Source of the DNA: a virus
Taxonomy: Duplodnaviria; Heunggongvirae; Uroviricota; Caudoviricetes
Virus record (IMG/VR): IMGVR_UViG_3300042946_001496
Length of the DNA stretch: 33,763 nucleotides
Strand: one strand, 5' to 3'
Position numbers and translations under genes: made by a program. Positions 1 through 33,763 of the stretch are shown one piece after another (positions within the stretch are counted from its first letter, which is position 1; every line of letters starts with the position of its first letter). The notes below the pieces were generated by a model. That model was not told the origin of the DNA. It searched no databases and saw only the letters and a program-made list of their open reading frames with translations.

Positions 1-282
1 AATCGACTAAAGCCTTAACCGGCGTTGATAGTTACGCAATGGCTGCCTGATAAAAAGGGCTCCACGAATTGAGGATGCTACGCAGGATGCGTCCAAAAAT
101 TCGTCGTTAAATCCTGCTGGTTTTCTGGTGTTCAACTTATCAGAAAATAAGAAAATAGGTTGAGAGACTTTAAAAACTTTTGTTTGTTGATGTTTTTAAA
201 GTCTTATTGAACAACAAACTAAACATGTAGATGTTATAAATTGAATTATTTCAGGACGCGGGTTCGACTCCCGCCGCCTCCA
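1..282 (+). ncRNA. ssrA: tmRNA, 3' portion (5' end lies outside the window)
   Basis: Tag frame GVDSYAMAA** at 21-53. tRNA-Ala-like 3' end GGACGCGGGTTCGACTCCCGCCGCCTCCA ends at 282; CCA is not encoded. Confidence 0.93.
21..53 (+). other. tmRNA proteolysis tag frame (A)GVDSYAMAA
   Basis: ggc gtt gat agt tac gca atg gct gcc tga taa; typical YAxAA ending with tandem stops. Resume codon inferred from the preceding TTAACC. Confidence 0.8.
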
Positions 283-289
283 ATTTAAC

Positions 290-320
290 TACCCACTATC
301 TGACTATTAGATAGTGGGTA
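290..320 (+). terminator. Hairpin / putative intrinsic terminator after tmRNA
   Basis: 12-bp perfect stem tacccactatct/agatagtgggta followed by T-rich tgttattt. Confidence 0.65.
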
Positions 321-387
321 TGTTATTTATGGTCCGTCACTTAAGAGCATCATTGGTTCTATTTAGGATCAACAATCTAAAAGGGGA

Positions 388-735
388 ATGGAAATGAGCA
401 TTCGCAAAGAACTTGGGAAAATCGAAAGTGTTAGTTTTGGATTTGGTGGATATCAAGAAGCTATGATGGGACTTTCACTTGGATTTTCTGGTGAAGGCTG
501 GGGAGTGAGTGATTTTATTAGTGGCTCTTGGCAATCAAGTATAAAGTGCGACGATCATTGTAAATGGAAAGAAAATGATCGTAGTATTGCTAGAGTTGCT
601 ATGGTTGAACGTATTGACAAAATCCTCACCGATGCTAAAGTCTACTCTGTAGATAAACTCAAGGGCAAGCCTGTTGAATTAACATTTGACGGCAATATGC
701 TTAAAGAGTGGAGAATTCTAACAGAGGTTCTTTAA
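388..735 (+). CDS. Hypothetical protein
   Basis: 115-aa ORF, AAGGGG RBS-like sequence upstream. Confidence 0.75.
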   Translation: MEMSIRKELGKIESVSFGFGGYQEAMMGLSLGFSGEGWGVSDFISGSWQSSIKCDDHCKWKENDRSIARVAMVERIDKILTDAKVYSVDKLKGKPVELTFDGNMLKEWRILTEVL

Positions 736-749
736 AATAGAGAGATTAT

Positions 750-992
750 GTGACGAGAAACTATAAAGATGCCGCAGTTGGTAAGCGAATTCGCTTATTA
801 GATGAAATGAATAATCCAAATTCTTCTTGGATGCCAAAAGAAGATTTGCCTGTTGGTTTAGAAGGCACGATTACCTATGTTTCAATTCATGGGAGTCATT
901 TAGATCAAATAGGAGTTAATTGGGATAACGGAAGGGTTTTAGGCATATTACCTTACAAAGATAATTATGAAGTTTATGAAGCTAACTCTTAA
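750..992 (+). CDS. DUF4314-like protein
   Basis: GKRIRLL...LPVGLEGTI...IGVNWDNGRVLGILP..D.YEV resembles the DUF4314 pattern. Confidence 0.6.
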   Translation: MTRNYKDAAVGKRIRLLDEMNNPNSSWMPKEDLPVGLEGTITYVSIHGSHLDQIGVNWDNGRVLGILPYKDNYEVYEANS

Positions 993-1031
993 TTATTAAT
1001 TTAAAATTGTTATGAGTTTCATAAATAATGC

Positions 1032-1283
1032 ATGCACTACAATGAAAATAGAAACAGAACAGGATTGAAATTCGGATATCCAGACGGATATTATAGATTT
1101 CAATATCCGCCCCTTTATAGCACACCAAGTAGTGCAACTGCTGCTTTAGATTTGGAAATTGAAAGAACTATGCCTAAATCAAAGGTCGAGAATAAAAAAG
1201 GCATCCCAGATCTAATTAAAAATCCAAAAGGTATGATTCATTTCCCAGAAATGTCTTTTAAGAATTGGCTAAAATTAATCTAA
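1032..1283 (+). CDS. Hypothetical protein
   Basis: 83-aa ORF; CATAAATA lies 4 nt before the ATG; ends MSFKNWLKLI. Confidence 0.7.
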   Translation: MHYNENRNRTGLKFGYPDGYYRFQYPPLYSTPSSATAALDLEIERTMPKSKVENKKGIPDLIKNPKGMIHFPEMSFKNWLKLI

Positions 1284-1341
1284 CAATCATTCACTTTAAT
1301 CAGTGTAATGGGCGTTCTTTTTCTATTTGAGATTGTATAAC

Positions 1342-1647
1342 ATGGAAAAAAATATTCCACCCTTTCCGTCTAGAAGATTTTATAAATCTTTTCTTTTTGG
1401 TTTAGTTGGTATTGATTACTGTTTGCATGATAACACTCTTCTTAATAATCATTTTGATTTGTTTGTAAAAGTTTGGTTTTTTAGACATGTGTTTGTAATA
1501 AAAAATAGATGCAAAGAACCTGGCACTCTTTACCAAAAAAAAGACTTTGAAGACGTTGAAATTGAACCGTATGTTTATCCAAGATCCGATTTTAAAGTTA
1601 GCAGAAACTGGTTGGATCGGGGTTATTTTGAAAGGATAGGATCATGA
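1342..1647 (+). CDS. Hypothetical protein
   Basis: ORF 1327-1647 with ATG at 1342 preferred; stop overlaps the next start. Confidence 0.6.
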   Translation: MEKNIPPFPSRRFYKSFLFGLVGIDYCLHDNTLLNNHFDLFVKVWFFRHVFVIKNRCKEPGTLYQKKDFEDVEIEPYVYPRSDFKVSRNWLDRGYFERIGS

Positions 1648-1835
1648 CGCCATACGAACTTGAAACTTTGCTTAAAGAACATTTCCAGCTGGGGATAACA
1701 ATTGACGACAATTATCATGAGTACTCAGATGGTAGTGGATCTTACAGACAGTTTAAGGTCAATGTTACGTTATTCGGTCCAGAAGGCGAAGTTGTTCTTA
1801 CAGACTCTACTAGTTTTGATGTAGACAATCAATGA
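1644..1835 (+). CDS. Hypothetical protein
   Basis: 63 aa; its stop overlaps the next ATG (ATGA). Confidence 0.7.
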   Translation: MTPYELETLLKEHFQLGITIDDNYHEYSDGSGSYRQFKVNVTLFGPEGEVVLTDSTSFDVDNQ

Positions 1836-2050
1836 CCTTTAAAGAAGGGGCTTATACTGCATGTGATCTTTATTGGTACGCAAAAAAAATTAATGGTAAA
1901 CTCCCAGACAATCTACATACAGAAATGCTTTTGTTTTCTTTTAAAAAAAGAGAAACAGTTGTTCCGCAATTAAATTACGGAGAAGTGTTTCTTAAAATGT
2001 ATAATGATAATAATTTCTGGGTAAAATTATACAAGGAGTTAGTAGAATGA
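1832..2050 (+). CDS. Hypothetical protein
   Basis: 72 aa, ATGA-coupled on both sides. Confidence 0.7.
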   Translation: MTFKEGAYTACDLYWYAKKINGKLPDNLHTEMLLFSFKKRETVVPQLNYGEVFLKMYNDNNFWVKLYKELVE

Positions 2051-2436
2051 AAAAAGCATTCACTTTAGTCGAGCTGCTGGTTGTTATCGCTATAGTTGGA
2101 ATTTTGGCTATGCTGTTAGTCCCTGCTATTCATTACGCAATAGCATTAAAAAATGCTAAAGTTGAAGTTTTTCAATGTGTAAAAACATATACTTTAACTG
2201 AGACTCATGGTTTTGATGAAGATAAAAGAATATCAACGGTTTTAAAAGTTAATTTGCATCGTTTAAAGTCTGACCAAGTATTAGTTTTTACGGTGGAAGA
2301 AGAAACGGTTTATGCTCAATTTGAATCTGGTAAGTATTACGAGGTAGTCTACTATAAAGTTTTTGACAACAATTTCATAAAGTCTGCAAAGATATTAGCG
2401 AATACTGTCGCTGAAAATGGAGAAAGCACTAATTAA
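2047..2436 (+). CDS. Prepilin-type N-terminal cleavage/methylation domain protein
   Basis: MKKA|FTLVELLVVIAIVGILAMLLVPA: class III signal with Phe+1, Glu+5 and a hydrophobic helix. Confidence 0.88.
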   Translation: MKKAFTLVELLVVIAIVGILAMLLVPAIHYAIALKNAKVEVFQCVKTYTLTETHGFDEDKRISTVLKVNLHRLKSDQVLVFTVEEETVYAQFESGKYYEVVYYKVFDNNFIKSAKILANTVAENGESTN

Positions 2437-2704
2437 CACTTTTTTTTCAACACTTAGAGTTCTTGCAATATGTTATGGTCTTTGGTATTTTTTGTGGATA
2501 TTGCCTGGATTTTTTTTAAGTGATGAATCTTTTCAAAAATACATGGATATTGTCTGGAGATTTTCTGAAAAAGATAAACAAGACCCATCTAGATTTTCTG
2601 GACCATTGATGACTTGGCTTTTCATCCAAGTTCCAGCAGGTTTAATAATAATTTTTTTAACTGAAGTTATTTTTAGACTTTTAAAGTATTTCAATGCAAT
2701 CTGA
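2417..2704 (+). CDS. Membrane protein, two predicted TM helices
   Basis: Two hydrophobic segments (VLAICYGLWYFLWILPGFFL; LMTWLFIQVPAGLIIIFL). Confidence 0.65.
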   Translation: MEKALINTFFSTLRVLAICYGLWYFLWILPGFFLSDESFQKYMDIVWRFSEKDKQDPSRFSGPLMTWLFIQVPAGLIIIFLTEVIFRLLKYFNAI

Positions 2705-2978
2705 AACAAAACTTAAAAGTTTTCTTGATACTAAGAAAATCTACAATGCAGAATTCTTTTACGGACGCAATCGTTATTCTGCTGATAATAGTTGGAAAAT
2801 TTACGGATCGTTGGACTACAAAAAATTTACACAAACATTTTTTACTGTAGAATTGTCGCTTGTTATAGAGTTTGATGAAAAAAATAACCTTGTCATGACC
2901 AAAGATGAGGTTTTTGAAATAATTAACCGGAAGCCAAGCTTTTGGAGCACTCTAAAAGACAAAACCGGTCTGCGTTGA
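2694..2978 (+). CDS. LxSF-leader protein, family B (FD..E/FW type)
   Basis: Starts MQSETKLKSF; IEFDEKN...FWSTL parallels 10267, 10547, 11705 and 12030. Confidence 0.7.
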   Translation: MQSETKLKSFLDTKKIYNAEFFYGRNRYSADNSWKIYGSLDYKKFTQTFFTVELSLVIEFDEKNNLVMTKDEVFEIINRKPSFWSTLKDKTGLR

Positions 2979-2986
2979 AATTTCAT

Positions 2987-3003
2987 TTTCTTTCTGGTAT
3001 GCT
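2987..3003 (+). promoter_or_regulatory. Recurrent motif TTTCYTTYTGGTAYGCT, copy 1
   Basis: tttctttctggtatgct, intergenic, upstream of ATG 3038. Confidence 0.55.
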
Positions 3004-3037
3004 CGTCGTTGTGTAGAAAACCCCAGAAAGTCATCTT

Positions 3038-3211
3038 ATGTCTAAACCAAATCACTATAGTTTCGACATCTACAGAGTTTATGTTGAAAATGAAAAAGAA
3101 TTAGTAAGTTTAGAAATTGACAATGTAATATCTTGGGATAGTTTTAAGCTTAAGATGACAAAAGAAGAATTTGAAAAATTTGTACTTTTTGTTCAAGGGT
3201 ATCTCAAATGA
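3038..3211 (+). CDS. Hypothetical protein (57 aa, below ORF-track cutoff)
   Basis: MSKPNHYSFD...VQGYLK*; fills the gap and is ATGA-coupled to 3208. Confidence 0.65.
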   Translation: MSKPNHYSFDIYRVYVENEKELVSLEIDNVISWDSFKLKMTKEEFEKFVLFVQGYLK

Positions 3212-3396
3212 TAATTGACTTTTTTCTTACAGCAAATATCAAACGTGATAGTGTGGTAGATTTGCTTAAAAAAGCTTTAGAGCAAGAAACCGGAAAGAAA
3301 GTGGAACATATCAAGTTTGATACAGCCCAGATGTCAGGTAACTTTGATGGAATTACTGTAACTTTTGCTAAAGAAAAACTTGAGCCCATAGATTAA
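3208..3396 (+). CDS. Hypothetical protein
   Basis: 62-aa coupled ORF. Confidence 0.65.
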   Translation: MIIDFFLTANIKRDSVVDLLKKALEQETGKKVEHIKFDTAQMSGNFDGITVTFAKEKLEPID

Positions 3397-3419
3397 GAAC
3401 ATCTAAAAGGAAATAAAAT

Positions 3420-3698
3420 ATGATTAGTATCGGAAAAGAAAAAGCAGTCTCTTTCTATGACACAAAATGGTGGGAAAATTGCACAGATCAAGAGATTGTG
3501 AGATTTCAACTTTTTGTTGAAGAACTCTGTGTGCCGTTTAGCAAATTCCATGAAGCAGTAGAAAGTGTGCTAGATCATGCAGTATTTACTCATTCCTTTG
3601 CTTTGAATTATGGCGGAATAGTTAGTGAATTTCTAAAAGAACGTAGTGCTCCTACAGAAAAAGAAGTTGTTGACTTCTATCAGAAGTGGGTTAAATGA
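3420..3698 (+). CDS. Hypothetical protein
   Basis: 92 aa, AAGGA upstream, coupled to the next gene. Confidence 0.75.
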   Translation: MISIGKEKAVSFYDTKWWENCTDQEIVRFQLFVEELCVPFSKFHEAVESVLDHAVFTHSFALNYGGIVSEFLKERSAPTEKEVVDFYQKWVK

Positions 3699-3880
3699 GT
3701 AGCAACGAGTCACAACATAACAAATATTGGTCTGAGCTTAAAAAGCTATCTGATCAAGAAAATGTTATTGAATTCTTAAAACTGTACTGCAAGTATCTAG
3801 AAGCCTCCAACATTATCTCCCCTTCTAGGGGAATCTTATACAAAATGATACAAAAGACTATAAACGCACTAGATAAGTGA
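3695..3880 (+). CDS. Hypothetical protein
   Basis: 61-aa coupled ORF. Confidence 0.6.
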   Translation: MSSNESQHNKYWSELKKLSDQENVIEFLKLYCKYLEASNIISPSRGILYKMIQKTINALDK

Positions 3881-4092
3881 CTTATCTTGAAGATTGGTTG
3901 AATAAAATCAATTGGGGCTATGGGATGGGTCAACCATCTAGAATTCTAAGCAACAAAACTTCTCTTTTAGAGCAAGTTAAAGCAGCAAGAACAGACGAAG
4001 AGATATTAAAAACATTCAAGTATATTTTTCATGGTGCGTTAGAAGAAAAATTTTCAAGTGATCTTAAAAAAAATAAAACGGGCAAAAAATAA
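3877..4092 (+). CDS. Hypothetical protein
   Basis: 71-aa coupled ORF, GTG start. Confidence 0.6.
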   Translation: MTYLEDWLNKINWGYGMGQPSRILSNKTSLLEQVKAARTDEEILKTFKYIFHGALEEKFSSDLKKNKTGKK

Positions 4093-4117
4093 AAGATAAA
4101 ATTAACTTAACTTTTCA

Positions 4118-4151
4118 AGTATCCCTCTTGCCTAAAAACAAGAGGGATACT
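4118..4151 (+). terminator. Hairpin / putative terminator
   Basis: 13-bp perfect stem agtatccctcttg/caagagggatact, 8-nt loop, followed by ctattttat. Confidence 0.6.
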
Positions 4152-4198
4152 CTATTTTATAGATAAAACTTTTGATTGTTAATTTCATAAATAAATCC

Positions 4199-4699
4199 AT
4201 GAACAATAAAAAATTAGTATACGCACTAAGACACAACCCACAAAAATTTGGATTAAATCCTGATGAAGAGGGATGGGTTGATCTTCAAACATTTCTTAAT
4301 GTGATGAAAATCACAAAAGATCAATTAAACAACATTATCCAAAACATGGATAAAAAAAGATTAGAGATTAAAGACGATAAAATTAGGGCTGCTTACGGAC
4401 ATTCTTACTCAAGCAGGGTTAAAAGAGAAGAAACCAAACCTCCTGATGTTCTGTATCACGGAACACCTTCTTTTACAGCTTTTTTAATTAAAAAAGAAGG
4501 GCTTAAACCTATGTCTAGACAATACGTTCACCTTTCCACTAGTCCAAAAACAGCTATAATAGTTGGTCAAAGAAGACAAGAAAATCCAACCATTCTTCGA
4601 ATAGATGCAAAAAAAGCATTTGAAGATGGCGTTAAATTCTACTATAGCAATGAGGATATCTGGCTGGCAGATTACATTCCTTCAAAATACATATCTTAA
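4199..4699 (+). CDS. kptA: RNA 2'-phosphotransferase, KptA/Tpt1 family
   Basis: LRHNP..FGL..D.EGWV, KKR.E, IRAAYGHS, LYHGT, GLKPMSRQYVHLS and W.ADYIP motifs. ATG 4199 preferred over TTG 4172. Confidence 0.93.
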   Translation: MNNKKLVYALRHNPQKFGLNPDEEGWVDLQTFLNVMKITKDQLNNIIQNMDKKRLEIKDDKIRAAYGHSYSSRVKREETKPPDVLYHGTPSFTAFLIKKEGLKPMSRQYVHLSTSPKTAIIVGQRRQENPTILRIDAKKAFEDGVKFYYSNEDIWLADYIPSKYIS

Positions 4700-4795
4700 C
4701 AAAAAATTTCCTTTTGGTACGCTCCTTTTTGGGAAACAAGGGAGACACTCTATTTGTTGGAGAACAACTTTGATTAATTTTTCTAATTATGATAA
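4693..4795 (+). repeat. ~100-bp dispersed repeat, copy 1 (copy 2 at 31459-31559)
   Basis: atcttaacaaaaaatttc...tggtacgctcc...caagggaga.actctattt.ttggagaa...aatttttctaattatgataa aligns at roughly 90% by eye. Confidence 0.9.
4707..4723 (+). promoter_or_regulatory. Recurrent motif, copy 2
   Basis: tttccttttggtacgct. Confidence 0.6.
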
Positions 4796-5072
4796 AGATG
4801 GCAATCCTGTCACTGATTCTTCTCATCACAAGCATCTTTTAAGCATTGTGAAAGTTTTGCCCACCGACTATAATCCTTGGGGAAATGTTGTAAGGTGGCA
4901 GGACAGTTCCCTAGCATACCCGGATTGCTGCTCCTGCCGCTACTACGCTGCCCTAGAAGGCAGACTAGGGATGGATTGGGGAGTATGCACCAAACCCGAA
5001 TCGCCCCGCAGCGGGCTTTTAACTTTTGAACATCAAGCGGGTTTTGGTTGCCATGAGGACGATGAGCAGTGA
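4770..5072 (+). CDS. Cys-rich protein, DUF3027-like (start uncertain: TTG 4770 or GTG 4848)
   Basis: DCCSCRYYAALEGRLGMDWGVCTKPESPRSGLLTFEH..GC pattern. Confidence 0.55.
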   Translation: MINFSNYDKDGNPVTDSSHHKHLLSIVKVLPTDYNPWGNVVRWQDSSLAYPDCCSCRYYAALEGRLGMDWGVCTKPESPRSGLLTFEHQAGFGCHEDDEQ

Positions 5073-5341
5073 GTGAAGATTTAAAAGATTTACTTTATAG
5101 TTTTGAAGAAGGTCTCAATAAAGAAGAACTTATTAAGTGGGTTGTTGGTAATGGCGGAACAATTACCTCTGATGATCCCCAAAGTAATATAGTTATTGGT
5201 AAAATTTACAATGCATCTTTTCGTTATTTTATTGACGAAGATTGGTGCGGAGTTACCCCTAGTAAAGATAAGAATTGGCGAAAAGCAATTGCGTGTTATA
5301 CTTTTTTAGATTTTAAAGAAACAGTAAAAAGATTGGATTAA
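5069..5341 (+). CDS. Hypothetical protein
   Basis: 90-aa coupled ORF. Confidence 0.65.
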   Translation: MSEDLKDLLYSFEEGLNKEELIKWVVGNGGTITSDDPQSNIVIGKIYNASFRYFIDEDWCGVTPSKDKNWRKAIACYTFLDFKETVKRLD

Positions 5342-5343
5342 AA

Positions 5344-5751
5344 ATGATATCTAAAGCGACCAAAAACGCAGATATTTACACAAATGAAAACTCTGTGGTT
5401 ATGTACCTACAAGCAAAAAAGTATAAAGTTACGGTAGATGTAGAATATGAGGACTATGGTATGCCTAGAAGCGCAACTGTAGTAATCGAGCCTAGCGATG
5501 AGCCTGTTACAGAGTCTTTAAGAGATCCTAATTTAGCATACCATTATAATCCATGGTCTGCATATTATAAATTTGGAGGATTTCCAGTATTCATACAAAA
5601 TCCTGTTGCTCCTTGCACAAATGAAGGCAAACCGTATGATTATATTTGTACTATCAACAATCATTGGGGAGACGATGGAAATGGAAATGTTTTTGCGTTG
5701 ATCAACGATGGTGTTGTAGAAGATGTCTACATAGAGGCTAATTGCGCCTGA
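5344..5751 (+). CDS. Hypothetical protein; C-terminus resembles YwqG/DUF1963
   Basis: KFGGFPVFIQ...WGDDGNGNVF...C. Confidence 0.5.
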   Translation: MISKATKNADIYTNENSVVMYLQAKKYKVTVDVEYEDYGMPRSATVVIEPSDEPVTESLRDPNLAYHYNPWSAYYKFGGFPVFIQNPVAPCTNEGKPYDYICTINNHWGDDGNGNVFALINDGVVEDVYIEANCA

Positions 5752-6092
5752 TGATTATTTCTCAATTAAAGCTTTTTCTTGATTCTAAACATCGAAACCT
5801 TTGGATTCAAGATGATTATATGTCTGTCTATGTTAGAAAAGCAAAGCGATTTTTAGATAAATCTTTTTTAACGACATTAGACATAGCTTCTGTTGAAGTT
5901 GAAGAGAGTAAAAGAAACTGTGGTCTTTGGAGCAACTTTTTAAGACAATCGCATGAAATAAACCCATATCAAGCCACTTATGTTGAATCTGTGCTTAATC
6001 CAATTTTGTTTGAATCACTCAGCAAACATGGATGGATAATTGCAGGAGAAAACAATTTTTATATGAAAACTGAAAAGTGTGTCACCTGCTAG
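5751..6092 (+). CDS. Putative GNAT-fold acetyltransferase
   Basis: LDIASVEVEESKRNCGLWS resembles GNAT motif A; later VESVLNP..L.KHGW. Confidence 0.45.
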   Translation: MIISQLKLFLDSKHRNLWIQDDYMSVYVRKAKRFLDKSFLTTLDIASVEVEESKRNCGLWSNFLRQSHEINPYQATYVESVLNPILFESLSKHGWIIAGENNFYMKTEKCVTC

Positions 6093-6106
6093 ACTGCTGA
6101 GGCTAC

Positions 6107-6337
6107 ATGAATATTTATATTCTTTTAAAGGTTCAAGCGACAGGTGAAGGGTTTTTTAGTGAAGTTGTCACTACATTCGCTAACAAAACAGCTATTCCTG
6201 ATTATGTTAAGAAAAACCTTCTTAATTATAAGCAAGATGAAAACAGCGAATTAACCTGGCACGAAGTTGATTGTGCGGGAAGATTAGACAAAGATAGTTT
6301 TCTTGCCGTAGAAGAACATACTATCGAAGATTTGTGA
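6107..6337 (+). CDS. Hypothetical protein
   Basis: 76 aa, GAGG upstream. Confidence 0.7.
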   Translation: MNIYILLKVQATGEGFFSEVVTTFANKTAIPDYVKKNLLNYKQDENSELTWHEVDCAGRLDKDSFLAVEEHTIEDL

Positions 6338-6352
6338 ATTCTTGTTTCAAGG

Positions 6353-7204
6353 ATGAGATTTATGCCTAAGAACTTATGGACAAAAGAAGAAGTTGATGTT
6401 CTGTTAAACGCAGAAGATAAAAAAAAAATAACACTGCCTAACAGATCATCTAAATCTATTCAAAAAAAACTTATTAGGCTCAAGCTGATTAAACCTGCTT
6501 TTAAAATGCGTCAAAAGTTTAGTAAAAAAGCATGGACTAACGAAGAAATAAATCTTTTAAAAAGTTCCAAAGATCCAAGAAATGTTAAAATTCCCGGCAG
6601 AAGTAGAAACAGCATTTGCGGAATGGCTGTTAAACTTGGGTTGACTAATAAAAAGCCTGCTAGGCGTCCTTGGAGCAAGAAAAACGAAAAGATTTTATTA
6701 GAATTAAACAAACAAGGCAAAACTCCTATCGAAATATTTCGAATGAAAGTTTTACCGTATTCAAAAAACAGCATACAAAAGAAATTAGTTGGTTTTGGTT
6801 TATGTAAGAAAATTAAGTTTAGCAGCGAACTTAAAATTAAGTTTAAGAATTTCTTAAAAGAAAGCTATTTTGGCAAGACTCCGCAAGAGCTTGTTGACCT
6901 CTGGAACAGTCAGAATAATGTCAAAGTAAACAAATCTAAAATTTGCAAATATCTTTCTGTTTACAACCTTCGTTTGCCAGAAGGCGAAACCATAAAGATT
7001 AATAATCTTAAAAAGAAAGAAGCAGAAATTAAAAAGCAAGAAGCTATTAATCCCAATAGAAAAGACACCAATGTCCTAGAAGCTATACGAAAAGCCAGGG
7101 TTGAGTTTATGATTAAGCGTGCCGAAAAGAACAGGAATATTTGGAGTGGATTGCCTTTGTCGCAAGAAGAAATTCGTAGTATTCAACTAGAAACACAGAT
7201 TTAA
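6353..7204 (+). CDS. Basic protein with tandem Myb/SANT-like HTH repeats
   Basis: Three repeats: WTKEEVDVLL..RSSKSIQKKL, WTNEEINLLK..RSRNSICG, WSKKNEKILL..YSKNSIQKKL. Confidence 0.6.
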   Translation: MRFMPKNLWTKEEVDVLLNAEDKKKITLPNRSSKSIQKKLIRLKLIKPAFKMRQKFSKKAWTNEEINLLKSSKDPRNVKIPGRSRNSICGMAVKLGLTNKKPARRPWSKKNEKILLELNKQGKTPIEIFRMKVLPYSKNSIQKKLVGFGLCKKIKFSSELKIKFKNFLKESYFGKTPQELVDLWNSQNNVKVNKSKICKYLSVYNLRLPEGETIKINNLKKKEAEIKKQEAINPNRKDTNVLEAIRKARVEFMIKRAEKNRNIWSGLPLSQEEIRSIQLETQI

Positions 7205-7206
7205 AG

Positions 7207-7614
7207 ATGAATAAAAAACTTTTAAATTCGTTTGTAGAAATATCTGATAATCTTAAAAGTTTTATTAAAGATCATGAACTTTGGCTTTATCATAATTCTT
7301 ATGACGGGGATAATGAAGAAAAAGCTCTTAAAAATCTTTTAGACTACATTAAAGAAAATCTTGATCATCAGTATTTTTGCACCATATATCGCACAGCGTA
7401 CCACCCCACCAAACCATCTGATGATGGTGATCAAGAAATGTTTTTTGGAGATAAACAAACAGTTGAAGAAAAATTACAAGACTATCCATATTTTAAAGGA
7501 AAATATAGTTTTACAATGCTTTTTAATATTAAAGAAGATAAAGAAGCCTTTATTATACTCAGCGAACGCCTCGGCTACATTACATGTAGCGATCCCTGGA
7601 TGAAAAATTACTAA
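7207..7614 (+). CDS. LxSF-leader protein (singleton)
   Basis: MNKKLLNSF, 135 aa. Confidence 0.75.
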   Translation: MNKKLLNSFVEISDNLKSFIKDHELWLYHNSYDGDNEEKALKNLLDYIKENLDHQYFCTIYRTAYHPTKPSDDGDQEMFFGDKQTVEEKLQDYPYFKGKYSFTMLFNIKEDKEAFIILSERLGYITCSDPWMKNY

Positions 7615-7638
7615 CAGTTTTAAAGCATTCGTAAATTT

Positions 7639-7980
7639 ATGAACTTCCAACAAGATGATTGGGACGAAGAAAAAATCCTTAAAGTTAAAAAGATTTTATT
7701 TGATAAATGGCAAAAAATTTGTTTTAATTTAAGTCCACACACCCCAGCAGCACCAACAAATATAAATAATCAAATTGAATGGAAAAAATGGTTAGCCGAT
7801 AATGGAATTAAAAAATATAAAGAATTGTGGATATGTATTCAATTTTTAGATAGCAATCATATAATGGTAGATATAAGCCCAAAATCACATCCACACGCAG
7901 GTGATGATTACAAGCTTTTTCTTCTTGTTCCAAAAGATTTTGCAAAAAAACTTATAGTACTAAGCACATTTGAAGATTAA
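7639..7980 (+). CDS. Hypothetical protein
   Basis: 113-aa ORF. Confidence 0.65.
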   Translation: MNFQQDDWDEEKILKVKKILFDKWQKICFNLSPHTPAAPTNINNQIEWKKWLADNGIKKYKELWICIQFLDSNHIMVDISPKSHPHAGDDYKLFLLVPKDFAKKLIVLSTFED

Positions 7981-7981
7981 T

Positions 7982-8359
7982 ATGAGCTTATTAAACAAAT
8001 TTCGATCTGACACCGAAAAATTAAATAAAGCTTGGAGAGATGATCTTGATAATTTAAGCGATGACGATAAAGTTAAAAAAATTGATGATATATTAAAAAA
8101 AGTAAAAGAATACAATATTATTGTAGGTCGCAAATATTATATTTTAGAAGACATAGTGCTTTACTACAACTTGCAAGACAACGAAAAACTTAAAGACTTA
8201 ATGATAAGAACATTTGGTAAAAATCCAAAATATTCTTACATGTGTGCTACACTTATACAAAAACGAATACCAGAATTAGAAGAAATTATTAATCAAGATC
8301 TCGCATATTTAGAGTATTACAATAAATTTATGCAAAGTATCGAGCTTTCTAATGAATAA
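7982..8359 (+). CDS. Hypothetical protein with near-motif leader (MSLLNKF)
   Basis: ATG 7982 in ORF 7970-8359. Confidence 0.65.
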   Translation: MSLLNKFRSDTEKLNKAWRDDLDNLSDDDKVKKIDDILKKVKEYNIIVGRKYYILEDIVLYYNLQDNEKLKDLMIRTFGKNPKYSYMCATLIQKRIPELEEIINQDLAYLEYYNKFMQSIELSNE

Positions 8360-8768
8360 AGATCTACTAAACAGTTTCGTTCCTGTTGAAAACCAGATAA
8401 AAGATGCTATAGCTAAAGACATAGTCAATATTGAAAAGTTTCTTAAAAAAAGAAAAAGAATATTGAACTATTGGGAGCTTGATCGCAATGAAATAAAGTG
8501 TTTGCGATTACTGCTTAAGAATTTGCATGAAATTAAAAATCGTGAAGAAACTTTGCTTTTTGGATATTTTACTTTTGAAATAAAAGCAGATATTTCAAAA
8601 ATAGACGTTCATGACTTTAGAGAGATTATAAGAAATTTTACACCTGAAACATTAAAAGTTTTAGTTGCCAATAAGATAGAGGCAGATTGCGAACTAACAG
8701 ACAAATCAAATGTATACAACGTAGAACATCTTATTGTTGAGTGCGGAGAAAGAAAATGTCAAAACTAG
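8352..8768 (+). CDS. LxSF-leader protein (singleton)
   Basis: MNKDLLNSF, 138 aa. Confidence 0.7.
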   Translation: MNKDLLNSFVPVENQIKDAIAKDIVNIEKFLKKRKRILNYWELDRNEIKCLRLLLKNLHEIKNREETLLFGYFTFEIKADISKIDVHDFREIIRNFTPETLKVLVANKIEADCELTDKSNVYNVEHLIVECGERKCQN

Positions 8769-8834
8769 CCAGTTTTATCAACAAGCCAAAATTTCTGGAA
8801 GAAAATAGAAGAAATTAGCAAGAGAAGAAAATAG
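8756..8834 (+). pseudogene. Internally deleted family B LxSF gene
   Basis: MSKLASFINK (same as 10547) joined out of frame to the family's C-terminal FWKKIEEISKRRK*. Confidence 0.6.
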
Positions 8835-8852
8835 TTAGCAGAAAGAAATCTT

Positions 8853-9032
8853 ATGAGTTTACTTGATAGTTTCGACAAAACTAAGATAAAATGCTCAGCC
8901 TGTTCAACATATGTTGAAATAAAAGAATCTTGGAGTATTTTTGGCAAACGTACTTGTCGAAAGTGTTTATCAATATTTTTAAAACAAAATAAAAATAATG
9001 ATTATTATATCCCTATTCGTGGTAAACATTAG
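8853..9032 (+). CDS. LxSF-leader zinc finger, family A (59 aa, not in ORF track)
   Basis: MSLLDSFDKTKIKCSACSTY...TCRKC. Confidence 0.75.
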   Translation: MSLLDSFDKTKIKCSACSTYVEIKESWSIFGKRTCRKCLSIFLKQNKNNDYYIPIRGKH

Positions 9033-9160
9033 AAATATTTAACTTTTGAACAACTTTAGTTGTTCCAAGTTTTCTATCCCTATTATTTAGAATAGCAACA
9101 ATCATGTCTTCTTCAACAGCTCTCATAAACATACTTTCTTAAATCAAAAGAGTATAAATT

Positions 9161-9541
9161 ATGTGCAACCTAATCCTTGAACACAGAAGACTATACAAGA
9201 TTCGTAGTCGCAATTTAAATTATGGAATATACGATTCAGAAAATTCTAGATTTATAGGAATAAGAGAAAAAATAAACTCAAGGTTTATAGATTCTGCATA
9301 CATTCCTCAGGATGGTACAATTACGGTTATTAATGCACTAGACGTTCTGCCAAAAGAAATTTCATTAAAATACGCACTTGGGAATACTGATGCAGCTACT
9401 GGACGTTATATTGCTTTAAATAGAGATGGGAAATGGTTTTTTCTTGATAACAATGAACAATGCGATAGCATTGAGCCTGTGTTAATTGAAGATGAGCCAA
9501 TTTTTAAATGGCTTGACAAATTTGAGCAAAAGATTATTTAG
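9161..9541 (+). CDS. Hypothetical protein
   Basis: 126-aa ORF. Confidence 0.7.
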   Translation: MCNLILEHRRLYKIRSRNLNYGIYDSENSRFIGIREKINSRFIDSAYIPQDGTITVINALDVLPKEISLKYALGNTDAATGRYIALNRDGKWFFLDNNEQCDSIEPVLIEDEPIFKWLDKFEQKII

Positions 9542-9568
9542 AAAACAAATGAAACTTAAGGTGAAAGA

Positions 9569-9769
9569 ATGACGATTTTTTCAATAATTACAGAAGAAGA
9601 AAGAGGATCAATTGAAACAACAGCCGAACTAATAAAAACTGAGTCTGGACTTCATATTAAAATGTTATGGGCAAAAGATTTAAACACTGGTGAGTCTGTG
9701 TATCCTTGTTCGGCAGAAAGATTTGCAGAATACCTGAACAATTGTCAAAACACTTTTACAAAGGATTGA
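9569..9769 (+). CDS. Hypothetical protein
   Basis: 66 aa, AAGGTG upstream. Confidence 0.6.
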   Translation: MTIFSIITEEERGSIETTAELIKTESGLHIKMLWAKDLNTGESVYPCSAERFAEYLNNCQNTFTKD

Positions 9770-9771
9770 AA

Positions 9772-10121
9772 ATGAAAAAGTCACTGGACACTTTTATAAA
9801 TATAAATTTAGATAGCATTCCTTTTAACATCTGGGATGACTACTATGGCGATGGATGTGGAAAAATTCAAGAAACACATGGTTACATTGAAGAGTCTGAT
9901 GAATTAAACGAAGAACAAAAAGAAGAAATCTGCTCTTTAGTTTTTAACAGGCTAAAAAGCTAAAAAAACTAAACTTGCCGGGTGTAATTCTTGAAAACGA
10001 AGCTGATGAGATCTACTTTAAAAATTTAACTCATGAGCGAAGAGAAAAATTGGTTGACGAACTATGTTTGTTAAAACTGATGTATCGAAACATCCCGATT
10101 GAATTTTATAGCGAGTCTTGA
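9772..10121 (+). pseudogene. LxTF-leader gene broken by an 8-bp tandem duplication
   Basis: MKKSLDTF...; removing one gctaaaaa (9951-9958) restores a single frame ending FYSES* next to ATG 10122. Confidence 0.65.
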
Positions 10122-10273
10122 ATGAAAAATCTTCTTGATAGTTTTGCGAAAAATGTAAAAAATATTTTGAAAAAAAAGACTTAACAAGTTGGAGTGTACG
10201 ATTTCTTTGTAAACCTTGTAAAGAATATATCGATATTTATTTGGAGCAAAAATATAAGCTAATAAAATGGTAA
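10122..10273 (+). pseudogene. Frameshifted family A zinc-finger gene
   Basis: MKNLLDSF in frame 0; CEKCKKYFE...FLCKPCKE...KW* in the -1 frame; the usual xKxKxK linker is missing. Confidence 0.7.
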
Positions 10274-10563
10274 AACTAGTTAGTTTCATCAATAAAGTTC
10301 AATTTAAACTTCTTGCAGCACAAGTCGCACCGTCGTATAGGGACGTACCAACACCGTGGCACCGTATTAAAGTTAAAGGGCTTTATCCAGGCGGAACTCC
10401 TGTTTTATTTTACGTTAGTGATATAATCAATATTAACAGAAAAGAAAAATTCTTTGAAACCAGGTTTTGCATTGTAAACGTAAAATCGTATTTAGATGAT
10501 GAAGAATTATTCTGGAATTCCTTAGAATATCTGGTGATACCAGAAAATGTCAAAACTAGCTAG
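10267..10563 (+). CDS. LxSF-leader protein, family B
   Basis: MVKLVSFINK...INRKEKFFET...FWNSL. Confidence 0.8.
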   Translation: MVKLVSFINKVQFKLLAAQVAPSYRDVPTPWHRIKVKGLYPGGTPVLFYVSDIININRKEKFFETRFCIVNVKSYLDDEELFWNSLEYLVIPENVKTS

Positions 10564-10840
10564 TTTCATCAATAAGCACAAAGAAGAAATACGCATACAT
10601 TATCCTTCTTTTTATAAGGAAGATAAAAGAATGTTTTGTAGTAGATTTTATGGTATGGTCCACCACCATAGTAATCCTATATTTTTTATCTATAAAAACG
10701 AAATAGTCTTTATAGATAAAAAAGAAAAAATTTTTGAAACCACTAATGTTAGCTATATTGTAAAATCCATAATAGATCAAGATTTAAATTTCCAAAAAGA
10801 AGGATTTTGGGAAAATTTATCACAATATGCTCGGCTTTAA
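10547..10840 (+). CDS. LxSF-leader protein, family B
   Basis: MSKLASFINK...IDKKEKIFET...FWENL. Confidence 0.8.
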   Translation: MSKLASFINKHKEEIRIHYPSFYKEDKRMFCSRFYGMVHHHSNPIFFIYKNEIVFIDKKEKIFETTNVSYIVKSIIDQDLNFQKEGFWENLSQYARL

Positions 10841-10853
10841 AACGAGACTTTAA

Positions 10854-11081
10854 ATGGATCAAGAAAAATCAAAAAATTTGTTGAACAGCTTTAATGATTT
10901 TAAATTAATAATTGGTAAAGATTTTATTTGTTGGGGGTATTGTCCTTGGTGTTTAGAATTTTCTAGATTCAAGTGGTATGATCTTTTAACACTCATTTGC
11001 ATAAGTTGTCATAAAAAGATTACAACTACAGATAACATAAATCCAGATGGATCAAGAAAAATCAAAAAACTTGTTGAATAG
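10854..11081 (+). CDS. LxSF-leader zinc ribbon, family C
   Basis: MDQEKSKNLLNSF...GYCPWCLE...CISC. Confidence 0.8.
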   Translation: MDQEKSKNLLNSFNDFKLIIGKDFICWGYCPWCLEFSRFKWYDLLTLICISCHKKITTTDNINPDGSRKIKKLVE

Positions 11082-11295
11082 CTTTACTGAGTTTAAGGTA
11101 GTTGCTGCAATTGAACGACCTCGCAGTTCTGGTGATGTTATATGGCAAGGAACTTGTCCTTGGTGCTTAGAAGAATCTAAATTTACAATTTATTGGGTTC
11201 ATATATACCAACGATTGTTGTGTGAAAAATGTAGGAATGAAGTAATGTGGGATACAAAAAACATATATGAAAGAACAATCAAAAAATCTATTTGA
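11047..11295 (+). CDS. LxSF-leader zinc ribbon, family C
   Basis: MDQEKSKNLLNSF...GTCPWCLE...CEKC. Confidence 0.8.
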   Translation: MDQEKSKNLLNSFTEFKVVAAIERPRSSGDVIWQGTCPWCLEESKFTIYWVHIYQRLLCEKCRNEVMWDTKNIYERTIKKSI

Positions 11296-11422
11296 AAGCT
11301 TTGTTGTGTGCAAAGCAAAACTGCGTAAGGAGAAATATCCGACTTCTCTGGATGTTGGACGGGATCATTATTATGCTTGGTTTGGAACTTGTCCTTGGTG
11401 TTTAGAAAATGATGTTGAGTAG
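11267..11422 (+). CDS. Family C member, truncated after CPWCLE (51 aa, not in track)
   Basis: MKEQSKNLFESF...WFGTCPWCLENDVE*; lacks the second CxxC. Confidence 0.6.
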   Translation: MKEQSKNLFESFVVCKAKLRKEKYPTSLDVGRDHYYAWFGTCPWCLENDVE

Positions 11423-11429
11423 TTTTACG

Positions 11430-11630
11430 ATGTTGAACAGCAAACTACTCGAAAGTTTTGACAAAGATAAAATTAAATGTACAGACTGTGGGGAGTATTA
11501 TGATAAAAAACTTATATGCTGTACAGACTGTCTTTTGAAAGAAGTTAATAGACAAACGATAGAAACTTTTCGTACTATCTTGGAAAAAAGAAAAATGACC
11601 AGTAAACTCGACACTTTTAATAAAAATTAG
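11430..11630 (+). CDS. LxSF-leader zinc finger, family A, with an aborted second leader at its C-terminus
   Basis: MLNSKLLESFDKDKIKCTDCGEYYD...CTDC; ends MTSKLDTFNKN* (ATG 11595). Confidence 0.7.
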   Translation: MLNSKLLESFDKDKIKCTDCGEYYDKKLICCTDCLLKEVNRQTIETFRTILEKRKMTSKLDTFNKN

Positions 11631-11704
11631 TTTGGTGGTAATCTATAGTGTGGCTATAGTGGTTAACATGTTGACTTAATGACTATGAACGGGAATCACA
11701 GCGA

Positions 11705-12046
11705 ATGCCTAATAATAAAAAAATATTAGATAGCTTTATCAATAAGCGTAAAGTTGAACTTTTTGAAGTTGTTTTTCTTAAAGCATTCCTCTCTACTTGG
11801 TCGACCATGGCTGCAACGAACGTCATCGCAACGTCGAAAATAAATGGAACAGTATATCCTTCAGCTAAACCCGAAGGAGGACACGGCTACAGAAAAAGCT
11901 TCGAAGTCAGTCAGATAATTTATTTTGACAAAAAAGAAAAATTTTTTGAAACTGAAAAAGAAATTTTAAAGATACAATCATTCCACAAATTTAATACCGA
12001 AAATTATTTCTGGAGCTGGTTAGAACAAGATGTCAAAATTAAGTAG
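11705..12046 (+). CDS. LxSF-leader protein, family B
   Basis: MPNNKKILDSFINK...FDKKEKFFET...FWSWL. Confidence 0.8.
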   Translation: MPNNKKILDSFINKRKVELFEVVFLKAFLSTWSTMAATNVIATSKINGTVYPSAKPEGGHGYRKSFEVSQIIYFDKKEKFFETEKEILKIQSFHKFNTENYFWSWLEQDVKIK

Positions 12047-12281
12047 TTTTAGCAATAAAATTAAACATAGAGTATGTGATGCATACATCAAGCATATGTT
12101 TTGGGCTGAACCTACAGAATCCTTATCAATAAAAGGACTTGGTTGTTTTTTTAATGAAATTGTTTTCTTTGATAAAGAAGAAAAAATTATTGAAACGGCG
12201 AATACGATGTTCATTATATCGTCTTTTAAATACGACGAACAATCTTTTTGGAATACTTTAGAAGAGAAAATCAAACAATGA
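12030..12281 (+). CDS. LxSF-leader protein, family B
   Basis: MSKLSSFSNK...FDKEEKIIET...FWNTL. Confidence 0.8.
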   Translation: MSKLSSFSNKIKHRVCDAYIKHMFWAEPTESLSIKGLGCFFNEIVFFDKEEKIIETANTMFIISSFKYDEQSFWNTLEEKIKQ

Positions 12282-12484
12282 AAAACAATCTCGATAGCTT
12301 TAATAAAGATAAAATTAAATGCAAAAAATGCAAAAGTTATTATGATCCTGGAGATTGGGTTACACCATCATTATGCACATTTTGTAACGAAAAATGGCTT
12401 CAATATTGGTATGACAAGCGAATGATAAAAAAGTCAGTTATAGAATCAGATAAACTTTGGGAAGCTTTCTTAAATGAACAATAA
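12278..12484 (+). CDS. Array unit 1, family A zinc finger
   Basis: MKNNLDSFNKDKIKCKKCKSYYD...LCTFC..KW...WEAFLNEQ. Confidence 0.88.
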   Translation: MKNNLDSFNKDKIKCKKCKSYYDPGDWVTPSLCTFCNEKWLQYWYDKRMIKKSVIESDKLWEAFLNEQ

Positions 12485-12725
12485 ACTCGACAGTTTTAAC
12501 AAAGATAAAAGAAAATGTCAAAAGTGTAAAAATTACTACGATGTATTGATAGGCAATTTATGCGTGGGACGCGGCAGCGAAGAATGCAGTAAAAAATGGC
12601 TCCAATATTTTTACAAAAAAGCAAAACTTTGCACCATAGCGTACCAACTCAAAGCCTCCCAGGCGATCGAGAAGCTCCACCATCATAGGAGATCCACATT
12701 TAAAGAATTTTTAAATGAACAATAA
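12474..12725 (+). CDS. Array unit 2
   Basis: MNNKLDSFNKDKRKCQKC...LCVGRGSEEC..KW...FKEFLNEQ. Confidence 0.88.
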   Translation: MNNKLDSFNKDKRKCQKCKNYYDVLIGNLCVGRGSEECSKKWLQYFYKKAKLCTIAYQLKASQAIEKLHHHRRSTFKEFLNEQ

Positions 12726-12891
12726 ACTTGATACTTTCAACAAAGATAAAAGAAAATGTCAAAAATGTAAAGAGTATTTTGATGCTCCTCGGTGGAGCTG
12801 TTTATGTGAAGATTGCTATATAAAATGGGCGATCGCTGCCCACAAACATCTGTGCAGCATTGAAGATTGGTGTAACAGTGAACAAACTTGA
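12715..12891 (+). CDS. Array unit 3 (58 aa, not in track)
   Basis: MNNKLDTFNKDKRKCQKCKEYFD...LCEDC..KW...IEDWCNSEQT. Confidence 0.85.
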   Translation: MNNKLDTFNKDKRKCQKCKEYFDAPRWSCLCEDCYIKWAIAAHKHLCSIEDWCNSEQT

Positions 12892-13102
12892 CTCTTTCAA
12901 CAAAGATAAAAGAAAATGCAAAAAGTGTCCAGAGTATTATGATATAAATCTCTGGGGTATAGCGTCGAGTTGGGCCTTATGTGAAGATTGTGATAAAAAA
13001 TGGATGCTTTATTATCGGACCCTACCAGCGTACCACCAAAACGCTGATAATTTTAATTACAACCAAATGTTTGAAGATTGGTGTAAGAATGAACAAACTT
13101 GA
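12878..13102 (+). CDS. Array unit 4 (GTG start)
   Basis: MNKLDSFNKDKRKCKKCPEYYD...LCEDC.KKW...FEDWCKNEQT. Confidence 0.85.
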   Translation: MNKLDSFNKDKRKCKKCPEYYDINLWGIASSWALCEDCDKKWMLYYRTLPAYHQNADNFNYNQMFEDWCKNEQT

Positions 13103-13349
13103 CTCTTTCAACAAAGATAAAAGAAAATGCAAAAAGTGTAAAAATTATTGCGATAAAAAACCCCTGAATTTCCTTTTATCTGACAAATTATGTGAATATT
13201 GCACAGCAAAATGGCGTATCTTTAAAGATTCTTGGTATTCTAGGTATTTTACGTTGGGGACCTCGTTAGATATTCGCAAAGCTTTTGAAGACTGGTGCGA
13301 CAGTGAATCGGATTGTTTTAAAGAGTATTTAAATGAAAAACAAACTTGA
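13089..13349 (+). CDS. Array unit 5
   Basis: MNKLDSFNKDKRKCKKC...LCEYC..KW...FEDWCDSESDCFKEYLNEKQT (doubled tail). Confidence 0.88.
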   Translation: MNKLDSFNKDKRKCKKCKNYCDKKPLNFLLSDKLCEYCTAKWRIFKDSWYSRYFTLGTSLDIRKAFEDWCDSESDCFKEYLNEKQT

Positions 13350-13515
13350 TGCTTTTAATAAAGATAAAAGAAAGTGTGAAAAATGCAAAGAGTATTATGA
13401 TAAAACTGAAAACAAACTATGTGTAGATTGTAACGAAAAATGGATTCAATTTTGCGGGAGAATAGTGGGACGGGGGACACTTTTGAAAGTTTGGAGTGAG
13501 TTTTTAAATGAATAA
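13333..13515 (+). CDS. Array unit 6
   Basis: MKNKLDAFNKDKRKCEKC...LCVDC.EKW...WSEFLNE. Confidence 0.88.
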   Translation: MKNKLDAFNKDKRKCEKCKEYYDKTENKLCVDCNEKWIQFCGRIVGRGTLLKVWSEFLNE

Positions 13516-13705
13516 CAAACTCGATGCTTTTAATAAAGATAAAGCTAAGTGTTTAAAATGTAAAGATTACTTTGAGCTGAGAGATAGCCGGTTAAAATAT
13601 ATGTGTAGAAATTGTCATGAAAAATGGGCAAAATACATCAAAAGCTTTAAACACTTGAAAGATATGAACAGTTTTGAAAATTGGTGTAACAATGAACAAA
13701 CTTGA
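13508..13705 (+). CDS. Array unit 7
   Basis: MNNKLDAFNKDKAKCLKC...MCRNC.EKW...FENWCNNEQT. Confidence 0.88.
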   Translation: MNNKLDAFNKDKAKCLKCKDYFELRDSRLKYMCRNCHEKWAKYIKSFKHLKDMNSFENWCNNEQT

Positions 13706-13898
13706 TGCTTTTAACAACGATAAAACTAAATGCAAAAAGTGTAAAAATTATTATGATAAAATAAAAGCGTTCGGAGCTAAAAAAGTTTTGTGTGACAGTT
13801 GTTATGAAAAATGGTTCATAGCGTGCCAACAACGTTTGAAGCTCACCGGTCGCCACATGACGCAAAGAGATTTTGAAAATTGGTGTAACGAGAAATGA
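13692..13898 (+). CDS. Array unit 8
   Basis: MNKLDAFNNDKTKCKKC...LCDSC.EKW...FENWCNEK. Confidence 0.88.
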   Translation: MNKLDAFNNDKTKCKKCKNYYDKIKAFGAKKVLCDSCYEKWFIACQQRLKLTGRHMTQRDFENWCNEK

Positions 13899-14080
13899 AC
13901 GAACTTGATACTTTTAATAAAGATAAAATTAAATGCACTAAATGTAAAAATTATTATGATGAAACTGAAAATAAACTATGTTTAGATTGTAACAAAAAAT
14001 GGATGAAATATTACAATAACCACAGGGAAAGTACGGATTCACGGCGATGTTGGGAGGAATGGCTCAACAATGAACAATAA
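13895..14080 (+). CDS. Array unit 9
   Basis: MNELDTFNKDKIKCTKC...LCLDC.KKW...WEEWLNNEQ. Confidence 0.88.
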   Translation: MNELDTFNKDKIKCTKCKNYYDETENKLCLDCNKKWMKYYNNHRESTDSRRCWEEWLNNEQ

Positions 14081-14276
14081 ACTTGACAGTTTCAACAAAG
14101 ATAAATTTAAATGTGAGAAGTGTAAAGAGTATTTTGATGACTTCTTTTTCAGGTGCACGTTTAGTCATTGGTTGTGTAACGATTGCTATAAAAAATGGTC
14201 TGCTTGGTGTGATAACAAAAAAATAAAAAAGTTTAGCGAAGCTTTTGTAAGTTGGTATAATGATGAACAAACTTGA
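14070..14276 (+). CDS. Array unit 10
   Basis: MNNKLDSFNKDKFKCEKC...LCNDC.KKW...FVSWYNDEQT. Confidence 0.88.
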   Translation: MNNKLDSFNKDKFKCEKCKEYFDDFFFRCTFSHWLCNDCYKKWSAWCDNKKIKKFSEAFVSWYNDEQT

Positions 14277-14475
14277 TGCTTTTAACAACGATAAAACTAA
14301 ATGCAAAAAGTGTAAAGAGTATTTTGATTACAATTATTTATATTTGTGTGAAAACTGTTTTAAAAAGTGGAAAGTTTATTATGAACCACTGAAGACTAAA
14401 TTGATTGGTGATTTTTATCACGATTATTATGAATCGGCTTGTTTTAAAGAATTTTTAAATGAAAAACAAACTTGA
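14263..14475 (+). CDS. Array unit 11
   Basis: MNKLDAFNNDKTKCKKC...LCENC.KKW...FKEFLNEKQT. Confidence 0.88.
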   Translation: MNKLDAFNNDKTKCKKCKEYFDYNYLYLCENCFKKWKVYYEPLKTKLIGDFYHDYYESACFKEFLNEKQT

Positions 14476-14668
14476 TAGCTTCAACAAAAATAAAATTAAA
14501 TGTAAAAAATGTAAAGAGTATTTTGATAAAACAAACTTCGTTATTACGTTTGGTGACTGGTTGTGTAAAGATTGTAGTGAAAAATGGTTTCAATTTCGGA
14601 GTAAACAACCTATTTCCAAGCTTGTTTGTACTAAAATTTGGATTGATTTCTTAGATGAACAAAACTAA
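14459..14668 (+). CDS. Array unit 12
   Basis: MKNKLDSFNKNKIKCKKC...LCKDC.EKW...WIDFLDEQN. Confidence 0.88.
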   Translation: MKNKLDSFNKNKIKCKKCKEYFDKTNFVITFGDWLCKDCSEKWFQFRSKQPISKLVCTKIWIDFLDEQN

Positions 14669-14678
14669 CTAACCAAAG

Positions 14679-14695
14679 TTTCTTTCTGGTACGCT
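14679..14695 (+). promoter_or_regulatory. Recurrent motif, copy 3
   Basis: tttctttctggtacgct, 21 nt before the tilS ATG (GGAGG RBS between). Confidence 0.6.
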
Positions 14696-14716
14696 GGATT
14701 CGTGGAGGGAGCGACT

Positions 14717-15382
14717 ATGATTAACATTGTTAGAAGCACTATTAGCAAGGACGAACACTATTATTTTGGCGTCAGTATGGGCGTCGATAGTGTTAGTGCT
14801 TACTTTTGGATGCTGAATAAAGGCTACAATGTTAGTCCTATTCACTTTAACCACAAGTTGCGACCGCAGAATGACTTGATGGAAAGTAAGTATTTGGAAC
14901 TTTGTGATGCTACTCACAAGATTCCTATGGTTGGTAAAGGGAAAAATCTTAGCACTGAAAGCGATTGCCGCAAGGCTAGGCTTGAGTTTGTTAAGAGTGT
15001 TGTGAACTTTGGCGGCAGTATTTTGACTGCACATCATCTTAATGATTTTGTTGAAAGCTATCTACTGAACTGTTTTCGTGGCAAGCCAGACAACAACATC
15101 ATTAGCCTTGTAAGCAATTTTCCTGAATACAAAATTGTTCATCCTTTTCTTTTGAGTAGGAAAAAGGATTTGATTCAATATGCCGAACGTAACGATTTGA
15201 TGCGTTTTGTAGTTACTGACGAAACCAATGGAATCATCAAAGGCAGCCGACGAAACTGGATCAGGAATGTAATTGTTCCTGAAATGAAAAAGCAAAAGCT
15301 GAGTCTGGAAAAGTTTTGTATCGAAAAAATTAAAGAAATGGAGAAAAATTACTCTATTGAAAATGAAACAGCACTAGGGTAG
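14717..15382 (+). CDS. tilS: tRNA(Ile)-lysidine synthetase, catalytic N-terminal domain only
   Basis: PP-loop variant SMGVDS, HFNHKLR, R..R, TAHHLND..ES.LL...RG, HPFL, D.TN, RNWIR..IVP; adjacent to a CAU tRNA. Confidence 0.85.
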   Translation: MINIVRSTISKDEHYYFGVSMGVDSVSAYFWMLNKGYNVSPIHFNHKLRPQNDLMESKYLELCDATHKIPMVGKGKNLSTESDCRKARLEFVKSVVNFGGSILTAHHLNDFVESYLLNCFRGKPDNNIISLVSNFPEYKIVHPFLLSRKKDLIQYAERNDLMRFVVTDETNGIIKGSRRNWIRNVIVPEMKKQKLSLEKFCIEKIKEMEKNYSIENETALG

Positions 15383-15429
15383 AATGGGTGTGTCGAGAGA
15401 ATAATTAGGAGATAGATAAAACAAAACAT

Positions 15430-15706
15430 GCGGCGTTAGCTCAACGGTGAGAGCAAGGAACTCCAAAAGGGTCGACTATCTGGAAACGGATAGTTAGTTA
15501 GGTGTAAATTCGGTGAACGCTTTAAAATGCCAACGCCGAGCCAAGCCTAGAAGTAATTCTAGGAAGGTGTAGAGACTATAATCACCCACCTAAAGCTGGA
15601 AACAGTAACGGTGAAGGCATAGTCCAGACCACAAATCGAAAGAGTAGCGAAAGCTATAGTGGTAAGCATAATTCCGAGGTTGGGGGTTCGAATCCCTCAC
15701 GCCGTA
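15430..15706 (+). tRNA. tRNA with anticodon CAU (probably Ile2/lysidine, possibly elongator Met), intron-split
   Basis: Exons 15430-15462 and 15667-15706 join to a cloverleaf: GCGGCGT/ACGCCGT, GCTC/GAGC, loop CT CAT AA, T-loop TTCGAAT, A73. No fMet hallmarks. Confidence 0.88.
15463..15666 (+). mobile_element. Group I intron (204 nt) inserted after U33
   Basis: P1 with U.G at the splice site; aaattcggtgaa and gccgagccaa core strands; P7 gacta/tagtc; terminal G. Confidence 0.92.
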
Positions 15707-15726
15707 TTTTGTTTGATTGTTGATTT

Positions 15727-15996
15727 GGCCCAGTAGCTCAACAGATAGAGCAACAGCCTTTAAAAATGGAGTGCTTAAAGGGAAACCTTTAAAGTATAAT
15801 CGCTTAAATTCGGTGAAGGCTTAACTGCTAATACCGAGCCAAACCTAGAAATAGGAAGGTGTAGAGACTTAACAGGCGACACCTAAGACTGAAAAGTTAT
15901 GGTGAAGATAAAGTCCAGACCACAAATCGAAAGAGTAGCGAAAGCTATAGTGGTAAGCTAAGCTGTAGGTTCCAGGTGCAAATCCTGGCTGGGTCA
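15727..15996 (+). tRNA. trnR: tRNA-Arg(UCU), intron-split
   Basis: Exons 15727-15760 and 15958-15996: GGCCCAG/CTGGGTC, ACAGC/GCTGT, loop CT TCT AA, CCAGG/CCTGG. Atypical D-loop (single G) and TGC T-loop. Confidence 0.85.
15761..15957 (+). mobile_element. Group I intron (197 nt) inserted after U34
   Basis: Same core as the first intron; P7 gactt/aagtc (compensatory change); last 46 nt identical to intron 1; terminal G. Confidence 0.92.
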
Positions 15997-16554
15997 CTTT
16001 TTTTCATGTATTTCTCGGTGGCAATTAGCACAAAGCAACATACATTTATCCAATTCTTTCTTAACAACCTCATTAAATTTATATCTTTTAAGTTTTGAGG
16101 GTGTAAAATCTTTTTCTTTTGGATCTATGTGATGAAATTCTAGTGCTCCCATACACCTATCATATCCACCTAAGACTGTGCAATTAGGATTTTGACACTT
16201 TCCACCTTTATATTCAACCATCTGTATCTTTAATTTTCTAAGTCTTCCCAGGGTTTGTTTGCCTGTACATTCCTTACAGTAAACAGAAGATCCTTTAACT
16301 CCCCGCCTTTGATAAAAATTTGATCTATTGTGTGTTTCGCCACAATTAGGGCAATATTTTTTTGTTTTTGTGTTTGTTTCACCATTACCAGCAATTTTAT
16401 TAAAAATTTCTTCTGAAAAATTTTTAAAATTAGGCGTAAGTTTATGTTTTTTAACCCAATATCTCACTGTGGTCAAAGACTTGTTCTCCAGTTTTGTTAT
16501 TTGGTGAAGTGATAAACCAGAGTCTAAATGTTTTTTTAATGTTTCGTATTTCAT
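15994..16554 (-). CDS. Free-standing HNH endonuclease with N-terminal HTH-like and zinc-finger regions
   Basis: YKGGKC..C..GYDRCMGALEFHH.DP..KDF...ELDKCMLLCANCHREIH; ATG 16554 preferred to the track start 16788, which overlaps NADAR. Confidence 0.9.
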   Translation of the reverse strand: MKYETLKKHLDSGLSLHQITKLENKSLTTVRYWVKKHKLTPNFKNFSEEIFNKIAGNGETNTKTKKYCPNCGETHNRSNFYQRRGVKGSSVYCKECTGKQTLGRLRKLKIQMVEYKGGKCQNPNCTVLGGYDRCMGALEFHHIDPKEKDFTPSKLKRYKFNEVVKKELDKCMLLCANCHREIHEKK

Positions 16555-16608
16555 ATAATTATATAGTATAATGGATAAAATTTTTTCACCATCCATTAAG
16601 CTAAAAAA

Positions 16609-17073
16609 ATGAGCAAATACAAATTTTTCTACAATGGTATCTTTTCTCAATGGCATAAAAGCTCTTTTGAGATTGATAATATTCAGTATAATTGTGCTGA
16701 ACAATACATGATGCACCAAAAGGCATTGCTTTTTGGTGATTTTGAAATTGCTGAAAAGATTATGGAGGCAGAACATCCTCGTGATCAAAAAGCTTTAGGG
16801 CGACAGGTAAAGAATTTTGATGTTAATGTTTGGAACGAAAAAGCAAGAGATATTGTCTATAAAGGCAATTATGCTAAATTCAAGAAAGATCCTCTGCTTC
16901 TTAGTGCTTTGCTAGAAACTTCTGGCACATTAGTTGAAGCAAGCCCATATGATTGTGTTTGGGGAATCGGCTTGTCTATGAATGACGAGCGTATTCATGA
17001 TCCTAAAAATTGGCTTGGAACTAATTGGTTGGGTGAGGTTTTGACAAAACTTCGTGATGATTTTAAATCATAA
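16609..17073 (+). CDS. NADAR family protein (YbiA-like)
   Basis: FSQWH, CAEQYMM.QKA.LFGD, KALGRQV.NF, LVEASPYD.VWGIG, N.LG..L..LR. Confidence 0.93.
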   Translation: MSKYKFFYNGIFSQWHKSSFEIDNIQYNCAEQYMMHQKALLFGDFEIAEKIMEAEHPRDQKALGRQVKNFDVNVWNEKARDIVYKGNYAKFKKDPLLLSALLETSGTLVEASPYDCVWGIGLSMNDERIHDPKNWLGTNWLGEVLTKLRDDFKS

Positions 17074-17091
17074 TTAGAAAAAGTTTATACA

Positions 17092-17553
17092 ATGAAAAAG
17101 ATTCTTGATGAAAACCAACGTCAGGCTCTTCAACGACTTGCTGATAGATCAGCACTTGGACCGAGTGTGTGGCAGGCTCTTGATCTGGTTAATTCTATAC
17201 TAACATCAGTAGATGCAGCAGAAAAGCGTCTCGCAGAGCTAGAACCTAAAGATTTGAGAACAGAAGAAGTAACCTTGAAGGTAACATATGACAATAATGT
17301 TGTAAAAACAGCAGAAGTTGTGGAAGAGCTAAAGAAGGCTATGCAGAGTCTTCCTTTTAGTGTTGATGCAATCTCTCTTGTGGTAGCACCATCCCCCGGA
17401 GAAGGATTCCGCTATGTTAATGTTGGAGAAGTTTTGAACAAGGATGATCAATTCAGAAGCTCCGATGGAGAGTGGTTTGGTCTGTTACAGTGCGGGTATT
17501 TGACCCATAGTTTGGGTTGCCCCGATCATCAGCGATATCGTCGTAAGCTTTAA
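17092..17553 (+). CDS. Hypothetical protein
   Basis: 153-aa ORF. Confidence 0.75.
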   Translation: MKKILDENQRQALQRLADRSALGPSVWQALDLVNSILTSVDAAEKRLAELEPKDLRTEEVTLKVTYDNNVVKTAEVVEELKKAMQSLPFSVDAISLVVAPSPGEGFRYVNVGEVLNKDDQFRSSDGEWFGLLQCGYLTHSLGCPDHQRYRRKL

Positions 17554-17556
17554 TAA

Positions 17557-17802
17557 ATGTTAACCTTATCTTTTATCATTAACAACCCTTTTTGGGTTAA
17601 CAAACGCTTTGAAAACCTGCTTTGCCTTAGTGGTAAAACTTGGTTAGAACATAAATTTTGGGAATTTGAAGTTTTAAAAGAAAGTTGTTTGTTTGCTATA
17701 AACATTAGATCAACCATTAAAAAAGATCATGCAGGATTGAGTATTCTGTTTGGACTGCTTGGATACTCCGTAGAATATACGAATCGCCAGAAGCATTTTT
17801 AG
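17557..17802 (+). CDS. Hypothetical protein
   Basis: 81-aa ORF. Confidence 0.65.
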   Translation: MLTLSFIINNPFWVNKRFENLLCLSGKTWLEHKFWEFEVLKESCLFAINIRSTIKKDHAGLSILFGLLGYSVEYTNRQKHF

Positions 17803-17974
17803 TAGATTTTTAAAATGCTTGTAAAGAAAATAAAAAAAATCCTAGGAATTTTGTTTTTGCTGGCAAGGAGTGGGAGGCAGATTCATTTTGGAACTTGAAT
17901 TATACTACAAAGCCAATTTTAGTTGATGAGTTTTTTCCACCAGAAATATTCACTGTTGATGAAAGGCACAAATA

Positions 17975-18247
17975 ATGAAGTGTTCTACTTGTAAGTTTTG
18001 GACTCTCCCTGAACAGGATGATAATGCAGGCTGGATGGACGGAGTAGGAACCTGCAAGGCTGTTGTACCCATTTGGCAAGCTAATTCACATGACAATGCC
18101 GATCAGGGGCTCACGATCGTCACTGGCTACGATGATGAGGATGTTTTTGATATTCCATTAGCATTTGTTGCGGATGGCAGTGCTGCACTAAAAACCAAGG
18201 GTGATTTCTCATGCTGTTTGTATGAGGATAAAGAACTACCATCATGA
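17975..18247 (+). CDS. Cys-rich hypothetical protein
   Basis: MKCSTCKFW...GTC...DFSCCLYE. Confidence 0.7.
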   Translation: MKCSTCKFWTLPEQDDNAGWMDGVGTCKAVVPIWQANSHDNADQGLTIVTGYDDEDVFDIPLAFVADGSAALKTKGDFSCCLYEDKELPS

Positions 18248-18471
18248 ACAAAGAACAAAAATTAATTGACCTCTTGTTTGAAATGGTGTTAGCATCAACA
18301 AACGATACAGTATTTTGTAAAAAGCCAAGAGGCGAAAGAATGGCTTGGGTTGCAAACAACCTAAGGACAGCTGGATTTGATACTCATCCTATTGGATGTA
18401 GTTGGGGAGTTTTGGTTGATAATGTTTTTAGAGAAAAGATTGAAGTAAACACAACAAATCTAGATAACTGA
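18244..18471 (+). CDS. Hypothetical protein
   Basis: 75 aa; ATG overlaps the upstream stop. Confidence 0.7.
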   Translation: MNKEQKLIDLLFEMVLASTNDTVFCKKPRGERMAWVANNLRTAGFDTHPIGCSWGVLVDNVFREKIEVNTTNLDN

Positions 18472-18622
18472 AGGGACAGCGTTAGAGCTTATAAAGTACA
18501 TTCTTGGAGTGGAAAGTACACGTCGGAGTTTCTTTTCCCTGGCTCTTTAACTGATATTGCACATCCAAACGCCTCTAATCATCTTTATCCCGATACTATT
18601 AACGCTGTAGTAATTCATTAAT

Positions 18623-19228
18623 ATGAGTCTTTTATCATCTTTTGATGACTTTCCTTTAACCTTTGAAAAAGCAGAAATAAAAACTGAAAAAAGAAGCTGT
18701 ACTGGCGTTTTTATTTACGTCAATTCCGGTGCAGCACAGAGTAAAACACTACTCTGTGAGGGTGAAGAATTAAACTTGCCAAAAGAAATTCTTATAACCG
18801 AAAAATGGCAAGCCTATACAGAAAATTGCCTCCAACTTTCTAACATTTTGTTAAGTTGCAATGATAAAAGTATGTTACTGAATATAGATCTTCTTTATTC
18901 AAGTTGTTGTGATTATATTAATGATTACATTTTTGATCCAATTACAAGACTAGTTGTCCACTTTAAAAGTAGAGATAGTAGTTTTGGCAAGTTCGAACGT
19001 ATTGATGTAAGACTTTTAACCGAAGAGGAAAAAAAAGAAAAGCTAACTAGTGTTTGCTACGCTGCTTTTGAACAAAACGTTGTTTTGCCAAAGGTAATTT
19101 ATGAAGAAGCTTATAGTTCAATCGAACTGCTTAAAGATTCACTAGAAAAACTATCCGGGGGCAGTGACTACGCCCAGCTTGTTATAAATTTATTTGATAA
19201 TACAAACAACAACTCTTGCAGTTCCTAA
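18623..19228 (+). CDS. LxSF-leader protein (singleton, 201 aa)
   Basis: MSLLSSFDDF. Confidence 0.75.
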   Translation: MSLLSSFDDFPLTFEKAEIKTEKRSCTGVFIYVNSGAAQSKTLLCEGEELNLPKEILITEKWQAYTENCLQLSNILLSCNDKSMLLNIDLLYSSCCDYINDYIFDPITRLVVHFKSRDSSFGKFERIDVRLLTEEEKKEKLTSVCYAAFEQNVVLPKVIYEEAYSSIELLKDSLEKLSGGSDYAQLVINLFDNTNNNSCSS

Positions 19229-19274
19229 AAGCTAAATCCAACCACCGCATCAGTTGCCGAGGTAAGAGAAAAAT

Positions 19275-19547
19275 ATGGTCTTTGAATTTGAAATGAACGA
19301 ACAGCAGTTGCGTTTAGCCTTAGATGCTATTGAGAAAGCTAAAGAAAAAGGTTTTTCTCATGCAAATGCTGTTTTGCGTATTACCGGTATGAAAGAAGAT
19401 GGAACAGACGTTTCTGCTTCTTTTTTAGGTCATATTATCTTGAAAGCTCACCCGGAAGATCCTAACCAAAATTGGGGTCGCAGTACCGTTGAAATGCTCA
19501 AATACGAAAGATGCTTAGATGGTAAGTTTGTTGCAGAGTCGGATTGA
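19275..19547 (+). CDS. Hypothetical protein
   Basis: 90-aa ORF. Confidence 0.7.
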   Translation: MVFEFEMNEQQLRLALDAIEKAKEKGFSHANAVLRITGMKEDGTDVSASFLGHIILKAHPEDPNQNWGRSTVEMLKYERCLDGKFVAESD

Positions 19548-19556
19548 ACAAAACCA

Positions 19557-19736
19557 ATGAAAACTCTAATAACGATAGAAGTTGAAAACGAAATCGGAAA
19601 TCCCTCCGTTAAAGAAATAGAATCTTTTGTCAAACAAGTCATAGAAAAAGGACTTGTTGGGAATTTTGACATACACAAGCATTGTCCAATAAGTGGTATA
19701 TCTCTAAGAATTTTAAACGTAGAAAGAAAAGAATGA
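19557..19736 (+). CDS. Hypothetical protein (59 aa, not in track)
   Basis: MKTLITIEVE...ERKE*; ATGA-coupled to 19733. Confidence 0.6.
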   Translation: MKTLITIEVENEIGNPSVKEIESFVKQVIEKGLVGNFDIHKHCPISGISLRILNVERKE

Positions 19737-19936
19737 ACGACTTAATTGAAGCACTTCAGATTTTTTCAAAGTATACTCAAGACAGATATCCAACCTATTG
19801 TGAACATGACTGTTTAAATGTTGTGATAGACTGCGATATTGTTTCTGATGAAGATAAAACTAAGCTTGAAAAGCTAGGTTTTCATGCACATGAGATCGAG
19901 AAAAAGTTTTATTCTTTTAGATTTGGAAGTTGTTAA
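19733..19936 (+). CDS. Hypothetical protein
   Basis: MNDLIEALQIF...SFRFGSC; ATG 19733 preferred. Confidence 0.7.
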   Translation: MNDLIEALQIFSKYTQDRYPTYCEHDCLNVVIDCDIVSDEDKTKLEKLGFHAHEIEKKFYSFRFGSC

Positions 19937-20040
19937 TGAGTAACTCTTATAATGCTCACACTCAATTTTGTGTTCAAGTAGATTGTAAACATCCTGCGTA
20001 GTATGTTTGGAATTGAAGCAATTAAATTAGAAAGTAAAAA

Positions 20041-20463
20041 ATGGCTACTAAGAAGGCAACGACAACCAAGAAAAAGAAACCTGTTTCTGCTAAGAAGCCT
20101 ATTGCAAAAAAGAACGTTCTTATTTCTGCAAAAGAAGCTCTAAACATTACCAATGAATACAAAAAAGATAAAAGTAAAAAACTATTCATTAACATTCAAA
20201 AGTTAGTTGATAGTTCTTTAGATGTTATCAGTAAAGAAATTATTCATGCTGCTAACATGGGTTTAGATTTTGTTGTTTTAGACGGCAATCATGGCGTTCT
20301 CTTTTTTAAAGATAAAGATTCTTTTTCTTGGGAAGAAGAAAAATCACTAGCGTTTGACAAGGTGGTTAGTATATTGGAAGATAACGATTACGATGTGAAT
20401 TGGGACAAGGATGTTAGTGGTCCATTTCGTGGACCACTCGGGTTTACAATTAGATGGGAGTGA
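20041..20463 (+). CDS. Hypothetical protein with Lys/Ala-rich N-terminal tail
   Basis: MATKKATTTKKKKPVSAKKPIAKK. Confidence 0.75.
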   Translation: MATKKATTTKKKKPVSAKKPIAKKNVLISAKEALNITNEYKKDKSKKLFINIQKLVDSSLDVISKEIIHAANMGLDFVVLDGNHGVLFFKDKDSFSWEEEKSLAFDKVVSILEDNDYDVNWDKDVSGPFRGPLGFTIRWE

Positions 20464-20466
20464 ATA

Positions 20467-20640
20467 ATGAAATGTCCACACTGTGAGTATGAGGAATTTA
20501 ATAAAGTGAACGGACGTTGGGAGATTAACGCAAAAGGAGAATTCTATTATCTTCCAATTGAGATGGAAAGCAAAGATAAAGATCGTCGCAAGGTAGTTGG
20601 TTGCCCAAATTGCTTTAAGATTTTTATGAAAGATTATTGA
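20467..20640 (+). CDS. Small zinc-ribbon protein (57 aa, not in track)
   Basis: MKCPHC...GCPNC. Confidence 0.7.
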   Translation: MKCPHCEYEEFNKVNGRWEINAKGEFYYLPIEMESKDKDRRKVVGCPNCFKIFMKDY

Positions 20641-20644
20641 TTTT

Positions 20645-20920
20645 ATGAGACTTTATCTTTATCACTGGATGGGTAGAAATTTAACTGATGAAGAAATCCC
20701 TGGAGTTTTCAGTCAAGGAAAACCAAAAAACCCAAAAGCTAAACAAAATCTTCAATGGGTAGAAGTTCTTGATTTTTCAAGTTTCGTTTTAAATCTAACC
20801 AACAAGTTTGATGTTATGTTGGTTGGAGAGCAAGAATTTAAAAATATCGAAGAACTTCCAGAAGGCAAATATCATTGCGTATATCTGGACGATAAAGGCA
20901 AGCTGTTTAAGCAAAGATAA
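20645..20920 (+). CDS. Hypothetical protein
   Basis: 91-aa ORF. Confidence 0.7.
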   Translation: MRLYLYHWMGRNLTDEEIPGVFSQGKPKNPKAKQNLQWVEVLDFSSFVLNLTNKFDVMLVGEQEFKNIEELPEGKYHCVYLDDKGKLFKQR

Positions 20921-20926
20921 TGCAGA

Positions 20927-21124
20927 ATGAATAAAGATCTTTTACTTTCTTTTGAAAATTTTACCTGCAATCGCTGTTCTTGTAATGGCACAATCAAAGA
21001 AATTATAGACTTGAATTGGTTCAAAAAAGGCTTTAAAATTGTTTATATTAACTGCAAAAATTGCAGATATGAATGGACTTTGTTGAAAAGAAATAAAGAC
21101 AACAATGATTCAAGTGTATTGTGA
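20927..21124 (+). CDS. LxSF-leader zinc ribbon, family D
   Basis: MNKDLLLSFENFTCNRC...DLNW.KKG...CKNC; paralog of 24988. Confidence 0.8.
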   Translation: MNKDLLLSFENFTCNRCSCNGTIKEIIDLNWFKKGFKIVYINCKNCRYEWTLLKRNKDNNDSSVL

Positions 21125-21194
21125 CGTACCTTTACACGATGGCTAACCTATTGTTCAAATTTTTGAAATAACAAGTTAGTGGAGAGGTTGAATT

Positions 21195-21515
21195 ATGGAT
21201 GCTTTAAAATGGTTCAAAGCAAACCCGAAAGCAGATTTTGCACCAAATGCTTTTGATTCTAAGAAAGATGCTATTAAGAGCATAAAAAAATTGTATGCAT
21301 TAGGAGCAAAAGTAGAAATTAATCTTGAAGATGAAGACTATGAAGATGAAATGATAATTATTATGCCGTCTGGTTTGAGTAAAAAACTCGATGTAGTGTC
21401 GTATATTTTTTCGGATTGCTTTCCAATGCCAGATGAAATTAGTCCAGCAACATCGTCCAATATTGGAAAGGTTGATTGGAAAAAAGATAAATTAGTTCGA
21501 TTGTGGTGGGATTAA
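21195..21515 (+). CDS. Hypothetical protein
   Basis: 106 aa, GAGG upstream, ends LWWD. Confidence 0.75.
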   Translation: MDALKWFKANPKADFAPNAFDSKKDAIKSIKKLYALGAKVEINLEDEDYEDEMIIIMPSGLSKKLDVVSYIFSDCFPMPDEISPATSSNIGKVDWKKDKLVRLWWD

Positions 21516-21521
21516 TCAAAA

Positions 21522-21851
21522 ATGAAAACCCTTGATCAAGTAATTAATGAACTTTCTGTTATTCGTGATAAGGTTGGCGGAAATGTTCAAGTGTTTTTTG
21601 ATAAAAATGGTGCCGATGATGGTCCGCGATCAATCACAAGTATAAAGATCACCGGTTATTTCTATCAACTAGATCCGATAGACAACGAGCGATACATTGA
21701 ATGGATTGAAAATTATGAGGAATATGCCGACGCCAACAAAATAAGTATTAAAAACTCAGATGCACTCGATACTTTTAACGACAAAAAAGTCTACAAGCTA
21801 GTGGAGCTTTACTCGGATAGAAGAGGGTGTTTGTTCGACACCTTAGAATAA
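21522..21851 (+). CDS. Hypothetical protein with internal LDTFNDKK
   Basis: 109-aa ORF. Confidence 0.7.
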   Translation: MKTLDQVINELSVIRDKVGGNVQVFFDKNGADDGPRSITSIKITGYFYQLDPIDNERYIEWIENYEEYADANKISIKNSDALDTFNDKKVYKLVELYSDRRGCLFDTLE

Positions 21852-21865
21852 AGGCAGTTTTTATC

Positions 21866-22132
21866 ATGGCTTGGCAAGCACAAGGATTATGGGGGTTTCT
21901 TGAAAATGAAACTATTGAAGAAAAATATGAGTGGAGAAAAGAAGAAAGAGAATTTGCTTGTTGTTATGTTTGCTATTACTTGAACAAAGAAATAGGTTTT
22001 ATTCCAATTGTGTACTCTGCCAGTGACGAAGAGTGGGTTAATTGGTGGAATCAAGCATACAAAAGACACAAAGATTTAACACTTAAAATTTTAATATACG
22101 AAATTATAGATCGTCACAAAAACAAACTATGA
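21866..22132 (+). CDS. Hypothetical protein
   Basis: ATG 21866 in ORF 21827-22132. Confidence 0.65.
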   Translation: MAWQAQGLWGFLENETIEEKYEWRKEEREFACCYVCYYLNKEIGFIPIVYSASDEEWVNWWNQAYKRHKDLTLKILIYEIIDRHKNKL

Positions 22133-22488
22133 AATTCAAGCAAGCCAAAGATGATTTAAACAATGGTTTGATCTACAGATCAACCTCAGAAAATGACTTA
22201 GTTGAAATAGGAGTATACAAAGTAATTTTTGGTTGGAGAGTAAGAGCAGGCTTTTGTGGTTCATCTGTTTGTGAATTAGACTGGTGTGGAGGAGCAGAAT
22301 GGAAGGATGTTGAAAGGCTTTACTCTTTATGTGTTGCTATTCTTTCTAAGAAAGAAGAAAACTCTTTTTGTTTTGATGGAGTTCCTCCGTACTCAAACAA
22401 GAAGCCGTTTTTTTCAGATAAAGCATTTCTTGAAACTTGTGCTAATTTAGCTGGTGATTTTTCTCTTTTGTCTCTTTCTAGGGATTGA
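22129..22488 (+). CDS. Hypothetical protein
   Basis: 119-aa coupled ORF. Confidence 0.7.
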   Translation: MKFKQAKDDLNNGLIYRSTSENDLVEIGVYKVIFGWRVRAGFCGSSVCELDWCGGAEWKDVERLYSLCVAILSKKEENSFCFDGVPPYSNKKPFFSDKAFLETCANLAGDFSLLSLSRD

Positions 22489-22491
22489 TGT

Positions 22492-22692
22492 ATGATGAAT
22501 GCAAAAGATATCTACGAAAAGTTTAAGGATACTATTGAGCCTCTTTCTGATGAGGAGCTTGATTATATCATTAAGCACTTTACCGACCTATCAGACAAAC
22601 TATCTTTGGGTCCGCGTTTTGCATTTGCAAGAAACGAAGTCGTTCAATGCTTGTATACTTTTGAAAGATGGAAGGCATCAAGGAAATCTTAA
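22492..22692 (+). CDS. Hypothetical protein
   Basis: 66-aa ORF. Confidence 0.65.
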   Translation: MMNAKDIYEKFKDTIEPLSDEELDYIIKHFTDLSDKLSLGPRFAFARNEVVQCLYTFERWKASRKS

Positions 22693-22744
22693 TATGCAAT
22701 ACACCCCTGAGGGCAAATAAAGCTTGTTTATGCATAAATAATTT

Positions 22745-23572
22745 ATGCGATTTACAACAACAGGCAAAATAGATCCGAGCAGTATTGCAGACCTTTGGTT
22801 TAAGAGTAAACCAAAGGATAATTCTCGTACCAACGAAATGGAAATGTATGAATTTGTTGGAGCATTAAGCAATACTAAAACAAATATTGATTTCATAGCC
22901 ATTGGTATGCTTCTTGGCGGTCATATTAATGATGAAGTTGTTTATGATAAAATGTTAAGTGACAACCTTTTAAAAGGTCAATATAGCAATTTAGAAAAAG
23001 CTTTTGGAGTAATTTCTTTAAATAGAAGTAGTTACATTCAAGCTTTTATTGCAAAAGAAGATAAGAAAGATGAATGGACTGGTGATGTTTTATTTATAAT
23101 GCCTCCTATGTTATACGAAGAACAAGACAGACATATGTTTTTTTCAACAGTTCAACATGAACTAAGACACGCATTAGATTTTGTAGATTTTAACAATAAG
23201 CCAATTAAAAGTGATTATATGAAACCTCAACTTGACGGTAGTTATGAAGTAGACATTGATCTTTATTCAAGACATGTCTCAGAAGCAAGAGCACATTCAG
23301 ATCAAGCGGTAGTTTTGATCAAAAAACTAGGCAAAGAAGAGGCTAAGAATGTTATCAAAAACAGTCGGTTTAGCCTCGCCAGCGATGAAATGAGAGAAGC
23401 TATGGTTCTATTGATTGACAAATTGGCAGAAGAAGCTGTAAAAGAGAACTTGGCTCCTGTTGCAGTAGTTTCTAAAGCAGAAGACTCTGAATCCAGAGAG
23501 CTAGTTAATCATTTAACTAAAATTCTTGAACTTTTCCGGTTTAGAAATTTCATTCATTTTAAGCAAAAATGA
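22745..23572 (+). CDS. HExxH-containing putative zinc metallopeptidase-fold protein
   Basis: STVQHELRHALD with a downstream E (SEARAH); CATAAATA 4 nt before the ATG. Confidence 0.6.
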   Translation: MRFTTTGKIDPSSIADLWFKSKPKDNSRTNEMEMYEFVGALSNTKTNIDFIAIGMLLGGHINDEVVYDKMLSDNLLKGQYSNLEKAFGVISLNRSSYIQAFIAKEDKKDEWTGDVLFIMPPMLYEEQDRHMFFSTVQHELRHALDFVDFNNKPIKSDYMKPQLDGSYEVDIDLYSRHVSEARAHSDQAVVLIKKLGKEEAKNVIKNSRFSLASDEMREAMVLLIDKLAEEAVKENLAPVAVVSKAEDSESRELVNHLTKILELFRFRNFIHFKQK

Positions 23573-23745
23573 ACAAACTTTTTGAAAGTTTTGAATCAGA
23601 ATACTTTTGTCCTAAATGTGCTCAAAAACTTGTCACTAGTCTTTTTAAAGGTGCTGGAGTCAAGATAGTTGAATGTTCTAAGTGCAATTACTGTTCTGGT
23701 TTAGAGTATCACAAAGTGTTTTATGACAAAAAGAAGAAAGATTGA
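23569..23745 (+). CDS. Near-LxSF-leader zinc ribbon (58 aa, not in track)
   Basis: MNKLFESFESEYFCPKC...ECSKC. Confidence 0.7.
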   Translation: MNKLFESFESEYFCPKCAQKLVTSLFKGAGVKIVECSKCNYCSGLEYHKVFYDKKKKD

Positions 23746-23953
23746 CAAAATAACTATCGATAACAAAATGTTCTCAGACGAGGATTGGAGAGCATTTGTT
23801 ATTTGCGTAGATGAAGAAGGTAATTATTGGGAGCTTCGTGCTATTTCAGCCGACAATCCAACAAAGGCTTTAGAAAACGCTTTAGAAGCCTTTAACGAAG
23901 AAGACTGGACTGTTTACGGTTACACTATAGACCGTTACAGGACACACAAATGA
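23723..23953 (+). CDS. Hypothetical protein
   Basis: 76-aa ORF. Confidence 0.6.
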   Translation: MTKRRKIDKITIDNKMFSDEDWRAFVICVDEEGNYWELRAISADNPTKALENALEAFNEEDWTVYGYTIDRYRTHK

Positions 23954-24225
23954 ACAATCTTGATAGTTTCATCAACAAAGATAAAACAAAGTGTTCTAAT
24001 TGTAAAGAATACTTTGATTTGTCAGAAATTTATCCGTATCATGTTGGTAAAAATTTATTAGATTTTTGTTGTAATTGTGTTTTGTCACACATACCATTTG
24101 GACACTTCGACAGCTACTTTACTTCCGGAGAAAAGATTGATGATTGGGCATCAAAAAATCTTTTTTCAAAAAAATATTATGTAGAAAATAACTTTTATGA
24201 TCACTGCCTGAGTTGGAATCGCTAA
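23950..24225 (+). CDS. LxSF-leader zinc finger, family A
   Basis: MNNLDSFINKDKTKCSNCKEYFD...FCCNC. Confidence 0.8.
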   Translation: MNNLDSFINKDKTKCSNCKEYFDLSEIYPYHVGKNLLDFCCNCVLSHIPFGHFDSYFTSGEKIDDWASKNLFSKKYYVENNFYDHCLSWNR

Positions 24226-24334
24226 CCAAACGTAAGCAGCGTGGACGGCTTCCACGACAGGCGTTTAATCTATATGATGTCGCTGTCGATCATTTCTCCC
24301 GCTGACGCTATTTCTTAAACTAACAAACATTAAA

Positions 24335-24351
24335 TTTCTTTTTGGTACGCT
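24335..24351 (+). promoter_or_regulatory. Recurrent motif, copy 4
   Basis: tttctttttggtacgct, intergenic. Confidence 0.6.
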
Positions 24352-24401
24352 CTCCATACGGGGATTTTTTGTGACAACATTATTAATTTTGAGGTAAACT
24401 G

Positions 24402-24602
24402 ATGATTTCATTAAAAGACTTAAAAAGCGAAGACGTTGGAAGATGGGTAAAATACTCTTCGTTCAATAGATTTGAAAAAGGTAAAATTAAAAGCTGGAAC
24501 GATGAGTATGTTTTTGTTGTTTATAAGTGTGGGGATCAATGGGAAAAATATGAAGAATACACAGCAGCAGCAACATTGCCGCAGGATTTAGACTGGATAT
24601 GA
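24402..24602 (+). CDS. Hypothetical protein
   Basis: 66 aa, GAGG upstream. Confidence 0.7.
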   Translation: MISLKDLKSEDVGRWVKYSSFNRFEKGKIKSWNDEYVFVVYKCGDQWEKYEEYTAAATLPQDLDWI

Positions 24603-24826
24603 GCAAAAAACTATTAGAGAATTTTAGGAATGATGATTATATCGCTCCTTTAGGATCTATTTGCGTAGGACCAGAAAAGAACGGTATTCCATATATGTTT
24701 GTTTGGAAAGAAGCTGAAACAATAAGGTTTGAATTTCGAACAATGCCAAAATTTCCTATAATGTTTGACTATAGTGTTTGCCCTGAATTAATAGCAGCTT
24801 TGAACAAACTTCAAAATGAAAACTAA
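24599..24826 (+). CDS. Hypothetical protein with near-motif leader (MSKKLLENF)
   Basis: 75-aa coupled ORF. Confidence 0.65.
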   Translation: MSKKLLENFRNDDYIAPLGSICVGPEKNGIPYMFVWKEAETIRFEFRTMPKFPIMFDYSVCPELIAALNKLQNEN

Positions 24827-24995
24827 AAATAAAAATTTGCTAAAAAGCTTTGATAAAAATATCTGCAAGCGATTTTTTCAGAATGATAAAGGAGAATACA
24901 AGAAAAAATGTTGTGGCGGAATTCTGGAACCTTATAGGATGTTGGGTTACATGTGCAATAAATGTAATACTTTTACTTTTACACTTTATGAATAA
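24816..24995 (+). CDS. LxSF-leader Cys-rich protein (59 aa, not in track)
   Basis: MKTKNKNLLKSFDKNIC...KCCG...MCNKC. Confidence 0.7.
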   Translation: MKTKNKNLLKSFDKNICKRFFQNDKGEYKKKCCGGILEPYRMLGYMCNKCNTFTFTLYE

Positions 24996-25191
24996 AAATA
25001 TTTTACTTTCTTTTGAAAATTTCATTTGCGATCAATGTTCTTGTAATGGAACAGTCAAAAACACTGTAGATTTAAATTGGTATAAAAAAGGATTGATTGT
25101 AGATTTTATTAAGTGTAAAAATTGTGGACATGATTGGTGCTTGAAAAGAAATAAACAAAATGGTAATATTGTTGAAAATGTGGAGCCATAA
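24988..25191 (+). CDS. LxSF-leader zinc ribbon, family D
   Basis: MNKNILLSFENFICDQC...DLNWYKKG...CKNC; ATG 24988. Confidence 0.8.
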   Translation: MNKNILLSFENFICDQCSCNGTVKNTVDLNWYKKGLIVDFIKCKNCGHDWCLKRNKQNGNIVENVEP

Positions 25192-25278
25192 ATAGATAAG
25201 AACATACCATCTTGTGTTGCAAATGAATTAAATGAAGAAATACTGGCTTTGAGGGAGTTGTTAGATTTTTAAAAACCC

Positions 25279-25533
25279 ATGATGAAATCAGAACCAATGT
25301 TTTACAAAGAAGGCACTCTCAAAGGATTCAGGTTTGGAAAAATCTTTAATCGCTATATTATTGATTTTTCAATTTCAAAGGATTACCATTCTTTAGAAGA
25401 CAGGTTTAATCCTTTGTTTGATTTTGGATTTTGTTTTGCAAAAGATGATTTTTTTATTTTGCATGTTGGACTATTTGGAGTTAGTTCCTGGTTTAGACTC
25501 TTTGGCACAGACTACGATACAGGAGAATGGTAA
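25279..25533 (+). CDS. Hypothetical protein
   Basis: 84-aa ORF. Confidence 0.6.
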   Translation: MMKSEPMFYKEGTLKGFRFGKIFNRYIIDFSISKDYHSLEDRFNPLFDFGFCFAKDDFFILHVGLFGVSSWFRLFGTDYDTGEW

Positions 25534-25534
25534 G

Positions 25535-25735
25535 GTGCAAGTTTTTAATAATTTTGAAGAATATACAGAATATAGAAAAAATGCTTTAAAACACATGGAT
25601 GAATGCAACAAGACTGGAGTTTTATTGCCCGGCTTTAAAGACTTTGGTGTTCAAGTTGCTGCATATGATGAATTGAAAAAGAGCCACAAAGATTTGTTGA
25701 TCTTAGAGAAGCAATATGCAAAAAAAACTTCTTAA
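25535..25735 (+). CDS. Hypothetical protein (start uncertain)
   Basis: GTG 25535 in ORF 25418-25735. Confidence 0.5.
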   Translation: MQVFNNFEEYTEYRKNALKHMDECNKTGVLLPGFKDFGVQVAAYDELKKSHKDLLILEKQYAKKTS

Positions 25736-25784
25736 AAGTTTAAGTTAAAACAATATATATTGCGTTAACTTAAAAAGAGGTTTT

Positions 25785-26192
25785 ATGAAAAATTTTGATA
25801 AATGGCTACAAGAAAATGAACTAGTACGAGGAGGAGTGCTATCAAACCCAGTATTAAATGCAAGAAAAGATGATGAAATTGTTCAACAAAAAGGAATGGT
25901 CAAATACAATAAAAGACCAGCGGACCACGATCAATGGAAGTGTAATAAGTGTGGGGAATGGAATAATTCAAATCGTGGGGATAAATGTAGTGCCTGTCGA
26001 AGAGGAAATGGTGGAGAAAGAGTAGAAACTAGAAATGGCTCTATGTTGTTAAAATCAACGATACGGTCATTAGATAACGCTATTCAAGAGTTACGTCCAC
26101 ATCACCTTCTTCTGAGCGTGGTTAATTCACTTGAAGCACAAAAACATAATTTGATCAAACAGCTCGAAGATGTAGCCAGAAAGTTTAAATGA
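25785..26192 (+). CDS. Protein with MKxFxxWLxE N-terminus and a RanBP2-like zinc finger
   Basis: MKNFDKWLQE...WKCNKCGEWNNSNRGDKCSAC. Confidence 0.75.
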   Translation: MKNFDKWLQENELVRGGVLSNPVLNARKDDEIVQQKGMVKYNKRPADHDQWKCNKCGEWNNSNRGDKCSACRRGNGGERVETRNGSMLLKSTIRSLDNAIQELRPHHLLLSVVNSLEAQKHNLIKQLEDVARKFK

Positions 26193-26749
26193 AGAAATTT
26201 TCAACATGGTTAGAAGAATTTTCCGCTCATGATTTCGCTAAAGAAAAGCATGATTCTACTGAAAAAGTAAGAAAACTTTCTGGTCTGCCATATTTTACTC
26301 ATCCAAGTAATGTGGCTGATTTGTTAAAAAGTGCTGGGGCAAGTAAAGAAGTTGTTATGGCTGGTTATCTGCATGACACCACAGAAGACGCTGGTTTTAG
26401 TTTAGAAGAAATAAAAGAAAAATTTGGAAATAGAGTTGCCGAATTGGTTTCCGGCTCAAGCGAACCAGACAAAGGTGCTAGTTGGGATGAAAGAAAACAG
26501 CACACAATTAGTTATCTAAAAAGCATCAAAGACCCAGAAATACTATATGTTGTCGTAGCGGATAAGCTAGACAATGTAACAGATACTCATGTAAATGGCG
26601 GTCCTGGAATATGGAGTAAGTTTAACGCTCCATATGAAAAACAAAAGTGGTATTACAAAACTCTATCGGATATATTTCTTGATAAAATACCAAATTTTTC
26701 ATTAACTCAAAAATACAAAACAATAGTTGAAAAAGTTTTTGATGACTGA
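26189..26749 (+). CDS. HD-domain protein, RelA/SpoT-type (p)ppGpp hydrolase-like (small alarmone hydrolase)
   Basis: H....RK.SG.PY..HP..VA, AGYLHDTTED, FG.RVA.LV, ERK, ADKLDN; N-terminus MKKFSTWLEE. Confidence 0.88.
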   Translation: MKKFSTWLEEFSAHDFAKEKHDSTEKVRKLSGLPYFTHPSNVADLLKSAGASKEVVMAGYLHDTTEDAGFSLEEIKEKFGNRVAELVSGSSEPDKGASWDERKQHTISYLKSIKDPEILYVVVADKLDNVTDTHVNGGPGIWSKFNAPYEKQKWYYKTLSDIFLDKIPNFSLTQKYKTIVEKVFDD

Positions 26750-26751
26750 GT

Positions 26752-26982
26752 ATGCAAAAAAAACTTCTTAAAAGTTTCATAGACAGAAAATGTTATGTCT
26801 GTGCTAGAGTTTTGGAAAAACTTGAAGTATCAGCTATAGTAAATATAGATGGAATTGAAGAACATTATTGTTTATGTTGTCATGTTTTTTCATACCCGCC
26901 GGGAAGCTACCCCACTACGATCTACAGCGTTCCTAAATGCCACAGTAGCACGACTTTGTTTGAGAATCTAAGGGATGGATAA
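26752..26982 (+). CDS. LxSF-leader zinc finger
   Basis: MQKKLLKSFIDRKCYVC...HYCLCC. Confidence 0.75.
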   Translation: MQKKLLKSFIDRKCYVCARVLEKLEVSAIVNIDGIEEHYCLCCHVFSYPPGSYPTTIYSVPKCHSSTTLFENLRDG

Positions 26983-27265
26983 TAAATTACTTGGAAGTTT
27001 CGATCAAAATAAAAGAAAATGCTGTGCATGCGATGAATATTTCGATAAAGATGATCATGAAAATTATAAATGGGATGAAAAATTAGTTTCGCGACAAAAT
27101 ATAGACAATTTTTACGAAAGATATCACGATCGCATTGATACTTTGTTCCACAAACGAAAAACATATTGCCCAAATTGTTTTGAAAAAAAGTATGAATTAG
27201 ATTTGGAAGTGAAGGCTAAGTCTATTCTTAACAAAGCCCCTCCTTGGCTCAAAATAGATGATTAG
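26975..27265 (+). CDS. LxSF-leader zinc finger, family A
   Basis: MDNKLLGSFDQNKRKCCACDEYFD...YCPNC. Confidence 0.8.
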   Translation: MDNKLLGSFDQNKRKCCACDEYFDKDDHENYKWDEKLVSRQNIDNFYERYHDRIDTLFHKRKTYCPNCFEKKYELDLEVKAKSILNKAPPWLKIDD

Positions 27266-27270
27266 TCTTA

Positions 27271-27462
27271 TTACCAATGACGAATAATATTGGCAACAAC
27301 AAAAAAGCAAGTTATAAACTGAACAAAAACTATAATTAGTCTAATAGTGAAGCTTACTACCGCTTCTTGAAAAGTAAGAATAGGAAGATCTGGCTTGTCT
27401 TTATCTTTTAAGCCTATTCTATAGTCTAACGCTCTTGCTAATATAAAAAGCCATCTTTTCAC
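27271..27462 (-). CDS. Small membrane protein ending IRHW
   Basis: GTG start with AAAGGAG RBS; C-terminal TM ending VVANIIRHW resembles a small protein I recall from marine T4-like phages. Confidence 0.65.
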   Translation of the reverse strand: MKRWLFILARALDYRIGLKDKDKPDLPILTFQEAVVSFTIRLIIVFVQFITCFFVVANIIRHW

Positions 27463-27576
27463 TGTAGCTCCTTTCTAAGTAGGAACATCCTTTTTTCTAC
27501 AAGAAAATCCTTTTTCCTACCTTATTTATTACTTTGATTATTAAAAAATAAAAAATTTTTATACTTTATTTTCACG

Positions 27577-27593
27577 TTTCTTTTTGGTACGCT
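27577..27593 (+). promoter_or_regulatory. Recurrent motif, copy 5
   Basis: tttctttttggtacgct in the divergent intergenic region. Confidence 0.6.
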
Positions 27594-27638
27594 ACCTGGT
27601 CGGGAGAGAAGTATACCCCGATATTTAAGGATAATATA

Positions 27639-27893
27639 ATGAGATTTTTGTTTGTTTTAGCTATTTTGTTTTTAGGTGGATGTAGCCCTTCTGATAATGC
27701 TTTTATTAATGCAATAGGTAAAGATCAAAAAATCACCCTTTATTCTAATGATGGTAAGGTCATTCGATCATTCACCTCCGTATCAGTTCCAGAAGTTAAA
27801 GAGGGTGGATATGAATTTAAAGACAAGACTAGTGGTAAATGGGTCTCTATTCGAGGTACAATTGTAGTTGAAACTCTTGCTGAAGAGGAATGA
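27639..27893 (+). CDS. Putative lipoprotein
   Basis: MRFLFVLAILFLGG|C lipobox. Confidence 0.7.
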   Translation: MRFLFVLAILFLGGCSPSDNAFINAIGKDQKITLYSNDGKVIRSFTSVSVPEVKEGGYEFKDKTSGKWVSIRGTIVVETLAEEE

Positions 27894-27949
27894 AATGAAT
27901 AAGCTTACTACAGAGTGTTTGAATTCGTTAGGTGCTGCTCTAAAGCAAT

Positions 27950-28180
27950 TTGGAGAGTTACGCTTTCGATGATAAAGGTCCACACGAGGTAATGGATACT
28001 GATGCTTTGGTGTCGAGTTTCCGAAAATTGTCTGCTGTAGAAGCAGCGGAAGTTCTTTTAGAACTTTCAAATTCTAAAAAATACAAAGGGCGTGGTAGTT
28101 ATCTTGCAAGCTCTCTAGTTGGTGAGATGCAGGATTGGGATGCATTGTTTTCGCAAGAAGGCGTTGAGGATTTGTTATGA
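27950..28180 (+). CDS. Hypothetical protein (start uncertain)
   Basis: TTG-start 76-aa ORF coupled to the next gene. Confidence 0.5.
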   Translation: MESYAFDDKGPHEVMDTDALVSSFRKLSAVEAAEVLLELSNSKKYKGRGSYLASSLVGEMQDWDALFSQEGVEDLL

Positions 28181-28359
28181 GCAGATACACTGAAAAGATG
28201 GAATACTTGCCATTAAATATATTGTTTTGTGCTGTTATTGTGTTTTGGATCTTTTTAATATGGGACTCATTTAGAAAGAAAGAAAACATACCACAAGGTG
28301 TGCCACGGAGAGAAGGCATTCCTTATACCGAGAGTGTGATTGAGCACGAGGCATACTAA
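28177..28359 (+). CDS. Small membrane protein
   Basis: One TM segment, LPLNILFCAVIVFWIFLIW. Confidence 0.6.
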   Translation: MSRYTEKMEYLPLNILFCAVIVFWIFLIWDSFRKKENIPQGVPRREGIPYTESVIEHEAY

Positions 28360-28360
28360 A

Positions 28361-28564
28361 ATGATAGATCTAGTCGTAGAGAACAAAGATGGTAAATACT
28401 CAGTAACAGGTGGTCCTGAAAGTGCTATTTTTTGCGGAACAGGAAGCACACTTGACGAAGCAATAGGCTCATTACTCAAAACAGAGAAGCAGTTGATTTA
28501 CGATTCTCTATCATTAGAGGTGATCGGTTTTCGATTCCACCCAATACGGCATAGGTCGCACTAA
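28361..28564 (+). CDS. Hypothetical protein, possibly HicB-like fold
   Basis: GTGSTLDEAIGSL resembles the HicB G.T.eEA motif; weak. Confidence 0.45.
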   Translation: MIDLVVENKDGKYSVTGGPESAIFCGTGSTLDEAIGSLLKTEKQLIYDSLSLEVIGFRFHPIRHRSH

Positions 28565-28618
28565 AGATCAATTAGGTCCAAACGAACTGAAGGCATGGAA
28601 CAAATTAAAGGAAGAAAA

Positions 28619-28930
28619 ATGAAAAAGTTTTTGGTTATTTTGTCTTTGATTTTTGTTTTTGGTTGTAACAATAGAAACGATCCTAGAATTGTTTCTATCA
28701 ACGAAAATACTCTTTTAGGTGATGGCGAGTATGTTGGCAAGCTAAGGAATGGAAATATTGTTCGCAGATATATCATTGATATGGGTGGTGCTTCCGCTCA
28801 CTTTGTTTATATCATTGACAACAACCCAGCCGTTTCTATAAATCGTAGTGTTAGTGATGGCGATACTTCAAAAAATGAAACTACTGTTGTTATTGACGGA
28901 ACAAGATACTATCCTGGCGAAAAAGAATAA
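28619..28930 (+). CDS. Putative lipoprotein
   Basis: MKKFLVILSLIFVFG|C; ATG 28619. Confidence 0.7.
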   Translation: MKKFLVILSLIFVFGCNNRNDPRIVSINENTLLGDGEYVGKLRNGNIVRRYIIDMGGASAHFVYIIDNNPAVSINRSVSDGDTSKNETTVVIDGTRYYPGEKE

Positions 28931-28947
28931 GATAAAGGAAAATTAAA

Positions 28948-30345
28948 ATGATGGAAATCAAAGATAAAGAAGGCAATGTCATTGGTTTTGTTAAACTTAA
29001 CGAAGGATACAACATCAAAGACATTATTGGTGCGTTTTCTAAAGCTAAAAATTCTCTTAAAAATCTTGTTAGCATTGATGAAAGTGCCAACAAAAAGCAG
29101 ATACTTTTTAAGTTTGAAAACGGAGAAATTTTCTATGATCTTCCTTCAAAGACTTTTGTTCGATCCAACGGAGTTGTTATAAGCAAAAATTCTTTTAGGG
29201 GTATTGTACTTAATGTCAAAAACAGTCTTGTTTCATATGAACATAAAGGTTCTGTTGATAACTTCTGGCTAGTTTTAGCTGAAAAGACAAATGTAAATTG
29301 GATTAAAACCTTTTTCAAAATAATTGATATCTGGGCTAATAATAAGTATACTCATTATAGAGTTGACGCAAAAGTTAGAAATCTAAGAAATAAAATTGAA
29401 ATTTTAATTAGTGATAAGAATAGGGATGATAAAAAGTTTTTTGATAATATTGAAATTTTTGCCAAACTTCCTAAAATACAGGCTATGGATGAAAATCAGT
29501 TAATAAACCTATACAAAGGGTTAAGTAAAAATAAACTTAGCATTAATGCATTTCAAGTTTCTTTTGACAAGTGGATTCTTGATAATTTTGCTGAAAGAGT
29601 TTCAAACAATTACGTAGAGTCAGAAGAAACTCTTGTAAATTATGCAGGAGACTACCTTCTTTGCCATTCAGGAGGTTTAAAAGATGCGTTTCGATATTGC
29701 TTTGATAATTACAAGGGTGTTATTGTAAAGAAACATATTGAACACATTAAAAAACTTATAGGTTTTGGATACGAATACAAACGATTGATTGACTATCTCT
29801 ACAGAGATATTTATAACCAAGGATTGGAGCTTACTTTTGACGAATACGGCTATAGTGATAACACTATAGAAATGCTGTCTGACTATGCGAGCATGAACGT
29901 TGATATGAAAACAGCGTATGATAAGTACCCTAGATACCTTGCTACTATGCATGATATTGCACAAAAGAACTATGAGATTAGAGAAGATGAAATTCTCAAT
30001 GAAAAGTTCAAAAAGATTGTCAAAAATCTTAAAAACAAAAAGTTAGAGTATTCTAACGATGATTACGTTATTGTTCTTCCTAAGAGCGGCAAAGATTTAA
30101 CTAAGGAAGGTCAGAGCCTTAGTCATTGTGTTGCGAGCTATTACAAGCGAATGGCTCTTGGAGAAACTAATGTTCTTTTTCTAAGAAAAAAGAATTCTAT
30201 TGATGAAAGTCTTGTGACAATTGAACTAAATAATATGTACGAAATTGTTCAGGCAAAGGGGAAGAATAACTCTTCGCCTAAAGAGCCTGAGAAAGAGTTT
30301 GTTGATAGTTACGCCAAGTATCTTTTGGGTCTTAAAAAAGGTTGA
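28948..30345 (+). CDS. PcfJ-domain protein
   Basis: C-terminal YVIVLPKSGKDL.KEG..L.HCVASY...G...LFLR......SLVTIE...IVQ.KG.NN. Confidence 0.85.
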   Translation: MMEIKDKEGNVIGFVKLNEGYNIKDIIGAFSKAKNSLKNLVSIDESANKKQILFKFENGEIFYDLPSKTFVRSNGVVISKNSFRGIVLNVKNSLVSYEHKGSVDNFWLVLAEKTNVNWIKTFFKIIDIWANNKYTHYRVDAKVRNLRNKIEILISDKNRDDKKFFDNIEIFAKLPKIQAMDENQLINLYKGLSKNKLSINAFQVSFDKWILDNFAERVSNNYVESEETLVNYAGDYLLCHSGGLKDAFRYCFDNYKGVIVKKHIEHIKKLIGFGYEYKRLIDYLYRDIYNQGLELTFDEYGYSDNTIEMLSDYASMNVDMKTAYDKYPRYLATMHDIAQKNYEIREDEILNEKFKKIVKNLKNKKLEYSNDDYVIVLPKSGKDLTKEGQSLSHCVASYYKRMALGETNVLFLRKKNSIDESLVTIELNNMYEIVQAKGKNNSSPKEPEKEFVDSYAKYLLGLKKG

Positions 30346-30372
30346 TTTCAAACTTAAAGAAAGGTTAAGAAA

Positions 30373-30621
30373 ATGACTACTACTGCTTCCGCTGCTAACG
30401 CCTCCTCTTCTGTTGTTGATGTTGAAAAGCTTCTTTTTCAACAGGTTGAAAAGCCCAAGAATTACCTTATGACTCGATCTTTTAATGTTTATGATAATCG
30501 TTATCGAATCAACGTTTATCATGAATTGGTTGAAGACAATCTTACCAAGAAGCGAATTCACGCTAGTTATTTTGCTAGGCTTAATGATGACAAGCTTGAA
30601 CTTATTACTTTGAAAACGTGA
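30373..30621 (+). CDS. Hypothetical protein
   Basis: 82 aa, AAGG upstream. Confidence 0.75.
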   Translation: MTTTASAANASSSVVDVEKLLFQQVEKPKNYLMTRSFNVYDNRYRINVYHELVEDNLTKKRIHASYFARLNDDKLELITLKT

Positions 30622-30627
30622 AATAAA

Positions 30628-30876
30628 ATGAAAAATCAAAAAAACAAAGAATCTCTGGATACTTTTTCAGATGTAAAAGAAGAGACTGTTACGATTACTG
30701 TTAAATTAAATGATAAATTGCCAGAGGGAGTTAAGTTTAACAAAGACACTATAGCCAGAATGATTCAAAAAGCTTTAGTAAACTATGGCTCCGACATGTG
30801 TGAGGCAATAACTCAAACTGGCGATTATGAAGATTTCGAATATATTGCAACACAAGTAATTTGGGAAATCAAATGA
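30628..30876 (+). CDS. LxTF-leader protein (singleton)
   Basis: MKNQKNKESLDTF. Confidence 0.7.
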   Translation: MKNQKNKESLDTFSDVKEETVTITVKLNDKLPEGVKFNKDTIARMIQKALVNYGSDMCEAITQTGDYEDFEYIATQVIWEIK

Positions 30877-31088
30877 AAAATCTAAATAGTTTTCTTGATT
30901 TTAAGTTTTATGAAATAACTGTTGGACGAACAGAACACAGTGAGGTTAAAATATGTGTTCAAGCTAAAAATAAATTAGAAGCTATTGAGATGGCTATTGA
31001 AAAAGCACAAAATATAGCTTTCCCAAGAGGAAATCACGCAAATTACAGCGTAGAGCATTTTAAAACAATGGAAAACTATAATGTCTAA
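30873..31088 (+). CDS. LxSF-leader protein (singleton)
   Basis: MKNLNSF; ATGA-coupled. Confidence 0.7.
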   Translation: MKNLNSFLDFKFYEITVGRTEHSEVKICVQAKNKLEAIEMAIEKAQNIAFPRGNHANYSVEHFKTMENYNV

Positions 31089-31197
31089 ATTAAAAATGAA
31101 AGCTCACTTAAAATGATGGTTTACAGGGCGAAATAAAGGAAACTGGCGGTAACATTCCTATTACTTATCCTGACAAGGATCAATAGAAAATAAATTT

Positions 31198-31245
31198 ATG
31201 AATTACAGTAAAAAATTAGTATACGCATTAAGACACAAACAATGA
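31198..31245 (+). pseudogene. kptA 5' remnant
   Basis: MNYSKKLVYALRHKQ*; 31209-31238 matches 4207-4236 at 29/30 nt. Confidence 0.8.
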
Positions 31246-31439
31246 AATACATTATTCAAATTTACATCAAATCTTCAACTGATTCGCCTGTTGGTCGTTG
31301 GGACAATACAAATTGGGGTGGAAATAATATAAAGGTTGTACAAGCTAGAGCAGATAAGATTGCCTCAAAGCCTAATAAATTAAATTTCACAAAAGTCAGG
31401 GTTTTGCAGGTTTTGTCAGAAACTCTAGTGGAGTGTTGA
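31242..31439 (+). CDS. Hypothetical protein occupying a kptA-like slot
   Basis: 65 aa, ATGA-coupled to the kptA remnant. Confidence 0.6.
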   Translation: MKYIIQIYIKSSTDSPVGRWDNTNWGGNNIKVVQARADKIASKPNKLNFTKVRVLQVLSETLVEC

Positions 31440-31458
31440 GGACAACGGAAAATGACAC

Positions 31459-31559
31459 ATCTTAACAAAAAATTTCTTTTTGGTACGCTCCTTTTGGGAA
31501 CAAGGGAGATACTCTATTTCTTGGAGAAAGAATTTAATTAATTTTTCTAATTATGATAA
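31459..31559 (+). repeat. ~100-bp dispersed repeat, copy 2
   Basis: Aligns with 4693-4795. Confidence 0.9.
31473..31489 (+). promoter_or_regulatory. Recurrent motif, copy 6
   Basis: tttctttttggtacgct. Confidence 0.6.
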
Positions 31560-31849
31560 TAACCTACATATTGATAGCTATAAGTTTAATTTTTTCTATT
31601 TTTGCAATACTTTTATCTTGTATTTGCTTTTGTCTTTTAAAGAAAATTAACGAAGAATTAAACAATAACAACAAAGAGTTTAATCTTATCTCAGAAAGAT
31701 TAGATTTGCAATCTTTTCGTATAAGCCAAGCTTTTGACCATGCATTAAATGTGGGACAACATACTGTGGCTTTATACGTGTTAATGAACAAACTGATAGA
31801 ACAGAAAAACGACGACAATGATGCAGATTGGTGGAAAAATAATCAGTGA
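31553..31849 (+). CDS. N-terminal TM plus coiled-coil protein ending DADWWK
   Basis: Hydrophobic residues 1-30; C-terminus NDDNDADWWKNNQ. Confidence 0.7.
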   Translation: MIITYILIAISLIFSIFAILLSCICFCLLKKINEELNNNNKEFNLISERLDLQSFRISQAFDHALNVGQHTVALYVLMNKLIEQKNDDNDADWWKNNQ

Positions 31850-31851
31850 TT

Positions 31852-32034
31852 ATGGAAAAAACTGTTAGTCTAGACAGTTTTGATGATAGCAAAGTAAAAT
31901 GCGATCATTGTAAAAAATATTTTCTTAAAGAAGATACAACTCTTTGTGGAAAGTCAGTCCACAGCAGCAAACTTGTTAATGTTTGCCGTTCTTGTACTAT
32001 CCATTATTGGGAGATAATGGCTAAAAAATGCTAG
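31852..32034 (+). CDS. LxSF-leader zinc finger, family A
   Basis: MEKTVSLDSFDDSKVKCDHCKKYF...VCRSC. Confidence 0.8.
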   Translation: MEKTVSLDSFDDSKVKCDHCKKYFLKEDTTLCGKSVHSSKLVNVCRSCTIHYWEIMAKKC

Positions 32035-32273
32035 ATAGCTTTGACAATAGTAAAAGAAAATGCAATCAATGTAAAAATTATTTTAATGCTAAGCATTCAG
32101 TAAACTCAAACAAACATTTCATTTGTATTGATTGCGGTATAAAAAATATAGTAAAAATGTTTCTTGATTTTAAAGAAAAAAATCCAAATTTTGAAATGCC
32201 CAGAATAGAAAATATTTTAACAAAACAAAACTTTAGCATAGAAGTTGAATATGAATTCAAAATTATTAGATAA
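32028..32273 (+). CDS. LxSF-leader zinc finger, family A
   Basis: MLDSFDNSKRKCNQCKNYF...ICIDC. Confidence 0.8.
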   Translation: MLDSFDNSKRKCNQCKNYFNAKHSVNSNKHFICIDCGIKNIVKMFLDFKEKNPNFEMPRIENILTKQNFSIEVEYEFKIIR

Positions 32274-32499
32274 GATTCTTCATTGTCAAGAAATTCAAAT
32301 ACCGGCAGATATGGCTTTAGGTATTGTTTCTCTATACTTATGCGGGAAAAAATCTTCTAATGAAGAATTGAGGGATTATTGCGATAATTGGCAAGAAGAA
32401 AATGGCGATGCGACTTATGATAAAATTATTACTTATGTTCAAGAATTGGGTTACATAAGAGAGATAACTGAAATAGCTTTTGATTCTGATTCACAATAA
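32251..32499 (+). CDS. Hypothetical protein
   Basis: MNSKLLDKI...; start 32245 or 32251. Confidence 0.6.
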   Translation: MNSKLLDKILHCQEIQIPADMALGIVSLYLCGKKSSNEELRDYCDNWQEENGDATYDKIITYVQELGYIREITEIAFDSDSQ

Positions 32500-32578
32500 C
32501 AAAAAGGAAAAAATCAGGCGATCCAGATTTTTGAAAAAAACTTAAAAGTTGGCACGAACAACAGCAAAATCAAACATT

Positions 32579-32989
32579 ATGAATAATCCTTTTTGGTACA
32601 AATTTGTTAATGGCAAAGTTTTTCCGTGCAAAGACATAAATGATCTTAAAGAGGCTTTTTCAGCAGATAGAAAAATAGACAGGACAGAAATCAGTGAAGA
32701 TTGCACCGTGTCTACTGTTTTTTTAGGACTAGATCACGGAATTACCCTTCTAGACGCTGATCTAAGAGCTCCTGTTTTGTTTGAGACTATGATTTTTGGC
32801 GGGGACCATGATGGTCAAACATATCGCTATTCAACATTTGGTGAAGCTAAACGAGGTCATTGGTTTATTGTAAAAATTTTAAGAGAAGGCAAAAAGCCAG
32901 AAGGTGGTTTTAATCTGAAAAAAATGCTGGATGATCTTGAAAAAGATATTAGCGTAGAGGATAATGCAGACTGGTGGAAAGCAGAATAA
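32579..32989 (+). CDS. Hypothetical protein ending NADWWK
   Basis: VSTVFLGLDHG...PVLFETMIFGG core; ATG 32579 preferred. Confidence 0.75.
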   Translation: MNNPFWYKFVNGKVFPCKDINDLKEAFSADRKIDRTEISEDCTVSTVFLGLDHGITLLDADLRAPVLFETMIFGGDHDGQTYRYSTFGEAKRGHWFIVKILREGKKPEGGFNLKKMLDDLEKDISVEDNADWWKAE

Positions 32990-32990
32990 A

Positions 32991-33305
32991 ATGAAACAAG
33001 CACAAACGAATAAATTAGATAGTTTCATAGACCAAAAATTAGAATTAATTGAGTTTTTAAAAAAATACAATATAGAGCATAGCGAAAGTAAAGTATATCG
33101 ACCCGGTATTGCGGATGTAGATGTCGTAGTCTGTTGGAAGAAAAAACGATTGAACGGTTCAAAATTTCCACCACCTTGTATTTTTGAGTTTAAAAACTCA
33201 AAAATCTTAAGATTTACTGGTTGTGAAGCTGATCCCCCAATATTTATTTTATATAAAGAAATTACAGATTGGGCGTATTCAAAATATGCAGCTAGACAGC
33301 AATGA
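32991..33305 (+). CDS. LxSF-leader protein (singleton)
   Basis: MKQAQTNKLDSF. Confidence 0.7.
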   Translation: MKQAQTNKLDSFIDQKLELIEFLKKYNIEHSESKVYRPGIADVDVVVCWKKKRLNGSKFPPPCIFEFKNSKILRFTGCEADPPIFILYKEITDWAYSKYAARQQ

Positions 33306-33462
33306 TTGTAAAAAATATTTTGAATTAAAAAAAATTCATAAATATCGTTTAACAAAAGAAATTGAATCAAAATATATTCATCTCTGTGGTAATTGCATGG
33401 TTCAAAGACATCCTTATAATGAACAACAGATCTTTGCATACCCCAAAATGTGGTTTTCTTGA
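33286..33462 (+). pseudogene. Family A-like gene lacking the first Cys and linker
   Basis: MQLDS-NDCKKYF...HLCGNC; F-D-x-x-K-x-K-C is missing in frame. Confidence 0.5.
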
Positions 33463-33473
33463 AGAGAAGAACT

Positions 33474-33763
33474 ATGAGCAAACTTGATGCTTTTGATGAC
33501 AATAAAGCAAGGTGTAAAGATTGCAAAAATTATTATGAGATACGGGATTGGGGTGCTCCATTAAAGGATAGAGGATTAGGAGGAAGTATAAAAAATTATA
33601 CTTTTAGATGTAGAAATTGTGTCGAGCGTACAAGCAATAAACGTGATTGTATCTTAGAGAAATTCCGAGCAGACAAAATAACAATGACTGGATTTTTTTA
33701 TGAAAACTCCCATGAAAATCGTCGGAATACACTTGAAAGTTTTGATGAAAACAAAAAGAAGTG
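33474..33763 (+). CDS. Family A zinc finger, partial, running off the window with a second in-frame leader
   Basis: MSKLDAFDDNKARCKDCKNYYE...RCRNC...NTLESFDENKKK(tg); no stop before the window end. Confidence 0.75.
   Translation, partial: MSKLDAFDDNKARCKDCKNYYEIRDWGAPLKDRGLGGSIKNYTFRCRNCVERTSNKRDCILEKFRADKITMTGFFYENSHENRRNTLESFDENKKK

Follow-up and report, generated by a model that had tools for sequence, protein, structure and literature searches.

On balance we think that a short N-terminal leader, L-x-[S/T/A]-F, is a portable docking motif that recombination has spread among unrelated mini-proteins of one freshwater giant phage lineage. Leaders of this kind begin 1–9 residues from the start codon in 38 plus-strand genes, out of about 100 genes in all, in the window (the whole 33,763-nucleotide stretch of DNA that was analysed). 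Selection acts on the leader as a peptide, and the leader persists in orthologues as its surroundings change.

Frequency of the leader and gene starts

The window comes from an uncultured freshwater giant phage, and about 100 genes lie in it. All six frames were scanned for L-x-[STA]-F motifs that follow an ATG in the same frame by 12 codons or fewer and are themselves followed by 40 or more codons, which gave 37 ATG-proximal matches on the plus strand and 3 on the minus strand. Since the matches at 11415 and 11448 are in one ORF, the 37 plus-strand matches represent 36 genes, and counting GTG starts (array unit 12878, and gene 5069 with LLYSF) brings the number to 38. Four further genes have near-matches (7982, LLNKF; 11267, NLFESF; 23569, KLFESF; 24599, LLENF). 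An earlier note on this DNA had counted about 40 leader frames and named these same four near-matches, which are as it described them; its count is borne out as 38 genes plus the four, far above chance. The frequency at N-termini is not that of the background: in a greedy gene set the motif is present in the first 13 residues of 32 of 97 genes, where composition predicts 1.04, and the protein interiors of the same set show no L-x-[STA]-F enrichment. When each payload lineage is counted once, about 14–15 independent occurrences of the motif are left.

For most leader genes the start codons agree with independent JGI calls, made on contigs that encode proteins identical to those of the window in the same gene order. 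The JGI start for the 24988 gene lies 35 codons earlier, and array units 12715 and 12878 are uncalled by JGI on contig L001. N-terminal copies of the leader were not found in KptA, the TilS-like protein, NADAR, HNH, HD or PcfJ, nor in the pilin-like protein and lipoproteins, in agreement with the earlier statement that these enzymes and the membrane proteins do not have it.

Genes that carry the leader

All coordinates below are on the plus strand of the window. The largest group of leader genes is the family A array at 12278..14668, whose twelve head-to-tail units (starts at 12278, 12474, 12715, 12878 (GTG), 13089, 13333, 13508, 13692, 13895, 14070, 14263 and 14459) each have the leader M(N)NKLD[STA]FNKDKxK followed by a CxxC...CxxC zinc ribbon and helices. 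A dispersed family A gene lies at 8853..9032 (MSLLDSF), and another, at 11430..11630 (LLESF), has a second leader-like MMLSSF in frame just upstream and a C-terminal leader remnant, SKLDTFNKN, in its protein. The remaining family A genes are at 23950..24225 (MNNLDSFINKDK), 26975..27265 (KLLGSF; this protein has a long insert, and its leader is retained in the orthologue on contig L004), 31852..32034 (SLDSF), 32028..32273 (MLDSF, with the leader starting at residue 2) and 33474..33763. The last of these runs off the window; its full form, P0046, is 154 aa long and comprises two family A units, the second with an internal leader, LESF.

Family B, which is Cys-free, all-beta and PH-like in its predicted structure, is found at 10267..10563 (MVKLVSFINK), 10547..10840 (MSKLASFINK, the member that was modelled), 11705..12046 (KILDSFINK) and 12030..12281 (MSKLSSFSNK). 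Family C consists of CPWCLE zinc proteins at 10854..11081 and 11047..11295 (both KNLLNSF) and at 11267..11422 (the near-match KNLFESF), and family D of CxxCxC zinc ribbons at 20927..21124 (KDLLLSF) and 24988..25191 (KNILLSF, its start assigned by analogy with 20927 in place of the JGI start at 24883).

Singletons make up the rest: 2694..2978 (TKLKSF); 5069..5341 (GTG start, DLLYSF; missing from the earlier list); 7207..7614 (135 aa, KKLLNSF, with KKLLGTF in a homologue in relative L012); 7982..8359 (125 aa, near-match MSLLNKF); 8352..8768 (138 aa, KDLLNSF); 9772..9963 (KKSLDTF); and 18623..19228 (201 aa, MSLLSSF, kept in orthologues at 90% and 64% identity). Near-matches are also present in a TFIIB-like zinc ribbon at 23569..23745 (MNKLFESF) and in the singleton at 24599..24826 (KKLLENF). 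Two Cys-rich singletons lie at 24816..24995 (KNLLKSF) and 26752..26982 (KKLLKSF; KKLLKTF in the L004 orthologue), a Cys-poor one at 30628..30876 (KESLDTF; LDSF in orthologues), and others at 30873..31088 (MKNLNSF; MKEQRLDSF in an orthologue) and 32991..33305 (104 aa, TNKLDSFIDQK).

The small residue before F is S in 29, T in 4 and A in 5 of the 38 copies, and D follows L in 20 of the 36 tabulated copies.

Selection on the peptide, and the payloads behind it

Could the conserved element be a nucleic-acid signal, a 5′ end that serves translation initiation, translational coupling or recombination and whose peptide is a by-product? Residues 2–4 are K/N-rich and so have A-rich codons, and the array units overlap stop-to-start, so that the codons for MNKLD also encode the NEQT-stop tail of the preceding unit. 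Against this, synonymous Leu, Ser and Phe codons are all in use in the leaders: Leu is encoded by all six of its codons (CTT, CTC, CTA, CTG, TTA and TTG), Ser by AGT, AGC, TCT and TCG, Thr by ACT and Ala by GCT. No nucleotides upstream of or around independent leaders are conserved besides the ATG, the distance from ATG to motif ranges from 1 to 9 codons, and orthologues alter the codons and retain the residues. Because all Leu codons and both Ser families are used and there is no upstream nucleotide motif, it is the peptide that selection acts on, as the earlier note had argued from the presence of both AGY and TCN Ser codons; the nucleic-acid reading is very improbable and is already largely refuted. 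Leu codon usage in the leaders is close to background (p = 0.06 for all copies and p = 0.34 for one copy per lineage). Ser codons are skewed to AGY (p = 0.001 and p = 0.04, respectively), and because of this bias the leaders probably share descent, so some of the occurrences counted as "independent" could be anciently homologous. In orthologues from related metagenomic phages, L, S/T and F are kept where overall identity is down to 55–57%; within the leader, S and T replace each other and the spacer varies, and dN/dS values are 0.29–0.43.

BLAST comparison of the payloads after the leaders were stripped off gave four families and 13 single sequences, 3 of which are near-match genes; the "at least four families plus singletons" proposed earlier thus become four families and about ten singletons, and about 14 BLAST-separate payload lineages carry the leader. 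Descent of all of them from one fast-evolving superfamily would account for the leader in another way, as the inherited N-terminus of an ancestral mini-protein that serves the protein itself (by fold capping, pairing with the C-terminal helix or self-association) and has no outside partner. Most carriers are small CxxC or Cys-rich proteins and might be one very divergent superfamily, the AGY bias fits common descent, the similarity of families A and B continues a few residues beyond F (N/D-K-x-K), and in L011, the most distant lineage sampled, the leader is on family A only. Yet carrier length varies from 59 to 201 aa, some carriers have Cys and others do not, and on the related contigs L004 and L012 the leader is also found on payloads outside family A. 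In hhalign the family A and B profiles align with a probability of 85%, but the alignment is confined to 24 leader columns, and the value falls to 2.4% when the leaders are removed. Carriers seem to have a C-terminal aromatic tail in common, but outside family A this resemblance does not reach significance (p = 0.11), and the tail may be a translation, in another frame, of the downstream gene's GGTG ribosome-binding site and start region.

The predicted folds differ as well. The AF2 model of family A is a zinc-ribbon hairpin with two helices (pLDDT 81), whereas that of family B has seven strands and a C-terminal helix (pLDDT 78), a PH-like beta sandwich that consistently matches PH, PTB or GRAM domains in the PDB from about residue 10–18 on, with Z scores of 4.9–3.1. 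By these models the leader is carried on at least two different folds. In both models confidence is lowest over residues 1–10 (mean pLDDT 59), which does not prove that the leader is a free peptide in the real protein. L and F do not vary across 98 family A sequences, nor do 3 of the 4 Cys of the two CxxC pairs, and in 12 family B sequences M1, L4, S6, F7, N9 and K10 are invariant. No Pfam or PHROGs profile had a significant match covering the leader, and the weak PHROG, Pfam or zinc-ribbon matches of three payloads begin past it. Codon diversity, the lack of conserved upstream DNA, the leader-stripped BLAST and hhalign comparisons and the two predicted folds all uphold the earlier view of a peptide-level motif common to unrelated payloads; by these comparisons families A and B do not form a single homologous family whose fold includes the leader, and the superfamily explanation is rather unlikely.

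A possible docking role

The docking motif that we favour would be a flexible stretch added to the N-termini of mini-proteins whose structures are unrelated. It opens with a K/N-rich segment, which is followed by (L)-L-x-[S/T/A]-F and often by (I)-N/D-K-x-K. Its L and F, at i and i+3 and with a small residue before F, may fit next to each other in a hydrophobic groove, which would belong to one partner common to all leader carriers, and recombination and duplication may have carried the module from one small accessory gene to another. If one candidate for this partner had to be named, it would be a sliding-clamp-like hub in replication or transcription, a suggestion that we regard as doubtful. 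Its grounds are the L-D-x-F core of the leader, its basic flank, and the known occurrence of clamp motifs at the N-termini of small phage transcription factors; a protease or chaperone, or an uncharacterised phage protein, is equally open. More broadly, and tentatively, LLxSF is possibly a new phage address label that plugs a library of mini-domains into one hub, such as the sliding clamp or the RNA polymerase, to help the phage take over the host or counter its defences. Such a library would probably consist of zinc ribbons, PH-like domains and helical proteins from more than 100 genes per genome, and would amount to a combinatorial tool-belt for these purposes. If the tag has a single receptor, identifying it would at once give a cellular destination to at least a quarter of the lineage's orphan genes, and the leader would be a ready-made targeting peptide.

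A protease as partner would make the leader a degradation or processing tag, recognised by a host or phage protease or adaptor, that times the removal of early proteins. N-terminal ClpX recognition signals are known, for example at the N-terminus of lambda O, and the extreme N-terminal position and basic-then-hydrophobic pattern of the leader loosely resemble them; the region, with its KptA, NADAR and HD genes, also looks like an early, host-takeover one. On the other hand, neither the window nor the related loci showed a gene for a protease or adaptor, and the strict invariance of L and F together with the small residue before F suggests a specific pocket, while degrons are usually looser than this. 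We think a degradation tag quite improbable.

Targeting to the capsid has a comparably small probability in our judgement. The leader would then act like the T4 capsid-targeting signal (CTS) and direct the mini-proteins that bear it into the head, from which they would be injected. The T4 internal proteins have a shared N-terminal leader on polymorphic accessory proteins of a hyperplastic region, and the leader described here is likewise short, common to phage proteins that are otherwise unrelated, and placed at their extreme N-terminus. That part of the T4 analogy, drawn in the earlier note, stands; the rest is weaker. The 10 residues after F contain no conserved Glu, and there is no L/I-x-E prohead-protease cleavage site (families A and B continue with N/D-K-x-K), the family A zinc knuckle begins 7 residues after F, and the leader is also internal in fusion proteins (L004:5121-5636 and P0046). 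A separate and much better T4-like leader, MKxFxxWLxE, is present on window genes 25785 (MKNFDKWLQE) and 26189 (MKKFSTWLEE), and two signals for one destination are unlikely. The missing Glu site and this second leader weaken the capsid option, and we consider capsid targeting by the L-x-[S/T/A]-F leader unlikely.

Comparison with known systems

Bacillus phage G has a lineage-specific expansion of about 35 zinc-ribbon proteins (PMC7824862), and is alike in being a giant phage whose small zinc-ribbon paralogues number in the tens and have no known role. Its copies gp32, gp34, gp35, gp37 and gp46, however, have a common C-terminal KYWKENDRYL-type tail and no common N-terminal leader; they have no sequence similarity to the leader proteins, and no tag has spread onto other folds. 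RiPP precursor arrays (prochlorosins, for example) and PEXEL and RxLR, by which eukaryotic pathogens target proteins to their hosts, similarly place one conserved N-terminal signal before hyper-diversified multi-gene cargo, a likeness that is an analogy of logic only. The leader payloads are folded domains of 55–200 aa and not peptide cores, and no RiPP maturase or recognition gene (radical-SAM, YcaO, LanM or PqqD-like) was found by Pfam among 30 of the larger non-leader ORFs of the window or in the Pfam tables of related loci.

Clamp-binding motifs are also short hydrophobic and acidic terminal peptides with an L-D-x-F core and basic flanks that are portable between unrelated proteins. To our knowledge no clamp client set approaches the number of leader carriers, and we know of no precedent for about a hundred different proteins docking on one clamp; no clamp gene was found in the window or related loci. 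Small phage DNA-binding proteins with such motifs right after Met are known: Mor and MuC of phage Mu have a beta-clamp motif at the very N-terminus, which in MuC is QHDLF (PMC12867686). The leader agrees with the beta-clamp motif QL[SD]LF at L2, D3 (in the same 20 of 36 tabulated copies) and F5, but has K, N or L at position 1 and S/T/A, not Leu/Met, at position 4. It agrees with the PIP box QxxLxxFF at L in position 4 and F in position 7, but seldom has Gln, and N, D, I, V, E, S or L takes the place of the second aromatic at position 8. T4 ligase and polymerase bind gp45 through LDFLF (PMC6212786); in the leader L-D is common, but S/T/A-F and a polar residue follow. The leader thus has no Gln, second aromatic or FLF cluster, and has S/T/A in place of Leu before Phe, so that of the clamp analogy proposed earlier the L-D-x-F core likeness holds and the strict PIP, beta-clamp and gp45 consensus sequences fail at their defining positions.

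The T4 CTS is alike in being a short N-terminal peptide on polymorphic, unrelated accessory proteins of a hyperplastic region in a large phage, and differs in its consensus, in its L/I-x-E site and in that the carriers here are mostly tiny zinc proteins. It also appears that a single giant phage can use two different N-terminal leaders in parallel, one resembling the T4 capsid signal and the other the LxSF leader, which makes the sorting of phage accessory proteins directly testable.

A leader on many small proteins

Many small window proteins begin with a leader, an N-terminal L-x-[STA]-F peptide with basic residues before it, and the remainder of each such protein is here called its payload. 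A six-frame scan that required an in-frame ATG no more than 12 codons upstream of the motif and at least 40 codons downstream found 37 motifs on the plus strand and 3 on the minus strand; with two of the 37 in one open reading frame and the GTG-start genes 12878 and 5069 added (genes are named by start position), the total is 38 of the approximately 100 plausible window genes. The earlier note had counted 40 such reading frames; its observation is confirmed, with these 38 genes plus the four genes with an imperfect leader that it named (7982, 11267, 23569 and 24599). In a crude, independent gene set the motif lies within the first 13 residues of 32 genes, where about one is expected from amino-acid composition, so the N-terminal enrichment over background is real, and internal motifs are only mildly more frequent than expected (about 9 in 6400 residues). 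On contigs with window-identical proteins, the JGI gene calls agree on the start of most leader genes. The leaderless 113-aa protein at 7639-7980 has a copy of the motif at its C-terminus (..VLSTFED), which may be a chance occurrence given that internal rate.

Leader leucine is encoded by all six codons, and its codon usage does not differ from that elsewhere in the window (p = 0.06, or p = 0.34 when each lineage is counted once); serine is encoded by AGT, AGC, TCT and TCG and phenylalanine by both codons, and threonine and alanine variants are present. The Met-to-Leu spacing is 1 to 9 residues, and the nucleotides around independent leaders carry little information at any position except the ATG. 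To judge from the sequences, the conserved signal is a peptide and not DNA, and the earlier argument for selection on a peptide, made from the use of both AGY and TCN serine codons, is strengthened by the six leucine codons and by the lack of conserved nucleotides other than the ATG. The leader serine codons are skewed to AGY (all copies, p = 0.001; one copy per lineage, p = 0.04), and on our reading this points to common descent of the leaders rather than many separate origins.

Payload families and folds

BLAST of 40 leader-stripped proteins, a set that left out the GTG-start genes 5069 and 12878, gave four families with 18 (A), 4 (B), 3 (C) and 2 (D) members and 13 single sequences, three of them near-match genes; the proposed minimum of four payload families plus singletons is thus correct. 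The 18 zinc-ribbon proteins of family A include 11 units of the 12-unit array at 12278-14668 (plus strand), family B is free of cysteine, and C and D are further zinc-protein groups. No payload belongs to a Pfam or PHROG family, and the few weak matches all start after the leader. A family A profile searched against 1.84 billion proteins hit 144 representative clusters, of which nearly all are 55–130 aa long with the leader at the start, and the only invariant columns in a 98-sequence family A alignment are L5, F8, C15, C18 and C30. Similarly, M1, L4, S6, F7, N9 and K10 are kept in all family B homologues. When families A and B were compared by hhalign, the match had 85% probability over 24 columns that cover the leader only, and removal of the leader lowered it to 2.4%. 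AlphaFold models of the two also differ, family A being predicted as a zinc knuckle of two strands with two helices after it (pLDDT 81) and family B as seven strands with a helix at the C-terminus (pLDDT 78). By these comparisons A and B are not one homologous family, in line with the earlier note's view that the payloads are unrelated. The leader is a portable N-terminal motif that is conserved at the peptide level and is carried on unrelated folds.

The first ten residues are the lowest-confidence block of both models (mean pLDDT 59), yet they hold the residues that are most conserved, a combination that typically marks a linear motif maintained for the sake of a partner rather than of the fold; the leader is probably flexible. 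Foldseek searches of the PDB returned nothing for either model. VIA-align matched the family B model consistently, if weakly (Z 4.9 to 3.1), to PH, PTB or GRAM domains from about residue 10–18 onward and the family A model to generic helical hairpins only, and a protein atlas search returned only viral hypothetical clusters. Gene 2694-2978 has a C-terminal F-W-x-x-L signature in common with family B (10267-12281) and, on the strength of that sequence, may be a distant member of it.

Related phages and probable movement of the leader

Orthologues of gene 18623 and divergent members of family A led to related metagenomic phage contigs. In the close relative L004, whose orthologues share between 90% and about 50% identity, 25 N-terminal motifs are on the plus strand versus 3 on the minus strand, and the carriers are family A arrays and orthologues of the window's other carriers. 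Contig L012 carries eight genes of family A as well as a gene 7207 homologue with the leader KKLLGTF, and in L011, the most distant lineage, the leader is on one family A array only. The dN/dS values of orthologous pairs are 0.29–0.43, so the leader genes encode real proteins; in orthologues at 55–57% identity the L, S/T and F are kept, and variation falls on the spacer, on residue x and on the choice between S and T.

Some genes carry a second leader or part of one: L004:5121-5636 encodes a 171-aa fusion of a family A unit and a second, internal leader (PLNSFINN), the window's last gene (33474-33763; 154 aa in its full form, P0046) has two units with an internal LESF, and the C-terminus of gene 11430-11630 is a truncated leader remnant. 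These forms look like signs of ongoing unequal recombination, and the fusions together with the AGY skew suggest a mobile module of about 12 residues, passed from one small gene to another through recombination and tandem duplication. IS605 OrfB/TnpB-like genes occur among the relatives' mini-genes (L004:11980-13146; L012:5450-6628, minus strand), with no such insertion at the matching window position, and a PTH2-type peptidyl-tRNA hydrolase stands out amid the mini-genes of two related phages (L011:5474-5887 and L014:14551-14913).

Array units end in ..NEQT-stop, ..FLNEQ-stop or ..DWCNNEQT. The coding sequence of these tails is the next unit's GGTG-type ribosome-binding site, ATG and MNKLD codons in another frame, and the preceding unit's TGA stop sits within the next unit's CTT-GAT (Leu-Asp); we infer that the array's aromatic tail can be read as such an out-of-frame copy of the downstream site, start and leader. 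Genes 31553 and 32579, upstream of leader genes, owe their ..ADWWK tails to this effect too. An aromatic/acidic C-terminal tail as a second shared motif was rejected, since an excess of Trp near the C-terminus depends on including the family A paralogues (p = 0.01) and is absent from the other lineages (p = 0.11).

Accessory genes of the window

The window is 33.8 kb long with 30–37% G+C and nearly all genes on the plus strand, and its recognisable genes are of accessory or host-takeover types: KptA/Tpt1, NADAR, a PcfJ-like protein, an HD(p)ppGpp-type hydrolase (one of genes 25785-26192 and 26189-26749) and a TilS-like PP-loop protein of 221 aa (14717-15382; counterparts at L004:5703-6368 and L011:2529-3176). 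A type IV pilin or pseudopilin-like protein (2047-2436) carries the canonical methylation motif at its N-terminus (Pfam N_methyl, E = 2e-6) and may be a hint to the host. The minus-strand ORF 15994-16788 has no Pfam match, and its counterparts in related loci match HNH_2. Contigs L008, L009 and L010 have an identical 201-aa gene-18623 protein, and comparison with window 15994-17073 shows that they have a longer minus-strand gene where the window has ORF 15994-16788 (220 versus 200 aa) and a shortened NADAR call (121 versus 154 aa), a pattern suggestive of variability around a putative homing endonuclease. INPHARED had no match to the window DNA or to a family A protein, and neither the exact window sequence nor a degenerate leader-plus-knuckle pattern had one in the IMG/VR or JGI pattern scans. 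Exact protein matches put the window on metagenome contigs, of which the longest is 141.5 kb.

Possible partners of the leader

We propose that a single partner shared by the carriers would take up the leader's L and F in a hydrophobic groove. First in rank, and itself a doubtful candidate, is a clamp-like hub of replication or transcription; a protease, a chaperone or another phage protein, taken jointly, is a tentative possibility. Along the related contigs only accessory genes turned up, and none for a clamp, a polymerase, a portal or a protease. In each of three lineages the TilS-like protein, which lacks the usual C-terminal tRNA-binding domains, is encoded 0–3.5 kb from a family A array, and its best database relatives are in 635–642 kb uncultured megaphages (about 30% identity); as a leader partner it has a low prior probability. 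That the leader instead serves intramolecular or self-association is unlikely.

Capsid targeting is more improbable still. The logic of the T4 capsid targeting sequence is like that of the leader, but the leader has no downstream Glu cleavage site, and genes 25785-26192 and 26189-26749 begin MKNFDKWLQE and MKKFSTWLEE, which match the T4 sequence far better than L-x-[STA]-F does. The window thus contains two distinct N-terminal leader classes, and two signals for one destination are unlikely.

Comparison with known systems

The bacterial clamp-motif consensus is QL[SD]LF, and the window leader consensus is [K/N]-[K/L]-L-[D/N]-[S/T/A]-F. The T4 gp45-binding motif is LDFLF (PMC6212786), and MuC and Mor of Mu have a clamp motif directly after Met (QHDLF and DLF), with a Mor/C family consensus of Qx[D/E][L/M]F (PMC12867686). 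The leader resembles these in its L, D and F and in its N-terminal position, but it has no Gln, a small residue replaces their Leu, and the second aromatic of the PIP box is missing; it therefore falls outside all of these classes, and by analogy could act like clamp motifs on a different pocket. A complex predicted for a family A unit and surrogate clamps, E. coli beta and T4 gp45, scored 0.00, a value that counts neither for nor against binding, in a test where even a pass had been judged beforehand more likely false than true. The docking or sorting tag first proposed is partly supported: the portable conserved peptide on unrelated folds stands, and it would be a common leader or docking peptide for varied accessory proteins of the phage, outside the T4 capsid and clamp motifs as defined. 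Literature on LDSF and on N-terminal motifs in jumbo phages yielded no description of the leader. The nearest described gene-family phenomenon is the roughly 35-copy zinc-ribbon expansion of Bacillus phage G (PMC7824862), whose copies (five compared) have a C-terminal tail in common and not an N-terminal leader.

Follow-up and report, generated by a model that had tools for sequence, protein, structure and literature searches.

The classic hosts of tRNA introns are tRNA-Leu(UAA), tRNA-fMet(CAU), tRNA-Ile(CAU) and tRNA-Arg(CCU). A group I intron in the tRNA-fMet(CAU) gene of cyanobacteria and other bacteria was reportedly described by Biniszkiewicz, Cesnaviciene and Shub in 1994, and the Synechocystis tRNA-fMet intron encodes I-Ssp6803I. 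Collaborative homing, with an ORF-less intron in the psbA gene of cyanophages and the free-standing F-CphI, is said to have been reported by Zeng, Bonocora and Shub in 2009. In Azoarcus the intron lies after U36 and uses the guide GUG. This intron, in the tRNA-Ile(CAU) gene of Azoarcus sp. BH72, is of the IC3 subgroup, about 200 nt long and ORF-less (PMC13168695; PMC3984707). For phages, Devoto et al. (2019) described ‘enigmatic’ introns in the tRNAs of Lak megaphages and stated that phage tRNA introns were previously unreported (PMC6784885).

Here we analyse two adjacent intron-split tRNA genes in a stretch of viral DNA of 33,763 nucleotides (IMG/VR record IMGVR_UViG_3300042946_001496; the whole stretch is hereafter called the window). 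The intron in its tRNA(CAU) gene (intron 1) resembles the bacterial tRNA-fMet(CAU) intron in its position between U33 and C34, its IC3-like core and its P9 tail motif. However, its host is not initiator-like (anticodon stem AGGAA/TTCCG, judged by the criterion of three G-C pairs at 29-31:39-41), is phage-borne, stands beside a TilS-like gene and is probably a tRNA-Ile2; in addition, unlike the Synechocystis intron, intron 1 contains no ORF. The intron in the tRNA-Arg(UCU) gene (intron 2) is inserted after U34 with a guide core GAG on C32-U33-U34, as is the tRNA-Leu(UAA) intron, and its body is 80-86% identical to those of phage tRNA-Leu(UAA) introns, but its host is not a classic one and the genome is that of a phage. 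With the Azoarcus intron the two share a compact size of about 200 nt, the lack of an ORF and the IC3 type, and intron 1 also a host with a CAU anticodon; this is a likeness of architecture, and among the surveyed loci only one (L052) uses the Azoarcus site. As in the psbA/F-CphI system, a free-standing endonuclease gene lies directly beside a gene interrupted by an ORF-less group I intron, although in the window it is a tRNA gene, not a protein gene, that would be targeted and the role of the HNH protein is putative. The Lak introns likewise occupy the anticodon region of tRNA genes in very large phages, but these are short inserts, in part tRNA-like, that were not assigned to group I, whereas those in the window are complete group I ribozymes.

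Two intron-split tRNA genes

The tRNA(CAU) gene (15430-15706, plus strand) is composed of a 5' exon ending in U33 (15430-15462), an ORF-less intron of 204 nt (15463-15666) and a 3' exon beginning with C34 (15667-15706). In the tRNA-Arg(UCU) gene (15727-15996, plus strand), an ORF-less intron of 197 nt (15761-15957) follows U34, the last base of the 5' exon (15727-15760), and precedes the 3' exon at 15958-15996. Intron 1 is flanked by ...GGAACT upstream and CATAATTCC downstream, with CT-CAT-AA as the loop after splicing (junction 33/34); intron 2 is flanked by ...CAGCCTT and CTAAGCTG, with CT-TCT-AA as the loop (junction 34/35). When the registers were enumerated, these were the only ones in each gene that combined a 7-nt loop, a U at -1 and a terminal intron G. 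The coordinates, intron lengths and insertion sites proposed in an earlier note, made from the sequence alone, all hold.

Joined in silico, the exons of both genes form canonical cloverleaves. ARAGORN called the 73-nt tRNA(CAU) product tRNA-Met(cat) and the Arg product, a class I tRNA with anticodon UCU, tRNA-Arg(tct). In their genomic form the genes escape standard scanners, as the earlier note had warned: default ARAGORN over the window returned 0 tRNAs, and the Rfam tRNA model none. The intron option of ARAGORN detected both genes and misplaced their introns, giving Trp(cca) i(38,204) and Arg(tcg) i(36,177), which we rejected because these registers lack the U at -1 and the terminal G. No exact match to the T-arm of the window tRNA(CAU) was found in metagenome contigs. 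A promoter-like sequence, TTGAAA-17-TAGAAT, lies 5' of this gene at 15357-15385 and is weak evidence for a promoter.

The window consists of a long series of small ORFs that share a strand, with matches to jumbo phages, and no structural genes were found in it; gene content and relatives point to a phage as the source of the record. At the start of the window there is a tmRNA. This raised the idea of a prophage at the ssrA site, which is unproven and which we do not favour, given that the sampled ORFs showed no integrase match, the small ORFs lie on the same strand and the matches are to jumbo phages.

Group I identity and structure of the introns

A comparison with group I covariance models, which the earlier note had recommended, succeeded for intron 2 and fell short for intron 1. 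Intron 2 matched Rfam RF00028 with 59.6 bits (E = 7e-13), above the gathering score of 50, whereas intron 1 scored 35.8 bits, below it (E = 2e-7 in a local search and 1e-5 window-wide), so its membership of group I rests on its homology to intron 2 and on the family alignment.

The P1 helices use different guides. In intron 1, exon ACU and intron base c1 pair with the internal guide GGGU (15469-15472), and in intron 2, exon CUU and intron bases ua pair with UGGAG (15767-15771). The U at -1 faces a G in both cases, as U33.G in ACUc/GGGU and as U34.G in CUUua/UGGAG. P7 is GACTA/TAGTC in intron 1 (15574-15578 / 15620-15624) and GACTT/AAGTC in intron 2 (15866-15870 / 15911-15915), and the same A-U / U-A alternative splits 23:22 over the intron family. 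The terminal G is at 15666 in intron 1 and at 15957 in intron 2. Both introns have their core helices intact throughout, and the P7 pocket, the joining segments J6/7 and J8/7, the U.G pair and the final G are likewise preserved; neither shows an evident P10 helix with its 3' exon. Their minimum free energy z-scores are -3.9 (intron 1) and -4.2 (intron 2).

In the family alignment, covering 46 relatives, 89.9% of cells in the helices were paired, compared with 75% in shuffles, and both sides change in 29 of 43 pairs; slid controls gave 27-45%. P4 to P9a were 94-100% paired, and P3, which is poorly aligned, 52%. Helices P2-P9 covary strongly across these relatives. Sequence comparison confirms both inserts as compact IC3-like group I introns, whose splicing activity is predicted from conservation. 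The earlier claims of twin group I introns at different anticodon-loop registers, of distinct P1 guides each with a U.G splice pair and of a compensatory change in P7 are borne out by the RF00028 matches, the P1 and P7 pairings and the covariation in the family.

Related introns in phages and bacteria

Our scan of IMG/VR, which included the survey of phage genomes for the same sites that the earlier note had called for, gave at least about 80 intron-split phage tRNA genes among the matches listed. Among these matches, 14 other IMG/VR loci, including many duplicates, have a split tRNA-Arg(UCU) gene, as does one bacterial metagenome-assembled genome. Introns of this family are common in metagenomic phage DNA. 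Matches in Pelagibacter phage HTVC120P and Pseudoalteromonas phage pYD6-A were set aside, as their introns lie between protein-coding CDSs and not in tRNA genes. The earlier note could not recall a tRNA-Arg(UCU) intron at 34/35. An intron in tRNA-Arg(UCU) is indeed absent from the searchable papers, and the literature searched, which comprised few subscription journals, describes no group I intron in any phage tRNA gene or in tRNA-Arg(UCU); introns in this tRNA recur, however, in the 14 loci and the bacterial genome.

Over 67 distinct introns, the guide tracks the insertion site: GAG(U) is used at 34/35, GGG(N) at 33/34 and GUG at the single 36/37 site, that of L052. The 34/35 lineage resides in tRNAs for Leu(UAA), Arg(UCU), Lys(UUU), Gln(UUG), Ile(UAU) and Ser(UGA), a range of hosts that would be explained by their shared CUU (C32-U33-U34). 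Intron-free alleles with the same anticodon arms occur in at least 120 viral contigs for tRNA-Arg and in L242 for tRNA(CAU). In bacteria, 51 tRNA(CAU) genes with an intron at 33/34 were found among the matches listed (19 of the 51 with an initiator-type GGG/CCC stem, 2 from Cyanobacteriota). The earlier note had listed fMet-CAU among the classic bacterial hosts, and initiator-like tRNA(CAU) genes of bacteria, cyanobacteria among them, do have introns at 33/34.

Origin of the introns and of their identical tails

With the tail excluded, the bodies of the two window introns are 74% identical to each other. The body of the Arg intron is about 86% (85-87%) identical to those of L083 and L054 and of several tRNA-Leu introns. 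L083 is another large phage contig with the same intron-split tRNA-Arg(UCU), and the tRNA-plus-intron stretches are 84% identical. The L083 locus otherwise shares with the window only one small conserved ORF, matching 19559-19735; this second shared region (19547-19718), besides the split tRNA, encodes a small protein and is not an RNA. The Arg intron falls in a well-supported clade of six members (99/96), with the CAU intron outside it. A common clade for both window introns was not rejected in an AU test (p = 0.246, 158 columns), which leaves room for an ancient link between them. We conclude that the two are not recent copies of each other; each comes from the lineage of its own insertion site and has the guide that goes with it.

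The last 46 nt of the introns are identical, exactly as had been noted. The copies at 15621-15666 and 15912-15957 span the 3' strand of P7, P9, P9a and the terminal G, and the first exon base, C, is identical as well. Among approximately 2,066 pairs of distinct members with a body identity below 0.8, identical tails were found in only three, all within the trio formed by the window CAU intron, the window Arg intron and L001. The tails also share a T...A pair, for which the counts over the 64 other family members are 0 and 1. The tail variant is also found in L365, an Ile2-like tRNA(CAU) intron, and in L001/L366, a Leu 33/34 intron, which points to an origin of the tail in the 33/34 lineage. 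We regard the identity of the tails as real identity by descent. The near absence of the compensatory T-A pair from the 64 other members is best accounted for by a short ectopic gene conversion, in which the CAU intron was probably the donor and 15912-15957, in the Arg intron, the recipient tract. Such conversion is not a general feature, since the tails are not homogenised (76%) in the other phage locus where two intron-bearing tRNAs are adjacent (L088).

The earlier note had already attributed the tails to gene conversion, which fits the confinement of the identity to the trio and the rare T...A pair, and had placed before it a transposition between the neighbouring tRNAs. If one intron had moved recently to the adjacent gene, its guide being re-tailored and the 3' ends held identical by conversion, one could account for the 61 nt that separate the tRNA genes and for the identical tails of neighbouring introns; the AU test would allow it, and sites are switched in this family, as Arg(UCU) introns fall in at least three places in the tree. 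Yet we consider a recent move improbable. Against the body identity of just 74% within the window, the Arg intron has at least 12 counterparts at 82-86% identity in other phages, an 86%-identical one already occupies the same tRNA-Arg(UCU) site in L083, and the 99/96 clade of the Arg intron excludes its neighbour. That the tails are identical with no recombination, because purifying selection acts strongly on the P9 domain and on the 3' splice site, is more improbable still. The tail is certainly the best-conserved part of the family, with a mean identity of 0.77-0.86 where bodies are 0.6-0.9 identical and with many columns more than 95% conserved, but this hardly yields zero differences over 46 nt that include loop and linker positions freely variable in other members; nor does it readily explain a compensatory T...A pair so rare elsewhere (0/64 and 1/64) or the lack of any other identical tail among the divergent pairs outside the trio.

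Neighbouring genes and the identity of tRNA(CAU)

A free-standing HNH endonuclease gene (15994-16788, minus strand; the probable start is an internal ATG near 16656) is convergent with the tRNA-Arg gene, and its stop codon overlaps the final 3 nt of that gene. The protein matches the phrog_2255 HNH endonuclease (E = 1.3e-30) and carries the motif ...EFHHIDP...LLCANCHREIH, with CANCH present; it had no Pfam or NCBIfam match. Related HNH genes adjoin intron-bearing tRNAs in five other loci (L119, L053, L025, L063 and L027), and over 81 loci the CxNCH motif is 13-fold denser within 1.2 kb of introns than elsewhere (0.157 versus 0.012 per kb). No HNH gene adjoins the intron in L083, the closest Arg relative.

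Upstream of tRNA(CAU), on the same strand, lies a TilS-like PP-loop gene encoding the N-terminal domain only (14702-15382, plus strand; likely start ATG 14717). Its protein scored 81 bits against Pfam PF01171 (cut-off 27) and 84.5 bits against TIGR02432 lysidine_TilS_N (cut-off 93.6), and its best PDB matches are TilS 1WY5 (E = 2e-12) and 1NI5. The PP-loop motif is SMGVDS, a variant of SGGxDS, and no relatives of the protein were found in IMG/VR. Codon use in the gene differs from the window means: ATA is used for 0 of 17 Ile codons and AGA for 1 of 11 Arg codons, compared with 31% and 50% in the window.

From this genomic context, tRNA(CAU) is most likely a tRNA-Ile2. That it is instead an elongator tRNA-Met, with the TilS-like gene acting on another tRNA or serving some other PP-loop function, is less probable but deserves serious consideration. 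ARAGORN calls Met, albeit from the anticodon alone; the protein scores under the TIGR02432 cut-off and has a variant PP-loop motif; the short TilS gene of phage PA5oct has no adjacent tRNA; and no resemblance of the tRNA(CAU) 3' exon to E. coli tRNA-Ile2 could be detected, as it matched none of the E. coli tRNA genes, only the L365 exon matching genes annotated tRNA-Ile. What speaks for tRNA-Ile2 is the TilS-like gene directly upstream, its avoidance of ATA against a 31% share of this codon for Ile across the window, the lack of any other AUA-reading candidate in the window, and a partner, tRNA-Arg(UCU), that reads the other frequent A-ending codon. The same codon avoidance implies that the module is in use and so bears on a further alternative, in which the introns are decayed, non-splicing relics and both tRNA genes are pseudogenes. 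The score of intron 1 under the Rfam gathering threshold and the lack of an evident P10 would suit decay, but the intact core elements and splice-site bases, the canonical cloverleaves from both exon sets and the fit of both introns to the covarying family structure make it extremely unlikely.

Proposed mechanism

Our combined findings make it likely, in our view, that the locus is a phage decoding module interrupted by two group I introns of different sub-lineages, whose tails were converted and which the HNH protein would mobilise in trans. The three genes of the module, TilS-like, tRNA(CAU) and tRNA-Arg(UCU), would belong to a large, AT-rich (33% GC), uncultured phage and would serve its frequent AUA and AGA codons, C34 of the tRNA-Ile2 being converted to lysidine to read AUA. 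Splicing is predicted to begin with attack by guanosine directly 3' of the U that wobbles with G in P1, at U33/C34 in the CAU gene, where the guide GGGU would pair with A31-C32-U33, and at U34/C35 in the Arg gene, where the guide core GAG would pair with C32-U33-U34. The exons would then be joined after the terminal G of the intron, restoring a normal 7-nt anticodon loop. The different sub-lineages would have come first, and the last 46 nt would have been homogenised later by a short ectopic conversion tract, most likely from the CAU-type to the Arg intron. The HNH gene abutting tRNA-Arg is the probable agent, acting in trans, of the mobility of the introns or of the tRNA locus, and may have made the DNA break behind the conversion.

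A broader extension of this reading is doubtful, although it can be stated. Phage tRNA clusters might act as a breeding ground in which free-standing HNH enzymes encoded beside the tRNA genes cut the DNA and non-allelic introns serve as templates for the repair. The 46-nt P9 tail would be one of the modules swapped in this way, and with small guide shifts (GAG versus GGG) the intron could reach any tRNA with CUU| or NCU| in its anticodon loop; large phages would then be a main reservoir and vehicle of the sporadic tRNA introns of bacteria, perhaps across phyla.

Since tRNA finders skip intron-split genes, the absence of phage tRNA introns from earlier reports (PMC6784885) is an annotation artefact. 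Inventories of tRNAs in large phages, and the analyses of codon adaptation and anti-defence ‘tRNA rescue’ that use them, undercount tRNAs accordingly; the window is credited with 0 instead of 2. The known hosts of group I introns are extended by tRNA-Arg(UCU) and by a probable tRNA-Ile2 beside its modifying enzyme, and the locus provides an apparent example, from nature, of gene conversion that affected part of two non-allelic ribozymes. A tRNA-Leu intron of the same family, so far without annotation, seems to be present in Agrobacterium phage Atu_ph07, and because this phage is cultured, the family is open to bench testing.

Two intron-split tRNA genes

The presence of two intron-split tRNA genes in the window is real. 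Gene 1, a tRNA(CAU), has exons at 15430-15462 and 15667-15706 flanking a 204-nt insert, and gene 2, a tRNA-Arg(UCU), has exons at 15727-15760 and 15958-15996 flanking an insert of 197 nt. Standard tRNA scanners overlook both genes, as an earlier note on this DNA had warned: no tRNA was called in the whole window by ARAGORN at default settings, and none by the Rfam tRNA model. Removal of the inserts in silico gave canonical cloverleaves, called by ARAGORN as tRNA-Met(cat) and tRNA-Arg(tct). The same note had proposed that both inserts are group I introns, with splice sites at tRNA positions 33/34 (CAU) and 34/35 (UCU) and separate P1 guides that each restore a U.G splice pair. This held up in a register test, in which a 7-nt anticodon loop, a U at -1 and a terminal G were obtained together in a single register per gene, CT/CAT-AA (33/34) in gene 1 and CTT/CT-AA (34/35) in gene 2. 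Both P1 helices set the splice-site U opposite a G: GGGU is the partner of exon ACU and base c1 in intron 1, and UGGAG that of exon CUU and bases ua in intron 2. The placements offered by ARAGORN in intron mode were rejected; they set both introns elsewhere, in registers without the U at -1 and without the terminal G.

In the proposed check against the Rfam group I model (gathering score 50), intron 2 scored 59.6 bits, above the gathering score, and intron 1 scored 35.8 bits, below it (E = 2e-7 locally). MFE folds recover P2, P4-P6, P8 and P9 in both introns (z = -3.9 and -4.2), and neither contains an ORF. The predicted splicing mechanism is the ordinary group I one, with the logic of the insertion sites following from guide-exon pairing.

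A family of introns in phage tRNA genes

A pattern built from three conserved core segments matched at least 118 viral contigs in IMG/VR, with the core inside a tRNA gene in 79 of the matches listed (118 viral contigs). Our set of 81 intron-split tRNA genes, drawn from these 79 together with the window and two further loci, L001 (a Leu 33/34 intron) and L003, holds 67 distinct intron sequences and many duplicates. Among the matches listed, the most frequent host is Leu(UAA) split at 34/35 (57/81, 9 of class I length), followed by Arg(UCU) at 34/35 (11/81, including the window), one of the two sites that the earlier note had suggested surveying in phage genomes. The remainder are Arg(UCU) at 33/34 (4/81), Leu(UAA) at 33/34 (2/81), CAU at 33/34 (2/81, including the window), CAU at 36/37 (1/81), and Gln(UUG), Lys(UUU), Ile(UAU) and Ser(UGA) at 34/35 (1/81 each). 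The split UAA tRNAs of class I length (L013, L017, L027, L040, L054, L069, L072, L082 and L115) measure 73-77 nt without a long variable arm, which is unusual for a bacterial-type tRNA-Leu.

The guide depends on the insertion site: introns at 34/35 have GAG(U), which pairs with C32-U33-U34, those at 33/34 have GGG(N), which pairs with N31-C32-U33, and the single 36/37 intron has GUG. The common CUU would explain why the 34/35 lineage occurs in each listed U34 tRNA. We counted covariation on a hand-drawn P2-P9 structure with a P3/P7 pseudoknot, using an alignment of 46 distinct members. Cells were paired in 89.9% of cases versus 75.0% in shuffles, both sides had changed in 29 of 43 pairs, and sliding the partner strand by 1-3 columns reduced pairing to 27-45%. 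The compensatory P7 change reported between the two window introns is a real A-U versus U-A difference, but it is not peculiar to them: 23 sequences have A-U as the last P7 pair and 22 have U-A, which makes it a family-wide dimorphism.

A scan of bacteria (one genome per species; core, tail and a 3' exon starting CWWAR) matched at least 120 loci, 52 of which were classified; the other 68 were unclassifiable, perhaps because their introns carry ORFs. Among the matches listed, 51 of the 52 are tRNA(CAU) genes with an intron at 33/34, from Saccharimonadota and other candidate phyla, Nitrospirota, Bacteroidota and Cyanobacteriota, among others; the CAU site is thus the classic bacterial one. An initiator-type GGG/CCC stem is present in 19 of these 51, whereas the host tRNA in the window is of non-initiator type. 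The remaining classified locus is a tRNA-Arg(UCU) split at 34/35 in a Paludibacteraceae MAG; among the matches listed, this host is thus seldom seen in bacteria and more often in contigs of phages.

According to a 2014 review, the phage introns known at that time were all in protein genes. Devoto et al. 2019 (PMC6784885) described introns in phage tRNAs as not previously reported; theirs are not group I, unlike those of the window. In our literature search, of incomplete coverage, no paper was found to describe group I introns either in the tRNA genes of phages or in tRNA-Arg(UCU), in agreement with the earlier note, whose author knew of no Arg-UCU 34/35 case. The family extends to a cultured phage, the Agrobacterium jumbo phage Atu_ph07 (MF403008), with an apparent tRNA-Leu(UAA) split at 34/35 (L364 561-922) by a ~278-nt intron of the same family, as called by ARAGORN in intron mode; the locus is not annotated as a tRNA and is overlapped by a 'hypothetical protein' CDS. 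The window locus belongs to a widespread family that is seemingly undescribed in print. Its novelty lies in the setting, with group I introns splitting tRNA genes of a phage; in the hosts, a tRNA-Arg(UCU) and a probable tRNA-Ile2 that adjoins its TilS gene; and in the clear evidence that a short tract was converted between two ribozymes that are not allelic.

Different bodies, one tail

The earlier note explained the twin introns by transposition between neighbouring tRNAs followed by gene conversion, and the two steps fared differently. Without their last 46 nt, the window introns are 74% identical in an optimal pairwise alignment. The Arg intron is closer to a tRNA-Arg(UCU) intron (86%) on L083, a 251-kb viral contig that has a conserved small ORF in common with the window, and to a dozen phage tRNA-Leu introns (82-86%); the nearest relative of the CAU intron is the Leu 33/34 intron of L001 (78%). 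In an IQ-TREE analysis of the bodies, the Arg intron falls in a 6-member clade (support 99/96) without the CAU intron. A recent jump between the neighbouring tRNA genes is not supported. An old relationship between the two introns is possible, since forcing them together was not rejected by the AU test (p = 0.246, 158 columns).

The tail, in contrast to the bodies, is the same in both: 15621-15666 and 15912-15957 show no differences, and the first exon base is also shared. The tail is the best-conserved stretch in the family; nonetheless, when distinct introns whose bodies are < 0.8 identical were compared (~2,066 pairs), identical tails were found in three pairs, all of them formed by window CAU, window Arg and L001. 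In addition, a small P9 hairpin in this tail holds a T...A pair at a place where C...G is nearly always seen in the 64 other members; the two bases occur in 0/64 and 1/64 of them. On these grounds, the three tails are identical by descent and younger than their bodies, and the conversion step gains support. The variant is also present in L366, a copy of the L001 intron, and in a tRNA(CAU) 33/34 intron (L365, metagenome contig JACCEA012295675.1) with a 3' exon similar to E. coli genes that are annotated as tRNA-Ile, which places the tail in the 33/34 lineage. The Arg intron, with a body of the other lineage, is the likely recipient. At L088, the other phage locus with two adjacent intron-bearing tRNAs, the tails are 76% identical, without homogenisation.

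Two further features were observed in the compared loci. In L365 there is a zinc-finger ORF on the antisense strand, upstream of the core and possibly inside the intron. In L083 (~3080-3220, minus strand), a tRNA-Asn(GUU) ~60 nt downstream of the intron-bearing tRNA-Arg has a 69-nt insert after G34, much too small for a group I intron.

A neighbouring HNH gene

An HNH endonuclease gene (phrog_2255, E = 1.3e-30) is convergent with the tRNA-Arg, its stop codon overlapping the last 3 nt of the tRNA. Related genes occur a few hundred bases from intron-bearing tRNAs in L119, L053, L025, L063 and L027, and the CxNCH signature is concentrated around the 81 introns: 27 copies fall in the 172 kb that lie within 1.2 kb of them, versus 7 in the other 591 kb of these loci, a 13-fold difference in density. 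In L001, an ORF with Cys-rich motifs likewise overlaps the tRNA-Leu 3' end convergently. Intron-free alleles with exactly the same anticodon arm were found for tRNA-Arg in at least 120 viral contigs and for tRNA(CAU) in one, L242. ORF-less introns, an adjoining HNH gene and intron-free alleles form the layout expected for putative homing in trans ('collaborative homing').

In L242, a 488-kb viral contig (1-1012, minus strand), the intron-free tRNA(CAU) and an HNH ORF sit between apparent halves of another tRNA (GACCAGT.../...CTGGTCA). In seven bacterial MAG contigs (L122, L135, L158, L164, L167, L171 and L173), related HNH genes lie 135-270 nt from matched intron 3' parts, which run from core to 3' exon and have no host tRNA class assigned.

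Probable decoding role and genomic setting

Directly upstream of the tRNAs, on the same strand, is a TilS-like PP-loop gene of 226 codons (14702-15382), with TilS as its best match (Pfam PF01171 at 81 bits; PDB entries 1WY5 and 1NI5) and a TIGR02432 score of 84.5 bits, slightly below cut-off. Jumbo phages such as PA5oct have comparable short genes annotated as TilS. From this neighbour we infer that the tRNA(CAU) is a tRNA-Ile2; a Met tRNA, as ARAGORN labels it, is possible, and the anticodon stem of gene 1 is not initiator-like. Across 53 window ORFs, 31% of Ile codons are ATA and 50% of Arg codons are AGA, versus 0/17 and 1/11 in the TilS-like gene, an avoidance expected if it is translated before the tRNAs it serves are available. 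The upstream gene and the codon usage fit a module that provides tRNA-Arg(UCU) and tRNA-Ile2 (lysidine-CAU) along with the enzyme that modifies the latter.

The window has a GC content of 33% and mostly small ORFs on one strand, a few with PHROG matches, and includes a PcfJ-like gene; no structural genes were found within it. We read it as probably part of a large uncultured phage, since it is most closely related to large IMG/VR contigs and records of huge phages. Genes for a Tpt1/KptA RNA 2'-phosphotransferase (4172-4699), a NADAR protein (16609-17073) and a RelA/SpoT-type HD-domain protein (26189-26749) resemble the RNA-repair, ADP-ribose and alarmone toolkit typical of very large phages. 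At 1-285, the window edge cuts through a tmRNA (Rfam, 78.8 bits) and leaves its 3' two-thirds; this is phage-encoded or else an ssrA integration site, and by eye its tag seems to finish ...SYAMAA. Directly upstream of the TilS-like gene, a ~103-nt unit is repeated in tandem 12 times at spacings of 160-247 nt (12249-14600); the copies form an array of small paralogous Cys-rich ORFs with an LCxDC...KKW motif.
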